In this document: positions 1 to 64,000 of the stretch, one piece after another
How positions within the stretch are numbered: the stretch's first letter is position 1
Layout of the letters: every line of letters starts with the position of its first letter
IMG/VR virus record: IMGVR_UViG_2795386110_000001
Coordinates: 1-64,000 of that record
DNA from: a virus
Lineage: Duplodnaviria > Caudoviricetes
Strand: one strand, 5' to 3'
Length of the DNA: 64,000 nucleotides
The notes under the pieces: model-generated
Databases searched by the model: none
The model's input: only the letters and a program-made list of their open reading frames with translations
Told to the model about the DNA's origin: nothing
Translations under genes and position numbers: made by a program

Positions 1-306
1 TTACGTGGTGCTGGTGCCCCAGTCGTCCTCGGCGCCGTTGTGGGCGCTGCGGTCGCGCAGGGAGCGGACCCGGCCGGCCACGGACTCGGGCATGCGGTCG
101 CCGACCTTGGTGCTGACCGCGTGGTACGCCTTGCCCGCGTACTGGCGGCCCTGCTGGGCGGCCGTCTCGGCGGTGTTGCGTACGGCGGGGTTCTGCGCGA
201 CCTGCCGCGCGGACTTCTTCAGCTGCTCGTAGCGCTCACGACCGGCGCGCGTGCCCAGCACGTAACCGACGGTGAGCCCGACGAGGAACGTCAGCTTGTA
301 GCGCAT
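1..306 (-). CDS. YtxH-like membrane-anchored host protein
   Basis: MRYKLTFLVGLTVGYVLGTRAGRERYEQLKK N-terminus is typical of conserved actinobacterial YtxH-like proteins; ATG at 306, stop at 1-3. Confidence 0.75.
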   Translation of the reverse strand: MRYKLTFLVGLTVGYVLGTRAGRERYEQLKKSARQVAQNPAVRNTAETAAQQGRQYAGKAYHAVSTKVGDRMPESVAGRVRSLRDRSAHNGAEDDWGTSTT

Positions 307-463
307 GGCGGCCACCCTTCCCTTCGTAGGTTCCTGGTGCGGCGTCGGCGCCGGGGGGAACCGATTGGCGGAGCACCCCCCTGCTTGCGCTAATGTATGT
401 GTCGCAGCGAGCGCCCGCCCCCTGGCGAATACCCAGGTAGGCACGTTCGATGCAACGAGGCAT

Positions 464-536
464 TCCTCCGTAGCTCAATTGGCAGAGCAGCCGGCTGTTA
501 ACCGGCAGGTTACTGGTTCGAGTCCAGTCGGGGGAG
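464..536 (+). tRNA. tRNA-Asn (GTT)
   Basis: Cloverleaf: TCCTCCG/CGGGGGA acceptor stem, GCCGG-CTGTTAA-CCGGC anticodon arm, GGTTCGAGTCC T-arm. Confidence 0.97.
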
Positions 537-541
537 CTCGG

Positions 542-614
542 TCCTCCGTAGCTCAATTGGCAGAGCAGCCGGCTGTTAACCGGCAGGTTACTGGTTCGAG
601 TCCAGTCGGGGGAG
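542..614 (+). tRNA. tRNA-Asn (GTT), second identical copy
   Basis: Exact tandem duplicate of 464-536. Confidence 0.97.
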
Positions 615-625
615 CATCGTGAACG

Positions 626-648
626 AGGACCCCGTAGGGGTCCTTTTT
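626..648 (+). terminator. Intrinsic terminator after the tRNA-Asn pair
   Basis: AGGACCCC-GTA-GGGGTCCT hairpin followed by a T run. Confidence 0.8.
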
Positions 649-792
649 CATGTCGGTGTCACGCCGACGGGAACCGCGCAGGCCGCAGCGCGGTCCCCAT
701 GGTCATGCAGGGCCGACCGGCGAAGCGTGAGATCGTATGAGCGGCTATGCTGCGGCACACGGCGCGTACACATGTACGCGACACGCCGCTAT

Positions 793-869
793 GGGGCGGT
801 AGCTCAGCCGGTTAGAGCAGCGGACTCATAATCCGTCGGCCGTGGGTTCGAGTCCCACCCGCCCCACCA
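793..869 (+). tRNA. tRNA with CAT anticodon (Ile2 or elongator Met), encoded CCA; probable prophage attachment site
   Basis: GGGGCGG/CCGCCCC-A-CCA acceptor stem, CTCATAA anticodon loop, GGTTCGAGTCC T-arm; phage genes start right after it. Confidence 0.93.
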
Positions 870-910
870 CCACCTACGCGTGCAGAACCGTTTGACCAGC
901 GCAAACGACA

Positions 911-938
911 AGGCCCCCGCTTCGGAGGGGGCCTCTTT
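911..938. terminator. Stem-loop terminator downstream of the tRNA
   Basis: AGGCCCCC-GC-TTCG-GA-GGGGGCCT followed by CTTT. Confidence 0.65.
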
Positions 939-1079
939 GCGTTCCTCAAGATCATTAGCTCGGCCGATGCTCGGCCGAAGTGAAATCACTCCACTCCGAC
1001 GGCCGAACACGTTGAAGGGGGCCCCAACGGGCCCCCTTGTGTCGCCTCTTGGGCAGTCGCGGGATGAACGTTCCTGCCG

Positions 1080-1922
1080 CTACGGCGCCTTGCCGGGAAG
1101 GCAGAGTTCGAGGAGCGGCGGGACTCCGATACAGAGGTCGTCGTCGCCGGGCTCGTCGTCGGCGGCGGGCGGTTCGGTGGCCGGCGGCTGGCTCGGTTCC
1201 GGATCGGCCGTCGGCGGCGGAGTGGGGCTCTGCGCGGGCTGTTGAGTCGCGGCCGGGGCGGAGGTGGTCGGCGCGTCCGAGGCGCCGCTTCCCGGGCGCT
1301 CCTGATCGCTGTGTGCTTCCTGGTCACCGTCGTCCCGCTGGCTTGCTCCAGGGTGCTCGTCGCCGGTGGTGCCGGACTGGCCGAGGAGCGCGGTTCCGGC
1401 GCCGAAGCTTGTGGTGCTCTCCCTTTGCGTCGTGCCGTTCTCGTCCTTGTTGTCTTCGCCGGTCGCGCCTGGCTCCGAGGACTGGGTGTCGCTGTCGCCG
1501 AGGTCGGGGGCGGTTGCCACCGGGGCGTGCCCGCCGGAGTCTGGCGTCTCGTCACTGCCGGTGTTCTTGTAGTAGGCGAAGGCGCTGGTGGCGACGAGGA
1601 CGGAACTCGCGGCGACGGTGGCGGCCACCGCCCGGCGTCCGCGTACGAGGTCGCGGAGGCGGGAGCCGAGGGAAGCGAGGAAGGCGGCCACGCCGCCGCC
1701 TATGTAGAGCGCCAGGTGCCGCTTCCGGCGTACCGGCTCGGGCTCGTCGTCGACCGGCAGAGCGAGTGGCAGCGGTTGCTGCGTGATGCGGGCGATCTTC
1801 TCGGCGGCGAGCTCGGCTTCGACCTTTGCCAGGCGATCCGCCTGTCTCTGGCTGTTCTTGTGAAGCAGAACGATCGCCAGGACTGCCGCGCCAAGCACGC
1901 CAGCCAATACCACCTCAGCCAC
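1080..1922 (-). CDS. Membrane protein with Pro/Thr-rich C-terminus (possible lysogeny-expressed or superinfection-exclusion protein)
   Basis: 280-aa ORF with 2-3 hydrophobic segments, downstream of and co-oriented with the repressor. Confidence 0.65.
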   Translation of the reverse strand: MAEVVLAGVLGAAVLAIVLLHKNSQRQADRLAKVEAELAAEKIARITQQPLPLALPVDDEPEPVRRKRHLALYIGGGVAAFLASLGSRLRDLVRGRRAVAATVAASSVLVATSAFAYYKNTGSDETPDSGGHAPVATAPDLGDSDTQSSEPGATGEDNKDENGTTQRESTTSFGAGTALLGQSGTTGDEHPGASQRDDGDQEAHSDQERPGSGASDAPTTSAPAATQQPAQSPTPPPTADPEPSQPPATEPPAADDEPGDDDLCIGVPPLLELCLPGKAP

Positions 1923-2048
1923 GTGCGCCCCCTTATCGAAACGAATGTGTTTCCGTAAGGGGTCATGATCGTCTTGGTGTGCAATCGGTTTCTATGTGCG
2001 CTTCATGTTTGTAACCGTAACGTGATGTGCGGTTACGGTTACTTACAG

Positions 2049-2522
2049 TTATCCCGCCTGGCGATGCCAGGTGTCCCCGGGCGTGTCCGTCGGGGCGGAC
2101 TCGCCAGCTGCCTGGCGTCCGAATCGGCTGAGCACCTGGTCTCGCGCCTCGGGGCTGAGTGTGGCCAGCAGTGCGGTGATCGCCTCGACCTGGGCGTCGC
2201 TCACGGGCGTTCCCGGCGTGCTCGCGGGCGTCGGCGGTGCTGCGAGTTCATCGAGGAGTTCGGCGGCGGTGTTGCGGCCGGCGTGGCGTAGCTGGTCCGA
2301 GGTGAGGCTGACGACTTGCGCCATGCGGACGAGTGTCTCGTCGGGTGCGGTTACCGCGATCCGCACGCCTCCAACGTCCTGATAGCCGTTGACGATTTGC
2401 CGCCATCGGGTCTCGCTTAGTCCTGCCCTTCGCGCCGCTTCGCGCCCTGAGAGGCGGGCTCGGCGAAGAGCCTCCTTGATGAGCACAGCCTCTGTGGGTG
2501 GCTGTGGTGTCTGCGCGTCCAT
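2049..2522 (-). CDS. Prophage immunity repressor (XRE HTH)
   Basis: LSGREAARRAGLSETRWRQIVNG HTH; divergent from a Cro-like gene. Confidence 0.85.
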   Translation of the reverse strand: MDAQTPQPPTEAVLIKEALRRARLSGREAARRAGLSETRWRQIVNGYQDVGGVRIAVTAPDETLVRMAQVVSLTSDQLRHAGRNTAAELLDELAAPPTPASTPGTPVSDAQVEAITALLATLSPEARDQVLSRFGRQAAGESAPTDTPGDTWHRQAG

Positions 2523-2529
2523 ACAGCGA

Positions 2530-2673
2530 AGGTTCGCATAACTACGCAGTACTGCGCTACGCGACGGCAAGAACCGGCGAAATACGGTGCGCAGTTGTGT
2601 GACTGACGTCACATACTGCGCAAACTGCGCGCGAAATGTTCGCACTACGCGTCACTACGCATAGACTGTGCGT
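2530..2673. promoter_or_regulatory. Divergent immunity promoters and operators
   Basis: At least 7 copies of ACT(A/G)CGC in both orientations; TAGACT -10 box at 2662-2667 six bases before ATG 2674 (leaderless arrangement). Confidence 0.7.
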
Positions 2674-2967
2674 ATGAACAACACCCGCATGCGACGCCGC
2701 AAGGGCGCGCCCTTTCACCATTCGCCAGAGGCGGTGACGCACGCACGCGAGAACGCCGGACTGACACAGAAAGCCTTGGCTGAGCAGTGCGGATTCAGCT
2801 TCCAGCTGATGTGTGACATCGAGGCCGGCCGCCGCAACGCGAACCCCGAGCGACTGCGCGCAATGGCGCGCGTCATCGGCTGCTCGGTCGCAGATCTGCA
2901 ACCGGCGAAGGGCGTGGCGCAGCTCGACGACGAGCCGCCCACGGCCACGGAGCGGAAGGCGTCGTGA
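2674..2967 (+). CDS. Cro-like XRE HTH regulator
   Basis: ARENAGLTQKALAEQCGFSFQLMCDIEAGRR. Confidence 0.85.
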   Translation: MNNTRMRRRKGAPFHHSPEAVTHARENAGLTQKALAEQCGFSFQLMCDIEAGRRNANPERLRAMARVIGCSVADLQPAKGVAQLDDEPPTATERKAS

Positions 2968-4091
2968 AGACCCCCGCATACGACGAGACCGCCGAGCCCT
3001 GCACGGCTCGACGGCCTCAATCCCCCGAACGAACCCACGTAGGAGAAGGAACGTTGCCACACAGTATCGCCCTGGTCCCGGAGGCTCCGACCGCTCGGTT
3101 GCTGCTTCCGGCCGACGCCACAGAGGAACAGTGGCACGAGGCTCGGCGCAACGGCATCGGCGGGTCCGACGTCGCCGCGATCCTCGGCCTCGACAAGTAC
3201 CGCGGGCCGCGCCACGTGTTCGAGGCCAAGCACGGCCGCGACCACTTCGACGGCGACACCGAGGCGGCCGACATCGGCCGCGACATCGAGGACTTCATCG
3301 CGTACCTGTTCGGTAAGCGAACGGGCATCGAGATCGGCAAGCCGTCCGGCACCCTCGTGCACGTCGAGCACGACTGGATGAGGGCGAACGTCGACCGGTA
3401 CGCCCTCGACGACGGCGGCCTGGGCGTCGCCCCGATCGAGCTGAAGAACCGTTCCGCCTACCAGCTCGACGACTGGGAGGACGGCGTCCCCGACGGGCCC
3501 GCCCTGCAAGCGCACTGGTACATGGCGGTCGGCGGCTGGAAGTACGCGTGGGTCACGGCCCTCGTCGGCGGCAACCGGCTGAAGTACCACCGCATCGAGC
3601 GCGATGAAGAGCTGATCGAGACCCTCGTCGACACCTGCGGGCGCTGGTTCCAGCGGCACGTGGTCGAGGGCTTCCCCCCGCCCGCCGATGGGCTGGAGGC
3701 GACGAAGGAACTCCTCGGCCGCCTGTGGGACGTCAAGGCCAAAGACGTCGCCGAAGTGTCCCTGGACAAGGCGCGGAAGCTGCGGAAGCGGCGGACAGCC
3801 CTGGGCGAGCAGATCAAGGCGCTCGACCACCAGCTCACCGAGGTCGAGAACGAGATGCGTCTCGTCTGCGGCGAGTCCGGCATCGCGGAGGCCAACGGCA
3901 AGAAGGCCTGGTCGTACGTCCCCAACGGGACGTTCTCGGCGAAGCGGTTCGAGAACGACTACCCGATCATCGCTGCCGAGTGCCGGACGACGGTCGAGGT
4001 CCTCGACATGGACCTGATCAAGGAGAAGTACCCCACCGAGTACGGCAAATGCCGAGCCCGCGTGCTCCGCGTGCCCGCGAAGGAGCTGTGA
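2964..4091 (+). CDS. YqaJ-like viral recombination exonuclease
   Basis: WHEARRNGIGGSDVAAILG, ANVDR, IELKN and QAHWYM motifs. Confidence 0.93.
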   Translation: MKTPAYDETAEPCTARRPQSPERTHVGEGTLPHSIALVPEAPTARLLLPADATEEQWHEARRNGIGGSDVAAILGLDKYRGPRHVFEAKHGRDHFDGDTEAADIGRDIEDFIAYLFGKRTGIEIGKPSGTLVHVEHDWMRANVDRYALDDGGLGVAPIELKNRSAYQLDDWEDGVPDGPALQAHWYMAVGGWKYAWVTALVGGNRLKYHRIERDEELIETLVDTCGRWFQRHVVEGFPPPADGLEATKELLGRLWDVKAKDVAEVSLDKARKLRKRRTALGEQIKALDHQLTEVENEMRLVCGESGIAEANGKKAWSYVPNGTFSAKRFENDYPIIAAECRTTVEVLDMDLIKEKYPTEYGKCRARVLRVPAKEL

Positions 4092-4094
4092 CCC

Positions 4095-5048
4095 ATGGCC
4101 CTGACCACCTTGAAGGAACGCGTACAGGCGCGGGCGGCGACCGTCGCGAACACCGAGGACATCCGGCACGACCGTGGTGAGGACGCCGAGGAGACCCCGG
4201 CCGGGCACGGCCACGACATCGAGCAGTTCCGGGCCGACATCGAGGCCGCGTTGCCGAAGCACGTCAGCGTCGACCTGTTCCTCGTGGCGCTCCGCCCGGT
4301 CCTGCCGAAGCTGCGGAACTGCACCCCGGCGAGCGTCCTGCAGAGCGTCATCACCTGCGCCAGGTTCGGGCTGATCCCGGACGGCCAGCAAGCGGTCATC
4401 ACCGCCGACGACCGGATCGCCACCTTCCTCGCCACCTACCACGGCTACCTGGAACTCATGTACAGGTCAGGCCTGGTGAAGTCCGTAGTGGCCGGCCTGG
4501 TCTACGACGGCGACGACTGGGACTACGTGCCCACGGCCCGGGTCGGCGAGGACTTCGTGCACAAGCCGAACCTGCTGGCGTCGAAGAAGGACCGCGGGGA
4601 GCCGCTGTTCGCGTACGCGTTCGCGTGGCTGGAGGGCGGCGCCCGGTCAGCGGTCGCGGTCGTCACCGCCGAGGAAGCACAGGAGATCCGCGACGAGTTC
4701 AGCCGCGCCTACCAGCGGGCGGAGGCGAACGGCAAGAAGGACTCTCTGTGGCACACCCGGTTCCCGGACATGCACCTGAAGTCGGCGATCCGGCGCATGG
4801 CGAAGCTGGTCCCAAAGTCGGCTGAGCTGCGCGCCCTGGTCGCGGTCGAGCAGGCCGCCGAGGACGGAGTGCCGCAGATCCTCGCGGCGATCGACCCGGA
4901 CACGGCCGCGCTGGAGGCGGAGGCAAGGCAGGCCGCAAGGACGGCCGAGGCGTCGCAGGACGTCCCGGAGCCCCGCCTGGCCGTGAAGAAGGGGCGCGGC
5001 CGGACGCGGCCGAGGCGCCGCAACCGCGACAGGAACAAGAGGCGGTAG
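4095..5048 (+). CDS. recT: RecT-family single-strand annealing protein
   Basis: CTPASVLQSVITCARFGLIPDG, YHGYLELMYRSG and MHLKSAIRRMAKLVPKS; adjacent to YqaJ. Confidence 0.9.
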   Translation: MALTTLKERVQARAATVANTEDIRHDRGEDAEETPAGHGHDIEQFRADIEAALPKHVSVDLFLVALRPVLPKLRNCTPASVLQSVITCARFGLIPDGQQAVITADDRIATFLATYHGYLELMYRSGLVKSVVAGLVYDGDDWDYVPTARVGEDFVHKPNLLASKKDRGEPLFAYAFAWLEGGARSAVAVVTAEEAQEIRDEFSRAYQRAEANGKKDSLWHTRFPDMHLKSAIRRMAKLVPKSAELRALVAVEQAAEDGVPQILAAIDPDTAALEAEARQAARTAEASQDVPEPRLAVKKGRGRTRPRRRNRDRNKRR

Positions 5049-5273
5049 CCGTGCCAGCCGCCTGTTGAGCCGGGCCCGCGCACTGTTCGCGGGCCCGGCC
5101 CCCGCCCCGGCCCCCTCCGTACTGGCGCTGCCCGCCCTGTGGGCGGAAGGCCACGCCGACATAGCCGACTTCGCTGACTGCCCGCGCGAGAAGCGCCGGA
5201 CCCCGCACGCGATGCGCGCGGACGGCTCCCGGAAGTGCTTCCGCTGCGGACACGAGACCCCAGGACAGGACTC

Positions 5274-5996
5274 ATGACCATCACCTTCGACGAGCCGTTC
5301 GGGCCCGAGTATCTGCGCCCGGCCCAGGCTCCTTGCCCCAACTGCCCGTGCTGTTCGGCCCGTTTGTGTGAGAAGGGCCGAAGCAGCGTGATGCAGTGCC
5401 ACGGCCACGTGGGCGACCCCGCGTTGGTGGCCACCGTCGGGGCGTGCCCATGCTCGGCGGAGACGACTCGCGGCACGCACGCCTGGCGCGTCGCGCAGAC
5501 CCGCGTGGTGAAGCACGCGACCGAGCAGCCACTGCCGAAGGCGGCGGAGCACGTGCTGCGGGCCCTGGCCGGCGGCGAATCGTTCGAGGACCCCACCGAG
5601 GAACTGCGCGGGTTGCGTGCCCGCCGGTACGCGGACGGCAACGAGGGCGCGTGGCGGATCACCCAGCTGGGCCGCCGCTACCTGCTGGCACTCGAAGAGC
5701 CTCGCTACACCAGCGCGGTCCACGTGAACTCGGTCGACGTGAAGACACGGACGGCGCAGGTCGTTGTCCTCGGCTGGCACATGGAACGAGAGGTCACCGT
5801 CCTCGCTGACCTCCTCGCGCAGGCCGTGGGCCTGGAGCTGACCGGCCTGACCGGCCGCTACCTGGACGTGAAGGCGAACCTCGGCGTCACCGACCCCGAC
5901 GACCTGGTCCTCACGCGGATCCAGCTGCCCGAGCAAATCACCGAGGACTACGTCGCGGTGCGCCCGCTGCGCATCGCGAAGGGCGGTGCCCGGTGA
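5274..5996 (+). CDS. Hypothetical phage protein with N-terminal Cys cluster
   Basis: AGGA RBS before ATG; CPNCPCC...CPC; high-GC3 codon usage. Confidence 0.7.
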   Translation: MTITFDEPFGPEYLRPAQAPCPNCPCCSARLCEKGRSSVMQCHGHVGDPALVATVGACPCSAETTRGTHAWRVAQTRVVKHATEQPLPKAAEHVLRALAGGESFEDPTEELRGLRARRYADGNEGAWRITQLGRRYLLALEEPRYTSAVHVNSVDVKTRTAQVVVLGWHMEREVTVLADLLAQAVGLELTGLTGRYLDVKANLGVTDPDDLVLTRIQLPEQITEDYVAVRPLRIAKGGAR

Positions 5997-6328
5997 CGCA
6001 CACGTGGCTTCCGACGGTCGTGTCGGTCCTCGCCGTCGAGGAAGGCGGTCGTCTCGACTGCTGCGACGAGGACACCGCGCACGTGTGGGTGACGGTCCTC
6101 GGCTGGTCCCCGCGGCGGGCATTCCTGACCGGCGCGGCCCCGTTCGTCGCCGCGTCCGGGAAGGAGGCCGCTGACCTCGCCGGCGAGCACTTCACCGCGC
6201 GGCTCGACCTCGACGACCCGCCCGGCAACGAGGACACGAACGGCGAGCGGCTGGAGTGGCCTGACCTCGAGCTGGCCCCGCCCATTCCCGCCGAGTGGCT
6301 CGACGGCGGACAGGGAGGGGACCAGTGA
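5993..6328 (+). CDS. Hypothetical phage protein
   Basis: GTGA translational coupling at both ends. Confidence 0.65.
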   Translation: MTHTWLPTVVSVLAVEEGGRLDCCDEDTAHVWVTVLGWSPRRAFLTGAAPFVAASGKEAADLAGEHFTARLDLDDPPGNEDTNGERLEWPDLELAPPIPAEWLDGGQGGDQ

Positions 6329-6876
6329 GCGCGCGCACTGACGAGCAGCGGAAGTTCACCGTGGTCGGCCTCGACCTGTCCCTGACCGGATCGGGCATCG
6401 CCTACCGCGACGGGTCGACCAGCACGGTGAAGACGAAGCAGAAGGACGGCGACTACCGGCTGACGCAGATCGAAGAAGCCGTGCAGATCGCCGTCGGCGG
6501 CGAGCATCTCGGCCTTGGCCCTGCGGTCGACCTGGTGGTGATGGAGGACATCCCGCAGAACAGCCACGCGGCGAAGCCGATCGCCATGGTCCACGGCGTG
6601 GTTCGGAACCTGCTGAACAAGCAGGGCGTCCCGTACGCCCTCGTCGTGGCCGCGTCGCTGAAGTACTACGCGACCGGCAAGGGCTCGGGCGACAAGGTCC
6701 CGATGGCTCTCGCCGCGTACAAGCGGGCCGGTCGCGAGTTCGAGGACGACAACCAGTGCGATGCCGCCTGGCTGCGCTGGGCCGGTCTCGACTGGCTCGG
6801 CTGCCCTGAGTTCTCCATGCCCGCCGCACAGCGGGAGGCCCTCAAGAAGGCCCAGTGGCCGGAGGTGAAGCGATGA
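6325..6876 (+). CDS. RuvC-like Holliday junction resolvase
   Basis: VVGLDLSLTGSG, VVMED, LKYYATGKG and DNQCDA acidic motifs. Confidence 0.85.
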   Translation: MSARTDEQRKFTVVGLDLSLTGSGIAYRDGSTSTVKTKQKDGDYRLTQIEEAVQIAVGGEHLGLGPAVDLVVMEDIPQNSHAAKPIAMVHGVVRNLLNKQGVPYALVVAASLKYYATGKGSGDKVPMALAAYKRAGREFEDDNQCDAAWLRWAGLDWLGCPEFSMPAAQREALKKAQWPEVKR

Positions 6877-7316
6877 CCACGACTGTCGACGTCAGCGACG
6901 AGCAGATACTCCGCGCGCTGCTCGCCGGAGACGACGTCTCGAACACGGCGGTCGCGGCCCAGTTGGGCTGCGGCTGGAGGCGGGTCGACGAGGTCCGCAA
7001 GCGGGTCGGGCTGCCCGCGTACGTGCGCGGCCGGCGCGCGAACTACAGCTCGTGGGAGGAGGCGTTCAACGAGCAGTCCGAGCCCGTTGAGGGCGGCCAC
7101 CGGCGGTGGACCGGCACGCGGGAGAAGTGCGGGACGCCCGTAGTCCGGCACCGGACGAGCATCCAGACCGCGTACCGGGTGGCGTTCCGGCTGCACCACG
7201 GGCGTGAGCCGGAAGGGAACCTGACCCGGCCTTGCAAGATCCCGGGCTGCGTCGCCGGTGAGCACCAGCAGGACCGGGCCATGCGCGAGGCGCACAAGGC
7301 CGGTGAGGCGGCGTGA
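6873..7316 (+). CDS. HTH plus degenerate HNH-like phage protein
   Basis: N-terminal HTH (NTAVAAQLGCGWRRV); C-terminal AYRVAFRLHHGREP...CKIPGCVAGEH. Confidence 0.65.
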   Translation: MTTTVDVSDEQILRALLAGDDVSNTAVAAQLGCGWRRVDEVRKRVGLPAYVRGRRANYSSWEEAFNEQSEPVEGGHRRWTGTREKCGTPVVRHRTSIQTAYRVAFRLHHGREPEGNLTRPCKIPGCVAGEHQQDRAMREAHKAGEAA

Positions 7317-7525
7317 ACGGCCTGACCGAGTTCGCCACTTGGGACCGGGGCGTCGACGTGGTCGCCGTTCAGCGAGTCCTCAAGGGGACGTTGCCGCACA
7401 CGGCACTGGAGCCGGAAGAGCTGCGGTACGCGGCGAAGCACTCGACGGAGTCGGCGCGCAGCGTCGCGAAGCTGCTCGGCGTCACGGAGAAGACCGTCAT
7501 GAACTGGCGGGGGGTTGAGGGATGA
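7313..7525 (+). CDS. Small HTH protein
   Basis: SARSVAKLLGVTEKTVMNWR. Confidence 0.75.
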   Translation: MNGLTEFATWDRGVDVVAVQRVLKGTLPHTALEPEELRYAAKHSTESARSVAKLLGVTEKTVMNWRGVEG

Positions 7526-7821
7526 GCACGGTTCTCTCAGTCCTGGTGTGGTTCGCCGAGCTCGTTCAGCGGCTGTCCTCGGTGGGCTGGTGGCTCGTGC
7601 CGATCCTCGCCCCGGGCATGTCGCTGGGGATGTGGCTGTGGCTGCGGCCGACGGGGAAGCACCGTCGCCCGAGTCCCCCCAGGTACGCCCGGCCCACGCC
7701 GCCCCCGCCGCATGCGGCGGACCTCGAGGAAGCAGCCGACCCGGAGGACACCATCGCCTTCCGGGCAGTCACCATCGCCGGCGCGGCCACTGCGTCCGGC
7801 GGCGGGGAGGCCGACCGCTGA
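7522..7821 (+). CDS. Small membrane protein
   Basis: Hydrophobic N-terminus followed by a GKHRRP motif; ATGA coupling. Confidence 0.6.
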   Translation: MSTVLSVLVWFAELVQRLSSVGWWLVPILAPGMSLGMWLWLRPTGKHRRPSPPRYARPTPPPPHAADLEEAADPEDTIAFRAVTIAGAATASGGGEADR

Positions 7822-8171
7822 TGCCTCGTCCAAGCCGCTACGCGCCCGACACCCTCTCGCGTACTCCGCACTGGTCCGACCGGGCCGCCTGTCGAGAGTT
7901 GGACGACTGCTCGATCTTCTTCCCCGAGGACTTCCCCAAGGGGCTGGTGCTGCTCGTCACCAGGGAAGCGAAGGCGGTCTGTGTCCGGTGCCCGGTGATC
8001 GAGGCGTGCCTTGAAGCGGCTCTCGAACGGCCGGAGCCGAACGGCGTCTGGGGCGGCTTGGACAAGGACGAGCGGCAGACGTTCCGGCGGCGGCAGCAGA
8101 GGCGCCGCCGCCGGAACTGCAGGAGACCGGGGGGTGGCGATGTCGCGGAAGCGGCGGCCGGGACCGGCTGA
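7821..8171 (+). CDS. whiB: WhiB-family transcriptional regulator
   Basis: WSDRAAC...FFP...AKAVCVRCPVIEACL...GVWGGL. Confidence 0.93.
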   Translation: MPRPSRYAPDTLSRTPHWSDRAACRELDDCSIFFPEDFPKGLVLLVTREAKAVCVRCPVIEACLEAALERPEPNGVWGGLDKDERQTFRRRQQRRRRRNCRRPGGGDVAEAAAGTG

Positions 8172-8424
8172 CTTCCTCCCGGCGAGCGGGGTCCTGGACT
8201 GGTCCGACGCGAGACGGCACTGGGCTCAGCGGCCCAGGCCGTGCCGGTTCTGCAAGGGGCCGACCTGCCTCCGCGACGAGGAGGGCCGGCCTTCCCACAA
8301 GACCTGTGCGGAGACGCACCGGGCCCGCAAGCAGGCGCATGCCGTGCAGGTGTACGCGGAGCGGGCCCGACTCGGAGACCAGCGCGAATTGGAAGCGCAC
8401 AGCACAACAGGAGCGGATGGGTGA
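8140..8424 (+). CDS. Hypothetical Zn-finger phage protein
   Basis: PCRFCKGPT...HKTCAE. Confidence 0.6.
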   Translation: MSRKRRPGPADFLPASGVLDWSDARRHWAQRPRPCRFCKGPTCLRDEEGRPSHKTCAETHRARKQAHAVQVYAERARLGDQRELEAHSTTGADG

Positions 8425-8555
8425 AGAAGTTCCGCAAGTTCATGGCCGGCCTGTCGTTCGGCGTCGTCGTCTGGGCCGGGACCGCGTTCATACCGGTCAT
8501 CGGCCCGTGGTCGCCCGTGCTTGGCCTGGCCGTCGCCCTCGTCCTCTGGGCCTGA
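8421..8555 (+). CDS. Small two-helix membrane protein
   Basis: GTGA coupling; VKKFRKFMAGLSFGVVVWAG...LAVALVLWA. Confidence 0.5.
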   Translation: MKKFRKFMAGLSFGVVVWAGTAFIPVIGPWSPVLGLAVALVLWA

Positions 8556-8623
8556 CTCCCTCCCCGGCGCGGCCCCAACTGGGCAGCGCCGCCCCACATC
8601 CACCAGTGCAGAAAGGTGCGTCC

Positions 8624-9091
8624 GTGTCCGTGGACGTCGCTGCCCTCTACGAGGAGGGCCTGAGCATCCGCGCCGTTGCCGCCCGCACCGGCCGGTCGTT
8701 CGAGTACACCCGGCTTCGGCTCATCGCGGCCGGCGTCGAGCTGCGCCACCAGGTCGCGCCGACCGAGCCCGCCCCGGTCGCCCAGGAGTTCGCGCGACTG
8801 TACGACGACGGGCTGGGCCTGAACGCGGTCGCGGAGGTGACCGGCCACTCGTACCGGTACGTTCGCCACCAGCTCCTCCTGGCCGGGGTGAAGCTCCGCC
8901 CGAGCGGCGGTCAGCCCGTCGAGGTTGATCAGGTCGCCGAGCACCTTGCAGGCCTGTACCGGCGTGGCCTGAGCCTGCGCGCCATCCAGGCCCGGACCGG
9001 GCACGGGCTCGGGTTCATACGGACGCGTCTCCTCGCCGTCGGCGTCGAGCTGCGCGACCAGCACGGGCGGCCCCGCAAGGCGGTGGCCTGA
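8624..9091 (+). CDS. Protein with three tandem HTH repeats
   Basis: Three copies of LY..GL(S/G)....A.TG.....R..L...GV.LR. Confidence 0.8.
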   Translation: MSVDVAALYEEGLSIRAVAARTGRSFEYTRLRLIAAGVELRHQVAPTEPAPVAQEFARLYDDGLGLNAVAEVTGHSYRYVRHQLLLAGVKLRPSGGQPVEVDQVAEHLAGLYRRGLSLRAIQARTGHGLGFIRTRLLAVGVELRDQHGRPRKAVA

Positions 9092-9435
9092 TGCCCAGCC
9101 CCTCGTACTGCGGGGTCTGCGGCGCCGCAATCCGGTGGACCCTCACCGAGGGCAGGAAACGGCTCGCAGTCGACGCCGCGCCGCACCCGGACGGCAACAC
9201 GGCCGTCTCCCGGGACGGGCGGGGCACATGGCTCTCGCGCCGGCCAACGGAGGAACTGCCCGCCGCCCCCTACGAGAAGCTGCACAAGCCCCACGTGGCC
9301 ACATGCGAGGGGCAGCAGAGCGACGAACCGATGACACGCTGCCTCGGCATCATCCGTCTCGACGAACGCCGCCGCGACCGAGATGAGCGCGGCGACACGG
9401 CCTCCACCCCTCGGAACCTCGGCGGTGGCCGGTGA
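9091..9435 (+). CDS. Hypothetical phage Zn-binding protein
   Basis: CGVCGAAIRWTLTE...VDAAPHPDGN...HVATC. Confidence 0.75.
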   Translation: MPSPSYCGVCGAAIRWTLTEGRKRLAVDAAPHPDGNTAVSRDGRGTWLSRRPTEELPAAPYEKLHKPHVATCEGQQSDEPMTRCLGIIRLDERRRDRDERGDTASTPRNLGGGR

Positions 9436-9620
9436 TCTTCGTCGGCCTATACCTGTTCACCGTCCTGACCAGCTCCGCAGGGCTCCTCGGGCATCCGCCG
9501 GTCCTGGCCTCCATGACCCACCGGGCAGCCGTCTGGGCCCTCCAGCGGGCCACCCGGGGCCGCCGTCGGCAACCCGCGCGGCGGGCGCCGTCATGGGCCC
9601 GGGACGGGGGGAAGCGATGA
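9432..9620 (+). CDS. Small hypothetical membrane protein
   Basis: Translationally coupled at both ends. Confidence 0.5.
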   Translation: MIFVGLYLFTVLTSSAGLLGHPPVLASMTHRAAVWALQRATRGRRRQPARRAPSWARDGGKR

Positions 9621-9844
9621 CGCCGGCGATGCCTCCACCGCTCGGCGACTGCCAGCTCTGCCGCCACCGCAAGCACGTGTTCCCGCACAAGTCGAAGCGG
9701 GACGGGCTGGTGCGGAACCTGTGCGTCGGCTGCCACGGATCAGCGACGACCACCGAAGAGCGGGGCGGGTTCATCGACTTCGACCAGGCGCACACGCACG
9801 GGTCGGACGAGGACCTGCTGACGTGGCTGCGAGGTGACCTGTGA
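9617..9844 (+). CDS. Small Zn-finger protein
   Basis: CQLC...CVGC; ATGA coupling. Confidence 0.6.
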   Translation: MTPAMPPPLGDCQLCRHRKHVFPHKSKRDGLVRNLCVGCHGSATTTEERGGFIDFDQAHTHGSDEDLLTWLRGDL

Positions 9845-9861
9845 TGCGACGGTCGCGGGGG

Positions 9862-10077
9862 TCACTTCTCCTTGGACGGGGCCGGGACGGTTTCCAGCCC
9901 GAGCGCTTCAAGGGCCTGCTCGTAGAACTCGATCGACACGATCGCAGCGACGCGCTTACCGCGGCTGGTCAGGACGGTGGCGCCGTTGCCATATCGGGCA
10001 CGGCCGACAGCGTCCGCGAAGGAGTTCCGCACGTCGGCGATCTTCTCGACGTGCTCAGCAGTCCCCTCCAGCACCAC
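9862..10077 (-). CDS. Phd/YefM-family antitoxin (orphan, antisense to the early operon; start approximate)
   Basis: KIADVRNSFADAVGRARYGNGATVLTSRGKRVAAIVSIEFYE matches the Phd/YefM pattern. Confidence 0.75.
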   Translation of the reverse strand: MVLEGTAEHVEKIADVRNSFADAVGRARYGNGATVLTSRGKRVAAIVSIEFYEQALEALGLETVPAPSKEK

Positions 10078-10093
10078 TCGAAAGCGAGCATCT

Positions 10094-11398
10094 GTGAGCA
10101 CCGAGCGTCCCCGCGTCATCCGTCGCGGCGCCGTCGTCGACTGGGTCAAGTTCGACGCCGAGCTTGCCCGTGATGGCAGCGTGGACCCGGTCGACAAGGC
10201 GCTCTACGCGGCCATCGCGTCGTTCGTGGACACCGCAACCCGCGAGTCCGCCGAGTCCGCCGAGGTGGACCCGAACAACGTCCCGGACTGGGTCCCGACG
10301 CGCAAGCGGCTGGCCGAGTGCATAGGCCGGTCGGTCGACACCGTGGACCGCTCGACGAAACGACTGGAGGCGCACGGCCTGCTGCGCGTCGACCGCCAGC
10401 CTGATCCGAGGAACCCGAAGCGGCACCTGCCGAGCGTGTACGAACTGCTCGACCACTACCGGTGGGACGAGCGGGCCGCCCAGCGCGATGCAGCCCGCAA
10501 GGCAGCCCGGAATTCGCTGGGGGGTGGCCGCACGGGTGCGGCTACCCCTGGCCGCAGCGATGCGGCGACCCCTCGCCGCACGGGTGCGGCTAGCCCTGGC
10601 CGCACGGATGCGGCGGTAAAAGATCTAGAAGAAGGTGTTGAAGAAGAGAGTGGAGAGAGTGCGCCTTCGGCGCGTAGCGCCACTGACGTCCGTAGGACTG
10701 GTGCAGGTAGTAGCGCGCGAGCGAACAGCGGCTCCGCCGCGACGGGCAAGAAGCTGCCTCTGACCAGTGAGCAGAGGGCGGCCCTGCGGGTCGTAGAGGC
10801 GGCGCTTCCCCGCCCGCTGCTTGCCCAGCTGCCCGGCCAGCGGATCCCGGGCAACAACCACCGCGCGGTGCTCGCCGTGCTGGACGCCCGTACGCCCACG
10901 CAGATCGCCGGGCGGATCGGCCGCCGGTGGGTTGGCTGGGGCTTCGAACCGGCCTTCTACGACGGCCTGATCCGGAATCCGATCGGCGCGGCCCTGGCGC
11001 TGATCGGCCCCACCCCCTACTGCCCCGACCCGTCGTGCGAGGACGGCGTCATGGTCGACACCAGCGCCGAGTGCCGGGCCTGCGTCGAGCGCCGCGCGAA
11101 CCGCCGCGCCGCCTACAACCGCGGCGAGGACCCGCGTCGGCCCCCTGGCGCCTCGGCTCCGCGCCCCGAGTGCGTCGACTGCGGCCGCCCGCTCGCCGGC
11201 GACCTCCCCGACGACGGGATGTGCCGGAGGTGCCGCGACGCTCCCGCCGACGCCATCACCGCGCTCATGGCGCGCTGGGCGGCCGAAGACGCCGCCCGAG
11301 CAGAGGCAGAAGCCCTCCATGCCGAGGCCGCCCGCCGCCGCGCTCAGCGCGCCGCCCACCCCCAGACCACCGACCAGCACGGCCCCCCGCCGTTCTGA
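10094..11398 (+). CDS. Phage replication initiator (N-terminal HTH, C-terminal Zn fingers)
   Basis: DKALYAAIASF...PTRKRLAECIGRSVDTVDRSTKRLEAHGLL; internal iterons; C-terminal CxxC pairs. Confidence 0.8.
   Translation: MSTERPRVIRRGAVVDWVKFDAELARDGSVDPVDKALYAAIASFVDTATRESAESAEVDPNNVPDWVPTRKRLAECIGRSVDTVDRSTKRLEAHGLLRVDRQPDPRNPKRHLPSVYELLDHYRWDERAAQRDAARKAARNSLGGGRTGAATPGRSDAATPRRTGAASPGRTDAAVKDLEEGVEEESGESAPSARSATDVRRTGAGSSARANSGSAATGKKLPLTSEQRAALRVVEAALPRPLLAQLPGQRIPGNNHRAVLAVLDARTPTQIAGRIGRRWVGWGFEPAFYDGLIRNPIGAALALIGPTPYCPDPSCEDGVMVDTSAECRACVERRANRRAAYNRGEDPRRPPGASAPRPECVDCGRPLAGDLPDDGMCRRCRDAPADAITALMARWAAEDAARAEAEALHAEAARRRAQRAAHPQTTDQHGPPPF
10526..10660. repeat. Replication origin: four 24-bp iterons plus a purine/AT-rich tract
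   Basis: GGCCGCACGGGTGCGGCTACCCCT-like unit x4, each containing GCCGCA-N4-TGCGGC, followed by TAAAAGATCTAGAAGAAG. Confidence 0.75.
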
Positions 11399-11417
11399 GC
11401 CACGAGGAGTAAGCCCG

Positions 11418-12140
11418 ATGACGAACCTGACCGACTACGACACCCCGGAGGCTCTCCGCAGCTTCCTGAAGCTGTGCCTCGACCCGGGCCACGGCATCAA
11501 GCGGACCCCGGTCCGGTTGACTGAGGTGCTGCCCGAGCCGCTCGCCCGGAAGGCCGCCGAGTTCGCCCCGTACCTGGGCCGACTGCGCCACCACGCCGAT
11601 GCCCTCGACGAGCAGGCGACGCGCGCACGCGGCGCGTACGCCGACGCGCTCGCCGCATGGATCCACGGCGAGGACCCGAAGCCCGTCCAGTCGATGCCGC
11701 TCCTCCAGGCCGTCGCCGTGGCCTACGACGCCGCTGTCTCGCATGCCACAGCGTGCGGCAGCTGCTGGCCCGGCATGCGCCTCGCGGAGATGTGCGCAGA
11801 CGGGCAGCGCGCCGCGATCGCCAGTCTCGACACGGTCCCCGCCGCAGCGGCGGAATGCGCGCACGACGAGGACGACGAGATCCGCACGGTGGCCGGCCTC
11901 GTCCTCGTGTGCCGCTGCCGACACTGCGGCGAGCGCCTGGACCCCGTCGTCGCCCCCGAGTGTGCGCACCTCGCATGGGAGGTCACCAGCGAGTACCGCA
12001 ACGCCCGGTACCTGTGGGTGAAGTCCCGTAAGTGCGCCGACTGCGGCGACCGCCTGGACCCAGCCGTCGAGCCGGAACCCCAGTGGCCCGACAAGGCCTT
12101 GAGCGGCTGCCCCGGCTTCGTGAAGTCGTACCAGGAGTGA
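11418..12140 (+). CDS. Hypothetical phage protein with duplicated Zn-ribbon
   Basis: ECAH...CRHCGERLDP and ECAH...CADCGDRLDP; GAGGAG RBS. Confidence 0.7.
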   Translation: MTNLTDYDTPEALRSFLKLCLDPGHGIKRTPVRLTEVLPEPLARKAAEFAPYLGRLRHHADALDEQATRARGAYADALAAWIHGEDPKPVQSMPLLQAVAVAYDAAVSHATACGSCWPGMRLAEMCADGQRAAIASLDTVPAAAAECAHDEDDEIRTVAGLVLVCRCRHCGERLDPVVAPECAHLAWEVTSEYRNARYLWVKSRKCADCGDRLDPAVEPEPQWPDKALSGCPGFVKSYQE

Positions 12141-12461
12141 GCGACGCCAAGCGGCGGCTGCCCCGCTGCAAGTTCTGCCGCCAGCCGCGAACCGCGCACC
12201 CCGAGGGCGAGGCCCACCGCGACACGGAGCAGGCGGACTCGTGCGTCTGATCCCGATGTGTGTTCGCCGCCGCTGGAAGCGGTGGCGGCACGCCCGCGAA
12301 TGGCGCCGGATGGAGGCCTTCGCCTTCCAGTGCGCACCCGTCCCGACCTGGTGTCGCATCCGCGCCTGGAACGACGCCGCCCGCATATGGGACCGCCACC
12401 CCGAGCGCCCCCGGAGGAACCCACCGACGGCCGACTCCGCACGCACAGGGATAACAGGCTC

Positions 12462-12668
12462 ATGAGCGCACTGAACTGCCCCAACCCCGCTTGTGAGGCC
12501 TCACGCAGGGCCGGCCAGTACCTGTGCTGGGACTGCTGGGACGCCCTGCCCGACCCGACCCGCCGCGCCCTCAGCACCCGCGACGACCTCGCCATAGGCC
12601 GGCTCCAGATCCTCCACCGGGAGCTTGCTGCCGGTGTCCCACCGCACGAGATCGAGACCGACCTGTGA
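12462..12668 (+). CDS. Small Cys-rich phage protein
   Basis: CPNPAC...YLCWDCWDALP. Confidence 0.65.
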   Translation: MSALNCPNPACEASRRAGQYLCWDCWDALPDPTRRALSTRDDLAIGRLQILHRELAAGVPPHEIETDL

Positions 12669-12913
12669 ACACCCACCGCTGCTACGCCCGCGCCCTCACC
12701 GCAGGTGCCGTCTGCCTCGCATTCGCCGGGGTCGCCGTCGCCGTCTGGTCGGCCGTGACCTTCGGCCTCGACGACGGCGGCTACGTCGTGGCGGTCGTCG
12801 GCTTCGTGTACGGCTCGCTCGTCCTCACGTGTGCGTCGTCCCGCGAACGCGCCGCCAGCCGACGTGCCGCAACAGAGGCCCCCTCGCCCGCTGGCCCGAG
12901 GCGGCGGGCGTGA
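12665..12913 (+). CDS. Small membrane protein
   Basis: Two hydrophobic segments; GTGA coupling. Confidence 0.55.
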   Translation: MNTHRCYARALTAGAVCLAFAGVAVAVWSAVTFGLDDGGYVVAVVGFVYGSLVLTCASSRERAASRRAATEAPSPAGPRRRA

Positions 12914-13203
12914 CCGAACAGGACTCGCTGCTGGTCTACTTCGCGCTCGCCTGCATGTGGATCGGCGGATACGCCACCGGCCGGGGCCGCATCGTGAAGG
13001 CCCTCGTCGTCTGGGCCGACCGGCAGGTGGGCTCCGCCTCCCGCCGCTCACCAAGGTTCTGGCTTGGCTTGCCGATCGTCCTCGTGGCCGCCGCCTGCCT
13101 GTGGGTCTTCCGACCCCGCCGCACCTTGACCAGCTACCGCGCATGGAAGACCCGGCAGCACCCGGCCATCCCGTACGGCCCCGCCCCGAGGGGGCAACGA
13201 TGA
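12910..13203 (+). CDS. Small membrane protein
   Basis: Two hydrophobic segments; GTGA coupling. Confidence 0.55.
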   Translation: MTEQDSLLVYFALACMWIGGYATGRGRIVKALVVWADRQVGSASRRSPRFWLGLPIVLVAAACLWVFRPRRTLTSYRAWKTRQHPAIPYGPAPRGQR

Positions 13204-13427
13204 CCGCCCACACCGACGGAGCGCACGTCAACGAGGACAAGCCGGACGCCCCACGACGCTTCCGCTTCGAGTACCGGGCACGCGTGCCCCGCCACCTCGT
13301 CGGCGCTGCCCTCGCCGAAGCAATCGGCGCCCTCCGGCGGGAGATGCCAGAGGAGGACGCCGACCCGCCACCCACCACCGCACCGCCAACTCCACCTCGT
13401 ACGGCATGTGTACCCCCGTGCTCGTGA
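13200..13427 (+). CDS. Hypothetical protein
   Basis: ATGA coupling; FRFEYRARVPRHLVGAALAEA. Confidence 0.45.
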   Translation: MTAHTDGAHVNEDKPDAPRRFRFEYRARVPRHLVGAALAEAIGALRREMPEEDADPPPTTAPPTPPRTACVPPCS

Positions 13428-13466
13428 TCAACCCGAGGCAGCTTGCCTTCGTGACAAGATCTGGGC

Positions 13467-13991
13467 GTGACGACGTTGTTCCTGACGGTTGGCCTGCCCG
13501 GGGCCGGAAAGACCACGAGAGCTCGACAGCTGGCCAACGAGCACAACGCGCTGCGGCTGACCCCAGACGAGTGGATGCTCCCGCTGTTCGGCGATCCGCA
13601 GCCGGCCGGGAAGCGCGATGTGCTGGAAGGACGGCTGCTCTGGCTGGGTCTGGAGGCGCTGAAGCTGGGAACGAACGTGGTCCTGGATTTCGGATGCTGG
13701 TCTCGTGACGAGAGGTCCGCGATCCGCTGGCTGGTGACGTCTGTGGGCGCGTCCTGCCAACTCGTGTACGTGCCGGTGGACCATGAGACCCAACGTGCTC
13801 GGATCGCCCATCGCCAGGCGACCACCCCCGATCAGACCTTCGTGATGAGCGAGACGGACCTCTTGCACTGGAGGACGCTGTTCGAGGAGCCCGACGCCAC
13901 GGAACTCAATGGGCATGAGGTAGGAGGCCCGCCTCCTGGGTGGTCAGGATGGCTGGAGTGGGCCGCCGACCGGTGGCCATCGCTCGCGTGA
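13467..13991 (+). CDS. AAA_33-type P-loop kinase/ATPase (moron)
   Basis: GLPGAGKTT Walker A, LTPDEW, VVLDFGCWSRDER. Confidence 0.88.
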   Translation: MTTLFLTVGLPGAGKTTRARQLANEHNALRLTPDEWMLPLFGDPQPAGKRDVLEGRLLWLGLEALKLGTNVVLDFGCWSRDERSAIRWLVTSVGASCQLVYVPVDHETQRARIAHRQATTPDQTFVMSETDLLHWRTLFEEPDATELNGHEVGGPPPGWSGWLEWAADRWPSLA

Positions 13992-14068
13992 CTGGCCGGC
14001 CAACCGTGCCGCCCAGCAACGCAGCCGTGCCAAGAGAGCCGAGCCCGGAAAGATCCGCCGGACAGGCC

Positions 14069-14500
14069 CTAATCCAGGATCCCCAGCTCGGTGTCCGGAC
14101 GACAGAACGCGCACGCCTCCAGCTGCGCATCCGTCAAGGCCAACCGAGCCTCGTGTGCGGACACCGGGTGCGTCATGTTGCTGGTCATCGTGCAGTCGTC
14201 CAGGTGCACCACAGCCTCCTGCGGGCCCGTCGGAGTCCGACGCTCCTCGATCGTGAAGCCCGTCGACCCCCGCTCGCCGCAGGTTGGCGCGGGCCCCAGC
14301 GCCGGACGGGATGCTACAGCCCGGCGCGGCGGTGGACCCGACTCTGCCGGCTTCTGGGCCTCAGCCACCGTCAGGGCGTGCCGCACCGACTCAACCTGGA
14401 GCCGCAGGTAGGTGAGGACGGTTTCTTCCTCGGCGAGCTGCTTTTCGAGGTACCCGAGGATCGCCCTGAGGCGAGGAGGGTCCGGCGGCAACTCGTTCAC
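14069..14500 (-). CDS. DUF6233-like protein
   Basis: NELPPDPPRL N-terminus and VHLDDC...EARLAL...ACAFCRPDTELG C-terminus; TAGAAT -10 box just upstream of GTG. Confidence 0.75.
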   Translation of the reverse strand: MNELPPDPPRLRAILGYLEKQLAEEETVLTYLRLQVESVRHALTVAEAQKPAESGPPPRRAVASRPALGPAPTCGERGSTGFTIEERRTPTGPQEAVVHLDDCTMTSNMTHPVSAHEARLALTDAQLEACAFCRPDTELGILD

Positions 14501-14600
14501 GCGTTCGATTCTAGGTGTGATCCGCGTGCGTGCATCCGTGGTCAGGTTGTCCTGTGACAGCGAACCCCGAGTGCGAGCCATCGGGGGTTGAGTGAGCCTT

Positions 14601-14921
14601 CTACTGGCTGGAGCGAGGCATCCGGACGACCGCGGTCCCTCCGTCCAGATCGACCGTTGTCCTGTTCGGCGGAGCCCCGTCATCCTCGTTGTCCGGTAGG
14701 ACCAGGGCCGACTGCCGCTCCTTCAGTTCGTTCTGCTTGCCCGGCGAAAGGCTTGCGTGCAGCTGCTCGAACCCGGTCGCTGATATCTGGCCCTGACGTC
14801 CGTTGTTCCGCCATGGCAGCACTCCGGCCCGTCCCGCGCGCAAAAGCAACTGGTCAACAAAGGCCAGCAGGGTCAGCGCGATGACGAGGCCGGGAAGGGT
14901 CATGAAGAAGACGAATTCCAT
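14601..14921 (-). CDS. DUF6191-like membrane protein
   Basis: MTLPGLVIAL...SATGFEQLHA...DDGAPP...VDLDGG. Confidence 0.75.
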   Translation of the reverse strand: MEFVFFMTLPGLVIALTLLAFVDQLLLRAGRAGVLPWRNNGRQGQISATGFEQLHASLSPGKQNELKERQSALVLPDNEDDGAPPNRTTVDLDGGTAVVRMPRSSQ

Positions 14922-15009
14922 GCCCTGAGTATCCGGGCCGCACTCTCCCGGCGCTTAGCTTTCGATGGCACGCGCTCAAGGTTCGTTGTCACAGGACGCA
15001 GGTGTGGCG

Positions 15010-15357
15010 CTACCCGCCGTCGCTTCCGTCGTCGCCCTCCTTTGCCTTTCGCGGCCGGGTCTTCCCTGACCCTGAGTAGCCGCGCTCAATGTCCTGGACG
15101 GTCGAGGGGGAGACGCCGATCTTCGCCGCGAGCTTCCGCACGGATACCTGCTGGCTTCGCTGGCCGAGGACGTACTCCCGGCGGAGATCGCTGAGCTCCT
15201 TGATCTTCGGACCGTACTCCCGAAGGAACGTGCTGATCTCCCGGGCGCGATCTCCCTCGTCCTCGATGGCCTTGAGGGCATCCAGGGCGTCGAACACGCG
15301 CTGTGCCACCTCCCCGCCGCCTGCCTGTTCTTCGGCCATCCGGTTCCCATCTGCCAT
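15010..15357 (-). CDS. HTH transcriptional regulator (Kor/TraR-like position)
   Basis: SVRKLAAKIGVSPSTVQDIERG; divergent from the membrane-protein operon. Confidence 0.8.
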   Translation of the reverse strand: MADGNRMAEEQAGGGEVAQRVFDALDALKAIEDEGDRAREISTFLREYGPKIKELSDLRREYVLGQRSQQVSVRKLAAKIGVSPSTVQDIERGYSGSGKTRPRKAKEGDDGSDGG

Positions 15358-15361
15358 GGCC

Positions 15362-15402
15362 GCTTGCCCGACTGTATGGGGGTCCCATACAGTCGGGCAA
15401 GC
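15362..15402. promoter_or_regulatory. Perfect 19-bp inverted repeat, probable operator
   Basis: GCTTGCCCGACTGTATGGG-GGT-CCCATACAGTCGGGCAAGC immediately upstream of the HTH gene. Confidence 0.7.
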
Positions 15403-15559
15403 AACGCGATGTTGCGCCTACAAGTCGGCCCCCGGTCGGGGCCTAGGAAACGCCGACCGGGGGCCACGTCAGATGGAGCTGACGCATGCCACAGGGTACT
15501 AACGCGCGCCCGGGTAATCGCCCGGACTGCGCGGACAAGCAACTGCGCAAGGTGCGCCG

Positions 15560-15751
15560 ATGACCGCCCGCCGGATCAGCACGAAGACGCCGAACCAGAC
15601 CGTTGCTCAGCCGGCGACGGTGCCTGCCTGCCGCCAGGACCGGGGCACGCCGCAGGACCGGGCTGCTCGGGCGGAGGACGCGGTCGCGCAGTCGGAGACG
15701 ACGAAGTGGAACGCCAAGGCCGGGGCCGAGCGGTGGGGCGGTGTCCGCTGA
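15560..15751 (+). CDS. Small hypothetical protein
   Basis: AAGGTG RBS; coupled to the next ORF by TGATG. Confidence 0.5.
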   Translation: MTARRISTKTPNQTVAQPATVPACRQDRGTPQDRAARAEDAVAQSETTKWNAKAGAERWGGVR

Positions 15752-15990
15752 TGGGCGAGCGCCTCGACCGCATCCGCGAAGCGATGACGGGCGGCCCGCG
15801 CTACACGCCCGCCGTCGGCCCGTACGCCGCGACCCGCGACCAGGACAAGAACACCCGCCGTCGGGGCCGTGAGCTCGACGCCGCGGCGAGCCGCCGCCGA
15901 CGACACCGCGAGATCGTCGCGCGTGGTGGGTCGGACGGCATGAAGTTCGGCTTCGAGGAGAAGCCGGGCCTGTTCCGCCGCCGCTCCTGA
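15751..15990 (+). CDS. Small basic hypothetical protein
   Basis: MGERLDRIREAMTGG...; high-GC3 codon usage. Confidence 0.55.
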   Translation: MGERLDRIREAMTGGPRYTPAVGPYAATRDQDKNTRRRGRELDAAASRRRRHREIVARGGSDGMKFGFEEKPGLFRRRS

Positions 15991-16088
15991 CCGCCGGATG
16001 ACCGCCGGGCCCTCGCCCGTCCCCTCCCGCAGGGGCGAGGGCCCGGCTTCCCCGCGACACGTCCCGACCACACGCGAAGGGCAGACCC

Positions 16089-17309
16089 ATGACCGAGACG
16101 CGCAAGCTCACCGGAGGGCAGCGCGCCGTACTGATCTCCGCGACGGTCCCGATGATCGGCTTCGGCGGCCTCGGCGGCTGGGGCACGTTCACGAACGTCG
16201 TGAGCGAGTTCGGGCCGGACCGGCAGGCGACGGCGCTCGGCGTCGTCGCGGCCGGTGAGGGCGCGACGCTCGTCCTCGCCCTGGTCATGATGCTGCTGAC
16301 CATGCTCGGGCAAGCCGCACCCTGGCCCGTCCGGGCCGGCCTGTGGTCGGCGCCCGCCGCCGCGGCGGTGACTGGCGTCGTTGTCGCCGACACCCTCACC
16401 GAGTCGGTCGTCTACGGGATCACACCCATGGCTATGTGCGTCGCGGCCGAGGGCCTCGGCCTGGTCGCCCGGCGGCTCGTCGTCTACCGGACGAACGTCG
16501 ACGTCGAGGCGCAGCGCCGCAACGCGCAGATCATGCGGAAGATCGCGTACCACAGTGCGCGCGCCGACCGACACCCGTGGAAGTGGGTGCAGCGCTGGTC
16601 GGCGCTTGTCGCGTGGCGACTGCTGCGCCGGGCGGGGGAGGGCGACACCGAGCTCGGCGTCGAGCTGATCCGCGTGCAGCGGGTCACGCTCACCGAAGGC
16701 GCGGGCCTGGCACTCGGCGACATGCTCGCCACCGGCACGGCCGTCCCCGTGCTGCTGCCCGCGACTGGGCCTGCGCCCGTCCGTGAGCCCGAGCCTGGGC
16801 CGCGTGAGCCTGAGCCCGCGCGTGAGCCTGAGCCCGTGCCTGAGCCTGAGCCCGTGCCTGAGCCGGAACACGAGTGTGAGCCCGAACCCGAGCAGCAGCG
16901 CGGCGAGACGGCGGCCCCGCCGGTCCCGCCAGTCGGCGAGCAGCCGATAGGCAGCACGGGCGCGAACCAGGCTCGTCCCGGCGGTGAGCCCGAGCCTGAG
17001 CCCAAGCACGAGCCTGAGCCCGCCGAGGGCGAACAGCTCCAGATCCTCAAGCTCGCCGACCGGCTGCGCGGCGGCGAGCAGATCACGAAGAAGACCGCAG
17101 CGCCGCTGCTTGGCGTGAGCCCGGCCACCGCGCAGCGCAGGCTCACGCAGGCTCACCGCGTCGTGAAGCTCGCCGAGCGGCTCAAGGCCGGTGACCGGCT
17201 CACACCCGCGACGGCCGCCCCGCTGATCGGCGTCGACGAGCGCACCGCAGGCCGCCGCCTGAACGAAGCGCGACAGCTGAACGGAGAAGGAGAGGGGTTC
17301 TACGCATGA
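16089..17309 (+). CDS. Plasmid-spread/conjugal-transfer-like membrane protein with C-terminal tandem HTH
   Basis: Four N-terminal TM segments, coiled segment, EP-rich linker, two HTH repeats (TKKTAAPLLGVSPATAQRRL; TPATAAPLIGVDERTAGRRL); SpdB2/DUF2637-like architecture. Confidence 0.7.
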   Translation: MTETRKLTGGQRAVLISATVPMIGFGGLGGWGTFTNVVSEFGPDRQATALGVVAAGEGATLVLALVMMLLTMLGQAAPWPVRAGLWSAPAAAAVTGVVVADTLTESVVYGITPMAMCVAAEGLGLVARRLVVYRTNVDVEAQRRNAQIMRKIAYHSARADRHPWKWVQRWSALVAWRLLRRAGEGDTELGVELIRVQRVTLTEGAGLALGDMLATGTAVPVLLPATGPAPVREPEPGPREPEPAREPEPVPEPEPVPEPEHECEPEPEQQRGETAAPPVPPVGEQPIGSTGANQARPGGEPEPEPKHEPEPAEGEQLQILKLADRLRGGEQITKKTAAPLLGVSPATAQRRLTQAHRVVKLAERLKAGDRLTPATAAPLIGVDERTAGRRLNEARQLNGEGEGFYA

Positions 17310-18202
17310 CCGACCGCATCGAGCCTGACGAAGACGAGACGGCGGTCCGTACGATGCTCCGTCGGCTCGGCGTCCGCCCGGCTGGGCACGACGTCGACGA
17401 CGCCGAGCAGCAGCCCGCCGCCGTTGCGGCCCCGCCGAAGCCCGAGCCGGCTGTCACGGTGCCCGGCCCGCGCCGGGCGAGCGCGCTTCGCCTGCCGGAC
17501 TGGTGGAACGAGAAGAAGCCCGCGCTCGGCGCTGACGACGAGCCCTCCGCGGCACCGGCCGGCGACGCCGAGGACGGCGACGAGCCGGGCGAGGAACCTG
17601 ACCTTGACGAGCACGACGACGAGCAGGACGACGCGCCCGCCGAGCAGCCCGCCCGGCGGCGCCGTCCGCGCCTGCTGAACGTCGTGAAGCGCCCCCACGC
17701 CGACGACGGCGACGGCCAGGCCGAAGAGGACGAAGAGGAGCCCGCAGACGGCGACGAGGACGCGGGGGAGGAGCAGCCCGCGAAGCGCGCCGGGCGGTCG
17801 CGCCCGTCGGGCGGCGGTTCCGCGCGGCCGCCGTTCGCGACGCCCGCGTTCCCGACGGCCACGGCCACGGAGAAAGAGCGGAAGTCGCTCGTCCAGGCCG
17901 TGCGCGAGGTGTCGCCCGAGGCGAAGTTCCTGATCTACCACGGGACCGGCCTCGGGGCCGGCTGGTTCTTCGGCATCCCGCAGTACGTGCACGACGTGAC
18001 CCGCAGCATCGCGGAATCGCCGCTCGCCCTGCGCGACAACCCCGACGCCTACTTCTGGGGCGTTGGCGCCGCCCTCCTCCTGGCCGTCGACCGCGCGACC
18101 CGGAAGTGGGTGATGCTCGTCCACTGGGCTGTGCGCGGCGTGACGACGTCGGCCGTCATCGGCGCCGCCCTCCACGGCAACCCCATCCCGCACTGGCACT
18201 GA
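17306..18202 (+). CDS. Membrane protein with acidic disordered N-terminus
   Basis: ATGA coupling; C-terminal TM segments. Confidence 0.7.
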   Translation: MTDRIEPDEDETAVRTMLRRLGVRPAGHDVDDAEQQPAAVAAPPKPEPAVTVPGPRRASALRLPDWWNEKKPALGADDEPSAAPAGDAEDGDEPGEEPDLDEHDDEQDDAPAEQPARRRRPRLLNVVKRPHADDGDGQAEEDEEEPADGDEDAGEEQPAKRAGRSRPSGGGSARPPFATPAFPTATATEKERKSLVQAVREVSPEAKFLIYHGTGLGAGWFFGIPQYVHDVTRSIAESPLALRDNPDAYFWGVGAALLLAVDRATRKWVMLVHWAVRGVTTSAVIGAALHGNPIPHWH

Positions 18203-18221
18203 GAGAACGGACAGAACACCC

Positions 18222-18635
18222 GTGACCTCCTTCTTCGGATCACTCGGCATAGTCAGCGTCGCCGGCGTCCTGAGCGTCATCCTGTGGTTCGGCACGAAGG
18301 ACAACGAAGGCGGGAAACTCAAGCCCCTCAACTGGGGCTGGATCGTCCTCCTGAGCCTGCTCGCCGGCGCGGCGTTCAAGGCTGCCGGTCCGCCGTTCAG
18401 CTTCGTCTCCGACCTCGTGAACGACCTGATCGGAATGTGGGGCGCGGCGTTCCCGGGCTACTCGATGCCGGGCATCGCGATGACGCTGACCGCCATCCTC
18501 CTGTGGAAGAAGATGACCAGGCGGCAGGTCGCCATGACCTCGATCGCCTTCTTCTACGTCGCGTCGGGCGCGGGCGCCGGGTACGGCGTCGTGGCCGAGC
18601 GGATCCACGAGATCGCGATGAGGCTCGCCGGATGA
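18222..18635 (+). CDS. Four-TM membrane protein
   Basis: 137-aa hydrophobic ORF. Confidence 0.75.
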   Translation: MTSFFGSLGIVSVAGVLSVILWFGTKDNEGGKLKPLNWGWIVLLSLLAGAAFKAAGPPFSFVSDLVNDLIGMWGAAFPGYSMPGIAMTLTAILLWKKMTRRQVAMTSIAFFYVASGAGAGYGVVAERIHEIAMRLAG

Positions 18636-19822
18636 CCGCCGCCGCTCCCGAGACGCCGGGCCCCGACGAGCGGCTCACGGCTGATGAGCCCGGCGACGAC
18701 ACGAGCAGGCTCAGGCTCACGGTGGTGCAGGCTCACGGCACGCGTGAGCCCGAGCCTGAGCCCGACGACGAGCCTGAGCCCGACGACGAGCCGGGGGAGG
18801 GGGAGCCCGAGCGGATCCCCGCCTTCGTGATCCCCGACCTGCGCCCGTACGCCGACCCGAAGGCCGCCGCCGTCATCGCGTGGCGCGGCGTGAAGGCGGC
18901 CCGGAAACCGGCCACGAGCCTCGGCCACCGGATCCTCGCCGGTCTCGCCCACGTCGGCCCGCTGTTCCTCACCGGGACCCGGTTGCTGTTCGCCGTCCTG
19001 ATCTGGCCGTGGATCACCGGCCAGTGGGGGAAGGGCGGCTCGGTCGCGGCGAGGTTAGGGGGAGTGGCGGCAGTCCTGTACGGCCTCGTCAAAACCATCG
19101 CCCTGTACCCCGCCGAAGCCCCGCTCGCCCTCGTGTGGGCCTGGTTCCTGGCCGCCATGCTCGCCGCCCGCGGCGCCTTTGACGCCCTGGTGAAGAAGGC
19201 CCAGGGCAAGCCGAAGAAGGACGCGAAGAAGAACGACGCGAAGCCCGCGAAGAAGGACCGAGGGAAGAAGAAGCAGGCCAAGCTGTCAAAGGAGCCCGCG
19301 CCGGTCCCCGCCGAGCAGCCCGGCGAGGACGCCGTCGAGGTGCCCGCCGAGCCCCCGCTGACGGCCCTCATCCGGGAGCTGATCGGCGACGACAACGGGG
19401 TCCACCTCAGCACCCTCCGACCGGCCATGCGGGAGCGCCTGCCGGGGCTGGAGAAGGCCACGAATAAGGAGCTCCGTCAGGTGCTCGTCGACGCCCTGTT
19501 CGACCCCTCCCGTACGTTCCGAGCGAGGGGGGTCGCCGGGCGGGCCGGTGTGCACCGCGATCAGCTCCCGCCGCTGCCCTCCCCCGGCGCTCACCAAGGA
19601 GGCGCCGAAAACGACTCTCCGCCTGACAGGCGGCGCCCTGACCTGCGAAAATCTCCGGGGGTGAAGAGCGCGGAGAGTGGACCGGAGAGCGGCGCGGAGA
19701 GGCTCTGGAAGGGGCAGTGGAAGATCCCCGACGGGTGGACGACAGAGGACGTCGAGCGCGGCTACCGGTGGATCGACGACGGTCCGAGGTCGACGATCGA
19801 GAAGCTCGAAGACGCCGAATGA
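18632..19822 (+). CDS. Membrane protein with C-terminal winged-helix-like domain; contains a TTA codon
   Basis: Central TM segments; LTALIRELIGDDNGVHLSTL...GVHRDQLPPLP; in-frame TTA at 19055. Confidence 0.7.
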   Translation: MTAAAPETPGPDERLTADEPGDDTSRLRLTVVQAHGTREPEPEPDDEPEPDDEPGEGEPERIPAFVIPDLRPYADPKAAAVIAWRGVKAARKPATSLGHRILAGLAHVGPLFLTGTRLLFAVLIWPWITGQWGKGGSVAARLGGVAAVLYGLVKTIALYPAEAPLALVWAWFLAAMLAARGAFDALVKKAQGKPKKDAKKNDAKPAKKDRGKKKQAKLSKEPAPVPAEQPGEDAVEVPAEPPLTALIRELIGDDNGVHLSTLRPAMRERLPGLEKATNKELRQVLVDALFDPSRTFRARGVAGRAGVHRDQLPPLPSPGAHQGGAENDSPPDRRRPDLRKSPGVKSAESGPESGAERLWKGQWKIPDGWTTEDVERGYRWIDDGPRSTIEKLEDAE

Positions 19823-19864
19823 CAGGCAACCGAACAGAGTTCGAATCGTGAAATGAGGGAAACC

Positions 19865-20182
19865 ATGGGCCAGTCGGACGGCGCCTCGCGCATCATGAGC
19901 AGCATGGACACGCGAGCAGGGAGGGCGGCCGGGGACGGGTACGAGTACCGCTGCCCGCTGTGCCGTACGACGTCGGACCCCGTCGCCACCATGGCCGAGG
20001 CCAGGGCCGAGCGCCAGGCGCACCGCGACGAGTTCCACGGAGGCCACCGCCCCGACGGCGAGGAGATCACCCGGGCCGAGCCCGAGCGCATGCGGTTCGC
20101 CGACCTGCCGCGCGAGCAGAAGATCGCGACCGTCGTCGTCGCCTTGGTCCTCCTCGTCGGCATCCTCATCAAGACCGGCTGA
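19865..20182 (+). CDS. Small Zn-finger membrane-anchored protein (start uncertain)
   Basis: YRCPLC...HRDEFHGG; C-terminal TM segment. Confidence 0.6.
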   Translation: MGQSDGASRIMSSMDTRAGRAAGDGYEYRCPLCRTTSDPVATMAEARAERQAHRDEFHGGHRPDGEEITRAEPERMRFADLPREQKIATVVVALVLLVGILIKTG

Positions 20183-20192
20183 CGCAGACGCG

Positions 20193-20226
20193 ACGAAGGG
20201 CCGCACCGTCCGGTGCGGCCCTTCGT
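20193..20226. terminator. Bidirectional terminator hairpin
   Basis: ACGAAGGGCCGCACC-GTCC-GGTGCGGCCCTTCGT between convergent genes. Confidence 0.8.
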
Positions 20227-20236
20227 GCTGTCGGGG

Positions 20237-20521
20237 CTAACCCTGCTGCTTGGCCTTGTTGGGCTGCCGCGGCGGGACCTTGTACTCCCCGCCGATGATG
20301 CGGAGCGTCGCTTCCGTCCACGGCACGAGGTCGTGCGCGGCGACGGCCGCGTAGGGAAGATCCGGGTTTGCCTTCAGCTCATCAGCCAGCGCCTTGCGGG
20401 CAGCGTGGCGCGTCGTCTCCTCGTTCTCGAGCGCCTTCTTCCACTCGCTGAGGGCGGCGCGGACCGCGTCACTGGGCTGGTAGTCGGGCAGCGGCTGCTT
20501 GCCGAAATAGGGCTTGGGCAT
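20237..20521 (-). CDS. Small helical protein, possible DNA-binding regulator
   Basis: 94 aa; LPYAAVAAH...WTEATLRII resembles an HTH; divergent from repeat copy R1. Confidence 0.6.
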   Translation of the reverse strand: MPKPYFGKQPLPDYQPSDAVRAALSEWKKALENEETTRHAARKALADELKANPDLPYAAVAAHDLVPWTEATLRIIGGEYKVPPRQPNKAKQQG

Positions 20522-20584
20522 GGCACCAGTCTTTCACGAGTCGATTTGGCCAAACCGGCTGAACGTCAGCGGGGAGTCCGAACC

Positions 20585-20666
20585 TTTGCCGTCACTTTAC
20601 TTAATATGATTGTGAAAACTGGCTAGGGCAAGCGGATTTGGAAAGAATGCAAGGAGTACCACAAAC
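20585..20666 (+). repeat. Array repeat R1 (variant, lacks the TGACCTG head)
   Basis: CTTTACTTAATATGATTG-TGAAAACTGGCTAGGG-CAAGCGGATTTGGAAAGAATG. Confidence 0.85.
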
Positions 20667-20697
20667 CGCCCCAGAGAGACCCAGAGAGGACCCGATC

Positions 20698-21393
20698 ATG
20701 AGCGAGACGTACGCGGAGCGCCTGGCCCAGGGAAACCCGCAGGCCGCCGCCGCCTTCCAGCTCGGCCAGATCATCGAAGCCGTCGACACGGCGCGCGCCG
20801 CCGCCGAGGAGGTCAAGCCGAAGGTGTGGCACTTCGCGAGCAGCGCCGACGTCCGCGTAGCCGTCGACCAGGAGCAGGTGGCCGACGGGGACGTTGTGGT
20901 CGTCGAGTCCGAGTGCGTCGTCGGCTTCGTGGCCGTTGTCTGGCCGGTCGCGATCACGGAGCAGCACGGCGCCTTCCACGCGTACACCCAGCTCGGGAAG
21001 CCCGCTCGCGAATACTGCAAGGGCGACTACACCCGCAGCGTCGAGCGGGCCGAGCAGATCGCCATCGAGCTGGGCTACAAGCTCGCCGACCCGTCCGCCG
21101 CCCAGACGGCCCGGATCGCCGCCGGCCTGCCCGTGACCTTCGAGACCCCGCGGATGCTCGTCGAGCCCGCCGACATCCTGCACGCCTTCGGCGCCCGCCT
21201 GAACGTCATCGATGCCGGTGTGCGGATCGACCCTGCCACCAGCCAGGGCGAATGGTGGGCGCTCGTCGAGGGCGCCGCCGAGGAGGACCAGCGGCGCACG
21301 TACCGCGGCCAGTGGGCGTTCGCCGTGCCCGTTGCGAACGCGGCCTGGGACGTCGTGACCGTCGAGCGGGTCCTTCCGGCCCCGAGTGCCTGA
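20698..21393 (+). CDS. Hypothetical protein (unit 1)
   Basis: GAGGA RBS plus ATG right after R1; high GC3. Confidence 0.75.
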   Translation: MSETYAERLAQGNPQAAAAFQLGQIIEAVDTARAAAEEVKPKVWHFASSADVRVAVDQEQVADGDVVVVESECVVGFVAVVWPVAITEQHGAFHAYTQLGKPAREYCKGDYTRSVERAEQIAIELGYKLADPSAAQTARIAAGLPVTFETPRMLVEPADILHAFGARLNVIDAGVRIDPATSQGEWWALVEGAAEEDQRRTYRGQWAFAVPVANAAWDVVTVERVLPAPSA

Positions 21394-21428
21394 CCAGAAC
21401 AGACGACAGGAAAGGACGGCGACTGACC

Positions 21429-21770
21429 GTGGCGCAGAGCTTCGAGACCTTCAAGGGCGAGATTGAGCGCGCGTTGTCCGCGTGCGGGGTGGACCCGCAG
21501 GAGTGGTGCGACGTGAACGCTGCCGCCCGCTACCTCACCGAGGACCAGCACACGAACGCGCCGGACGAGTTCTGGTCGGTGGTCCGCCGCCACCGCCGCA
21601 CGGCGCAGCGGGAAGCCGCGATCGACCGGGCGATGTTCCTCGACGACCTCGAACTGGAGCTGACGGGCGGCTGCGGGCGGTGCAGCCTGGAAGCCGACCA
21701 GATGTGCGTCAGCTGCGGGAAGTGCAACTGCTTCCGGCACGACGAGTGCACCCGGCCCGCCAGCCAGTAG
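21429..21770 (+). CDS. Hypothetical protein with C-terminal Cys cluster (unit 1)
   Basis: GGCGRCSLEADQMCVSCGKCNCFRHDEC. Confidence 0.7.
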   Translation: MAQSFETFKGEIERALSACGVDPQEWCDVNAAARYLTEDQHTNAPDEFWSVVRRHRRTAQREAAIDRAMFLDDLELELTGGCGRCSLEADQMCVSCGKCNCFRHDECTRPASQ

Positions 21771-21790
21771 ACGAGGGAGTCGCAGGCCTG

Positions 21791-21880
21791 TGACCTGCGG
21801 TTTTCTTTGGCGATCATTTACTGAATCAACTTGTTAAAACTGGCTAGGGTAAGTCGATTCAGAAAGAATAGTAGTTCAAA
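21791..21880 (+). repeat. Array repeat R2
   Basis: TGACCTGCGG...CTGAATCAACTTG-TTAAAACTGGCTAGGG-TAAGTCGATTCAG-AAAGAATAGTAGTTCAAA. Confidence 0.92.
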
Positions 21881-21905
21881 CCACCACCAACGACAGGAGC
21901 GGGAC

Positions 21906-22247
21906 ATGCGCGGAACGAAGGTCACCCCCGAGCACGGCAGGTGCCTGAAGTGCCGTCGTCCCCTCCACAACCCCAGCCCGGACGGTCTCGGCCCGAAGTG
22001 CAGACGCAAGCTGCGCCGCGCTACCCGGACCGAGGCCGCCCACCCGAAGTGGCAGGTCGCCAAAGCGGCCGAGCTGCTGGAGCTGGGCGCCGTCATCCCG
22101 CTCCGCCAGAACCGGATCTTCCTCGTCGTCGCCGACGACGGCACGGAGGTCTACCGGACCGCCGCCACCGGCCAGTGCAACTGCCCGGCCGGCCTGCGCT
22201 CCGTCCGCTGCTACCACGCCGTGGCCGCCCACCTGCTGGCCGCCTGA
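21906..22247 (+). CDS. Zn-finger (DUF6011-like) plus SWIM-like protein (unit 2)
   Basis: CLKCRRPL...GLGPKC and CNCPAG...CYH motifs. Confidence 0.8.
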   Translation: MRGTKVTPEHGRCLKCRRPLHNPSPDGLGPKCRRKLRRATRTEAAHPKWQVAKAAELLELGAVIPLRQNRIFLVVADDGTEVYRTAATGQCNCPAGLRSVRCYHAVAAHLLAA

Positions 22248-22266
22248 TCACGAAGGAGACACCCCG

Positions 22267-22791
22267 ATGTCCGCCTACCTCGCCACCGTCCGCCGCCTCA
22301 ACCACCTCGCCGCCGTCGTACGCGGCCGGGCCTACCACCCGCAGCGCTACATGATCGAGACGCTCGCCGGGGCCATCGAGGACGCCGCGATCGCCATCCA
22401 GTCGTTCCCGGTCGATGAGCCCGGCGAGCTCCCCCAGGGAGCGATCGACGCCCTGCGTGAGGCCACCGACCTGCTCACCCAGAACGACTTCATGATCCCG
22501 GCCGCAATCGTCGGCTACGCCATCGCGCCGGTCACCGGCGTCATGCCGCAGATGGAGCCGCTCAAGGCGGTCAGCCTTCAGCTCGCCCGTCAGGACGCGG
22601 ACCTGCGCGCCCGCCGGGTCGCCCTGATCGAGCACGGGCACCTCAACTCCCGCGACGAGGAGGTACTGACCGCGGCCCTCACCGGACTGGTCGCCCTGCA
22701 CCGCCAGCACGAGCGCCTGGCCGCCGCCGTCGCCGTTGACAACGACCGGCCCTGCAACCGCGGCAAGGCCCCCGCCGACCTCGCCCACTGA
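22267..22791 (+). CDS. Hypothetical helical protein (unit 2)
   Basis: AAGGAG RBS; high GC3. Confidence 0.75.
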   Translation: MSAYLATVRRLNHLAAVVRGRAYHPQRYMIETLAGAIEDAAIAIQSFPVDEPGELPQGAIDALREATDLLTQNDFMIPAAIVGYAIAPVTGVMPQMEPLKAVSLQLARQDADLRARRVALIEHGHLNSRDEEVLTAALTGLVALHRQHERLAAAVAVDNDRPCNRGKAPADLAH

Positions 22792-22819
22792 CCACCCCCA
22801 GCAAGAGCAGGAGTGCCCC

Positions 22820-23116
22820 ATGTCCATCCACTTCGCGACCCGCGTCGACCAGCTACCGAGCTTCTTCCAGGTGCCCTGCATAGCGTGCGAGATCACCGGC
22901 GAGACCGGCCAGGCCGACAGCGTCGTCTGCGCCACCAGCGGCTTCGGCCTCGGCTCCTGCACGAACCACATCGACGTCACCGCAAGAGTGCTGCGCACGC
23001 TCCGCAACTACGAGCTGGCCGGCCTGCGCACCGCGTTCGTCACGGCCGGGATCACCCCTGAGCCGCAGCACGGCGGCGAGCGCACCGAGCAGCACAGCGA
23101 AGGGGGAGGGAACTGA
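22820..23116 (+). CDS. Small Zn-binding hypothetical protein (unit 2)
   Basis: PCIACE...SCTNH; AGGAG RBS. Confidence 0.7.
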   Translation: MSIHFATRVDQLPSFFQVPCIACEITGETGQADSVVCATSGFGLGSCTNHIDVTARVLRTLRNYELAGLRTAFVTAGITPEPQHGGERTEQHSEGGGN

Positions 23117-23117
23117 G

Positions 23118-24023
23118 ATGCCGATCTACCTGCCCGCTCCCGAAGCCCCGGCCGGAGGGCCCGACGGCAAGGGATGGAACAGACTGAGCCTCAACGCCCA
23201 CGGCGGCTTCCTGGCACAGTGCGCCCTGCGGCCCCGACGGTGGGGTGCGCTGCTGGAGTCCCACGACACCCGGCGGGCCCGCTGGGGAGGGTTCGGGCCC
23301 TGCGTCAACCGCGGCGACTGCAAAGACTGCCCGATGCGGCAGGCCGTCGACGAGCAGTGGACCATCATCCCGATGAACGTCTCCCGGGTCCTGGTCCGCG
23401 TCGAGCCGATATACGGGTCGGACGACGCCATGTTCGTCACCGGCCCAGACGGCTGGCGCCTGTGGCTGACGACCGGACCTGACGACCGCGACTACCGCAA
23501 CCGGCCGCCACTGGGCTGGGACGCCATTGCCCGCGTGCGCGGCTGGGACCTCGGCCGCCCGTACATCGACGAGCACGGTGAGGGCTTCTGGCTGGAACGC
23601 ACAGCCCGCGTCCCCGCCTGGGGCTGCTCCATCGGCACGAAGATCTGGCCGTCGTTCACCCGGCACGCCTTCCGGGTGGCCAGGACCGGGGTCGCCCTCC
23701 TCCACCACCACGGCGACTGCGCGCACGGCGACGAGCTGCTGAACGCGATCTCCCACGCCTGCCCCGGCCCGGACGGCGCCGACGAGGAACGGGTGCCGGT
23801 CCACTGGCGGCAGGCGGCGGAGATGACGCCTCCGGCCGTCGGCGACCTCTGGTTCGGCGTCGACGTGGCGACCATGAGCGTGCGGATCGTCGCCGTCGAC
23901 GGGCCGAGGAACGAGCGGGCCCGGCTGACCCTGTCCGGGTCCGGCTGGACCGCCGAGCGCGTGAGGGCGGCCGGCGAAGCACTCCGCGCGTACCTCGACG
24001 GACACGCGAAGGGTGGTGAGTGA
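23118..24023 (+). CDS. Hypothetical protein (unit 2)
   Basis: 301-aa Trp/Cys-rich ORF with GGAGG RBS. Confidence 0.75.
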   Translation: MPIYLPAPEAPAGGPDGKGWNRLSLNAHGGFLAQCALRPRRWGALLESHDTRRARWGGFGPCVNRGDCKDCPMRQAVDEQWTIIPMNVSRVLVRVEPIYGSDDAMFVTGPDGWRLWLTTGPDDRDYRNRPPLGWDAIARVRGWDLGRPYIDEHGEGFWLERTARVPAWGCSIGTKIWPSFTRHAFRVARTGVALLHHHGDCAHGDELLNAISHACPGPDGADEERVPVHWRQAAEMTPPAVGDLWFGVDVATMSVRIVAVDGPRNERARLTLSGSGWTAERVRAAGEALRAYLDGHAKGGE

Positions 24024-24211
24024 CCGTGAAAGGCCTCGTTCCGCTCGACTCGATCCTGTACCGCGTGCGCTTCATCTGGCCGGACGCTCAGTGGGTGCTG
24101 CGCGAGCCGCCGGGCGTGCGGCCGTCGCTCACCTGGAAGGGTGGGCCGACCGTCGAGGAGGTCACCGTGGAGCTGCGGCGGCCGGACATCGACATGACCC
24201 GCGCCAACTGA
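24020..24211 (+). CDS. Small hypothetical protein (unit 2)
   Basis: GTGA coupling; LTWKGGPTVEEV. Confidence 0.6.
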   Translation: MTVKGLVPLDSILYRVRFIWPDAQWVLREPPGVRPSLTWKGGPTVEEVTVELRRPDIDMTRAN

Positions 24212-24219
24212 CGGGCTTC

Positions 24220-24310
24220 TGACCTGGGTTCTTAGAAGTTCTTTTACTGAAACAGCTTGTTAAAACTGGCTAGGGCAAGCTGTTTCGGAAAGAATGAGAG
24301 TAGTTCAAAA
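24220..24310 (+). repeat. Array repeat R3
   Basis: TGACCTGGG...CTGAAACAGCTTG-TTAAAACTGGCTAGGG-CAAGCTGTTTCGG-AAAGAATGAGAGTAGTTCAAAA. Confidence 0.92.
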
Positions 24311-24341
24311 CGCACCACCTCACCGAGAACAGGAGCCCGCC

Positions 24342-24623
24342 ATGGACGCCGCCACCTTCACCGCCGTGTTCGCAGTCGCCGCCACCTCCACCACGTGGAC
24401 CCAGACGAACCTCGGCAACGTCACCGAGGTCAGCCACGCGGGCCAGACCTGGACGGTCCTCCTGCCCGGCATGGGCACCGACGAGAACGGCGAGGCCACG
24501 CCGAGCAAGGCGCGGATCACCGGCCACTTCGGCTTCGGCGGCACTGAGTTCGCCGACGTGGAGGCCACGTGGGGCCAGACGACCGGCATCGTGGACGCCG
24601 CTATGGCGGCCTTCCGTATCTGA
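24342..24623 (+). CDS. Hypothetical protein (unit 3)
   Basis: AGGAG RBS plus ATG after R3. Confidence 0.7.
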   Translation: MDAATFTAVFAVAATSTTWTQTNLGNVTEVSHAGQTWTVLLPGMGTDENGEATPSKARITGHFGFGGTEFADVEATWGQTTGIVDAAMAAFRI

Positions 24624-24690
24624 CCCCCCAACCCTTGGGCCCGGCACCTGAAGGTGCCGGGCCTCCCTCATGCCTGCACGGAGGCAAGCC

Positions 24691-25758
24691 ATGGAGCAAC
24701 TCGACCTGTTCGCCGACCTCGGCGCACCGGAACCCCCCAAGCCCGAGAAGACGATCACCCTGCCGAAGCCGACCGCGGGCCAGTACGCGACCGCCGTGGC
24801 GCGACCGCCGCAGTCGAAGCCGCAGCAGCCGGCCCTCGTTCCGGAGGCGGACCCGGCTCCGGCCCGGCGGCGCCTGGAGTTCGCCATCCGTCCCGCCGAC
24901 GGCCTCACCTTCGGTGAGGCGGTCGCGGACGCGTGGCACGGCTCGTACGGCGGGAACCGCATGGAGATCCCCGTGGGCATCGTCGCCACCCTGGCGCTGT
25001 GGCCGCAGAAGGGGCACCCGCGCACCCTTGCCGAGTTCTTCCGGGGCCTGGACGCCGAGCAGCTCATCGCCTGTGTCCGGGAGGTCGCCGCCTACTGGTG
25101 GATGCGGCGCCCCGACCTGATCGACACCGCCTCGGTGCTGTTCCACTGGGCGGAGGAGGAGAAGTTCACGAAGAACGAGCTGGCCGCCATCCGGGCCACG
25201 TTCCACGCGGCACTGAACGCGAACGTCCTCGACCACACCGGCCGCGAAGACCCGGCGTGGAACTCGGAGATCGACCTGATGTCATGGGCGGTCACCACTC
25301 TGCGGCACAAGTCCGCGCGGTCCGGCCTGGGCGAGTACCACACGCCCCCGGAGGTGTGCGACATGATGGCCGCCCAGATCCTCGGCAGCGACCCCGAGCA
25401 GATCCGGGAGGGCTACTCGGTCCTCGACCCGTGCGCGGGCACGGGCGGGATGTTCCGGTCTGCCGTCAACCACGTGCGGAGCATGGGCATCGACCCGGCC
25501 CGCATGACGTGGTTCGCGCAGGAGCTCGACCCGCTCGCGGCGGCTGGCTGCGCCGTCAACATGATCGTGTGGGGGATGGGCCCGAACGCCATGGTGGCCT
25601 GCGGCGACACGCTCGCCGAGGGCAACATGTGGCAGCGGGCGGTCGAACACCGGAAGTTCATGGTCGAACGGCGGGACGACGCCGCGGCCGTCATAGCGAT
25701 CGCCCGTGCGGTGCACCAGGTCGAGCAACTCGTCTCCGGAGGCTCCGCAGCCGCCTGA
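24691..25758 (+). CDS. N6 DNA methyltransferase-like (HsdM-like) protein, no NPPY/F motif seen (unit 3)
   Basis: GEYHTPPEV, VLDPCAGTGGM, QELD and GDTL motifs; stop codon is the TGA of R4. Confidence 0.85.
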   Translation: MEQLDLFADLGAPEPPKPEKTITLPKPTAGQYATAVARPPQSKPQQPALVPEADPAPARRRLEFAIRPADGLTFGEAVADAWHGSYGGNRMEIPVGIVATLALWPQKGHPRTLAEFFRGLDAEQLIACVREVAAYWWMRRPDLIDTASVLFHWAEEEKFTKNELAAIRATFHAALNANVLDHTGREDPAWNSEIDLMSWAVTTLRHKSARSGLGEYHTPPEVCDMMAAQILGSDPEQIREGYSVLDPCAGTGGMFRSAVNHVRSMGIDPARMTWFAQELDPLAAAGCAVNMIVWGMGPNAMVACGDTLAEGNMWQRAVEHRKFMVERRDDAAAVIAIARAVHQVEQLVSGGSAAA

Positions 25759-25849
25759 CCTGCTGTTTCCTTTGGCGTTCTTTTGCTGAATCAGATTGTC
25801 CAAACTGGCTAGGGTAATCCATTTCGGACAGAATGAAAGTAGTCCAAAA
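25756..25849 (+). repeat. Array repeat R4
   Basis: TGACCTGC...CTGAATCAGATTG-TCCAAACTGGCTAGGG-TAATCCATTTCGG-ACAGAATGAAAGTAGTCCAAAA. Confidence 0.9.
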
Positions 25850-25880
25850 CGAACCAACCTGCACGGAACGGGAGCCAGCC

Positions 25881-26066
25881 ATGGACGCCAGGACAGCGAT
25901 CGCCGAGACCTTCCACCCCGACCACGCTCTCGCCGTCGGCGATTGGGTGCTCGTCTTCGGGAACTGGCACGAGGCCATCGACACCGACGAGATCCGGAGT
26001 GTCGAGCCCTTCATCACCCACTACCTGACCGCCGAGCAGGCGCGCGCCCTCACCTCCGGCGCCTGA
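25881..26066 (+). CDS. Small hypothetical protein (unit 4)
   Basis: GGGAG RBS plus ATG after R4. Confidence 0.7.
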   Translation: MDARTAIAETFHPDHALAVGDWVLVFGNWHEAIDTDEIRSVEPFITHYLTAEQARALTSGA

Positions 26067-26153
26067 CCACCATCCACCCCACCCGGCCCGGCACCGGGCG
26101 CCCTCCGGCGCCCCGAGTGCCGGGCCGGCCTCATCTCTGAAGGGCTGATCGAT

Positions 26154-26879
26154 ATGACCGCTATCCGCGCCTACATCACCGCCGGACTTCGCTTCCCGGC
26201 CGACGAGATCCTGTGCAAGGGTGACCGCTGGCAGCGAGGATGCGCCGCCGTCGACGGAGAGGCCGCGTACGCGATCCACACCTTCGAGGGCAAGCACTTC
26301 TGCGGCTACCACTCGCCGTTCGACAACAAGTACGTGCCCTGCGCCAACTGCGGCGAGAAGCTGGTGCTCATGGCCATGGAGGGCGACGCGGTCTGCGACG
26401 ACTGCCTGATCGCCATCAACCGGGTGACGGAGTACGACTACTACCTGGCCATGACCGGCGCGCACGACCTGCGCCACCCGCACCGGCCCGCTCCGGTCGA
26501 CCTCCCGGTGAGCGACTACGTCGACCACCACACCAGGGAGGAGATCGGCGCGGAGGAGGCGGCCGGCCACGTCTGCGACGAGGTCGAGGAGCGCGCCACG
26601 TACGGCCGGTACGTGTCCGACGGCCTGGCCGACACCGACGGCCACTACGCGCCCGAGCCCTTCGAGGCCTGGCAGGCGCACTACCACCGGGCGATCGGCT
26701 ACAAGGAGCCGCGCACGGAGGAGTGCACCGAGACGGAGTGCAAGGCCCCGAGCCACGAGCGTGTGAAGTGCGTGCAGGACCGGATCCCCGGCAAGGGCCG
26801 GAAGGTCCGCACGTACAGCGTCTGCCCCGGCTGCTACGACCGGCGCCTCGCCGAGTACCGCGCCTCCCGCGCCGCCTGA
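26154..26879 (+). CDS. Cys/His-rich hypothetical protein (unit 4)
   Basis: FCGYHSPF, CANC...CDDC and CPGC motifs. Confidence 0.75.
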   Translation: MTAIRAYITAGLRFPADEILCKGDRWQRGCAAVDGEAAYAIHTFEGKHFCGYHSPFDNKYVPCANCGEKLVLMAMEGDAVCDDCLIAINRVTEYDYYLAMTGAHDLRHPHRPAPVDLPVSDYVDHHTREEIGAEEAAGHVCDEVEERATYGRYVSDGLADTDGHYAPEPFEAWQAHYHRAIGYKEPRTEECTETECKAPSHERVKCVQDRIPGKGRKVRTYSVCPGCYDRRLAEYRASRAA

Positions 26880-26949
26880 CGCGGCCCCGACCTCCCCAAC
26901 CATCTGGGCGCGCACCCCAGTGCGCCCCTGGCCCCCCAAGGGATCTCAC

Positions 26950-27741
26950 ATGCTCGACGTGACGGCAGGAATCACCGAAGCGCTCATCAAAGCCGCCGTG
27001 GAGAAGGACGCGCGGCTCACGAAGTACGTCCACCAGGTCAAGGTCAGTACCCGGCGGAAGACGCTCGGGATGAGCATCAAGCCCGGCGACCCCGGCATCA
27101 CCCTGCACGTGCCGGTCGGCACCGCGGCAGACACGGTGGTCGACACCGTCGCGGGGAACATCGACCGCCTGGTCAGCCTCATCAGCAAGGCCCGCCAGCA
27201 CGCCCCCGACCACCCGGCGAAGGAGCTGGTGAACGGCTCCGGGTTCCAGTGGCTCGGCCGCTCGGACCGGCTGAAGATCGTGGACGACGCACGGGTGCCC
27301 CTCGAACGCGCCCACACGGGGCAGTGGTGGTTCCTGCTGGCCCGGGACGCGAAGCCGCTCGGCGCTCGCCCGTTCATCGACTGGTACGTGCGCGAGGGCA
27401 CCGCGTGGCTCTCGCAGGAGACGGCCTCCATGTGGTCGCGGATTGCGGGCGACCGGCCGATACCGACGGTCCGCGCGGCCGACATCGGCCGGCGCCGCTG
27501 GGGCGTCTACCACAGCGGCAAGCACGAGGTGCGGATCGCGTGGCAGGCGTTCCAGCTGCGGCCGGCCCTCGTGCGGCACGTCCTCGTCCACGAGTTCACC
27601 CACGCGCTGGTGCGCACCGGTAAGCCGCACGGGCCCGAGTTCTGGCGCGCGTTCGAGCGCGGCCACATCGGCGCCCGCCAGGAGGCCCGGCAGCTCGACG
27701 AGGAAGGCCGCCGAGTCTGGATGGGCGACCTCGCCTCCTGA
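26950..27741 (+). CDS. YgjP/M48 (DUF45)-like zinc metallopeptidase (unit 4)
   Basis: STRRKTLGM, RRWG, HVLVHEFTH and PHGPEFW motifs. Confidence 0.88.
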   Translation: MLDVTAGITEALIKAAVEKDARLTKYVHQVKVSTRRKTLGMSIKPGDPGITLHVPVGTAADTVVDTVAGNIDRLVSLISKARQHAPDHPAKELVNGSGFQWLGRSDRLKIVDDARVPLERAHTGQWWFLLARDAKPLGARPFIDWYVREGTAWLSQETASMWSRIAGDRPIPTVRAADIGRRRWGVYHSGKHEVRIAWQAFQLRPALVRHVLVHEFTHALVRTGKPHGPEFWRAFERGHIGARQEARQLDEEGRRVWMGDLAS

Positions 27742-27782
27742 CCCCCGAACCGCCCGCAGCGCACGAAGGAAGGACCGAGAAC

Positions 27783-27977
27783 ATGGCGTCGAAGAAGACG
27801 GACGAGCTGGTGGCCAAGCTCCGCCAGAACGGGGCGCAGGTAGTGAAGCGCGGGTCGCGGTGGCGCGTAACCCAGCCGGGCAAGGGCCTGGGCTTCCTGG
27901 CGACCTCTGACCCGAAGGACCGCAAGGGCCTGGAGAACAAGATGGCCGACCTGAGACGGAAGGGTTACGACGTCTGA
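27783..27977 (+). CDS. HicA-like small protein (unit 4)
   Basis: ELVAKLRQNGAQVVKRGSRWRV...TSDPK...ADLRRKG; HicA-like layout without the usual His. Confidence 0.65.
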   Translation: MASKKTDELVAKLRQNGAQVVKRGSRWRVTQPGKGLGFLATSDPKDRKGLENKMADLRRKGYDV

Positions 27978-27982
27978 GCCCC

Positions 27983-28073
27983 TGACCTGCTTTCTTTGTC
28001 GTTCTTTTATGGAAACAGCTTGTCTAAACTGGCTAGGGCAAGTCATTTCGGAAAGAATGAAAGTAGTTCAAAA
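27983..28073 (+). repeat. Array repeat R5
   Basis: TGACCTGC...TGGAAACAGCTTG-TCTAAACTGGCTAGGG-CAAGTCATTTCGG-AAAGAATGAAAGTAGTTCAAAA. Confidence 0.92.
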
Positions 28074-28104
28074 CACATCAACCTACACAGAACGGGAGCC
28101 AGTT

Positions 28105-28782
28105 ATGACCGCCACCGTCCCCCTCGCCCAGGCCTTCGAGTCCCTGTCCGAGATCTACACGAGCCGTGAAGAGGCCGCCCGTACCAAGCTGGCCAAGTGC
28201 CTGACGGACCTCGGCCAGGGCGTCGACACCAGCCTGATCCGGACCGCGATGGAAACCGCCGCGGAGGCCCTCCCGTACAGGCGGGTCCTGATCTACGCCG
28301 AGAAGACCGGCGTCCGCGAGGCCCTGACCGGCGTGCGAAAGGACCTGACCCGCCAGCTGCTGTCGCGGACGCTGGGCTCCAGCACCTGCCAGATCCGCAA
28401 CGAGGCCGCCCGCATGGAGGTGGAGGCCGCCCAGCGCTTCCTGGCGAACACCGAGAACCTCCTGGACCTCTACGGCGACACCCTGAGCGAGGAGACCGCC
28501 CAGGAGGCCGAGCCCGAGCCCGCGCCCGCCCCGGTCGACGTCCCGACGGCGACCCCGGCCCAGAAGCGCACCCTGCTCGCCATCCGCGACAACAACATCA
28601 GGCTCCAGGAGTTCGCGCTCGGCAAGACCAAGGTCATGTCCGAGGCGGCGGAGCGCCCCCGCAAGGACATGGTCGAGTGGGTGATCGGCCAGGGCTGGGC
28701 GAAGCAGGACACCAGCGACTCCCTGTTCAACGGTCAGAAGGTCAGCCTCACGGAGACCGGCGAGGCGATCCTCGCCAGCTGA
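28105..28782 (+). CDS. Hypothetical two-domain protein (unit 5)
   Basis: GGGAG RBS; C-terminal TPAQKRTL...VSLTETGEAIL winged-helix-like segment. Confidence 0.75.
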   Translation: MTATVPLAQAFESLSEIYTSREEAARTKLAKCLTDLGQGVDTSLIRTAMETAAEALPYRRVLIYAEKTGVREALTGVRKDLTRQLLSRTLGSSTCQIRNEAARMEVEAAQRFLANTENLLDLYGDTLSEETAQEAEPEPAPAPVDVPTATPAQKRTLLAIRDNNIRLQEFALGKTKVMSEAAERPRKDMVEWVIGQGWAKQDTSDSLFNGQKVSLTETGEAILAS

Positions 28783-28871
28783 CCAGCGCGACCCCAACCA
28801 GCCGGCCCGGCACCGGGCGCCACCGAGCGCCTCGCGTGCCGGGCCGGACCGCACACCAAGGAGACGAGACG

Positions 28872-28931
28872 ATGGCCGACATCACGATCACCCACGCCCG
28901 CGCGGAAGGCACGCTCGCAGATCGCCTCTGA
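28872..28931 (+). pseudogene. Truncated 5' gene remnant (19 aa) ending at repeat R6
   Basis: Strong AAGGAG RBS plus MADITITHARAEGTLADRL*, where the stop is the TGA of R6. Confidence 0.6.
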
Positions 28932-29020
28932 CCTGGGGTTTCTTAGAAGTTTCTTTGCCGAAACTGGTTGTTAAAACTGGCTAGGGAAAGCTATTTCGGA
29001 AAGAATAAAAGTAGTTCAAA
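28929..29020 (+). repeat. Array repeat R6
   Basis: TGACCTGGG...CCGAAACTGGTTG-TTAAAACTGGCTAGGG-AAAGCTATTTCGG-AAAGAATAAAAGTAGTTCAAA. Confidence 0.92.
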
Positions 29021-29053
29021 CCACCCCACCAGTTACGGTCAGAGGAGAGCGCA

Positions 29054-29549
29054 ATGAACGCCGCGAGCATCATCGAGGAGATCGAGTTGATCGCCGAGAT
29101 CGGCGAGGCGGAAGACGCGCTCGACCTCTCGAAGCGGCTGATCGGCGACGAGCAGACCGCCTGGGCGATCGACGTCCGCCGGGCCGTGACTCGCGGCGTG
29201 CTCGACCGGAACGTGCTCCGCGCGGTCGCGGGCCGGATCGCCGAAGCCGTGAAGCCGACGGTCGACTGGGGCCTGTTCGCCGGACAGCTCGCCGACATGG
29301 AGGCCGGCCTGCGCGCCGCCCTGGCGGCCGACGCCGCGATGCCGCGCGCGGAGCGTCGCGAGCGCAGCGCCCGGCAGTGGACGGAGAAGCAGCGGTACGA
29401 GGAGCGCGTGCGCATACAACGAGCAGGTCGAGTTCGTGAACCGCGAGCGCGGCCGTGCGCACAACCGCGCGCAGGCCGCTGCGGTCCGCGAGAAGACCTG
29501 TGGCGACTGCTTCCAGGAGCGCGCCGCGAATGGCGCCTGCGGCTGCTGA
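29054..29549 (+). pseudogene. Hypothetical protein with probable frameshift near 29412 (unit 6)
   Basis: After GTGCGCATAC the alternative frame reads AYNEQVEF...CGDCFQERAANGACGC* and ends on the TGA of R7. Confidence 0.65.
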
Positions 29550-29639
29550 CCTGCGGTTTTCTTAGAAGTCCTTTTACCTAATCAGATTGTTAAAACTGAT
29601 TAGGGCAAGTTGATTCGGAAAGAATGAAAGTAGTTCAAA
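29547..29639 (+). repeat. Array repeat R7
   Basis: TGACCTGCGG...CCTAATCAGATTG-TTAAAACTGATTAGGG-CAAGTTGATTCGG-AAAGAATGAAAGTAGTTCAAA. Confidence 0.92.
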
Positions 29640-29670
29640 CCACCCCATCTCGTCAGTGAAGGGACAAGTT

Positions 29671-30939
29671 GTGACCGCCACCGCCACCGCCACCCCCGAG
29701 GCCACCGTCACCGAGACCGACCGCACGGAGGAGTACGTCGACCCGTCGGCGACCCCGGCCGGCCCCGCCCCGGACGGCCTCGGCGCGCGGGACGACGCCC
29801 CGGCCGAGAAGAAGCCCGCCCGCCGCAGCCCGCGCCGCGCGCCCGCGACGAAGACTGCGGCCGCCGCGAGAAAGGCCCCGGCGAAGAAGGCGACCGCCAA
29901 GCAGACCGCCGACGGGCAGCGGACGCAGCTCCGCACGATCCCGACGGCGAAGATCGACCGCGACCCGGGCCAGCCCCGCGAGCACTTCGACGAGGCCGCG
30001 CTCCAGGAGCTGGCCAAGTCCATGGCGAAGCTGGGCCAGCTCCAGCCGATCAACGTCCGCTACAACGAGGACACGAAGCGGTTCACGATCATCATGGGCG
30101 AGCGCCGCTGGCGGGCCGCCCAGATCGCCGGCCTCGCGCAGATGAAGGCCGTCGTCATGCACGGCGTCGGCGAGGGCCGCGAGACGTTCGCGATGGCCGT
30201 CGCCGAGAACGTCGGCCGCGCCGACATGACCGCCGTCGAGGAGGCGAAGGCCTTCAAGAAGCTGGTGGACGCCGAGTACACGGTCGATGAGGTGGCCGAA
30301 CTGGTCGGCAAGAGCGCCGCCTACGTCCAGTGGCGCATCGACCTGCTGCGCCTGTGCCCGGAGGCGCAGGAGGCCCTCGTCAAGAACCAGCTGCCGGTCG
30401 GCCTGGCCTGGTACGTCGGCAAGCTGTCCAACGACAACCAGGTGCGGTTCCTCGGCCGCTGGGTGCGCGGCGACTTCAAGAGTGCCCGCGACGCGGAGGC
30501 CTTCGCGCAGGCCCTCCACACCGAGGAGAAGCGCCAGGAGGAGCAGGGCTCGTTCTTCGTCCTCTCCGAGGAGGCGGCAGCCACCCGCAAGGACAACGGG
30601 CAGGACGCCCTGCCGGGCACCCTCGACCTCCCCGAGGAGGAGCGAGAGCGGATCGTCGCCGACCGCAGCAAGCTCGTCGGGAAGATCGAGAAGCTGGGCC
30701 AGGCCGGAGAGATCCTCTCGCTGCTCGCCGCCACCGACGAGGAAGAGCTGGCCCTGCTGCTCGCCGGTACGCCCGGCGGCATCGGCGGTCACCGCCTCCG
30801 TATCAAGCACCTTCAGGACATCGCGACCAAGGCGATGGCGAACCTCCGCAAGGCGGAGATGGTCGCCGAGGTCCGCGCCAGCGGCCTGACCGTCAACCCC
30901 GACGCCGAGGCCGGCGGCGACGCCGACGCCGCCGCCTGA
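29671..30939 (+). CDS. ParB/RepB/Spo0J-family protein (unit 7)
   Basis: QPREHFD, LQPINVR, GERRWRAA, ENVGRADM and HTH TVDEVAELVGKSAAYV. Confidence 0.92.
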   Translation: MTATATATPEATVTETDRTEEYVDPSATPAGPAPDGLGARDDAPAEKKPARRSPRRAPATKTAAAARKAPAKKATAKQTADGQRTQLRTIPTAKIDRDPGQPREHFDEAALQELAKSMAKLGQLQPINVRYNEDTKRFTIIMGERRWRAAQIAGLAQMKAVVMHGVGEGRETFAMAVAENVGRADMTAVEEAKAFKKLVDAEYTVDEVAELVGKSAAYVQWRIDLLRLCPEAQEALVKNQLPVGLAWYVGKLSNDNQVRFLGRWVRGDFKSARDAEAFAQALHTEEKRQEEQGSFFVLSEEAAATRKDNGQDALPGTLDLPEEERERIVADRSKLVGKIEKLGQAGEILSLLAATDEEELALLLAGTPGGIGGHRLRIKHLQDIATKAMANLRKAEMVAEVRASGLTVNPDAEAGGDADAAA

Positions 30940-31012
30940 CCACCCACCCACCGGCGCCCCGCCCAGGCAGCGGGCGGGGCGCCCCCCTTCACCCCTCCAA
31001 GGAGACAGACCC

Positions 31013-31312
31013 ATGAAGCGACCCGTCAGCTTCCACGACCAGCCCGTGCCGACCTTCACCCCGTACGACGTTGCGAAGGCCGTCCTGGAGCACTGCGGCG
31101 ACCAGTGGGGCGCCGAGCCCGGCCCCTGGGCCACCACCGGCCACCTGCGGGCCTGGGACAACACCCCGTTCACGATCGGCGTCAACCCGACCGGCGAGCT
31201 GTTCGTCCGCAACGACCACCTCGGTGACGCCCTCCCGCTGCCGGTCGAGCCGACCGACGACCTCGACACCATCGCGCGCGCGGTCGCCGAGATCGTCGGC
31301 CACCTCTACTGA
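31013..31312 (+). CDS. Hypothetical protein (unit 7)
   Basis: AAGGAG RBS; high GC3. Confidence 0.7.
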   Translation: MKRPVSFHDQPVPTFTPYDVAKAVLEHCGDQWGAEPGPWATTGHLRAWDNTPFTIGVNPTGELFVRNDHLGDALPLPVEPTDDLDTIARAVAEIVGHLY

Positions 31313-31363
31313 TCTAAGCCCCGTTCACGCAGGCCAGAACCCTTTACCCCTCGAAGGACCCCG

Positions 31364-32191
31364 ATGGAGATCCCAAGCGGCGTCTACGACGTCCTCACCG
31401 ACACCCGCACAGTCATCGCCGGCGACCGGGTGCAGATCCCGTTCGAGCTGGACCGCGCCCAGTACGAGCAGGTGAACAAGGTCCTGAAGGAGATCGGCGG
31501 CCGGTGGGACGGCCGCAACGCCGTGCGCGCCCACGTCTTCCCCTTCCCGGTGGAGGAGTTCATGCGGGCTTGCCTCGCCACCCGCGAGTTCCCCAGCCGG
31601 TACGAGCAGGGCTGGTACCCGACCCCGCCGCGCGTGGTCCACGACATCCTGGAGCACGCGGCGATCAGAGAGGGCATGAGCGTTCTCGAGCCCTCAGCCG
31701 GTACCGGCTCGATCACGGGGCCGGCGGTCCGGCGCGGCGCCGTCGTCGACTGCGTGGAGATAGACGAGTGGCGCGTCCGGGTCCTCCGCGAGCAGGGCGC
31801 CGCCCGCCGCGTGGTCCACGCGGACTTCCTCGACCTGGACCCGCTCGACTGCCCCCACGGCTATCGCAGGGTGCTGATGAACCCGCCGTTCGCGGCGGCC
31901 GTGCAGCACGTGCAGCACGCGATGGGCTTCCTCGACGACGACGGCGTGCTGATCTCGGTCCTGCCCGAGTCGGTCATGTGGCACAGCGACCGCGCCACGA
32001 CCGAGTTCCGCGAGCTGATCGCCCTCGCCGAGGGCGAGTTCATCCCGCTGTCCGACGAGTCGTTCGCACCGTCCGGGACGAGCGTGCGCACCGTGCTCCT
32101 GGTCGTCACCTCCGAGCCGGGCGGGCCGCTGCCCACCCACGGCTGGTGGCAGAGGCAGCCTCGACAGCTCGGCCTCTTCGCCCTAGCCTGA
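31364..32191 (+). CDS. SAM-dependent DNA (amino) methyltransferase (unit 7)
   Basis: WYPTP, VLEPSAGTG, VEID, ADFL, MNPPF and SFAPSGT motifs; stop codon is the TGA of R8. Confidence 0.9.
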   Translation: MEIPSGVYDVLTDTRTVIAGDRVQIPFELDRAQYEQVNKVLKEIGGRWDGRNAVRAHVFPFPVEEFMRACLATREFPSRYEQGWYPTPPRVVHDILEHAAIREGMSVLEPSAGTGSITGPAVRRGAVVDCVEIDEWRVRVLREQGAARRVVHADFLDLDPLDCPHGYRRVLMNPPFAAAVQHVQHAMGFLDDDGVLISVLPESVMWHSDRATTEFRELIALAEGEFIPLSDESFAPSGTSVRTVLLVVTSEPGGPLPTHGWWQRQPRQLGLFALA

Positions 32192-32283
32192 CCTGCGTTT
32201 CTTTGTCTCTTCTTTACTTAATCAGCTTATTTAAATTGGCTAGGGTGAGCCGATTCGGAAAGGATGAGTGAAGCACCACAAAC
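32189..32283 (+). repeat. Array repeat R8 (R1-like variant)
   Basis: TGACCTGCG...CTTAATCAGCTTA-TTTAAATTGGCTAGGG-TGAGCCGATTCGG-AAAGGATG...CACCACAAAC. Confidence 0.88.
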
Positions 32284-32305
32284 CACCCCAGGAAAGGGCA
32301 GAGTC

Positions 32306-32533
32306 ATGGAAAAGGCGGACATCATCCAGAAGATCAACAACGGGGATCTCTTCGTCCTCACCCGAGAAGAAATGGCCCTGCTCCTCCCCTGGCTCCGGGA
32401 CACCGTCACCGCCCAGGAGAGGAAGGACGAAAACGCGGACCTCTGCCAGTTCTTCAGCCGAGTCATGCGGCTTGCGAACCAGCTCTACGGCACCGAGCCG
32501 TTCAACCGCGAGACCTGCATCTGCAACGGCTGA
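32306..32533 (+). CDS. Small hypothetical protein (unit 8)
   Basis: GAAAGGG RBS plus ATG after R8. Confidence 0.65.
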   Translation: MEKADIIQKINNGDLFVLTREEMALLLPWLRDTVTAQERKDENADLCQFFSRVMRLANQLYGTEPFNRETCICNG

Positions 32534-32594
32534 CACCCCACAGGGGGCCGCCCAGGCGGCCCCCGACTCCAACATCCCCCCGGAAAGGACGGGA

Positions 32595-33014
32595 ATGGAT
32601 CTCGCCACCTGCACCTACCAGGAGTTCACGCCCGACATGGGCGCTCCGATCCGCACCACCGCGGGTCACCCGCGCTTCCCCCTCGGCTACGAGTTGGCCG
32701 GTCACGCCACGCTCATCACGCCGACCCGGGAGCTGCTCGCCCAGAACCTGCCCGAGGACGCCTACGAGTTCAGCTACCGGCGCATTCTGAACGGCTACGG
32801 CATCCACCGCATCTGCGCCGAGCTGGCCGGCCTCGCCGCCCGGAACGGCGGCGCCCGCCTGGTCCTGCTCTGCTTCGACCGCCTCGACAAGCTGCGCCCG
32901 GCAGACGCCTGGTGCCACCGGATCCATTTCGCGAAGTGGTACCTGGAGCAGACCGGCGAGGAGATCCCCGAACTCGGCGCCCGGCCGGCGACCCCGCCGC
33001 CCTCCCTCTTCTGA
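32595..33014 (+). CDS. DUF488-like protein (unit 8)
   Basis: ITPTRELL...YRRIL...LVLLCFD...WCHRIHFAKW...EIPEL. Confidence 0.75.
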   Translation: MDLATCTYQEFTPDMGAPIRTTAGHPRFPLGYELAGHATLITPTRELLAQNLPEDAYEFSYRRILNGYGIHRICAELAGLAARNGGARLVLLCFDRLDKLRPADAWCHRIHFAKWYLEQTGEEIPELGARPATPPPSLF

Positions 33015-33096
33015 CCAGCCCCTGACCAGCCCTTTCCGACGGGCGGGACGCACGGCGTCCCGCCCGTCACCCATGCCCGGAAGGAACGAACGCACC

Positions 33097-34815
33097 GTGC
33101 CCTACATCGACGCCACCACCCAGGCATGGGCGGCGAGCAGTCCAGCCCGCCCGTACAAGCACGACGGCAGCGTGCTGACAGCCATGAGCTGGTTCTGCGG
33201 CGCCGGAGGGGACACGCAGGGCGGGGACGCGGTCCCCGGCGTGCAAGTCACCCGGGCGGCGAACCACTGGGACGTCGCCCTCGCCACGCACACCTGGAAC
33301 AACCCGAACTGCGACGTGTGGAAGGGCGACATCCGCCGGGCCCCGGTTGAGAAGTGGCCGGTCTGCCAGCTCTTCTGGGCAAGCCCGGAATGCCCGAAGT
33401 GGAGCGCGGCCCGGGGAGTGAAGCGCGACTTCGACCGAACCATGCAGGGCGACTTCGACTTCGAAGAGGAGGAGTTCAAGAGCGAGAAGGAGCGGCGGGC
33501 GGCCGAGGAGCGCTCGCGCGCCCTCATGGAAGAAGTCCCGATGTACCTGCGGGGCGTCATCAACCGCGGCGGCCTGGTCCTCGCCGGAGTGGTCGAGAAC
33601 GTCATCGACTGCCGGGACTGGGACCAATGGGACCGCTGGGTCGGCGAGTTCCACAAGATGGGCTACCGCACGAAGCTCCTCGCCATCAACTCGATGCACG
33701 TCGCCCCGCGCACCATGCCGCGCGTCCCACAAAGCAGGGACAGGCTGTACTTCGTCTACTGGCACGAGAGCATCGGACGCAACCCGGACTTCGACAAATG
33801 GGTGCTGCGCCCCGACGCCTGGTGCTCCGACTGCGACGAACAGGTCCGCACCGTCCAGGTCTTCCGCAAGCCCGGCAAGGACATGGGCCGCTACCGCCAG
33901 AGCTACGACTACCGGTGCCCGAACGCGCACTGCCGCGCGATCGTCGAGCCCTCCGTCCTCCCGGCAGCAGCGGCGATCGACTTCTCGATCCTGGGAACGC
34001 CGATCGGCGACCGGGAGAAGACGGACGACTGCCCCGAGGGCCTCGCCCCGGCCACGATCGCCCGCGTCCGCGCCGGAGGCGCCCAATACTGGGGCTGGGG
34101 CATGGACGAGGAAGACGGCCAGGGCTCGCTGTTCGGCGACATCGACGCCGAGCCCGGCGCCGAGCCCGGCCCGCTCCTCGTCCCGGCCGGCGGGACCTGG
34201 CGGAACAATGCGATCGGCCTGGACGTGCCGATGCCGACCCGCACAACGGTCGAGACCGACGGCGTCGCGTTCCCGCCCTTCCTCGTGCCCTGCGAGGGCC
34301 GCACCGGCAAGAAGCCGATGCGCCTGGACGAGCCGATGCGCACCCAGACGGCCCGCGCAGAACTCGCCATCGCCCACGCGCCGTTCGTGGTCCCCATGCG
34401 CGGCGGCGGCGACAAGGAGAAGGCGCGGCACCTCGGCCATCCGCTCCACACGGTCTCGGCGGGCGGTAATCACCACGGGCTGGTGGGCCTGCCTGACCAC
34501 CTGCTCGTGCCGTACTACGGCAACGGCCAGGCCCGGCCGGTCACCGAGCCGGTCGGCGCCCTGCCGACCCGCGACCGGTACGCGCTGGTCAAACGGAACT
34601 TCACCATCGACGAGGTCCTGTTCAGGATGCTCCAGCCGCACGAGATCCACAGGGCGATGGCCTTCCGGCCGAAGTACAAGATCATGGGCTCGAAGCGCCA
34701 CCAGGTCAGGCAGCTCGGCAACGCCGTCACCCCGGCGGTCGCCGAGGTTCTGTACTGCGCGCTGGCCGAGTGCATCACCGGCGAGGAGATCAGCCGGTAC
34801 GAGCTGGCCGCCTGA
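33097..34815 (+). CDS. C5 cytosine DNA methyltransferase (unit 8)
   Basis: WFCGAGG, ASPEC, VENV, PQSRDR and QLGNAVTP motifs; stop codon is the TGA of R9. Confidence 0.93.
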   Translation: MPYIDATTQAWAASSPARPYKHDGSVLTAMSWFCGAGGDTQGGDAVPGVQVTRAANHWDVALATHTWNNPNCDVWKGDIRRAPVEKWPVCQLFWASPECPKWSAARGVKRDFDRTMQGDFDFEEEEFKSEKERRAAEERSRALMEEVPMYLRGVINRGGLVLAGVVENVIDCRDWDQWDRWVGEFHKMGYRTKLLAINSMHVAPRTMPRVPQSRDRLYFVYWHESIGRNPDFDKWVLRPDAWCSDCDEQVRTVQVFRKPGKDMGRYRQSYDYRCPNAHCRAIVEPSVLPAAAAIDFSILGTPIGDREKTDDCPEGLAPATIARVRAGGAQYWGWGMDEEDGQGSLFGDIDAEPGAEPGPLLVPAGGTWRNNAIGLDVPMPTRTTVETDGVAFPPFLVPCEGRTGKKPMRLDEPMRTQTARAELAIAHAPFVVPMRGGGDKEKARHLGHPLHTVSAGGNHHGLVGLPDHLLVPYYGNGQARPVTEPVGALPTRDRYALVKRNFTIDEVLFRMLQPHEIHRAMAFRPKYKIMGSKRHQVRQLGNAVTPAVAEVLYCALAECITGEEISRYELAA

Positions 34816-34905
34816 CCTGCGGTTCTTGTAGGTTTCTTTACTGAATCAACTTGTTAAAACTGGCTAGGGCAAGGTGATTCGGGAAGAATGAAAGTAGTTC
34901 AAAAA
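34813..34905 (+). repeat. Array repeat R9
   Basis: TGACCTGCGG...CTGAATCAACTTG-TTAAAACTGGCTAGGG-CAAGGTGATTCGG-GAAGAATGAAAGTAGTTCAAAAA. Confidence 0.92.
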
Positions 34906-34930
34906 CACACCAACTCCGCAGGGGATGAAG

Positions 34931-35170
34931 ATGCGCGACTACCTGAACAAGACCGAGCTGCTCGCCGCCATGAACAACGGGGAGCGCCTGGAGGCCCACC
35001 CGCGCACCCCCTACGCGGGAGAACAGGTCGAGTACCTGCCCCGCGTGGACATCGTGGGCGGCAAGCCGACCAGTCACCCGGACTTCTACCCCTGGCGCGT
35101 GGTGGGCCGCTCCGGCGACTACCGCCTGCGTAACAGCGAAGTCGTGGTCATCGAGGCCGCCGCCAACTAG
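34931..35170 (+). CDS. Small hypothetical protein (unit 9)
   Basis: First ORF after R9; high GC3. Confidence 0.7.
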   Translation: MRDYLNKTELLAAMNNGERLEAHPRTPYAGEQVEYLPRVDIVGGKPTSHPDFYPWRVVGRSGDYRLRNSEVVVIEAAAN

Positions 35171-35243
35171 CCCGCCCGGCCGGGGAGCAGGCAGCGCTCC
35201 CCGGCCCGCCCGATCAGCCACCACACCACCAAGGAGCACCGGC

Positions 35244-36032
35244 ATGGCCCGCATCACTCGCCCCGCCCGCATCGGCGTCATCAGCGACGGCGTCCTCACC
35301 CAGGACGGCAACCCGTTCAACCTGAAGTACCTGGTCATGGACGCGCAGCCGGACGGCGTCCTCGAGGACGTTGTCACGCCGGACTACGTGACCGGTGAAG
35401 CCCTGTACCGGACCGGCTTGGTCGTCGGCCACGACGGCAAGGGCCTGGGAGTCGCCTGGCCGGCGAACCCGCTGCCGACACCGCGTGTCCCGATCGCCGC
35501 CGACCACTCGGCGCTGGCCGCACGCCAGTCGGCGGGCACGTACTTCCCCACCCCCGAGGGCTCGGCGCTGATCTCCGCAGACTTCGTGCCCGGAGAGCAC
35601 TCGCTTTCGATTACCGGCCCGAACGCGACGTACGCCCGCGAGACCCGCGACCGCATCCGCGCGGCCATCGCGAACAGCGGCATCCAGTGGCCGCTCGGCG
35701 CCATGGGCGTCGTCGCTCACTGGACCGTCGCTCGCGGAGGCGCGGCCGCCGACCTCGCCCTCGCCTGCACCGCCCTCGCCGCCTCCGGCAACATCCCCGC
35801 CAACGCCGTGGACGGCGTGACCATGATCGGCCAACTCGGCCTGGATGGCCGGGTCCACGCGGTCCGCGACTTCCACGAGCTGATGCAGCTCGCCATCGAC
35901 GCCGGCGACCCGAAGTTCGTGGTCCCCGAGGAGCAAGTCGCCGAGGCCGTCGCCTCGTTCCCCGACGTGGCTGTGCAGGGCGTGCGAACCCTGAACGACG
36001 CCCTGACCTTCCTCACCGAGATGGCCGACTGA
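35244..36032 (+). CDS. Protein with a ComM/YifB (Mg-chelatase-like) N-terminal domain and no AAA+ domain (unit 9)
   Basis: ARETRDRIRAAIANSG, DLALAC and IGQLGLDGRV motifs. Confidence 0.8.
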   Translation: MARITRPARIGVISDGVLTQDGNPFNLKYLVMDAQPDGVLEDVVTPDYVTGEALYRTGLVVGHDGKGLGVAWPANPLPTPRVPIAADHSALAARQSAGTYFPTPEGSALISADFVPGEHSLSITGPNATYARETRDRIRAAIANSGIQWPLGAMGVVAHWTVARGGAAADLALACTALAASGNIPANAVDGVTMIGQLGLDGRVHAVRDFHELMQLAIDAGDPKFVVPEEQVAEAVASFPDVAVQGVRTLNDALTFLTEMAD

Positions 36033-36109
36033 CCTCACCCCGAACGGGCCGGGGCAGGCAGCGCCCCGGCCCCACCACCCGCCCCCACCAGCGAAAGGAA
36101 CCGACCCAC

Positions 36110-36706
36110 ATGACCAGCAAAGCCTTCTGGACCGAGTACTTCGAGGACGCCTACCGCGACGCCGTCAAGAAACGGGGCGAGGTCCTCGACCATGGCCTGC
36201 TCCTCATCGCCCACGTGATCCGCGAGGAACTCCCCACGGCCACGGCCGTCAGCGTCACCAGCGGCATCGTGGCAGCCGTACACGACTCCGAAGGCACGAT
36301 CTGGCGGTTCAACGACGAGACCAGCAACCTGAGCCGCCGAGCCCTCAGGGAGATCCGGGACACGCTCCTCGACATGTTCACCTTCACCCGCACCACGTAC
36401 CCGCTCCTCGCGGCCAACTGGAAGCCGGTCCCGGACCAGCCCGACACCCTCCGCGTCGAACTGCCCAAGGACCCCGACAAGAAGGACCAGGAGCAGAACA
36501 CGGCCCCGGCCGGCAACGACCGGCCGCACGGGACGCCGGGGGAGGACGCGGGGAACTGCGCCCAGTGCAGCCGACCGCTGATCTGGGACGGGACAGGCAA
36601 GCGCGTGAACGACGAGTGGGGCGAGCACCTCTGCTACGGCCCCCGCTCGGCCGACGCACGGTCCAGGGTCCACGTCCTGGCCGCGCCGCAGACGGCCACC
36701 GCATAG
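36110..36706 (+). CDS. Hypothetical protein with C-terminal Zn finger (unit 9)
   Basis: GAAAGGA RBS; CAQCSRPLIW...HLC. Confidence 0.7.
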   Translation: MTSKAFWTEYFEDAYRDAVKKRGEVLDHGLLLIAHVIREELPTATAVSVTSGIVAAVHDSEGTIWRFNDETSNLSRRALREIRDTLLDMFTFTRTTYPLLAANWKPVPDQPDTLRVELPKDPDKKDQEQNTAPAGNDRPHGTPGEDAGNCAQCSRPLIWDGTGKRVNDEWGEHLCYGPRSADARSRVHVLAAPQTATA

Positions 36707-36942
36707 CTAAGCAGCAGACGGGCCGGGGAGCAGGCAGCGCTCCCCGGCCCTCACTGCGGATCTAAGCACCTCAACCCCCCGAGCACTCCGCCACCCCAAG
36801 CGGCAGCCCCCAGGCCCTCTACGAGATCCACACGGCCCCCATGGGCCACGCTTCCGCCCCTCCCCACCACCCAGGAGCGCCCCCCGATGGCTACGGCACA
36901 GCTGGCGTTCGACCTGCCCGGCTTCGGGTCGGACGTCCCCAG

Positions 36943-37797
36943 CTAGGGGTTTTCGAAGACTCCCTGGTGGAGGTACCAGTGGCTGTCGGCCAGTCCGTAG
37001 CGCAGGGCGGTGTCCCACGCATTGAGTCCGTGAGTGTTGGCGTGTTGCTCGGCGTCCTCTTGCAGGTGAGCTGTCAAGGCTGGCACACCGCTCTCGCGGC
37101 GTATCTTCTGGTGCAGCCACTGGTTGGCGGTCACCACGGATATGCAGAACTCGGCATAGCGCTGTGCCAGCTTGAACGTGTGGAAGTGGTACTCGACGCG
37201 GGCATGCAGTTCGGCGTCCCATTCCGGCAGGGCCTGGATGCGGAACTGCACGGGCCAGCTTGTGATGTCCGCGAAAAGATAGCGTCCGGTCTGGCCAGGG
37301 CGGTCGTAGTAGGGGTGGAGGGTGCGCTGACCGGCGGTGGCCCCGATCCGGTCGCCTTTCATCTGGTTGCACTTGCCGCATGCCGGCACCAGATTCACAG
37401 GACAGATTGTGTAGAGCGGGAGTGTGTCCTTGGGCAGGTGATGGTCAAGTGAGCCGATCTCACTGTTGCCGCACAGCAAGCAACGCCCGAACGGCGCGCG
37501 GGCCTTGAGTTCGTCGTACTTCAGCCTGCCATCCTTACGCCCGACCAGCCCCGCACTGTAGAGAGTCCTCAGGTGCGCTCCATCGCGGTCGGGCAGCAGC
37601 TCCTCGGCCTTCTGCGCAGCGATGGCGAGCGTGTAGAGGCCGTTGTGCTCGGCAGCGTCGATGTAAATCTGCTCGGCTGTGGACAGGTCCCTTTCGCGGG
37701 CCAGGAGCCGTATCTTCAGGACGGAGTTCCGCAGCCTCCTGCAAGCAGCGGTCAGTGTCTCTCTGACCGTCATCACGGGGGGATCGAGCGGAATCAT
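36943..37797 (-). CDS. HNH endonuclease (PtuB-like)
   Basis: CLLCG...LDHHLPK...NLVPACGKCNQMKG...LHPYYD. Confidence 0.88.
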   Translation of the reverse strand: MIPLDPPVMTVRETLTAACRRLRNSVLKIRLLARERDLSTAEQIYIDAAEHNGLYTLAIAAQKAEELLPDRDGAHLRTLYSAGLVGRKDGRLKYDELKARAPFGRCLLCGNSEIGSLDHHLPKDTLPLYTICPVNLVPACGKCNQMKGDRIGATAGQRTLHPYYDRPGQTGRYLFADITSWPVQFRIQALPEWDAELHARVEYHFHTFKLAQRYAEFCISVVTANQWLHQKIRRESGVPALTAHLQEDAEQHANTHGLNAWDTALRYGLADSHWYLHQGVFENP

Positions 37798-39314
37798 GAC
37801 GTTCTTCCGTCCCGACGGGAGGTGAGGACACGGAGCAGGCCGCGCGCTTCGCTTCCCAGGGACTCGAAGCCTGCCAGGATCTCTTGGTAGCTGCGTCCCC
37901 CGTCGACCTCCTTGGCCAGGGCCGCGTAGAAACCGGTGGCGGTGGACTCCAGGCCGAACGCCTCGTGAGTGAGCGCGCTGACGTTCTCACCGTAGGTTTC
38001 CATCAGCGGCCGCTCGGCTGTCAAAACATTGCCGTAGCGACGTAGCTTGTAGACGCACGATTTCGGAACCTCCTGCAGGACGACCGGTGAGTGCGTTGCC
38101 ACGACCGCCATTCCGTTGACCTCAGATAGAAAGTCGGACAGTGCATGGATGAACGCCGACAACAGAGGCGGCTGAAGGTGTGCCTCGGGTTCATCTATGA
38201 AGACGACCGTGCGTTCGGTCACCTCCTGGACCAGTCGCGTCAGGGCAAGCAAAGCAATCTTGTGGCCAGAACTCAGGGGAGCAAAGAGCCGTACCGCAGC
38301 GGCGTTGAACCGGCGGTCAGAGCCCTCGGACAACAGATCGTCAATATCGCCAGCATAGTCATCCAGGAAACCGGACTCCGGATAACTGAGCGTGGCCAGA
38401 ATCTGCTCCCACCGGCTACGGCGGGCACCGATTCGGGCCGTGGCGAGACTCTTTGCGAATTCCTCGGACAGGTCTTCACTCGTCTTCAGTCGCTGTGGCT
38501 CCTCACTGTCCCGCAGCCCGATGTAGGCGAACCTCGCGGGAGCGTCCGGGTGATGGAGCAGGTCATCGAAGGCGCTGAAGGAGACCAGCACCACGTTCGG
38601 CGTGAGTTGGGCTGTGCGGGCAGTGAACTGAGTAACCTCAATAGTCCCAGTCGCCACGCCATCAGCCATCGCACGCATCATGCTGGTCTTGCCCACTCCA
38701 TTGCGGCCAATCAGGGCATGTACGTTGCTTGGCGGCAGCGAGGCGGGGCTGGCCCGGAAGCTCAGTGTGGGCGGTTCGTACCCTGAACCCTCAGGAATGG
38801 AAGGCGTGTAGTCCCACTGGAAGTCGACGACCCGAGCGCGGCCGCGAGCAATGAGGTGAAGGCGCTCCAGCTCCGGGCCCGGATGACGGACATCGCGCAT
38901 CAGGGAATCTGTGAAGACTCTCATGTGCCATACGCGTTCCACTAAATCCGTGCTGTAGTCGTAAGCCACATCCCGCAACGCTGTCAGAATGCTGATTCTG
39001 TCATTATCGCTCAGTTTGCTCAGCGACTCGTAGTACTTGTCGTCGAGACCCAGGCTGAAGTAGTCTTCACTGAGCCCCTCGAAGCGGCGCGGGAGGCGTT
39101 CATCGGTCCGAAAGAAATCTTCATTTCGGTCTGATCCCATATCGAAATGTCCAATTCGGACACCGCCGATAACCTTCGAGCCTTTCCCGCGGAACTTGAT
39201 GCTCAGCTTGTACAGTGTCACGAAGCCATAGTCATTCCAGTTATCCGGGACTAGGTAGGCTCCGCTGTAGTCCGCAGGCAAATCCCGCGGCCGCTCCACC
39301 ACGACGAACCGCAT
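37794..39314 (-). CDS. ABC/AAA ATPase (PtuA-like), coupled to the HNH gene
   Basis: IGRNGVGKT Walker A, LSSGHK signature, FIDEPEAHL Walker B and ATHSP; lower GC. Confidence 0.9.
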   Translation of the reverse strand: MRFVVVERPRDLPADYSGAYLVPDNWNDYGFVTLYKLSIKFRGKGSKVIGGVRIGHFDMGSDRNEDFFRTDERLPRRFEGLSEDYFSLGLDDKYYESLSKLSDNDRISILTALRDVAYDYSTDLVERVWHMRVFTDSLMRDVRHPGPELERLHLIARGRARVVDFQWDYTPSIPEGSGYEPPTLSFRASPASLPPSNVHALIGRNGVGKTSMMRAMADGVATGTIEVTQFTARTAQLTPNVVLVSFSAFDDLLHHPDAPARFAYIGLRDSEEPQRLKTSEDLSEEFAKSLATARIGARRSRWEQILATLSYPESGFLDDYAGDIDDLLSEGSDRRFNAAAVRLFAPLSSGHKIALLALTRLVQEVTERTVVFIDEPEAHLQPPLLSAFIHALSDFLSEVNGMAVVATHSPVVLQEVPKSCVYKLRRYGNVLTAERPLMETYGENVSALTHEAFGLESTATGFYAALAKEVDGGRSYQEILAGFESLGSEARGLLRVLTSRRDGRTS

Positions 39315-39869
39315 GATTCCCCCCATGCAATGAGCTGAAGCCCTCTCTGGCCACAAGTACCACACTGTAGTCGTCGCCCCGCGCTCGTCTCACGGTTACC
39401 TGTACGTGAGGTCCGGGCCGCAGAGAACCAGGGGGCCGACGGTCAGACGCGTCCACACTGGCCTCCATGGACGAGCTGGCAGCAGAGCAGCCTGCTCCTT
39501 CAGGTCGCCACGACAAGATCAGCACCTACACCGGCAAGCGCTGGCCTGCGCTCCACGAAGTGCCCTCCACCCGGCACAGGGATACCGCTGCGCACTGCTG
39601 CGAACTGCGCACTTGATTGAGCTGAGGTACGATCCGGATCGGCCGGTCGTTTCGAACAGCGGCACGACCGCCACCCGCGCTGGTGCGTGTAAGTAACACG
39701 GCCCGACTTCCAGTCGGGCGTTCCAGGTGCAAGCCCTGGCCAGCGCTCCACACGATGGGCCCTCCCCACAGCCCCCGGGGAGGGCCTTCCGCATTCCACG
39801 CGACCGCCGACAATGGGCCGACAAACGCGCAGGTGCGCAACCTGCGCAGACGGACTTCAGGAGCGGCCC

Positions 39870-41225
39870 ATGTTCCACGGCTCAATACCCGCCCCCCTCC
39901 GCTCGATCATCTACGAGCACGCCGGGACCTGGCCCGGCGAAGACATCTACGTCGGCTGCTCCGGGAACTTCACGATCGAACGCGTACTGCACGCCCGCTT
40001 CGGCGACAGTCGGCGCGTCCACGGCAACGACATCCAGGCCTACAGCTGCGCCCTCGGCTGGTACCTCGCCGGAGACGACCTCAACTACACCCTGCGCGAG
40101 GAGTACGAGGAGTCCCTCGGCTGGCTTAAGCCGTACCTGGAGGACCGTACGGACCTCCTCGCCACCCTTATGCTCGGCACCCGCTTCCTCCAGTACGTCG
40201 GCAAGGAAGGCGTCTACTACCGGCGGATGATGGACGCGACCCGCGACCAGTGGGAGCGGATGCACGACAAGACCGCCACCAAGCTGCGGAACCTCGAAAC
40301 CCGCCTCGGCTCGTTCTTCCCCGGCGACGTCCGCGACTACCTCGACCACGAGGTGCCCACAGACGCCCCCGTGGTGATGTTCCCCCCGTTCTACGCAGCC
40401 GACTATCAGGCCCAGTTCGCGCCGATCGACGCCGCGTTCAACTGGCCCGAGCCGTCCTTCGACGAGCTCACCGAGGACGGCAAGGAACGCATCATCGAAC
40501 AGGTCCAGGACCGGCCGAACTGGGTCCTCGGCCTCCACATCGAGCGCCCCGAGCTGCGAGACAAACTGGCCGGCGTCGTCCAGACAGCGAACCGCGGCCT
40601 GCCCATCTACGTGTACGCGGCGGCCGGCCCGCGCCGCATCGTCCGCCCCCGCCAGCCCGTCGAACCGATCCCCATGCCGAAGATCGGCCGCGACGAGGAA
40701 CTCGGCGACCGCATGACGATGCACATCCTCACCGGCGGACAGTTCGCGGGCATCCGCTCCCAGTTCATGTCGAAGACCATCAAGCCCGGGTCGCCGTTGA
40801 TCGCGTGCGGCGTCGCTATCGACGGGAAGCTGATCGGCGCGTTCGCCTACCTGCCGCCGAAGTTCGACCCGAACACCGCCTACCTGATGTCCGACTTCCC
40901 CGTCTCCTGGACCCGCTACCGGCGCCTCGCGAAGCTCATCGTCATGGCCGCCTCCACGAAAGAGGCCCAGATCCTCATCCAGCGCTCGCTGTCCAAGCGG
41001 ATCGACGGCTGGGCGACGACCGCGTTCACCGACCGGCCGAACTCGGCGAAGTACGGGCGCGGCATCCCCGGCGTGAAGCTCCAGAAGCGCACCGAAGCCA
41101 GCAGCAAAGATCCCGGCGACGGCATCCACCGTTACCAGCTCCAGTACGGCGGCCCTCTCGGCGCCTACGACCTCGACGAAGCGCTCGCCCTGTGGAAGCG
41201 CAAGCACGGCAAGGACATGCGATGA
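39870..41225 (+). CDS. Putative DNA-modification protein: adenine MTase-like N-terminal domain plus GNAT/Mom-like C-terminal domain
   Basis: VGCSGNF, HGNDI, GDV and FPPFY motifs; then GVAIDGKLIGAFAY...SDFPVSWTRYRRLAKLIV. Confidence 0.7.
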   Translation: MFHGSIPAPLRSIIYEHAGTWPGEDIYVGCSGNFTIERVLHARFGDSRRVHGNDIQAYSCALGWYLAGDDLNYTLREEYEESLGWLKPYLEDRTDLLATLMLGTRFLQYVGKEGVYYRRMMDATRDQWERMHDKTATKLRNLETRLGSFFPGDVRDYLDHEVPTDAPVVMFPPFYAADYQAQFAPIDAAFNWPEPSFDELTEDGKERIIEQVQDRPNWVLGLHIERPELRDKLAGVVQTANRGLPIYVYAAAGPRRIVRPRQPVEPIPMPKIGRDEELGDRMTMHILTGGQFAGIRSQFMSKTIKPGSPLIACGVAIDGKLIGAFAYLPPKFDPNTAYLMSDFPVSWTRYRRLAKLIVMAASTKEAQILIQRSLSKRIDGWATTAFTDRPNSAKYGRGIPGVKLQKRTEASSKDPGDGIHRYQLQYGGPLGAYDLDEALALWKRKHGKDMR

Positions 41226-42160
41226 CGATCGACACGACGACCCCGCTCTTCCGCCCCAAGCTCGTCCGCCGTGACCCGCGCACCCTCGCCTCGCTCGAAG
41301 TGAACGCCCGCTTCATGCGCAAGGAGGAGTGGGACCGGCTGGTGGAGAACATCCGCCGCGACGGTTGCCTCACCTCCACCCCGCTCATCTACGCCGGCGG
41401 CGAGTACGCGGAGGGCGAGGAACTCATCCTGTCCGGCAACCACCGCACCAAGGCGTCGGTGGAAGCCGGACTCGACGAGATCGACTGCATGCTCATCGAG
41501 GAGAAGCTGACCCGGCAGCAACTCGTCGCCATCCAGCTCTCGCACAACGCCATCGCGGGCCAGGACGACCCGGCCACCCTTAAGCAGCTCTACGAAGAAC
41601 TCGACGACGTCGACTGGCGGGCCTACTCCGGTCTCGACGACGAACAGCTCAGCCTCCTCGCCGAAGTCAGCCCCGAAGGCCTCTCCGAGGCGAACCTCGA
41701 CTTCGCCACCGTCTCGCTGATCTTCCTGCCCATGGAGCTCGAGGCCGCCTGCGAAGCCTTCGACCAGGCCCGCCTCGGCCAGAACGAGAGCTGGCTCGCC
41801 GCACGCGCCGACTACATCCAGACCCTGGACACGCTCGCCTCCACCCACGCCGCTCACAAAGTCGGCAATGTCGCCACCGCCCTCCACGCCATCCTCGCGA
41901 TCGTTGAACGCCACCTGGACGAGCTCCAAGAGGGCTACACCGGCCCCGACGGCACCCCCCTGCACTCCGGGCACGTCGGCCTCGAAACAGTTCTCGGCGC
42001 CCGCACCCTCCCCGCACCGGCCGCCGTCACCATCAACAAGGCCATCGCAGCCGCAGAAGGACGCGGAGAGATCGAGAAGGGGCAGGGCTGGCGCCTCCTC
42101 GAACGCCTGGCAGGTGAATACCTCTCCGGCAGCAACCACGTCCCCAGCGACCCCGCATGA
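41222..42160 (+). CDS. ParB N-terminal (Srx-like) domain protein
   Basis: NARFM...LVENIRRDG...ILSGNHRTKA...SHNAIAGQDD. Confidence 0.85.
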   Translation: MTIDTTTPLFRPKLVRRDPRTLASLEVNARFMRKEEWDRLVENIRRDGCLTSTPLIYAGGEYAEGEELILSGNHRTKASVEAGLDEIDCMLIEEKLTRQQLVAIQLSHNAIAGQDDPATLKQLYEELDDVDWRAYSGLDDEQLSLLAEVSPEGLSEANLDFATVSLIFLPMELEAACEAFDQARLGQNESWLAARADYIQTLDTLASTHAAHKVGNVATALHAILAIVERHLDELQEGYTGPDGTPLHSGHVGLETVLGARTLPAPAAVTINKAIAAAEGRGEIEKGQGWRLLERLAGEYLSGSNHVPSDPA

Positions 42161-42387
42161 GCAGCGTCGGCATCCAGTTCGTAGGCGGCCCCGCCGACGG
42201 GCAACTCCTCGTCATACCCGCCGACCCCTGGAACCCGCCCCACGTCTACGACCAGATCGCCAACGCCAACGGACGCCTCGTGTACCGGCGCGAGGTGAAC
42301 CCAGGCGACGACGGCCCCCTGTGGCACTACCACTACGACCGGCAGGCGAGCGAGGGCACCGCGGGACCGGAGGAACGGCACACATGA
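42157..42387 (+). CDS. Small hypothetical phage protein
   Basis: FVGGPADG motif; ATGA coupling at both ends. Confidence 0.65.
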   Translation: MSSVGIQFVGGPADGQLLVIPADPWNPPHVYDQIANANGRLVYRREVNPGDDGPLWHYHYDRQASEGTAGPEERHT

Positions 42388-42980
42388 GCACCCGCCCACC
42401 CATCAACCTCGACCTCGACATCGACCCGTGGGAACGTCAGCCCAACGAAACTCCTCACAAATACGGACAGTTCGCCGCGTACCGAGACATCGGCAGGACC
42501 CGCACCCTGACCGAAGCCGCACAGAGGCTGACACTCGCGTACGGGCACGTGAGGAACCTGGCCGCCCAGTACCGGTGGCGTGAGCGCGTCGAGGCGTATG
42601 ACCGGCACCTGGACCGGCAGTACGAGGCGATGTGGCTGGAGGAGCGCAGGAAGGCCGCCGAGACCGACGCGAAGATCCTGGGCGCGGCGATCGGCAAGCT
42701 CGCCCAGCGACTCGGCAGCCTGCGCGCCGACGAGCTGTCGGCCGGCGACTTCATCCGGCTGATGGACGTCGCCATGCGGCACCGACGCGTCCTGTTCGGC
42801 GACCCCACCGAGACGATCGCCGTCACCGGCGAGGGCTCCAACGCGCTGGCCCAGCAGTTCGCCGAGTTCGCGCAGATGTCCCCGGACCTGCGCCGCTCCC
42901 GGCTCGCCGAGCTTGCCGCCTCGGTGAACCAGCGCATCAAGGCCGTGGACGGCAACGACGACGAGGAGGAGACCACGTGA
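42384..42980 (+). CDS. terS: Terminase small subunit
   Basis: PWERQPNET...YRDIGRTRTL...RWRERVEAYD; directly upstream of terL. Confidence 0.75.
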   Translation: MSTRPPINLDLDIDPWERQPNETPHKYGQFAAYRDIGRTRTLTEAAQRLTLAYGHVRNLAAQYRWRERVEAYDRHLDRQYEAMWLEERRKAAETDAKILGAAIGKLAQRLGSLRADELSAGDFIRLMDVAMRHRRVLFGDPTETIAVTGEGSNALAQQFAEFAQMSPDLRRSRLAELAASVNQRIKAVDGNDDEEETT

Positions 42981-44545
42981 CGACGGCCGTGAGCGAGCTG
43001 GAGCACCTGGACGACGCGGAGGTCTACCGGCGGCTGCACGCGGCGCAGCGGTCCATGAGCGCCGACCTGCTGCGGGATCCGGTGACGCTCGCTCGCGGCC
43101 TCGACTCCACGTTCCGGATGCGCCCGCACCTACGGATCATCGGTGACGCGCTCGCCGAGGTGGGGCGCGGCGAGACCGACCGGCTGCTCATCCTGACCCC
43201 GCCCCAGGTCGGCAAGTCCACGACGGTCGCCGAGTGGTTCCCCTTCTGGTGGCTGTGCACCTACCCGATGGACCGGATCGCGGCCACCTCCTACTCGGAC
43301 GACCTGGCGCTGAAGCGCGGCAAGACGATCCGCTCCTACGTCGAGGAGTACGGCGACGAGTGGGAGCTGTACCTGCGGGCCGGCTCCGGGGCCATGCAGG
43401 ACTGGGAGCTGACCCGCAGCGGCGGCGTCCGCTCCGTGTCCGTCGGCAAGGGTCTGACCGGCTACCCGGTGAACCTGCTGATCGTCGACGACCCGCACAA
43501 GGACCGCGCGGACGCCGAGTCGGAGGCCTCCCGTAGAGCACTGCACGACTGGTACTCGTCGACCGCCCTCAAGCGCCTCCAGCCGGACCGCAACGCCGTG
43601 GTGGCGATCCAGACCCGCTGGCACCCGGACGACTTCGCCGGGCGCCGCCTCCAGGAGGAGGGCCGCAGCGAGGACGGCGGCCGGTGGAAGGTGATCCACC
43701 TCCCGGCGATCGCCGACCCGAAGTTCGGCCCCGACCCGCTCGGCCGCGAACCCGGCGACCCGCTGCCGCACCCGAAGATCCCTACCCGCGACCGGAAGGC
43801 ACTCCTGGCCTGGTGGGCGGACATGAAGAAGACCTCGATCGTGCGGGACTGGCACGCCCTCGCCCAGGGCGACCCGCAGCCTGCAGAAGGAGCGCTCGTG
43901 TCCGAGGAACTGCTGCGCCTGCTGCGGGACACCACCACGCCCGTGGAGCCGCAGAAGATCGCCGTCGCCATCGACCCCTCGGGCGGCGGCCGGGACGTCG
44001 CCGGCGTCATCGGCGGCTTCCTCGGCGACGACGGCCGCGTATGGATCACCGACGACGTCTCCGCAGCCATGTCCTCGGCCGAGTGGTCCACCGCCGCGTG
44101 CCGGCTCGCGCACCGCACGGACGCGGCGATCATCTACGTCGAGTGGAACTTCGGTCGCGACATGTGCGTCCTCGCCATCCAGACGTCGTGGGAGAAGCTC
44201 CAGAACGACGGGGAGATCCCCAAGAGCAAGCTGATGCCGGCCATCGCCCCCGTGCGCGCCAAGCAAGGCAAGCTGCTCCGCGCCGAGCCGATCGCCCAGC
44301 AGATGGTGCAGGACAAGGTCCGCTTCCGGGGCGTGTTCACCGACATGGAACGCGAGTGGTCGACCTGGCAGTCCAGCGACCCCGACAGCCCCGGCCGGAT
44401 CGACGCCTCCTGCATCCTTGTGTACGGCCTGATCCCCGAGGCCAACCAGGGCGCCATCGTGCACGCCCCGCTCCCGCAGGCGCCACAGTCGGGCGGGCGT
44501 GCGAGCAGTGCGGCGTCGGCATACGGGCGCAGGATCGGAAAGTGA
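42977..44545 (+). CDS. terL: Terminase large subunit
   Basis: PPQVGKS Walker A, LLIVDDPHK Walker B, QTRWHPDD, AIDPSG and SPGRIDA. Confidence 0.93.
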   Translation: MTTAVSELEHLDDAEVYRRLHAAQRSMSADLLRDPVTLARGLDSTFRMRPHLRIIGDALAEVGRGETDRLLILTPPQVGKSTTVAEWFPFWWLCTYPMDRIAATSYSDDLALKRGKTIRSYVEEYGDEWELYLRAGSGAMQDWELTRSGGVRSVSVGKGLTGYPVNLLIVDDPHKDRADAESEASRRALHDWYSSTALKRLQPDRNAVVAIQTRWHPDDFAGRRLQEEGRSEDGGRWKVIHLPAIADPKFGPDPLGREPGDPLPHPKIPTRDRKALLAWWADMKKTSIVRDWHALAQGDPQPAEGALVSEELLRLLRDTTTPVEPQKIAVAIDPSGGGRDVAGVIGGFLGDDGRVWITDDVSAAMSSAEWSTAACRLAHRTDAAIIYVEWNFGRDMCVLAIQTSWEKLQNDGEIPKSKLMPAIAPVRAKQGKLLRAEPIAQQMVQDKVRFRGVFTDMEREWSTWQSSDPDSPGRIDASCILVYGLIPEANQGAIVHAPLPQAPQSGGRASSAASAYGRRIGK

Positions 44546-44547
44546 GA

Positions 44548-44584
44548 CTCGTACTCGATATACGCTTGTTGCTCGTACTCGATA
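44548..44584. promoter_or_regulatory. Direct-repeat operator upstream of the PadR gene
   Basis: CTCGTACTCGATA twice, 24 bp apart. Confidence 0.6.
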
Positions 44585-44601
44585 CATGGTTTCCTTGGGG
44601 C

Positions 44602-44922
44602 ATGACCAATATCAGGCTCACCAAGCCGACCATGGCGGTCTTGGGTGTGCTCCTTGATGCGAGGCCTGACGCTCCTGCGTGGGGCCTGAGCATCTGCCGC
44701 GACGCCGACCTCGGTCCCGGCACCGTCTACCCGATTCTCGACCGACTCCTTGAGCGCGGCTGGCTCAGGAGCTGGGACGAGGTAGAAGCCCATCCAGGGC
44801 GTCCGGCCCGACGGTTCTACGAGTTCACGGGTTCTGGGCGCACCCACGCCCTGGAAGCGCTGGAAGCCCGCGCCGCACGCCGTGCCCGGTTCAGCCTCCG
44901 TCCCGCAGGCGGTGCAGCGTGA
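44602..44922 (+). CDS. PadR-family regulator
   Basis: WGLSICRDADLGPGTVYPILDRLLERGW...GRPARRFYEFT. Confidence 0.9.
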   Translation: MTNIRLTKPTMAVLGVLLDARPDAPAWGLSICRDADLGPGTVYPILDRLLERGWLRSWDEVEAHPGRPARRFYEFTGSGRTHALEALEARAARRARFSLRPAGGAA

Positions 44923-45641
44923 CGGCGTTGGGAAGCGATGGGCCCCCGCTGCCTGAAGGCGGCCGTGGGGGCCACCTCGGCGAAGCCGTGAGCGGCAGGG
45001 CGAACGCATGGCTGGGAGCAGAAACCAGAAAGCGCGTACTCGGGCACATTGCGACATGCCCGAAGTGCAAGACCGATCTTGACACGCAGAAGCGGGTCAA
45101 AGACCTCGACGAAGCGCGTATGTGGTTTCGGACCGCTGAGGACCTCTCAACAGAATTGATCTTCCGCCCACTGACGGAAGTGGAACGCGATCACGTCCAA
45201 CGCCGAGAACCGCGAGCAGAACGATGGACCTTCCTGGCGGCCAGGATCGCCGGAGGCCGACGCGACATGCTTACTGTATGGCTGGCTGACCTTGACGGCC
45301 GACCGGAGGATGGCTGCTCCCTCACACCGTGGCAGCAGCGACGGTATGCCCTTGGGTTCCTCTTTGCCGCTGTCCGATTCCTTCTTCGAGACGCCGTTGG
45401 TCACCTGTGGCGTCCCGTCGACTGGATGCTGGGCACGCGGAACCGCCGGGAAACGTTCATTGGAGTGCCGCCGGCCCTGCTCGTGCTCTATATCGCGAAG
45501 CACGATGGACTTCACACCCTCCTGACGGAAGGGTGGGGCTGGGTCGGCGGTTGCGGCGTGGCGATGTTCGCTCTCGTCCGCTGGCTCCAGCGAGTTCGAG
45601 GGATTGAGCTGGCCGAGGGAGCCCCGTCCGGCGAGCACTAG
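44919..45641 (+). CDS. Membrane protein with a zf-HC2 (HxxxCxxC) motif
   Basis: HIATCPKC plus C-terminal TM segments; coupled to padR. Confidence 0.65.
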   Translation: MTALGSDGPPLPEGGRGGHLGEAVSGRANAWLGAETRKRVLGHIATCPKCKTDLDTQKRVKDLDEARMWFRTAEDLSTELIFRPLTEVERDHVQRREPRAERWTFLAARIAGGRRDMLTVWLADLDGRPEDGCSLTPWQQRRYALGFLFAAVRFLLRDAVGHLWRPVDWMLGTRNRRETFIGVPPALLVLYIAKHDGLHTLLTEGWGWVGGCGVAMFALVRWLQRVRGIELAEGAPSGEH

Positions 45642-45854
45642 GTGGACGCATGGCAGGCTCCCGATTCCTAGCGGAACACGGGAGCCTGCTCCTTGTGCTG
45701 GAGTCCTGGAGAGCCGCCGCCCTCCGTCCTTCACCCCTTGCGCCCTACGGCGTCGCAGCTGGGCGGACGACCCGGCGAGGCAGCGTCGCGAGGAGGATCC
45801 GCTAGTGAGCAGCGGAACGGTCACGCGGGGGCGACAACTCCGCCCCCGCCAGGC

Positions 45855-47096
45855 TCAGAAGGGAGGACGGGGGACAGGGGTGTCCAGACGACCGTCTGCG
45901 AGGAGCCTCTCCATGGTGAGGCGGCCGGTATATAGGCGCTGGAGGTCCATCCACCTCCGCTGGTGGCTGACGAGGTTGGTGTATTCAGCGAGGTCCTGGG
46001 AGAGCACGAAGAATTGGTCTGCGGACAGCGTGCCGACGCCCTGATCCCGCAGCACAGTGAGCCGGGCGTCGGCGTTCGTCGTGCTCACGAGGACGCGGGT
46101 CTCCCAGACACACCCGACGCCCTGAATTCGGAGGGTGTCTTTCACGAGGGCAGGCCCGCTCAGGATCCACCGCACGGTAGCCGCGCACCAGACATGGTCC
46201 CCGATACGGAAAGCGGTCAGATCGGTCGCTCGATCGATGAATGCGGTCGGCTGCATGGCCCAGCCCAGCACCCGTACGGTGTCAGTCCCGACCAGCGTGC
46301 CTTCGCCCTCGACAAAGAAGCCCATCGTGCTCTCGAAGCCCGGCCCTTCCAAGGTCGGCGTCACGAACATCAGACGCATGGCCTCAGACTCGATTGCACT
46401 GCGGCTCTCTGGGGCCTTGAGGATTGAACGCACTGCGTTCTCATCGACATCGGCGGTCCGCTGTGCGAACTTCTCCACGAGCTCGTTCCAGCTTGTGAGG
46501 AGCACGAACCGATCCTCGATGCCGGCGAGGTCCTCGTTCATCGGGTACCGGAAAGCGGCCCCGTCGCCGAAGTCCTTCGTGTTCTTGCTGACGAAGTAGA
46601 CCGTCTCGTCAGGATGCTCCCGCGCGTACTCGACGGCCGTGAGCCAGATCGCGGCGTCCCGCCCGCCGATCTTCGCCGTGTCGCCGCCCTCGTTGACGGT
46701 GACCTGCTTGCACGGCGGCAGGAGGTTCGCCTCCCGGATCAGTGCCTGCTTGAGCGCGGTCTCGCTCGTTCGGACGACGTCGACTACGCCGAGCCACTTC
46801 TCGCGCCACTCGTCCTGGAAACGCTGTAGATCCATCTGCGGCAGCGGCACGCTGATCGGCCACGGCGTTCCTTCCGTGAGGCTGCGCAGGGCGGTTTCAG
46901 CCGCCTCGTACTTCCGGCGGTACGGCACCGCCCGATGTGCCGTCAACTCCTCCAGCACCACCCACGGCACGGCCACGCGCTCGATCCCGGACGCCCTGAT
47001 GATCTTGACCAGATCCGTGGTGGCGCTGTCGATGCCGGACTTCGTGAGTATGTTCGTGTCCAGGATGATCAAGGCGAGCGGCTCCGTCTCACGCAT
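45855..47096 (-). CDS. PIN-domain protein (DUF4935-like)
   Basis: IILDTNIL, VLEEL, RDAAIWLT and FVSKNTKDF motifs. Confidence 0.85.
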   Translation of the reverse strand: MRETEPLALIILDTNILTKSGIDSATTDLVKIIRASGIERVAVPWVVLEELTAHRAVPYRRKYEAAETALRSLTEGTPWPISVPLPQMDLQRFQDEWREKWLGVVDVVRTSETALKQALIREANLLPPCKQVTVNEGGDTAKIGGRDAAIWLTAVEYAREHPDETVYFVSKNTKDFGDGAAFRYPMNEDLAGIEDRFVLLTSWNELVEKFAQRTADVDENAVRSILKAPESRSAIESEAMRLMFVTPTLEGPGFESTMGFFVEGEGTLVGTDTVRVLGWAMQPTAFIDRATDLTAFRIGDHVWCAATVRWILSGPALVKDTLRIQGVGCVWETRVLVSTTNADARLTVLRDQGVGTLSADQFFVLSQDLAEYTNLVSHQRRWMDLQRLYTGRLTMERLLADGRLDTPVPRPPF

Positions 47097-47183
47097 AGCT
47101 GGGTGGTGCGGTCAGGGTTTCAGGCTCTGTGGTCGCCGGCACCCGGTTTCGCATGCTGCCCACGGCGCCGTCCGTGCAGGCGT

Positions 47184-47270
47184 TCAGTCGTTCCCGACGT
47201 AGTTGTCCTTGACGACCTCGATACGGGTGGGCGGATAGATGTCGATTTCGTCGTTGGCGACGTAGCCCAT
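47184..47270 (-). CDS. 28-aa peptide ORF
   Basis: MGYVANDEIDIYPPTRIEVVKDNYVGND with AGGGA RBS, just downstream of the hairpin at 47293-47331. Confidence 0.35.
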   Translation of the reverse strand: MGYVANDEIDIYPPTRIEVVKDNYVGND

Positions 47271-48334
47271 CTCTCAGTTTCCCTGGCAGGGAGGGCCGCC
47301 GGGGAGTACGTCGGGCACTCCCCGGCGGCCCGGTTCAGCGGCGTTCGAACCAGTAGACGGCCCAGGCGAGCACGCCGGTCACGGACGCCTTGACGGCCAG
47401 GCGTACGAGTTCGTCGCTCGCCGTGTCCAGCAGTCGGCGGGCCCGCATCCGGGCCGGGCTCAGCCGCCTGCCCTGCGGCTTCGCGCCGAGGGTCGGGCCG
47501 TCGAGGTGCTGGTCAGGCTTGCTCTGACGGTGGGAGCCCGTAGGCTCGTTCTCGGTAGGAATCGTGGCCTCCTTGTGGTGGTCGGTTCTTGCTCTCGAAG
47601 TCGGTGGCCTCCTGCGTGCAACAGGGGGCCGCCGCCGTGTAGGCGACGGCACCGAAAGGCCGCCGAGACCATTGTGTCGGGCAGTGCTGACAACCCAGCC
47701 GACCGCTGGAGTTGCTTACCGCAGCCCCCGAAGTGGGGCATAACGGCAGATTTGCGAGGTCGCGGGCCGTCGGAAGTGGATCGGCGAACACGTCGTCTAC
47801 TGAGGGCATAGCCCGCCATCACGTCCGGAGCTTGCCGCCCTTGTCCTTGTGGCCTGCGGCTGCGCGCCTGCTGGCGGTCCGCTGCCTGGGCAGCGCGGCA
47901 CGCTCACGAACTTCCACATATGCATGGAGGTCCGGTCGCCAGCCACGCGGGAACTTGCCGTCCGTGAGCAGGATGGTCGCCACCCTGCGCCCGATGGCCT
48001 GCCTCTTCCGGGATTCCCGGCGCTTGGAGAAGGGGTCCGCCCTCGTCCTGGTTGGTGACGTACAGGTTCTTGCCCAAGTTTCCGATGTTGGCGACGTTCA
48101 CCTGCTTGCCGAACACGGACACGTCGTCGTCCTTGTAGTCGCCCTTGGGGTTGATGAACTCGATGACGCACTTGCTGTTCCGCGTGAAGTCCTCGATCTC
48201 GGGCGGGGCATCGTCCGACTGCCGGTGTGGCTGTCCCAGTCCCGTCCATTCACTCTAGCCGCGCACTGCGCACGCAGTGCTGCGCAGTATCCTGGCCGCC
48301 GTTCCTGACCTGGGGATCTTGATGGAGGCGGCCT

Positions 48335-48667
48335 GTGATCTCTCTGCCCGTGCTCGCAGTGCTCGGTGTCGCCGCGTATCGGGCGACCCAGCTCGGCGTC
48401 CATGACTCGATCCTCGACCCCGCCCGGGAGCGCCTCGCCGCCTGGCAGGCGAACAACCTCGACTCCAAAGCGCGTGCCTTCCTGATCCAGCTGATCAGCT
48501 GCATCTACTGCCTCGGCTGGTGGCTGTCCGGCGTGACGCTTCTCGTGTACCTCCTCGCCACCGACAGCTGGGGCGCCGCCCCGTGGATCGTCCACGGCAT
48601 CGAGTGGTTCGCGGTGGCCGGCGTGCAGGCTCTCCTCAACCGCCGCGACGACACGTACAGCGGGTGA
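48335..48667 (+). CDS. DUF1360-like membrane protein
   Basis: YRATQLGVHDSILDPARE...LISCIYCLGWW; this family typically precedes the portal gene in actinophages. Confidence 0.8.
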   Translation: MISLPVLAVLGVAAYRATQLGVHDSILDPARERLAAWQANNLDSKARAFLIQLISCIYCLGWWLSGVTLLVYLLATDSWGAAPWIVHGIEWFAVAGVQALLNRRDDTYSG

Positions 48668-48670
48668 CCT

Positions 48671-50401
48671 GTGGCCCGCCAGCTCACCGCAGCCGCCTCC
48701 CGCTACAGCGTCAAGACCACCAACAGCAGGGCCAGCCGCACCGACAGCTCGTGGCAGCAAGAGGCGTGGCGGTTCTTCAAGGAAGTCCCCGAAGTGCGGT
48801 TCGCCGGGACGTGGGTCGGCAACGCCATGGGCGGCGCCACCCTGTACGCCGGGCGGCGCGCCGACGACGGCACGATCGAACGCGCCCCCGACAACCACCC
48901 CGCGGCCGAGATCGTCCGCGAGATCGCAGGCGGCCCCGACGGGCAGTCCAACCTCCTCGGTGACTTCGGCCCGCACCTGGTCGTCGCGGGAGAGGGGTGG
49001 ATCGTCGTCCGGCCCACCGCCGACAAGACGAATATGGTCGACGGCTACGACTGGCGGGTCCTGTCCACCCGTGAGGTGAAGCAGCAGGGCGGCGGGAAGC
49101 TGACCGCCGAGATCGACGGCGAAGACATACCGATCCCGCCGTACGACCCGGACGCCCCCGCGGACCCCATGGCGCCGATCGCGATACGCGTGTGGAAGCC
49201 GTCCCCCGACCGGCACATCGAAGCCGACAGCCCGGTCCGCTCCAGCCTCGTCCTGCTGGAAGAACTCCAGCTGCTCAACGCGGCCGTCGCCGCCATCGCC
49301 CGTTCCCGCATCACCGGCCGTGGCGTGCTCCTCGTCCCCAAGGGCACGAGGTTCCCGACCGCGCCCGGCACGGCCGGTGACGCTGAGGATGACCTGCTGG
49401 AAGTGTTCCTCGAGGTCTCCTCCACCGCCATCCGCGAACCGGACTCCGCGGCGGCGACAGTGCCGATCATCCTCGAAGTTCCCGCCGACGTGATCAGCGA
49501 CATCAAGTGGCTGTCGTTCGAGTCGAACTTCGACGAGCTCGCGCTGAAGCTCCGCGACGAGGCGATCCGCCGCTTCGCGAACGGTCTCGAAGTCCCGGCC
49601 GAGATCCTCCTCGGTCTGTCGGAGGCGAACCACTGGTCGGCATGGGCGATCTCCGCCGAAGCGGTACGCCTCGGTGTGGAACCGCGTCTCGCGCTCGTCG
49701 CGTTCGCGCTCACCACCCAGTGGCTGCGCCCCCTCCTGGAGGACGAAGGCGTGGAAGACGCCGACGAGTGGCTCGTCTGGTACGACACCAGCCAGCTCCG
49801 CGTCCAGGCCAACCGCGCCCAGACCGCCCTTGAGGCGTACCAGGCCGGCCTGATCTCTGGTGCCGCTGCCCGCCGCGAGACCGGCTTTGACGAGTCCGAC
49901 GCCCCCACAGCGGCCGAGAAAGCCCAGAACACCGCGGACCAGGCCGCCACCGAAGACGAGGAGACGCCGAGCAACGTGACGACCCTGCCCGTAAGCGAGA
50001 CGACCAGCATCCCCGACACCCTGCCCGCCTCTGCCGCCCTGCCGGAACGCGTCCTGGCGGCCGTCGACGGCCTGATCTGGGCCGCCCTCCAAGCCGCTGG
50101 TGAACGGCTGCGGAACAAGCCCGCCTGCCCCCGCTCCGAGCGCGCCCGCGCCCGCGAGATCGTACCCGCCGAGCTCCACACCGTGTTCCCCGTCGAGCAG
50201 GACATGATCGACGCCTGGCACCTCCTCGACGGCGCCTGGGCCCGCGTCCCCGAGATCGCCCGCCGCTACGGCCTTAACCCGGAATGCCTCACCGGGATCC
50301 TCGACGACTACGCGCGGGCCCTGATCGCCGCTCGGCACCCGCACACGTACGAGGACACCGCGCGCGTGCTGCGCGCCCCGTGCATCGCAGAGGCCGCGTG
50401 A
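48671..50401 (+). CDS. Portal protein
   Basis: WQQEAW...PEVRF...DSPVR...PAEILLG...NHWSAW; position between terL and MuF. Confidence 0.85.
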   Translation: MARQLTAAASRYSVKTTNSRASRTDSSWQQEAWRFFKEVPEVRFAGTWVGNAMGGATLYAGRRADDGTIERAPDNHPAAEIVREIAGGPDGQSNLLGDFGPHLVVAGEGWIVVRPTADKTNMVDGYDWRVLSTREVKQQGGGKLTAEIDGEDIPIPPYDPDAPADPMAPIAIRVWKPSPDRHIEADSPVRSSLVLLEELQLLNAAVAAIARSRITGRGVLLVPKGTRFPTAPGTAGDAEDDLLEVFLEVSSTAIREPDSAAATVPIILEVPADVISDIKWLSFESNFDELALKLRDEAIRRFANGLEVPAEILLGLSEANHWSAWAISAEAVRLGVEPRLALVAFALTTQWLRPLLEDEGVEDADEWLVWYDTSQLRVQANRAQTALEAYQAGLISGAAARRETGFDESDAPTAAEKAQNTADQAATEDEETPSNVTTLPVSETTSIPDTLPASAALPERVLAAVDGLIWAALQAAGERLRNKPACPRSERARAREIVPAELHTVFPVEQDMIDAWHLLDGAWARVPEIARRYGLNPECLTGILDDYARALIAARHPHTYEDTARVLRAPCIAEAA

Positions 50402-50598
50402 CCAGCCGGGAAGCGCGCCTCACCGTCGCCGTGGTCACCAGCCAGCCACGGCCCAAGTGGTGCCCCGACTGCAAGGCGAACACAGGCCTCGCCGTCGACG
50501 TGCACGCGCTCTTCCCGACCGGCGTGACGTACGTGACCACCGTCGCCGTCTGCGAGATCTGCGACGACCCCGACGACCCGGAGGTGAACCGTGGCTGA
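50398..50598 (+). CDS. Small Zn-ribbon protein
   Basis: WCPDCK...VCEICD; GTGA coupling. Confidence 0.55.
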   Translation: MTSREARLTVAVVTSQPRPKWCPDCKANTGLAVDVHALFPTGVTYVTTVAVCEICDDPDDPEVNRG

Positions 50599-53500
50599 CC
50601 CGCCCGACGCGCTCACGGCGGCCGAACAGACCGTCGCTGAAGAGGTGCGCGCCGTCCTGGACGACGTCGCCGCAGAGATAGCGGGGGAACTCGCCGACGC
50701 GACAGAGATCGTCGCCGCCCGGTTCTCCCTCGCCCGTATCGGCCGCATGTGGACACAGCGTGTGCCCCGCATCGTGCGCCGTCTCCTCGGCGTCGCCGAG
50801 ACCGCCGCCGGCCAGGCCGCTGGCGACGTGGACGCCGAACTTCCCGACGGCTGGGACGACCTCCCCGGCCGCCACGACCACGGGGAAGACCTGCCCGCCT
50901 CGCTCGGCTCGTACGTCACCGACACTGAGCACCTGCTGCGCGCGGTCGGGGACCGGCTCACCCAGGCCGCCGTCGCCGAGCTCGCGGCAGGCCTCGACGC
51001 GGGCGAGGACATCGCCCAGCTCCGCGCCCGGCTGCGCGCCCTGTTCTCCCAGGACGGTGTCCAGCTCGGCGAGACCCGCGAGGAACGCATCGCCCGCACT
51101 GAGTCCACCCGGGCGTGGAACGCCGCCACCCTGGCCGCCGCCGAGGACCTCACCGGCGAGGGCCGCCCGCTCGTCAAGCAGTGGCAGACCCGCCGCGACA
51201 CACGCGTGCGTGACGCCCATGACGACGTCGACGGGCAGCTCCGGCTCCTCAACGAGGCGTTCACCGTCGTCGGCGTGGCCATGGCCTACCCCGGCGACCC
51301 GGCAGCGCCGCCCGAGCTCACCGTCAACTGCCGGTGCGTCCTGCGCTTGGCGCCCGAACAGCAGGCAGCAGCCTACGAATCGAAAGAAGGATCGCGCTCT
51401 GAGGTCTTCGAATCCCAGGAAGAGACGGCCGCAGCGGAGGGGAGTCACCTCATGGGCGGCATGATCGCGCTTCTGCCGCGCGACGAAGACGCACGGTTCC
51501 TTGCCCTCCCGGACGGCGAGGAACCCGGCGAGCTGCACTGCACGCTGTGGTTCCTCGGCGACGAGGCCGCCCAGTGGACGGAAGACCAGCGCCAGGAGCT
51601 CGTCGTCAACGTCCGCGCCCGCGCCGCCGATCTGCCCGGACCCATCACCGCCCGCGCGTTCGGCGTGAACCACTGGAACCCCGACTCCGAGAACCCTGCC
51701 TGGGTGTGGCCTGTCGGCGACGACCGCGACGCCGACGGGCCCGGCCTCCTCGACGCCCGCTCCCTGGCCTTCTGGGCGCTGGAGGACACCCACGACCGCC
51801 CCGACACGCCCGCCCAGCACTCTCCCTGGGTCGCCCACGTCACCGGCGCCTACGCCGCCGACACGTGGCCGTTCGACCCGATGTGTGAGCGGCTCGGCGC
51901 GATCACCTTCGACCGCATCCGCGTCGCGTTCGCCGGCGACCACCACGACATCCCGCTCGGCCCCGCAGAGGAGGAGCCCCCCATGGCCACACCCACGCAA
52001 GTGGAGGAAGCGCCACCGCCGCCGCCCGTCCGTACCTGGTCCACCCCCGACGGTGCCGCGCTCGCCTTCGAGAATGAGCAGACCGGCGACGGCCGTGTGT
52101 TCGCGCCCAGCGCCCTCTACTGGGACGGCTCCGGGCCGTGGCCGCTCCAGTACGCCGAAGCCATGGGGGAGGGCCACCACGGCGCCGAACTCGCAGGCGC
52201 CATCCATGGCCTCGGCCGGGAAGGCAACCGCATCACCGGCAGCGGCGTCCTGTACCTGACGCAGCCCGCCGGATACGACGCCTGCCTGCTCCTCGAACAG
52301 GAAGCACCGCTCGGCGTGTCCGTCGACCTGGACGACGTCGACGTGCAGCTCGTCGACACCACCGCCAGCCCCGACGAGGAACCCGACGTCCCGTTCCTGG
52401 AGGCGTCGTTCGCGTCCGCCAGCGTCATGCGCCTCGACGACGGCACGTGGATGATCACCGGCCGCAGCCGCGCCGAGTGGACCGCCTCCGGTGTGGAGAT
52501 GGCGCACAGCGCCCGCTCGGTGATGCTGTTCACCAGCCCCGGCGGCCGGATCTCCGCCGCGACCGCCCGCCGTGTCTTCGCCGACCAGATCAGCGCGGCC
52601 GCCGGCGACTCCGACCCCGGCGAGGGCGTCGTCTTCCACGAGGAGAAGTCCGGCGACTACCTCGTACGGATCACCCGGGCCCGGCTGCGCGGCGCGACAC
52701 TCGTATCGATGCCCGCCTACGACAAGGCCCGCATCGTCCTCGACCCGCCCGACGAGCAGACCGCGTCCGCCCCCGTGGTGGTGGCGTCCTCGGGCGACGG
52801 CCATGAGCGGGTCGTCACCTATGTGCGCACCTCACCGACGCCGGTCGGCCCGCGCCACCTGTCCCAGAAGCTCGGCATGAGCCTCGACCAGGTCCACGCC
52901 CACCTCAGCCGCGCCCTGGAGGCGGGCAGCGTCGTACGGATCGCCCGAGGCCTGTACGTCGGCGCGTCCACCCTCCCCGAGGGTGTGAGCGCCGAGCCGC
53001 CCTGGTCGGACGAGGCGACGGCCGCCGCAGCCCTCGACGCCCTGTACGACGAGCGCGGCGCTGAACTCGTCGCCTCCGCCTGGCAGGTGATGCAGTCCGA
53101 GAAGCCGATGCCCGCCGCATGGTTCCGTGAGCCCACTCCCGAGGAACTGCCGCCGGGCAGCGGCGGCGTCCACATCGTCGACGGCCGCGTCTACGGCTGG
53201 GTGGCGCAGCGCGGTGTACCGCATGCCGCGCACGGCCGGAAGGTCACCATCGACAAGCTCGCCAAGCGCGGCCTGGACCTGTCCCACTTCCTTCGGAGCA
53301 GGTTCCGTCTCGACGACGGCAGCGAGGTTCGCGCGGGCGCGATGACGATGAACGTCGGCCACCACCGCGACGGCTACGAGTGCGAAACGTCGGTCTGCCA
53401 GTTCGACGACACCCGCACCGTCGCCGCGGTGGTCACGGTCGGCATGAACGAAGGCGGCCTCTGGTTCTCCGGTGCCGCCGCGCCCTGGCTGTCCCCCTGG

Positions 53501-53956
53501 GACCGCACCGTGTTCCAGGCGTGCCAGCCCTCGTATCACATGACGCAGGGCTCCGACGGGCGCTGGCAGCTCCGCGCCGTGCTCTCCGTGCCGGTACCCG
53601 GGCACTCCTCCCCGCTCACCGCCGCCGCGGTCATCGACCGGTCGAACCTCGCGCTCACCGCCGCCGCAGCCGCCATCGACGAGGTCACCGTCACCGCCAG
53701 CGAGCCCCCGGCCAGGGAACCCGAGCCCGAGCACGGCCGCAGGGCCGAAGTGGCCCCGGCCGCCAGCGTCGTCGACCAGGTGACCGCCGCACTCCTGGAG
53801 CCCGGATTCCTCGACCAGTTCGCCGACGCCCTCAAGGCCCGCGAAGAGGCGCGTACCGCCGCCGCACGGGCCGAACTCGCCGAACTCACCGCCCGGCTCG
53901 CGCCCGTCCGCGCCGAGCTCGCCGCAAGCGCTGCCCTGCAGCAAGAAGGGAACTGA
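50591..53956 (+). CDS. MuF head-morphogenesis protein fused to 2H phosphoesterase, capsid-maturation-protease-like and winged-helix domains
   Basis: IARTESTRAWN, KQWQTRRDTRVRDAH and NCRC (MuF); LHCTL and AHVTG (2H); QTGDGRVF...GHHGA...GVSVDLDD...GATLVSMPAY (protease-like). Confidence 0.85.
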   Translation: MADPPDALTAAEQTVAEEVRAVLDDVAAEIAGELADATEIVAARFSLARIGRMWTQRVPRIVRRLLGVAETAAGQAAGDVDAELPDGWDDLPGRHDHGEDLPASLGSYVTDTEHLLRAVGDRLTQAAVAELAAGLDAGEDIAQLRARLRALFSQDGVQLGETREERIARTESTRAWNAATLAAAEDLTGEGRPLVKQWQTRRDTRVRDAHDDVDGQLRLLNEAFTVVGVAMAYPGDPAAPPELTVNCRCVLRLAPEQQAAAYESKEGSRSEVFESQEETAAAEGSHLMGGMIALLPRDEDARFLALPDGEEPGELHCTLWFLGDEAAQWTEDQRQELVVNVRARAADLPGPITARAFGVNHWNPDSENPAWVWPVGDDRDADGPGLLDARSLAFWALEDTHDRPDTPAQHSPWVAHVTGAYAADTWPFDPMCERLGAITFDRIRVAFAGDHHDIPLGPAEEEPPMATPTQVEEAPPPPPVRTWSTPDGAALAFENEQTGDGRVFAPSALYWDGSGPWPLQYAEAMGEGHHGAELAGAIHGLGREGNRITGSGVLYLTQPAGYDACLLLEQEAPLGVSVDLDDVDVQLVDTTASPDEEPDVPFLEASFASASVMRLDDGTWMITGRSRAEWTASGVEMAHSARSVMLFTSPGGRISAATARRVFADQISAAAGDSDPGEGVVFHEEKSGDYLVRITRARLRGATLVSMPAYDKARIVLDPPDEQTASAPVVVASSGDGHERVVTYVRTSPTPVGPRHLSQKLGMSLDQVHAHLSRALEAGSVVRIARGLYVGASTLPEGVSAEPPWSDEATAAAALDALYDERGAELVASAWQVMQSEKPMPAAWFREPTPEELPPGSGGVHIVDGRVYGWVAQRGVPHAAHGRKVTIDKLAKRGLDLSHFLRSRFRLDDGSEVRAGAMTMNVGHHRDGYECETSVCQFDDTRTVAAVVTVGMNEGGLWFSGAAAPWLSPWDRTVFQACQPSYHMTQGSDGRWQLRAVLSVPVPGHSSPLTAAAVIDRSNLALTAAAAAIDEVTVTASEPPAREPEPEHGRRAEVAPAASVVDQVTAALLEPGFLDQFADALKAREEARTAAARAELAELTARLAPVRAELAASAALQQEGN

Positions 53957-53958
53957 CC

Positions 53959-54111
53959 ATGCCGTGCGCCTGCCAGAAGAACAAGACGCAGTACGAGGTC
54001 GTCGACGCCGGAGGTAAGCGGGTCTTCGGGCCCACCCCGTACAAGACCACGGCGGACGCCATGGCCGCGCGCGGCGAGGGCCGCACCGTCCGCGAAGTCG
54101 CCAAGAAGTAG
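53959..54111 (+). CDS. Small Cys-leader virion-associated protein
   Basis: MPCACQKNKTQYEVV. Confidence 0.6.
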   Translation: MPCACQKNKTQYEVVDAGGKRVFGPTPYKTTADAMAARGEGRTVREVAKK

Positions 54112-54123
54112 AGGGAGGCCCCT

Positions 54124-54348
54124 GTGGGATGTGGCTGCGGCGGCAACCGCAAGCGGACCATTGGCATACAGAACGCCGCCCGCCCGAGCAGAACGACCTA
54201 CGAGGTCGTTCTGGACGGTGGGAAGGGCCGCGTCGCCTTCACGACCAGCAACAAGCCCCTCGCAGACAAGGTGTCGGGGAACTACCCCGGCAGCGTCGTC
54301 CGCCCGCTCGGTGCCACTGATGCCGCTGACGCACCCGCGGAGGCGTAA
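54124..54348 (+). CDS. Small Cys-leader protein (paralog of 53959-54111)
   Basis: MGCGCGG...TTYEVVLDGG; GGAGG RBS. Confidence 0.65.
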   Translation: MGCGCGGNRKRTIGIQNAARPSRTTYEVVLDGGKGRVAFTTSNKPLADKVSGNYPGSVVRPLGATDAADAPAEA

Positions 54349-54405
54349 GCCAACGCGCGGGCGGCCAGCTTTCAGCCCGACCTGGTCTGGGCGACCGAGC
54401 ACGTA

Positions 54406-54441
54406 GCGATGGGCTGCACAGCTGTCTGTGCAGCCCATCGC
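54406..54441. terminator. Bidirectional hairpin terminator
   Basis: GCGATGGGCTGCACAG-CTGT-CTGTGCAGCCCATCGC between convergent genes. Confidence 0.75.
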
Positions 54442-54486
54442 GTTTCGACGCCCCTATGCAGCGGCGTTACCTCCGGAGAACCCAGG

Positions 54487-55878
54487 TCATACAGACCGAA
54501 GCAGTCTGCCGAAGAAGTCGGTCAGTATCGGACGCGCACTCTCCCGGTCTTCCAGCTCGGCGTGGCCGAAGCGGTACACGTGGTAGCCGAGGAGCTTCAG
54601 GTCGCGGTCTGCGGCCATGGTGGCCGCGTACTTGCGAGGGCTCGGCACCGTGCCCTCGCTGTCGGTGAAGTGCTGGCTTCCGTCGACCTCGAGTACGACG
54701 CGTTTGCGGCCAGGCAGCAGCAGCAAGAAGTCCATCCGGATGTGCTGCTGCGCGCGTTCACGGCGCTGGCGAATGGTCTGGTGATCCCAGTGCAGCCATA
54801 CCTCGGGCAGCAGGGCGGGCAGCTCGTCGGGCTCATGTTGGTGGATGTTGTAGTACAGGAAGTACAAGTTGTCCTGGCCCGGTGATTCCTTGGGCAGGCT
54901 GTCCCGCATACGGCGGAATAGCAACGATCGGGCCTCTTCGCTGTCCGCGATGCCGTGCTTTTCCTGCCACCAGTTCACGAGGTCACGCCAGGAGAGCCCA
55001 TCGTTACCGATGACGCGGTCATAGACGAGGACCTTGTCGGCGCGCTCGGCTTGGTCGATGACCTCCAAGTCGCCGTCCAGAACGCTGCTGACCCTGATGT
55101 CCGGCTTGCCGAGGGTGGCGAAGATGACGTGTCGCGGCCGTCGTGATGGCGTCTCGCCGACCTGGATCAGTTGGAAGAGCGGGTAGCCGTCCTCTTCGCC
55201 GACCACTTGCAGTTGAGCACCTACGCGCTGGAGGTGCACGTTTACTGCTTCGACAAAGCGCCGCTGCGCTGGCTCGTCGGGGATCGTCGAGGGTGCTGCC
55301 AACGCCTCCAGGAAACGCGCGAAGCGTGGATGCGGCGCATCGAAGCAACCGAGCCGTTCGAAGAGGTACTCGGTGTCCCAGTCGTCGTTGTTCACCACGT
55401 GCCGGGTGACCTGCGCGCGCAGGCTGTTGTCTCGCCCGCCCCATCCGCTTAGTGGATCGTCGTCCAAGACCCACAGCGAATCGAGCATCCCGAGAAGGCG
55501 ATCCCGGTGACGAACATAGTCATCGAGATGGAATGAGGCAGCGAGCTCACGTCTGGCCCGTCCAGGGATCTCGACACAGTTGCTGTCTTGCCACAAGACG
55601 TCCTGCAGAGCGTTGCGATGAACTGCGCTGACGCTAAGCGACTTGTGAGCCAGAACTGCGTGTGCGATCACCGGCAGGTCTGCGTCGCTGCATGCGCTCA
55701 GGCTGGCTGTCAGGCGGTTGTGCTTGGAGACTTCTTGGGCGGTGCGAGGATCCGTGCGTGGCGGAGGGGCAGGCATGTTGAGGCTCTTGCACAGCTCTGC
55801 GATGTCGTCGTGGCGGAAGTTCGCATATTGAGAGACGACCGTCTCATCGATCAGTCTCCTTAGGCTCGCGACGTCCAT
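54487..55878 (-). CDS. AbiJ-N-terminal-domain plus Vsr/DUF559-like nuclease (abortive-infection moron)
   Basis: RFARFLEAL...DGYPLF...GLSWRDLVNWW...LPALLPEVWLHWD...RMDFLLL...VLEVDGSQHF...DRDLKLLGYHVYRFG; lower GC. Confidence 0.8.
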   Translation of the reverse strand: MDVASLRRLIDETVVSQYANFRHDDIAELCKSLNMPAPPPRTDPRTAQEVSKHNRLTASLSACSDADLPVIAHAVLAHKSLSVSAVHRNALQDVLWQDSNCVEIPGRARRELAASFHLDDYVRHRDRLLGMLDSLWVLDDDPLSGWGGRDNSLRAQVTRHVVNNDDWDTEYLFERLGCFDAPHPRFARFLEALAAPSTIPDEPAQRRFVEAVNVHLQRVGAQLQVVGEEDGYPLFQLIQVGETPSRRPRHVIFATLGKPDIRVSSVLDGDLEVIDQAERADKVLVYDRVIGNDGLSWRDLVNWWQEKHGIADSEEARSLLFRRMRDSLPKESPGQDNLYFLYYNIHQHEPDELPALLPEVWLHWDHQTIRQRRERAQQHIRMDFLLLLPGRKRVVLEVDGSQHFTDSEGTVPSPRKYAATMAADRDLKLLGYHVYRFGHAELEDRESARPILTDFFGRLLRSV

Positions 55879-56097
55879 CTGGGGATTCTCGTACTACCGG
55901 GACAGAAAGCACCACCCTGCTGGTCGGAGGCCATCCTCAGCGAAAGGGGCCGGAGGACTGTGCTCGACGCCGCACCGCGCCCCAGGGTGTACGCGCTGCC
56001 GCAGGTCACGCCCAGATCAGGTCGTCCATGCAGCTAAGATGCCTTTTCAGTCGCTGGTTTAGGGCCGGACTCCTGCGAAGCATCAGGAGTCCCGTTC

Positions 56098-57744
56098 ATG
56101 CCCGAGCCGTTCGAGCTCCCAGACGACTTCAGCGCCCTGGACGACGAGCAGCTTGCCGACGCCCTTGCCGGCGCCGTCCAGGCCTTCGACGCCAAGGCCA
56201 AGTCCAGTCTCGTCACCCCCACCGACATCGAGGACCTGCGCTCCCTCGCCTCCGGCGTCGAGTCCATGCGCAAGGAGCAGCAGGACCGCATCGACGCCGC
56301 CAAGCAGGCCGCAGCGGAGATCGAGCAGCTCGCCGCGCAGGTTCGTGGCGACGACCCGTCCGCGACGGCCCCCGAGGTGGAAGAGCCCTCGGCGCAGGAG
56401 ACTGCGGCGGCCGAGCCGGAGACCGCCCCGCAGCCCGAGCCGCAGGTATCCGCGTCCTCGACGCTGGTGAAGCGGCCGGTTCTCAACCTGGCCTCGGTGC
56501 GCGCCTCCCAGCCGCGCGTCCTGCCCGAGCCGCCCGCCCCGGGTACGCACATCACCGCGGCCGTAGACGTCCCCGGCTACACCCCGGGCGCCCCGCTCGA
56601 CTTCGGGCAGGTCGTCACCGGCATCATCAGCCGCGCCAACGCCCTCAAGACGGCCGGCGGCGGCACGGGCCAGGTCATCAGCTACCGGCACCCGTTCCAG
56701 CAGGAGCTGATCGTCACCGACTCCAGCAGTGCGCCGGAGGGCACCACGGTGGCGATCGCCGCGCAGAACCAGGGGCGGCTCCCGCAGGGTGACCTCGTCG
56801 CCTCCGGTGGCTGGTGTGCGCCCTCGGAGACGCTGTACGACATCACCGGCGTGGCCTGCCCGGACATGCTGTGGGACGCCCCGGAGATCCAGCTCGCGCG
56901 CGGTGGCCTGCGCTACTACAAGCCGCTGTCCCTGGACGTCGGCAGCCTCACGTGGGTCCACACCGAAGCAGACGACATCTCCGGTGCGACGAAGCCGTGC
57001 TTCAAGATCCCCTGCCCGGACCCGGTGGAGGTCCGCTGTGACGCCGTCGGTGTCTGCCTGGAGGCAGGCATCCTGACTCAGCGGCACTTCCCGGAGCTGG
57101 TGGCCTGGTACCTGCGTAACAGCATGGTGGCGCACGAGATCCGCCTCAAGCAGGTCCTGTTCCAGCAGGCCCTCAACACCGCGACTCCGGTCGTGCTCGC
57201 GCCGAGCTTCGGCGCCCTGTCGGCGATCTACAACGCCGTGGCGCTCCAGGCTGCGGACATGATCGAGCGGCACAGCCTGTGTGACACGGTCGCGCTGGAG
57301 GTCGTGTTCCCGTGGTGGAGCCGCAACCTGTTCCTGGGTGACCTGGCCCGCCAGAACGGCGTCAACATCTGCGACCTGTCCCCGACCTGCATCCAGGACG
57401 TGTTCTCGACGCTCGGTGTGCGGGTGCAGTTCGCTCGCGGCCTGTCCCCGGCCGTCCCGGCGGACATCGGCGGCGCCAACGCGGCCACCGAGTGGCCGGC
57501 CACGGTCCAGTTCCTCGTCTACCCGTCGGGCTCCCTCCAGATCGGGCGCGGCGAGGAAGTCAACCTCGGTGTGGTTCACGATTCAACGAAGTTCGTGACC
57601 AACGACTACACCGCCCTCTTCGCGGAGGAGTGCGTCGCACTGGTCGACCGCTCCGTGGACACCCGCATCGTCACCGTCCCGGTCTGCCCGGACGGCGCCA
57701 CCGGCGCGCAGCTGGAACTCGTCTGCGCCGCTGGCAGCAGCTGA
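56098..57744 (+). CDS. Major capsid protein with N-terminal scaffold region
   Basis: Coiled N-terminus; LVASGGWCAPSETLYD, RGGLRY, KPCFKIPCP and VVHDSTKFVTNDY. Confidence 0.88.
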   Translation: MPEPFELPDDFSALDDEQLADALAGAVQAFDAKAKSSLVTPTDIEDLRSLASGVESMRKEQQDRIDAAKQAAAEIEQLAAQVRGDDPSATAPEVEEPSAQETAAAEPETAPQPEPQVSASSTLVKRPVLNLASVRASQPRVLPEPPAPGTHITAAVDVPGYTPGAPLDFGQVVTGIISRANALKTAGGGTGQVISYRHPFQQELIVTDSSSAPEGTTVAIAAQNQGRLPQGDLVASGGWCAPSETLYDITGVACPDMLWDAPEIQLARGGLRYYKPLSLDVGSLTWVHTEADDISGATKPCFKIPCPDPVEVRCDAVGVCLEAGILTQRHFPELVAWYLRNSMVAHEIRLKQVLFQQALNTATPVVLAPSFGALSAIYNAVALQAADMIERHSLCDTVALEVVFPWWSRNLFLGDLARQNGVNICDLSPTCIQDVFSTLGVRVQFARGLSPAVPADIGGANAATEWPATVQFLVYPSGSLQIGRGEEVNLGVVHDSTKFVTNDYTALFAEECVALVDRSVDTRIVTVPVCPDGATGAQLELVCAAGSS

Positions 57745-57816
57745 CCCACTTCACCCGACGCGTAACCCCGGCCCACTGCCCGGCCGGGGCTGCCCGGATG
57801 AGAGGAGGTGAGGCAG

Positions 57817-58644
57817 ATGCCAGCAGCCGGACTCGCTCGGCGCGTTGAGGCCATCCCCGGTACGCCGTTGCCGCACGGCATCCTCGGCGGCTGCGTCGAC
57901 ATCATCGACGTAGAGGACGTCCACGAACTCCTCGGCACCGAATGGATGCCGCTCTCGTGCGCCGCCGCACACGACTGGGACTGGTGCCCCGAGGACAGCA
58001 CCACCCCCGGCCCGACCAGCAAGATCTTCGAACGGCCCGGCGTATGCTCCGCCTCGCCGATCACGATCTACGCCGGGGCCACCTGCGGCACCATCGGCTG
58101 GCCGTACGAGGAGGCCGTCCAGCACGCCCGCGAAACCCTCCGCATGGGCGAACAGCGCGCCCTGGAGGAATGGTTCGCCCGGGACGTGCTGTGTCCCATG
58201 GCCTCCGACCTCACCCCCGCGGCCGGCGCCGTGTCCATCGCCCAGGGCGTCGCCGCACTCGAAGGGTGGCTCGCTGAGACGTACGGCGGACAGGGCATCC
58301 TGCACGTCCCCGCCGGAGCCGCCGCGCTGCTGGGCTGCTGCAACGTCGTCCACCTGGAGGACGGCGTCCCGCGCACCCTCATGGGCAACTGCGTGGTCAT
58401 GGGCAGCGGCTACGCCGTGAACGTCGGCCCGCCCGACTGCACCCAGGCCCCCGCCGGTGAAGCCTGGCTCTACATCACCGGCCCGATACGGGTCCGCCGC
58501 GAAGCCCCCGTCGTCGTCCCGGACACCGACGCCGAGAGCTTCCGCATCACGACCAACGACCGCTTCGTGCTGGCCGAGCGGTCGTTCGTCGTCGAGGTCG
58601 CCTGCTGCGAGGCCGCAGCGATCCGGGTGGTGCTGTGCCCGTGA
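57817..58644 (+). CDS. Capsid-associated (minor capsid or decoration) protein
   Basis: Follows the capsid gene; GEQRALE, ALEGWLA, GSGY, WLYITG and NDRFVLAER. Confidence 0.75.
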   Translation: MPAAGLARRVEAIPGTPLPHGILGGCVDIIDVEDVHELLGTEWMPLSCAAAHDWDWCPEDSTTPGPTSKIFERPGVCSASPITIYAGATCGTIGWPYEEAVQHARETLRMGEQRALEEWFARDVLCPMASDLTPAAGAVSIAQGVAALEGWLAETYGGQGILHVPAGAAALLGCCNVVHLEDGVPRTLMGNCVVMGSGYAVNVGPPDCTQAPAGEAWLYITGPIRVRREAPVVVPDTDAESFRITTNDRFVLAERSFVVEVACCEAAAIRVVLCP

Positions 58645-59153
58645 ACACGATCAAGGTTCAGCCGGTGCGGGACCTCCGCGTCGACTTCGCTCGCTGGGCG
58701 GTCGCTCAGACCCCGAAGGTCCGCACCTGCTCCACGTCCGAATTCGCGGTGCCCCCGCAACTGTTCACGCACATGCCGGAACGGCTCCTCGTCGGCTCGG
58801 TTGTCGACGGACACCCGTACGTCTCCCCGGCCGGGGACGAGACACCGGAGCCGCTCACGACCATCCCCGGCGAGCCCCTGCCGCCCGTACCCGACTTCGC
58901 GTACCCGCCGGGCGCGGTCCCCCTGCCTGAGCAGGAACGGCAGTTGGCCACCACGAGCCCGGCAACTGTGGACGCCGCGAGGACGGCCGTCCTGGTCGCC
59001 GCCGACCTCGCGGCCACCAACCACGAGCAGCCGGCCGGGGCCGCGCCCTTGGAGGGGGAGGGCGCGGCCATCACCTGCGACGTCTGCGGGCGCCCCTTCG
59101 GCACTCCGCGCGGCAGGGACACCCACCGCCGCCAGGCACACCCGGAGGCATGA
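58641..59153 (+). CDS. Hypothetical protein with C-terminal C2H2 finger
   Basis: FARWAVAQTPKVRT...; CDVCGRPF...HRRQAH. Confidence 0.7.
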   Translation: MNTIKVQPVRDLRVDFARWAVAQTPKVRTCSTSEFAVPPQLFTHMPERLLVGSVVDGHPYVSPAGDETPEPLTTIPGEPLPPVPDFAYPPGAVPLPEQERQLATTSPATVDAARTAVLVAADLAATNHEQPAGAAPLEGEGAAITCDVCGRPFGTPRGRDTHRRQAHPEA

Positions 59154-59156
59154 CCG

Positions 59157-60779
59157 ATGGCCGTTGAGCCCATTCCGTGCGCACCCGGAGGCGACAGCAC
59201 CCCGGTTGAGGTCAACGTCACCACGTGCTGCGCGCCCTCGATCGCCTCGGCAGCCCTGTGCCGCGAGGACGGCAGCACGATCCTCCTCGTCGTCCGGTCC
59301 GGGTGCGTCGAGTGCGGTGAGACAGCGCAGGACCCGGAAGTCGTCGGCTGGATCGACCCAGCCACCGGCGTCTTCACCCCGGGCGCGTCCCCGGCCGACG
59401 CAGGCCCCTGCGACACGGGCTGTGCCGACACCATCTGCGTCCAGCGGTGTGACGACGTCGACGGGGACGGCAAGGCCGACACGACGTACAACGAGCTGTG
59501 GTGCGTCCGCCTCGACGGCAGCACGGAACTCGTCCTCACCTACCAGGGCGACCCCTCGCAGCCGTACGGGCCCGTCTCGCCCGTGGACTGCGAGTACAGG
59601 TGCGTCGAGACGCAGACGTACGTGCTGTGCGACGACAGCGGCGGCTTCCTGCGCCGCATCACCATCGGCGCCGGCCAGCACATCGTCGAGAACCTCGAAC
59701 TGGACGGGCTCACCCCGCACACCATCGTGGGCACGGTCCGGGTCTGCGGGGACAGCCCGGACACGACGAGCTGTGTCGACACCATCTGCGTGCAGCGCTG
59801 CGACGACACCGACGGCGACGGCAAGGCCGACACGACGTACAACGAGCTGTGGTGCGTCCACGCCGACGGCACGACCGAGCTGATCCTGACCTACCAGGAC
59901 GACCCGGCCGAGCCGTACGGGCCAGCCTCGCCCGTGGACTGCGAGTACGGGTGCGTCGAGACACAGACGTACATGCTGTGCGACGCCTCCGGGGCGTTCC
60001 TGCGCCGGATCACCATTGGCGCCGGACAGCACATCGTGGAAGACCTCGCGCTGGACGGACTGACCCCGCACACCGTCACGGGCACCGTCGGCGCGTGCGC
60101 CGGCGCCACCAGCGTGACCGCGACGCCGGGCCAGGACCTGACAGTCCTGTGCGACACCGCCGCCGACGGCACGGTCACCGAGTTCGTACGGGACTACCAA
60201 CGCGACGCGGCCGGGAAGATCACCGGACACAGCGACTACACCCTCGACGGCCAGCCGTACACCCCGACCGGCACCGTCGGCGTGTGCGGGCCCACCCCCG
60301 ACTGCCCGGTGCAGTCAGTGCTCCAGGAGTGCCGGTGCGACGACACCAACGGCGACGGCACCCCCGACGTCGGGTACGTGGAGCTCCTCGCCGTCGACTG
60401 CACCGGCACGGTCACCACCATCGGCACCTACACCGACGACCTCGGCGCTCCGTACACGCCGGTCTCGCCCGTCGACTGCGACGCCGGAGACGACGAGGGC
60501 GCTGACCCCGCGTTCGGTGTGCAGGCCCGCCGCGCCCAGCTCAACCCGGGCGACACCTGGTCTGCCGACCGCTTCCCGACGCTGCAAGCCGTCACCGCTA
60601 CCGCGTTCGGCGGCACCGGCACGATCACCACCGCAGACGGCGCCAGCACCTTGCACGACGGCGAGGCCGCCACCTGGAGCGTCATCCGGGACTCCGACGC
60701 CTCGCTCACCGGGCCGCTCACCATCCACGCGGACACCGGAACCCTCTCCGTCACCTACACCCTGGGAGTCCAGCTATGA
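59157..60779 (+). CDS. Cys-rich modular virion surface protein with a 351-bp internal duplication and DxDGDG motifs
   Basis: Repeat unit starts at 59421 and 59772; CDDVDGDGKAD, CDDTDGDGKAD and CDDTNGDGTPD. Confidence 0.8.
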   Translation: MAVEPIPCAPGGDSTPVEVNVTTCCAPSIASAALCREDGSTILLVVRSGCVECGETAQDPEVVGWIDPATGVFTPGASPADAGPCDTGCADTICVQRCDDVDGDGKADTTYNELWCVRLDGSTELVLTYQGDPSQPYGPVSPVDCEYRCVETQTYVLCDDSGGFLRRITIGAGQHIVENLELDGLTPHTIVGTVRVCGDSPDTTSCVDTICVQRCDDTDGDGKADTTYNELWCVHADGTTELILTYQDDPAEPYGPASPVDCEYGCVETQTYMLCDASGAFLRRITIGAGQHIVEDLALDGLTPHTVTGTVGACAGATSVTATPGQDLTVLCDTAADGTVTEFVRDYQRDAAGKITGHSDYTLDGQPYTPTGTVGVCGPTPDCPVQSVLQECRCDDTNGDGTPDVGYVELLAVDCTGTVTTIGTYTDDLGAPYTPVSPVDCDAGDDEGADPAFGVQARRAQLNPGDTWSADRFPTLQAVTATAFGGTGTITTADGASTLHDGEAATWSVIRDSDASLTGPLTIHADTGTLSVTYTLGVQL

Positions 60780-61327
60780 GCGGATGCTGCGGGCCGATCC
60801 TCACCAGCAGCGGCACCGGAACCGGCAACACCGACCCGATCACGGACGTCGAGTACGTGACCCTGTGCGACGTCGCCGCCGACGGCACCGCCACCGCCTT
60901 CCTCCGCCGCTTCACGCACGCACAGGACGGCACCCTGTCCAGCACGGCGGACCTGGCGCTCGACGGCCGTACGGCCTACACCCCGGCCGGCACCGTCGGT
61001 GTCTGCTCGGGCAGCACGAGCACTCAGCCGGTCACGACTCAGACGGCTTCGACGCACCGGCAGGTCCTCAGCACCGCGGGCACGTTCGACGTGTTCGGGG
61101 CCGCGACCGGCACCGTCGAGTCGGTCACCGTGACCGTCATCTCCACCGGCACCGCGGGCCCCTCGGTGACGACCGCCTCGGGGACCTCCCGCCTCTACGG
61201 CGGCGAATCCGTCACCTGGTCCGCGCTGCCCGACGTCGCGGCCGGGTCGGACGAGCTCACCGGCCCGCTGTCCGTGACGACCACTGCCGGGGACGTCGTC
61301 GCCGTGTCGTGGACCGAACGCCCCTGA
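60776..61327 (+). CDS. Modular virion surface protein (one CD..DG module plus C-terminal beta domain)
   Basis: LCDVAADGTATAFLRR...LDGRTAYTPAGTVGVC. Confidence 0.8.
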   Translation: MSGCCGPILTSSGTGTGNTDPITDVEYVTLCDVAADGTATAFLRRFTHAQDGTLSSTADLALDGRTAYTPAGTVGVCSGSTSTQPVTTQTASTHRQVLSTAGTFDVFGAATGTVESVTVTVISTGTAGPSVTTASGTSRLYGGESVTWSALPDVAAGSDELTGPLSVTTTAGDVVAVSWTERP

Positions 61328-61374
61328 CCACCCCTCCCAACCGCCCTGCTTCACCAACCCTGTGAGGAGCCCCC

Positions 61375-62025
61375 ATGTCTGGAACCGGTGGATCGATCTC
61401 GACCAGCGCCCCGGATCGCGAGTACGAGGTCTTCTGTGACGTCGCAGCCGACGGGACGGTCACGCCGTTCCTGCGGCGCGTCTCCGTCGACGGCTCGGGC
61501 AACACGACCGTCACGGACACCGCCCTGGACGGTGTCACCGCCTACACCCCGGCTGGCACGGTCGGCGTGTGCCCCGAGTCGGTCACCGACTACGAGGTCA
61601 TCGAGCTGTGCGACGTCGCGGCGGACGGTACGGCGACCCCGTTCCTGCGCCGCCTGGCGATCGCCGAGGACGGCACGGTCACCGTCACGGACACCGCCCT
61701 GGACGGTGCCACCGCCTACACCCCGGCCGGCACCGTCGGCCAGTGCCCCGTCACCACCCTGCAGAAGACCGTGACTCCGCACGGCACGCAGAACACCGAC
61801 TGGGACCTGGCCGCCAACGCGGGCACCCAGTCCGTGACCCTGCTCGTCTACTCCGGCTCGGTCACCGTGACGACCGCCGAGGGCACCCTCACCGTCCCGG
61901 CCGGCGCCACGCTCACGTGGGGCGTTGACGGCGACGCGGTCGACTCCGGGCTCACCGGCACGCTCACCATCGACGGCACCGCGCCTGGGGCGACGTGGCA
62001 GGTCCTCTGGACCACGAACCCGTAA
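61375..62025 (+). CDS. Modular virion surface protein (two modules plus C-terminal beta domain)
   Basis: Two copies of CDVAADGT.TPFLRR...DTALDG.TAYTPAGTVG.C. Confidence 0.8.
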   Translation: MSGTGGSISTSAPDREYEVFCDVAADGTVTPFLRRVSVDGSGNTTVTDTALDGVTAYTPAGTVGVCPESVTDYEVIELCDVAADGTATPFLRRLAIAEDGTVTVTDTALDGATAYTPAGTVGQCPVTTLQKTVTPHGTQNTDWDLAANAGTQSVTLLVYSGSVTVTTAEGTLTVPAGATLTWGVDGDAVDSGLTGTLTIDGTAPGATWQVLWTTNP

Positions 62026-62112
62026 GCAGCCGCAGCCTCCCGCAGGCGACCACCCCGTGGTCCCCGCGGGAGGCCGACGCTCGCCTCACCTTCGACCCAT
62101 GACGGAGAACCG

Positions 62113-62577
62113 ATGAGCGGAACCGACGGCTCACTGAGGCTTGTCGGCCACGGCCTGGCCGAGCTGCCCGCCGCCGTGGACCTACAGCCGACCGCTTCCG
62201 GCGCCTGGACCACCACCGGCCTCAAGATCACGCTGCCCGAGGCGGGGACATACCAGCTCGACGCGATGGTGCGCGCCTATCTCCAGGGCACTTCCCCGGT
62301 CACCGCGTCAATTTCCGCCCGCCTCTGGGATGAGACGGCCGGGGCCGTGGTGCCCCGTAGTGAGCTGTGGGTGAACCAGATCGGTATCAGCGCCCCCGCC
62401 GGGATCGTGACCGGCGCCCAGAACACCGCATCCCTGCATGCCGAGTACGCCGTCCCCGCCGCGCGCGTGCTGCGCCTGGAGGCGGCCCGTACGAACTTCC
62501 TTGGCTCGACCACCACGGCCGGAGTCGCCAGCAACACGGACGGCCGCACGATGCTCCGCTTCAGCCGGATCGCCTGA
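62113..62577 (+). CDS. Beta-rich virion protein (paralog pair, copy 1)
   Basis: LPAAVDL...TGLKITLPEAGTYQLDAMVR...ARLWDETAGAVVP...LRLEAAR. Confidence 0.8.
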   Translation: MSGTDGSLRLVGHGLAELPAAVDLQPTASGAWTTTGLKITLPEAGTYQLDAMVRAYLQGTSPVTASISARLWDETAGAVVPRSELWVNQIGISAPAGIVTGAQNTASLHAEYAVPAARVLRLEAARTNFLGSTTTAGVASNTDGRTMLRFSRIA

Positions 62578-62595
62578 CCCCTCGGAGAGTGAGCA

Positions 62596-63072
62596 GTGAA
62601 CGGAACCGCTGGCAGTATCGAGATCCGTGGCAGCGGCTTTGCCGTCCTCCCGGCGCCCGTGGACCTGATGCGCTCCGCGTCAGGGGTGTTCGTCGACACC
62701 GGGCTTTCGCTGGCGCTTCCGGCCGCCGGCAGTTACCACCTCGACGCCGTCGTGCGCGGAACCATCGGGTGGATGACGCAGGGGGAGAACGCCTTCGTCG
62801 GTGCCCGCCTGTTCGACGTCACAGCGGGGGCCGTCGTCCCCGACAGCGGAGCCATCGTCGTACAGATAGCCGAGTATCCCGGTACGGCGGCTACGGGCCT
62901 GGGCTGGAACAGCTCCGGCGCCATCAGCATCGAGTACGCGGTCACTTCCCCGCGGACGATCCGCCTCGAAGCCGCTCGGCACGACATCAACTCATCCGGC
63001 ACCACGGACTTCGCCGGCGTGAGTTCCGACGACAACGCACGAACCACGCTGCGATACAGGCGAGTTGCCTGA
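62596..63072 (+). CDS. Beta-rich virion protein (paralog pair, copy 2)
   Basis: LPAPVDL...TGLSLALPAAGSYHLDAVVR...ARLFDVTAGAVVP...IRLEAAR. Confidence 0.8.
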   Translation: MNGTAGSIEIRGSGFAVLPAPVDLMRSASGVFVDTGLSLALPAAGSYHLDAVVRGTIGWMTQGENAFVGARLFDVTAGAVVPDSGAIVVQIAEYPGTAATGLGWNSSGAISIEYAVTSPRTIRLEAARHDINSSGTTDFAGVSSDDNARTTLRYRRVA

Positions 63073-63138
63073 CGAGCAGCACGGCCCGGGAGCCTCCACC
63101 ACCCGCAGCCCTACCGACCCCCACGTAACGGAGAACCG

Positions 63139-64000
63139 ATGAGCGGAACCGCCGGGCAACTGAGTGCGGACTGCCCAACAGACATCGCCGTCGAGTGTTT
63201 CAAGATCCCCGGCTACCGGTACGCCTCGTACGACAACTCGGCGGCAACACCGTGCGGCACCTCCGCGATCAACGGGACCGTCACCGGGATCTGCAACCAG
63301 CCGAACGTACGGATCACGTCCTGGCTGATCAACGGCCGCAACGTGCTCGCCGACCCCGTCCCCGACGGCTGGGACAGCTGCGCCATCCCGTTCCTGAACG
63401 ACTTCGCGACCACCCTCAACTCCTGGGACCCGTTCGCCGGGAACTGGTCCGTCGTCGTGAGCGACGCGTGCGCCTACTTCGTTCGCTCCCGGGCGCTCCC
63501 GCCCACGGGAATCGAGTACGGCACGCTCACCGCCACCGACCTGGACACCGGCAACACGCTGACGTTCCAGCCGGTGCAGACCGTCGTGGCGGACGTGTAC
63601 TACCGGCGGATCGTGCAGATCAACTGCGATGGCTCGACGTCGGAAAGGTGGACCGGCGCGTCCGGGGCGATCGTCCCGGCACCCGCCCTGGACCGGCTGA
63701 TCCCCTGCACGTCGGATATCACCCCCGTCGCCCGGCCGGTACCCACCCAACGTCTCCGCCCCCGCCTCCAGCGCTACACGGGCGCGGTGGCATCGCCGAA
63801 CTTCGACGGACAGAACAACGTGCAGACGCTCACCCTGCGCGTGCTCACAGGACCCGTGCGGGTACGCGCGGCCGGGGCTGGCAGCCCCACGCCGACAACA
63901 TGGACAGACGACTACCAGGTCCCGACCGGAACGGTCCTCACCTGGGGCGTCACCAACGACAGCCACGCCCAGCTCGACGGCTCGCTCCTCTTCAACGGTG
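63139..64000 (+). CDS. Modular virion surface protein (partial, runs off the window; absent from the ORF track)
   Basis: Open frame MSGTAGQLSADCPTD... to the window end; ends in the shared domain VQTLTLRV...VPTGTVLTWGV. Confidence 0.75.
   Translation, partial: MSGTAGQLSADCPTDIAVECFKIPGYRYASYDNSAATPCGTSAINGTVTGICNQPNVRITSWLINGRNVLADPVPDGWDSCAIPFLNDFATTLNSWDPFAGNWSVVVSDACAYFVRSRALPPTGIEYGTLTATDLDTGNTLTFQPVQTVVADVYYRRIVQINCDGSTSERWTGASGAIVPAPALDRLIPCTSDITPVARPVPTQRLRPRLQRYTGAVASPNFDGQNNVQTLTLRVLTGPVRVRAAGAGSPTPTTWTDDYQVPTGTVLTWGVTNDSHAQLDGSLLFNG

Follow-up and report, generated by a model that had tools for sequence, protein, structure and literature searches.

Organization of the repeat array

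The window, i.e. the whole stretch of 64,000 nucleotides that was analysed, belongs to a 90,113-bp record of a lineage of temperate Streptomyces prophages. In its non-structural accessory region nine co-oriented copies of an element of about 96 nt were placed by a covariance model between positions 20574 and 34908, all on the plus strand. The features at the locus are as follows:

20196-20228, no strand: GC-rich, terminator-like inverted repeat (sequence read directly)
20237-20521, minus strand: gene for a 94-aa protein, divergent from copy 1
20574-20669, plus strand: copy 1, with hairpin, loop box, AAGAAT and leader, without the left motif CTGACCTG; next start codon 20698
20698-36706, plus strand: nine short gene groups headed by the copies
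21790-21884, plus strand: copy 2, with the variant GTGACCTG; next start codon 21906 (DUF6011-like gene)
24219-24313, plus strand: copy 3, top score among the copies in the window; start codon 24342
24219-24226, plus strand: CTGACCTG of copy 3
about 24242-24295, plus strand: hairpin of copy 3
24263-24275, plus strand: loop box AAACTGGCTAGGG of copy 3, with TGGCTA at 24267-24272
24290-24295, plus strand: AAGAAT of copy 3
25755-25852, plus strand: copy 4, with the -10-like box CAGAAT; next start codon 25881
27982-28076, plus strand: copy 5; next start codon 28105
28928-29024, plus strand: copy 6; next start codon 29054 (frameshifted homologue of family 77)
29546-29643, plus strand: copy 7, with the loop variant AAACTGATTAGGG; next start codon 29671 (ParB-like gene)
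32188-32286, plus strand: copy 8, with the -10-like box AAGGAT; next start codon 32306
34812-34908, plus strand: copy 9; next start codon 34925

Model R1 gave the nine copies E-values from 2.5e-24 to 8.7e-15. The loop word TTAAAACTGGCTAGGG, searched in the 90,113-bp record with up to two mismatches, had nine forward and no reverse matches, and its backwards control had none. Neither search found a copy past base 34908, including the remaining 26 kb of the record, and since both spanned the whole record, no copy lies elsewhere in it or in the window. An earlier note on this DNA had described nine co-oriented copies, none elsewhere in the window, each followed by one to five genes on the same strand; all of this was borne out, with every array gene in the window on the plus strand. 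Its description of the copies as purely intergenic has to be modified: of the 67 non-first copies in the comparison set given below, 33 have a TGA in CTGACCTG that ends the called gene upstream as its stop codon. In the window this applies to copy 4 (TGA at 25756-25758, N6 DNA methylase gene 24691-25758), copy 8 (methyltransferase-like gene 31364-32191) and copy 9 (C5 DNA methylase gene 33097-34815). Copy 2 is preceded by a GC stem of 6-8 bp, the 3′ half of which is CCTGCGG.

The array genes encode, among others, three DNA methyltransferase-like proteins, a YgjP-like peptidase, a protein with ParB_N and HTH_ParB domains (29671-30939) and a ChlI/Lon-like protein, and many have no family match. 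The seemingly empty unit after copy 6 contains a frameshifted gene from 29054 to about 29549. No sigma factor domain was found above the cut-off in the record. The palindrome of the immunity region (15361-15401) bears no relation to the element. The prophage is not phiC31-like; its best terminase match is to Saccharomonospora phage PIS 136 with 46% identity.

Distribution and anatomy of the element

The profile search of Streptomyces prophages that had been suggested earlier was carried out and recovered the array, with 8-11 copies, from no fewer than seven further Streptomyces prophages. For each of five complete Streptomyces genomes (8.2-11.8 Mb), all 8-11 matches were located in one single-strand cluster. 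The comparison set comprised 75 copies from eight array-bearing prophages and the sister prophage G004; all 75 are co-oriented with the genes and confined to the prophage, also in the whole 8-12 Mb genomes.

The element starts with a left piece in which the stop TGA of the upstream gene lies within CTGACCTG(C/G)GG, followed by a T-run. Next comes an imperfect 19-bp hairpin (stem about 19-21 bp), which reaches past the arms delimited in the earlier note through TTCTTT/AAAGAA and carries the near-invariant box AAACTGGCTAGGG in its loop. After the -10-like box follows a CA-rich leader of about 38 nt with RBS and then the start codon. Of the 75 copies, 70 have TGGCTA and 71 have AAGAAT or CAGAAT, and the spacer between them is 17 nt, free of gaps, in all 75. 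In the -10 box, position 2 is A in 75/75 and position 6 is T in 74/75 copies, and T at position 1 does not occur (0/75). The columns of the loop box and of the AAGAATG box are the most highly conserved, above the stems. Counted from the first base of the element, RBS and start codon come at +113 to +127 (median 124) in 71 of the 75, i.e. about 17-31 nt past the 96-nt core, as had been noticed before in the window. The G+C content of the copies is 36-52%, that of the window about 60-75% per kb. The counts over 75 copies confirm the consensus proposed earlier. Its left end TGACCTG is missing from copy 1 and the first copies of the seven other array prophages; these first copies, without CTGACCTG in all eight, retain hairpin, loop and AAGAAT.

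Evidence for a probable promoter with an operator-like hairpin

We consider it probable that the element serves the accessory region as a composite promoter/operator-leader cassette, specific to the phage and placed at the head of every short operon. The first part, the gene-end piece with TGA in CTGACCTG(C/G)GG and the T-run, would belong to the upstream gene. The second would be the promoter, with the -35-region box AAACTGGCTAGGG (TGGCTA at -35) in the loop of the 19-bp imperfect inverted repeat and the -10 box (A/C)AGAAT exactly 17 nt 3′ of TGGCTA, from which transcription may start about 7 nt past AAGAAT. The 3′ arm of the repeat would then occupy the spacer, the position expected of an operator for a phage-specific regulator, and the CA-rich leader and RBS up to the start codon would form the third part.

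When scanned for consensus promoters, none of the copies had a sigma-70-type match; the one match in 19500-37500 lies elsewhere, and by hand comparison TGGCTA matches TTGACA at 3 of 6 positions. With no T at the first position of the -10 box and a poorly matching -35 box, the promoter probably depends on, or is controlled by, a phage factor. Such a phage-encoded factor, recognizing the loop box and/or the arms, could drive or control the promoter and thereby switch all nine units jointly. The product of the divergent 94-aa gene is a candidate regulator; its predicted fold, a long helix and two short helices, had no significant fold match.

The genetic context of copy 1 points to transcription initiation. 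Copy 1 adjoins the divergent minus-strand gene, which precedes it in seven of the eight array-bearing prophages (it is uncalled in G001) and which has a shorter form in G004. The inverted repeat at 20196-20228 separates the stop of the preceding plus-strand operon (20182) from the point where the minus-strand gene ends, and would insulate copy 1 from upstream plus-strand transcription. Judged from this arrangement, copy 1 must start transcription from a promoter of its own, because a terminator-like hairpin and a divergent gene precede it.

Further evidence was obtained from G004, which has the same gene order and only one element copy; copy 9 is the sole copy of the window with an orthologue there. 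At five G004 sites that precede the same genes or similar ones, TAGTAT, TAGGAT, AATGAT, TAGAGT or TAGAAT directly follow compact palindromes that differ from that of the element, at a distance of 36-46 nt from the start codon (measured at four of the five sites). By their sequence these orthologous boxes read as canonical TAGRRT -10 boxes. In pairwise alignments the AAGAAT of the element aligns with TAGGAT and AATGAT of G004, and the central hairpin is substituted between a T-rich left part and a leader that are both retained. G004 is also without the immunity-region and early genes common to G000-G003, which fits a lineage-specific regulator. The invariant 17-nt spacing agrees with the TGGCTA-17 bp-AAGAAT promoter proposed in the earlier note, and together with the context of copy 1 and the alignment with the G004 boxes it lends indirect support to the promoter/operator claim, although promoter activity and regulator binding are here predicted from sequence.

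The hairpin in RNA and the AT-rich sequence as alternative explanations

Alternatively, the hairpin could act mainly in the plus-strand RNA of read-through transcripts, as an intercistronic structure that is cut (e.g. by RNase III) or that stabilizes the upstream message at its 3′ end or the downstream one at its 5′ end, or as the binding site of a phage RNA-binding antiterminator, and a promoter would be needed at none of the copies except perhaps copy 1. Pairing in the hairpin amounts to 88.8% of 1425 cells and falls to 39-57% when the hairpin partner is slid; shuffles already reach 85.2%, so that most of the pairing reflects sequence conservation. Both sides are changed in 65 cells, compared to 30.6 +/- 4.1 in shuffles, with compensatory changes at 9 of 19 pairs, but many of these cells fall in one related clade of copies. 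G-U outnumbers A-C among paired cells (258 versus 54), although the fixed U-G pairs beside the loop may just belong to the conserved box. The plus-strand fold is the more stable one in 68 of 75 copies (mean -17.9 versus -13.5 kcal/mol), the fold of copy 3 has a z-score of -3.0, and a stem of about 19-21 bp suffices in length for a double-strand-specific RNase. Because of the G-U excess over A-C and the compensatory changes, a plain double-stranded operator is insufficient as an explanation, and the distance of about 32 bp between the centres of the arms is unusual for a simple dimeric operator. Against a function mainly in RNA, the loop and the post-stem box are conserved above the stem, no upstream plus-strand transcript is available for processing at copy 1, short palindromes beside canonical -10 boxes replace the hairpin at the orthologous G004 sites, and no U-tract follows the stem of the element. 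No Rfam family matched the element. On balance RNA as the main site of action is regarded as unlikely; given the more stable plus-strand fold, the hairpin may still have some role at the RNA level.

It is highly improbable that the copies are instead sites where a DNA-coating protein, such as the prophage's own ParB/KorB-like protein or an AT-seeking silencer of the host, binds or nucleates and thereby silences the accessory region during lysogeny. Their low G+C content relative to the window and the location of the ParB-like gene inside the array are compatible with this, and KorB of plasmid RK2 exerts global repression through many palindromic sites. Yet partition or silencer sites would not be expected to be strictly co-oriented, to keep a set spacing from the start codon or to have an asymmetric loop box, and G004, with its single copy, has the ParB-like gene as well.

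Gene order and exchange of units

The earlier note had viewed the element as a joint through which cassettes are gained, lost and shuffled. That this is its main function, with promoter-gene cassettes excised, inserted and shuffled by phage RecE/RecT-like proteins, host recombination on 90-bp homologies or a dedicated recombinase, as PeSL mini-circles or in an integron-like platform, appears improbable. The cassette view is supported in part: whole units of element and genes are present or absent among the eight prophages (e.g. those headed by families 77, 24, 45, 66 and 103-104), but five units have identical order in 8/8 prophages. An intact element is found at every junction. Junctions with an element were broken in 66 of 154 comparisons (43%) and ordinary junctions in 107 of 364 (29%), so that the predicted coincidence of synteny breaks with the repeats is seen as a modest enrichment in a largely conserved gene order. 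For the insertion of a two-gene unit in G007, four of five comparisons place the switch point within the element, between +13 and +32, but breakpoint calls are noisy, with 4 to 24 conflicting sites per comparison; in G009 most of one unit was lost through a deletion in which the element clearly played no part. The r5 copy of G002 resembles a hybrid hairpin.

The copies themselves behave, according to their sequences, as orthologues tied to the downstream gene. They cluster by downstream gene or position (17 label changes versus 37.8 in shuffles, and 59 by genome), and because they group by position and not by genome there is no sign of homogenization. Copies with different upstream and the same downstream gene have an identity of 0.750 in the left and 0.838 in the right half (background 0.661 and 0.696). 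Thus, both halves track the downstream gene, and linkage to the upstream gene stops at the left edge, so that crossovers are not spread across the 90-bp homology. In favour of a joint, YqaJ/RecE-like and RecT genes are present in the prophage and missing from one-copy G004; against it, no tyrosine or serine recombinase domain was found across the 90-kb record. Without such a recombinase, and with the element at the 5′ instead of the 3′ end of genes, the integron-like platform proposed earlier was not confirmed. The element is most likely a shared promoter-plus-hairpin control unit for nine small gene groups and only loosely a shuffling joint; as a by-product, the left edge of the cassette may serve as a module boundary at which gene units are sometimes gained or lost.

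Comparison with known systems

The element resembles control units known from other phages (PeSL, ESAS/SAS and phiC31-type promoters), and had no sequence match in the phage collection. Phage T7 has pairs of promoters and RNase III sites between genes, which form hairpins in RNA, and the stoperators of Cluster A mycobacteriophages are repressor sites oriented with transcription; as in both, a single family of co-oriented signals recurs many times between genes and would organize the transcription of successive gene groups, but neither a phage RNA polymerase nor matching repressor sites were found in the prophage. Like attC sites of integrons, the copies are imperfect inverted repeats between co-oriented unrelated genes, with varying presence of units. 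However, the prophage array has no integrase and no attI/Pc, and its elements go with the 5′ end of the gene that follows, whereas attC goes with the 3′ end of a promoterless cassette. In attC the structure and not the sequence is conserved; in the element the loop sequence is. A comparable arrangement is known from the temperate Streptomyces phage phiC31, in which a series of highly similar non-canonical promoters stands ahead of successive early transcription units and the phage repressor binds an inverted repeat associated with each.

Like the element, the SAS/ESAS repeats of Cluster K mycobacteriophages (PMC3203893; PMC12699233) are restricted to the non-structural half, in one orientation and directly upstream of gene starts; in ESAS, imperfect inverted repeats of 17 bp are separated by a spacer. 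The element shares with them an association with particular gene families that is conserved across genomes, a repeat consensus that varies by sublineage and a putative function; the ESAS spacer varies from 4 to 13 bp, whereas the loop of the element is fixed in length and is its best-conserved part. Unlike SAS/ESAS, the element has a -10-like box and a leader of about 45 nt between repeat and start codon. The SAS consensus GGGATAGGAGCCC was not enriched (13 matches with up to three mismatches versus 25.8 expected, only one of them in a leader).

The PeSL of T4-type phages combine a stem-loop, an AT-rich promoter region and a Shine-Dalgarno sequence, and resemble the element in their many co-oriented copies in a plastic, non-essential part of the genome and in that relatives differ by indels and replacements of the genes they flank (PMC2839356; PMC4122927). 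The PeSL stem-loop is a GC-type terminator of its own, followed by a consensus sigma-70 promoter, and promoter activity, terminator activity and mini-circles were demonstrated at the bench, the element being known here from its sequence (PMC2839356; PMC4122927). In contrast to PeSL, the AU-rich 19-bp hairpin of the element encloses the -35 region, with no canonical promoter scored and no U-tract. Host and phage type also differ, the element belonging to a temperate actinomycete prophage and sharing no sequence similarity with PeSL, and shuffling around it is weaker than with PeSL, the gene order being largely conserved.

Nine copies of one element and their relatives

Three overlapping families in the output of the repeat finder (D1, D2 and D7) fall on nine sites in the interval 20.5-35 kb, and alignment of the nine stretches revealed one single element at all of them. 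A covariance model of 96 positions and 19 pairs (R1) was built from the nine copies and scored them with E-values between 2.5e-24 and 8.7e-15.

Element copies in the window, located with R1
20574-20669, plus strand, copy 1
21790-21884, plus strand, copy 2
24219-24313, plus strand, copy 3
25755-25852, plus strand, copy 4
27982-28076, plus strand, copy 5
28928-29024, plus strand, copy 6
29546-29643, plus strand, copy 7
32188-32286, plus strand, copy 8
34812-34908, plus strand, copy 9

The earlier note had described nine co-oriented copies with none elsewhere, and this was confirmed for the whole 90,113-bp provirus record, the first 64 kb of which form the window; in this record the 16-nt loop word was found with up to two mismatches nine times in forward and never in reverse orientation, the backwards control also giving no match. 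The G+C content of the copies is 36-52%, compared with about 60-75% per kb in the window. The repeated signal is genuine, has sharp limits and is specific to this lineage.

When viral contigs were scanned for the exact pattern, four further large proviruses proved to contain the element. With R1, three Streptomyces prophages (G001-G003) each yielded nine co-oriented copies, together with a weak reverse-strand signal that echoes the palindrome, and the sister prophage G004 yielded one copy. A pattern scan with one genome per species located arrays in seven Streptomyces assemblies. The profile search of Streptomyces prophages that had been proposed earlier returned 8-11 R1 copies for each of five of these assemblies, taken as whole genomes (8.2-11.8 Mb), in every case in one single-strand cluster and none elsewhere. 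Single scattered matches outside Streptomyces in the genome scan were discarded as chance word matches; those in other phyla are about as frequent as, by our own estimate, random matches to 16 fixed bases would be in that amount of DNA. The small low-GC viral contigs L017 and L024 were also discarded as chance word matches, scoring at most 8 bits with R1. The comparison set consisted of eight array-bearing prophages (the present record G000, G001-G003, G005-G007 and G009), of which G007 is cut by its contig, and of G004, with 75 copies altogether; G008 was not counted separately because its spacing is identical to that of G003.

Gene surroundings

Genes were called by third-position G+C and scanned against Pfam and PHROGs.

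Gene layout around the array
3099-5048, RecE/YqaJ-like and RecT genes (Pfam/PHROGs scan)
15010-15297, minus strand, HTH_3 gene facing the rightward operon
15560-20182, plus strand, rightward (early) operon
20.6-36.7 kb, plus strand, array of units, with all array genes on this strand
24691-25758, plus strand, N6 methylase, array gene
26998-27741, plus strand, YgjP-like peptidase, array gene
29671-30939, plus strand, ParB-like protein, array gene
31364-32191, plus strand, methyltransferase-like protein, array gene
33097-34815, plus strand, C5 methylase, array gene
35244-36032, plus strand, ChlI/Lon-like protein, array gene
36.7-39.4 kb, minus strand, low-GC island
from 42.5 kb onward, terminase, portal and other virion genes

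WhiB-like and HTH genes lie between the RecE/RecT region and the HTH_3 gene, and many array genes matched no family in Pfam or PHROGs. The unit downstream of copy 6 is not empty but contains a homologue of gene family 77 (29054-29549) with a frameshift near codon 119, whose displaced C-terminal part still stops at the TGA of copy 7; it could be a pseudogene or reflect a sequencing error. The lineage consists of uncharacterised Streptomyces prophage records of roughly 85-100 kb. Its nearest isolated phage by terminase is Saccharomonospora phage PIS 136 with 46% identity, and judged by this protein no isolated phage appears to be close.

Several further features were observed in the record. The gap between the HTH_3 gene and the rightward operon holds a near-perfect inverted repeat with about 19 bp per arm (15361-15401), a candidate immunity operator unrelated to the element. 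A Septu-like two-gene defence-type pair (36943-39365, minus strand) lies inside the low-GC stretch 37000-40000, between the last array unit and the late genes, where relatives have other genes; its 523-aa ATPase matches PtuA/PDC-M01A (E 7.8e-154 and 5.4e-127) and its 284-aa HNH protein matches PDC-M01B (E 3.6e-70). ARAGORN called a tRNA-Gly(tcc) gene at 39677-39750; the Rfam search of 19000-40000 with permissive settings had no tRNA among its matches. Two identical tRNA-Asn genes and one tRNA-Met gene at the left record end (464-869) may mark the host flank or an attachment region. Within the late genes at 59157-62025, direct repeats (about 351 and 174 nt, 60-86% identity; D3, D4, D8 and D10-D13) suggest repeated domains in tail or fibre-type proteins.

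Anatomy of the element

The left end of a copy reads C-TGA-CCTG(C/G)GG and continues into a T-rich run. The hairpin is composed, in this order, of TTCTTT, one or two unpaired bases, an arm of 13-15 nt, a 12-nt loop, the complementary arm and AAAGAA, and is followed by the box AAGAATGAAAGTAG, a CA-rich stretch, the RBS and the start codon. Of the 75 copies (nine prophages), 56 have the loop box AAACTGGCTAGGG without a mismatch and 70 contain TGGCTA. After a spacer of 17 nt, which is free of gaps in all 75, 57 copies carry AAGAAT and 14 carry CAGAAT; no copy has T at position 1 of this -10-like box. In 71 of 75 copies, an RBS and a start codon that opens a frame of 40 codons or more are found at +113 to +127 (median 124), in agreement with the earlier observation that each copy precedes a gene start. 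The description of the copies as purely intergenic holds with one reservation at the left end, since the TGA within CTGACCTG is the stop codon of the called upstream gene in 33 of 67 non-first copies, these genes belonging to many unrelated families.

The ATG inside AAGAATG (e.g. 24294-24296) was rejected as the start of a shared N-terminal extension because it shares the frame of the annotated start in 36 of 69 copies, the other 33 being out of frame. The reading frame is open in 32 of the 36 in-frame copies, and the excess of in-frame ATGs (more than a third, far from universal) is probably caused by the common 48-nt spacing. The left motif was considered as a possible terminator. Of 57 minimum-energy folds, 42 pair CCTGCGG with bases upstream of it; compared with shuffles, the small stem around the stop codon showed no extra stability (mean z 0.09, 57 copies), and the consensus scan flagged two of the nine window copies. 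The hairpin itself overlaps the -35 region and carries no U-tract. Before the C5 methylase gene, at 33010-33075, CTGACCAG occurs twice and is followed by a GC-rich hairpin, so that the gene-end motif is present there without the remaining element; some relatives have an element copy at this place.

Evidence for the hairpin

When all 75 copies were aligned to the model, 88.8% of the 1425 cells were paired, and pairing fell to 39-57% when the partner was slid by 1-3 columns. Shuffled alignments still paired at 85.2%, so most of the pairing reflects sequence conservation of both arms. Changes on both sides were seen in 9 of 19 pairs, and 65 compensatory cells, concentrated in related copies, were counted compared with 30.6 +/- 4.1 in the shuffles. 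Rfam 15 gave no family overlapping any copy at E <=1 (19000-40000).

The plus-strand fold was the more stable one in 68 of 75 copies (mean -17.9 vs -13.5 kcal/mol), a count in which the copies are not independent and to which fixed U-G pairs beside the loop contribute; these pairs may simply belong to the conserved box. Together with the 258 G-U cells as opposed to 54 A-C cells, this bias is moderate evidence, short of proof, that the plus-strand structure matters. It would favour a role of the hairpin at the RNA level, which is considered a serious, though less probable, alternative or addition to the promoter reading.

The element as a candidate regulated promoter

The element probably serves, although by no means certainly, as a regulated cassette of promoter and leader in which a hairpin is embedded. 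This reading is preferred because conservation is highest in the loop box and in (A/C)AGAAT, which lie at a fixed distance of 17 nt, and lower in the stem. The -10 form of Streptomyces is TAGRRT, with which (A/C)AGAAT agrees at five of six positions. Furthermore, the upstream plus-strand operon stops at 20182 and is followed by a GC-rich inverted repeat (20196-20228) and a minus-strand gene (20237-20521), 53 nt past the start of which copy 1 lies; with these three features preceding it, copy 1 must itself start transcription. In all eight arrays, the first copy has kept the hairpin, loop, -10 box and leader and is devoid of CTGACCTG, which implies that the left motif goes with an upstream plus-strand gene and that the rest suffices to head an operon. 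The match of the -35 box (TGGCTA) is poor, and no copy scored in a scan for consensus sigma-70-type promoters. WhiG-type, sigma-B-type, sigma-54-type and ECF promoters were considered by visual comparison with their consensus sequences and rejected, as their spacing or conserved positions do not fit.

The sister prophage G004 (contig L045) serves as a natural control. It has the gene order of the array bearers but only the last copy of the element, and it is devoid of the immunity and early genes common to G000-G003. Two other AT-rich motifs are located upstream of the same or similar genes, each consisting of a compact palindrome immediately followed by TAGTAT, TAGGAT, AATGAT, TAGAGT or TAGAAT, with the box 36-46 nt before the start codon (measured at four of five sites).

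Promoter-like motifs in G004 (palindrome and TAGRRT-type box)
539-576
2784-2821
5508-5545
8322-8359
11154-11191

Pairwise alignments of orthologous gaps show conservation of the T-rich left part and of the leader, with another sequence in place of the central hairpin; the AAGAAT of the element aligns onto the TAGGAT or AATGAT of G004, and at one G004 site, CTGACCTGCG is kept at the end of the upstream gene. The simplest arrangement would be one of three modules, namely a gene-end piece, an exchangeable operator-like repeat and a piece with -10 box, leader and RBS, in which the operator-like repeat would be matched to a lineage-specific regulator.

Regarding such a regulator, no sigma domains were found in the record, and the early genes had no Pfam match even at E <=1. 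The divergent 94-aa gene (20237-20521) gave the Atlas lead 'HTH cro/C1' (0.87) and a confident model (mean pLDDT 85.8), which had no fold match at E <=0.001. The idea of an operator of the immunity repressor was set aside: outside the copies, the arm motif occurs at chance-like sites only and at one half-site (20537-20549), and the palindrome of the immunity region is unrelated to the element. A bolder proposal, in which a candidate phage factor would switch on the nine units jointly by reading the hairpin as a strand-specific single-stranded structure (RNA, or DNA extruded at the promoter), and in which the units would move among Streptomyces prophages via their left edge with the aid of the RecE/RecT-like pair, appears improbable; if true, mobile cassettes with a structured signal would form an actinophage counterpart of the PeSL mini-circles with its own recognition signal.

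Gene exchange at the element

Five units, headed by gene families 11/61, 13, 26, 29/30 and 54/32/78/113, have the same order in all eight arrays. Between and after them lie mosaic units headed by families 18, 20/21, 45, 65, 99, 24, 77/89, 103, 31/53/92 and 66. Some array differences correspond to whole units of element and gene and others fall inside units, and the N6 methylase gene is preceded by five different genes among the arrays. In ordered genome pairs with both flanking families present, 66 of 154 junctions with an element (43%) were broken as compared with 107 of 364 without (29%), a modest excess of breaks at elements.

The tree of the 75 copies required 17 label changes for ten groups defined by the downstream gene (37.8 in shuffles) and 59 for the genome. 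Since the copies group by downstream gene and not by genome, they are old orthologues rather than homogenised repeats. Element identity was 0.750 in the left and 0.838 in the right half where the downstream gene is shared, 0.678 and 0.745 where the upstream gene alone is shared, and 0.661 and 0.696 in the background; in a sliding comparison, the upstream linkage ended at the left edge of the element. Triple alignments, with 4-24 conflicting sites per comparison, placed the switch point of a two-gene insertion in G007 at +13 to +32 in four of five comparisons and several other switch points between -21 and +19.

The excess of broken element junctions and the G007 switch point inside the element would speak for a dedicated recombination role. 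However, such a role seems unlikely: most of gene 77 and its element were deleted in G009 with the 3' end of the gene left behind, so this deletion did not proceed via the element, and neither tyrosine nor serine recombinases (PF00589 and PF00239, zero matches each) were found in the 90,113-bp record, with control genomes giving matches. The cassette idea of the earlier note is partly borne out, in that whole units come and go, but gene order is largely kept; synteny breaks are more frequent at the repeats without being restricted to them, and the data do not support an integron-like platform. The units are best described as modules of promoter cassette and genes with the left edge as the usual boundary, at which exchange has taken place. 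This exchange is ordinary phage mosaicism with a mild left-edge preference.

Significance and comparison with known systems

The element marks transcription units of a methylase-rich accessory region from sequence alone. If the promoter reading is true, the nine units would form one co-regulated set under a compact, portable and probably inducible signal, which could serve as an expression part in Streptomyces, and the G004 palindromes at the same sites would be a natural swap for studying regulator-operator matching. The arrays also provide a second, independent system outside T4-type phages for asking if the gain and loss of genes are steered by repeated regulatory cassettes. In the eight relatives this holds to a small extent, at the left edge, and the analogy with integrons is weakened accordingly. 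In integrons, attC belongs to the 3' end of a promoterless cassette and an integron-type tyrosine recombinase is adjacent, whereas here the element tracks the downstream gene and the record has no PF00589 match.

The obvious Streptomyces parallel is the early promoters of phiC31 with inverted-repeat operators. The element had no match in the phage collection, the sole match of the 16-kb array region there was one of 51 nt to phage phiSAJS1, and the 10 listed of 34 literature matches for the loop word were unrelated. The Samy prophage was set aside as a comparison, since it is described in the cited passages as a phiC31-like phage and has no bearing on this lineage (PMC11302927).

Among actinophages, the closest system appears to be the SAS/ESAS of Cluster K. 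According to the passages cited, these repeats precede gene starts of the non-structural half in a single orientation, with imperfect 17-bp inverted repeats that are kept per gene family and vary between sublineages, and their function is still untested (PMC3203893; PMC12699233). The likeness to ESAS is one of design only, the element having arms of 13-19 bp and copies conserved per downstream gene family. The 13-bp SAS GGGATAGGAGCCC, which in Cluster K lies directly before start codons, had no match at up to two mismatches and was not enriched at three (13 matches vs 25.8 expected).

The closest known system in design, as far as the cited passages describe it, is the PeSL cassettes of T4-type phages, which span about 100 bp from stop codon to start codon, combine a stem-loop terminator with a strong early promoter, occur mainly in plastic regions and have been demonstrated to form mini-circles by recombination (PMC2839356; PMC4122927). 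The element likewise runs from stop to start, beginning at the upstream stop in 33 of 67 non-first copies and reaching a start codon in 71 of 75. For the -35/-10 sigma-70 consensus of PeSLs, the candidate counterpart is TGGCTA-17-(A/C)AGAAT, which the scan did not score and which has an invariant spacing and aligns with canonical -10 boxes of G004. For the stem-loop terminator, the candidate counterpart is the conserved hairpin, which lies without a U-tract over the -35 region.
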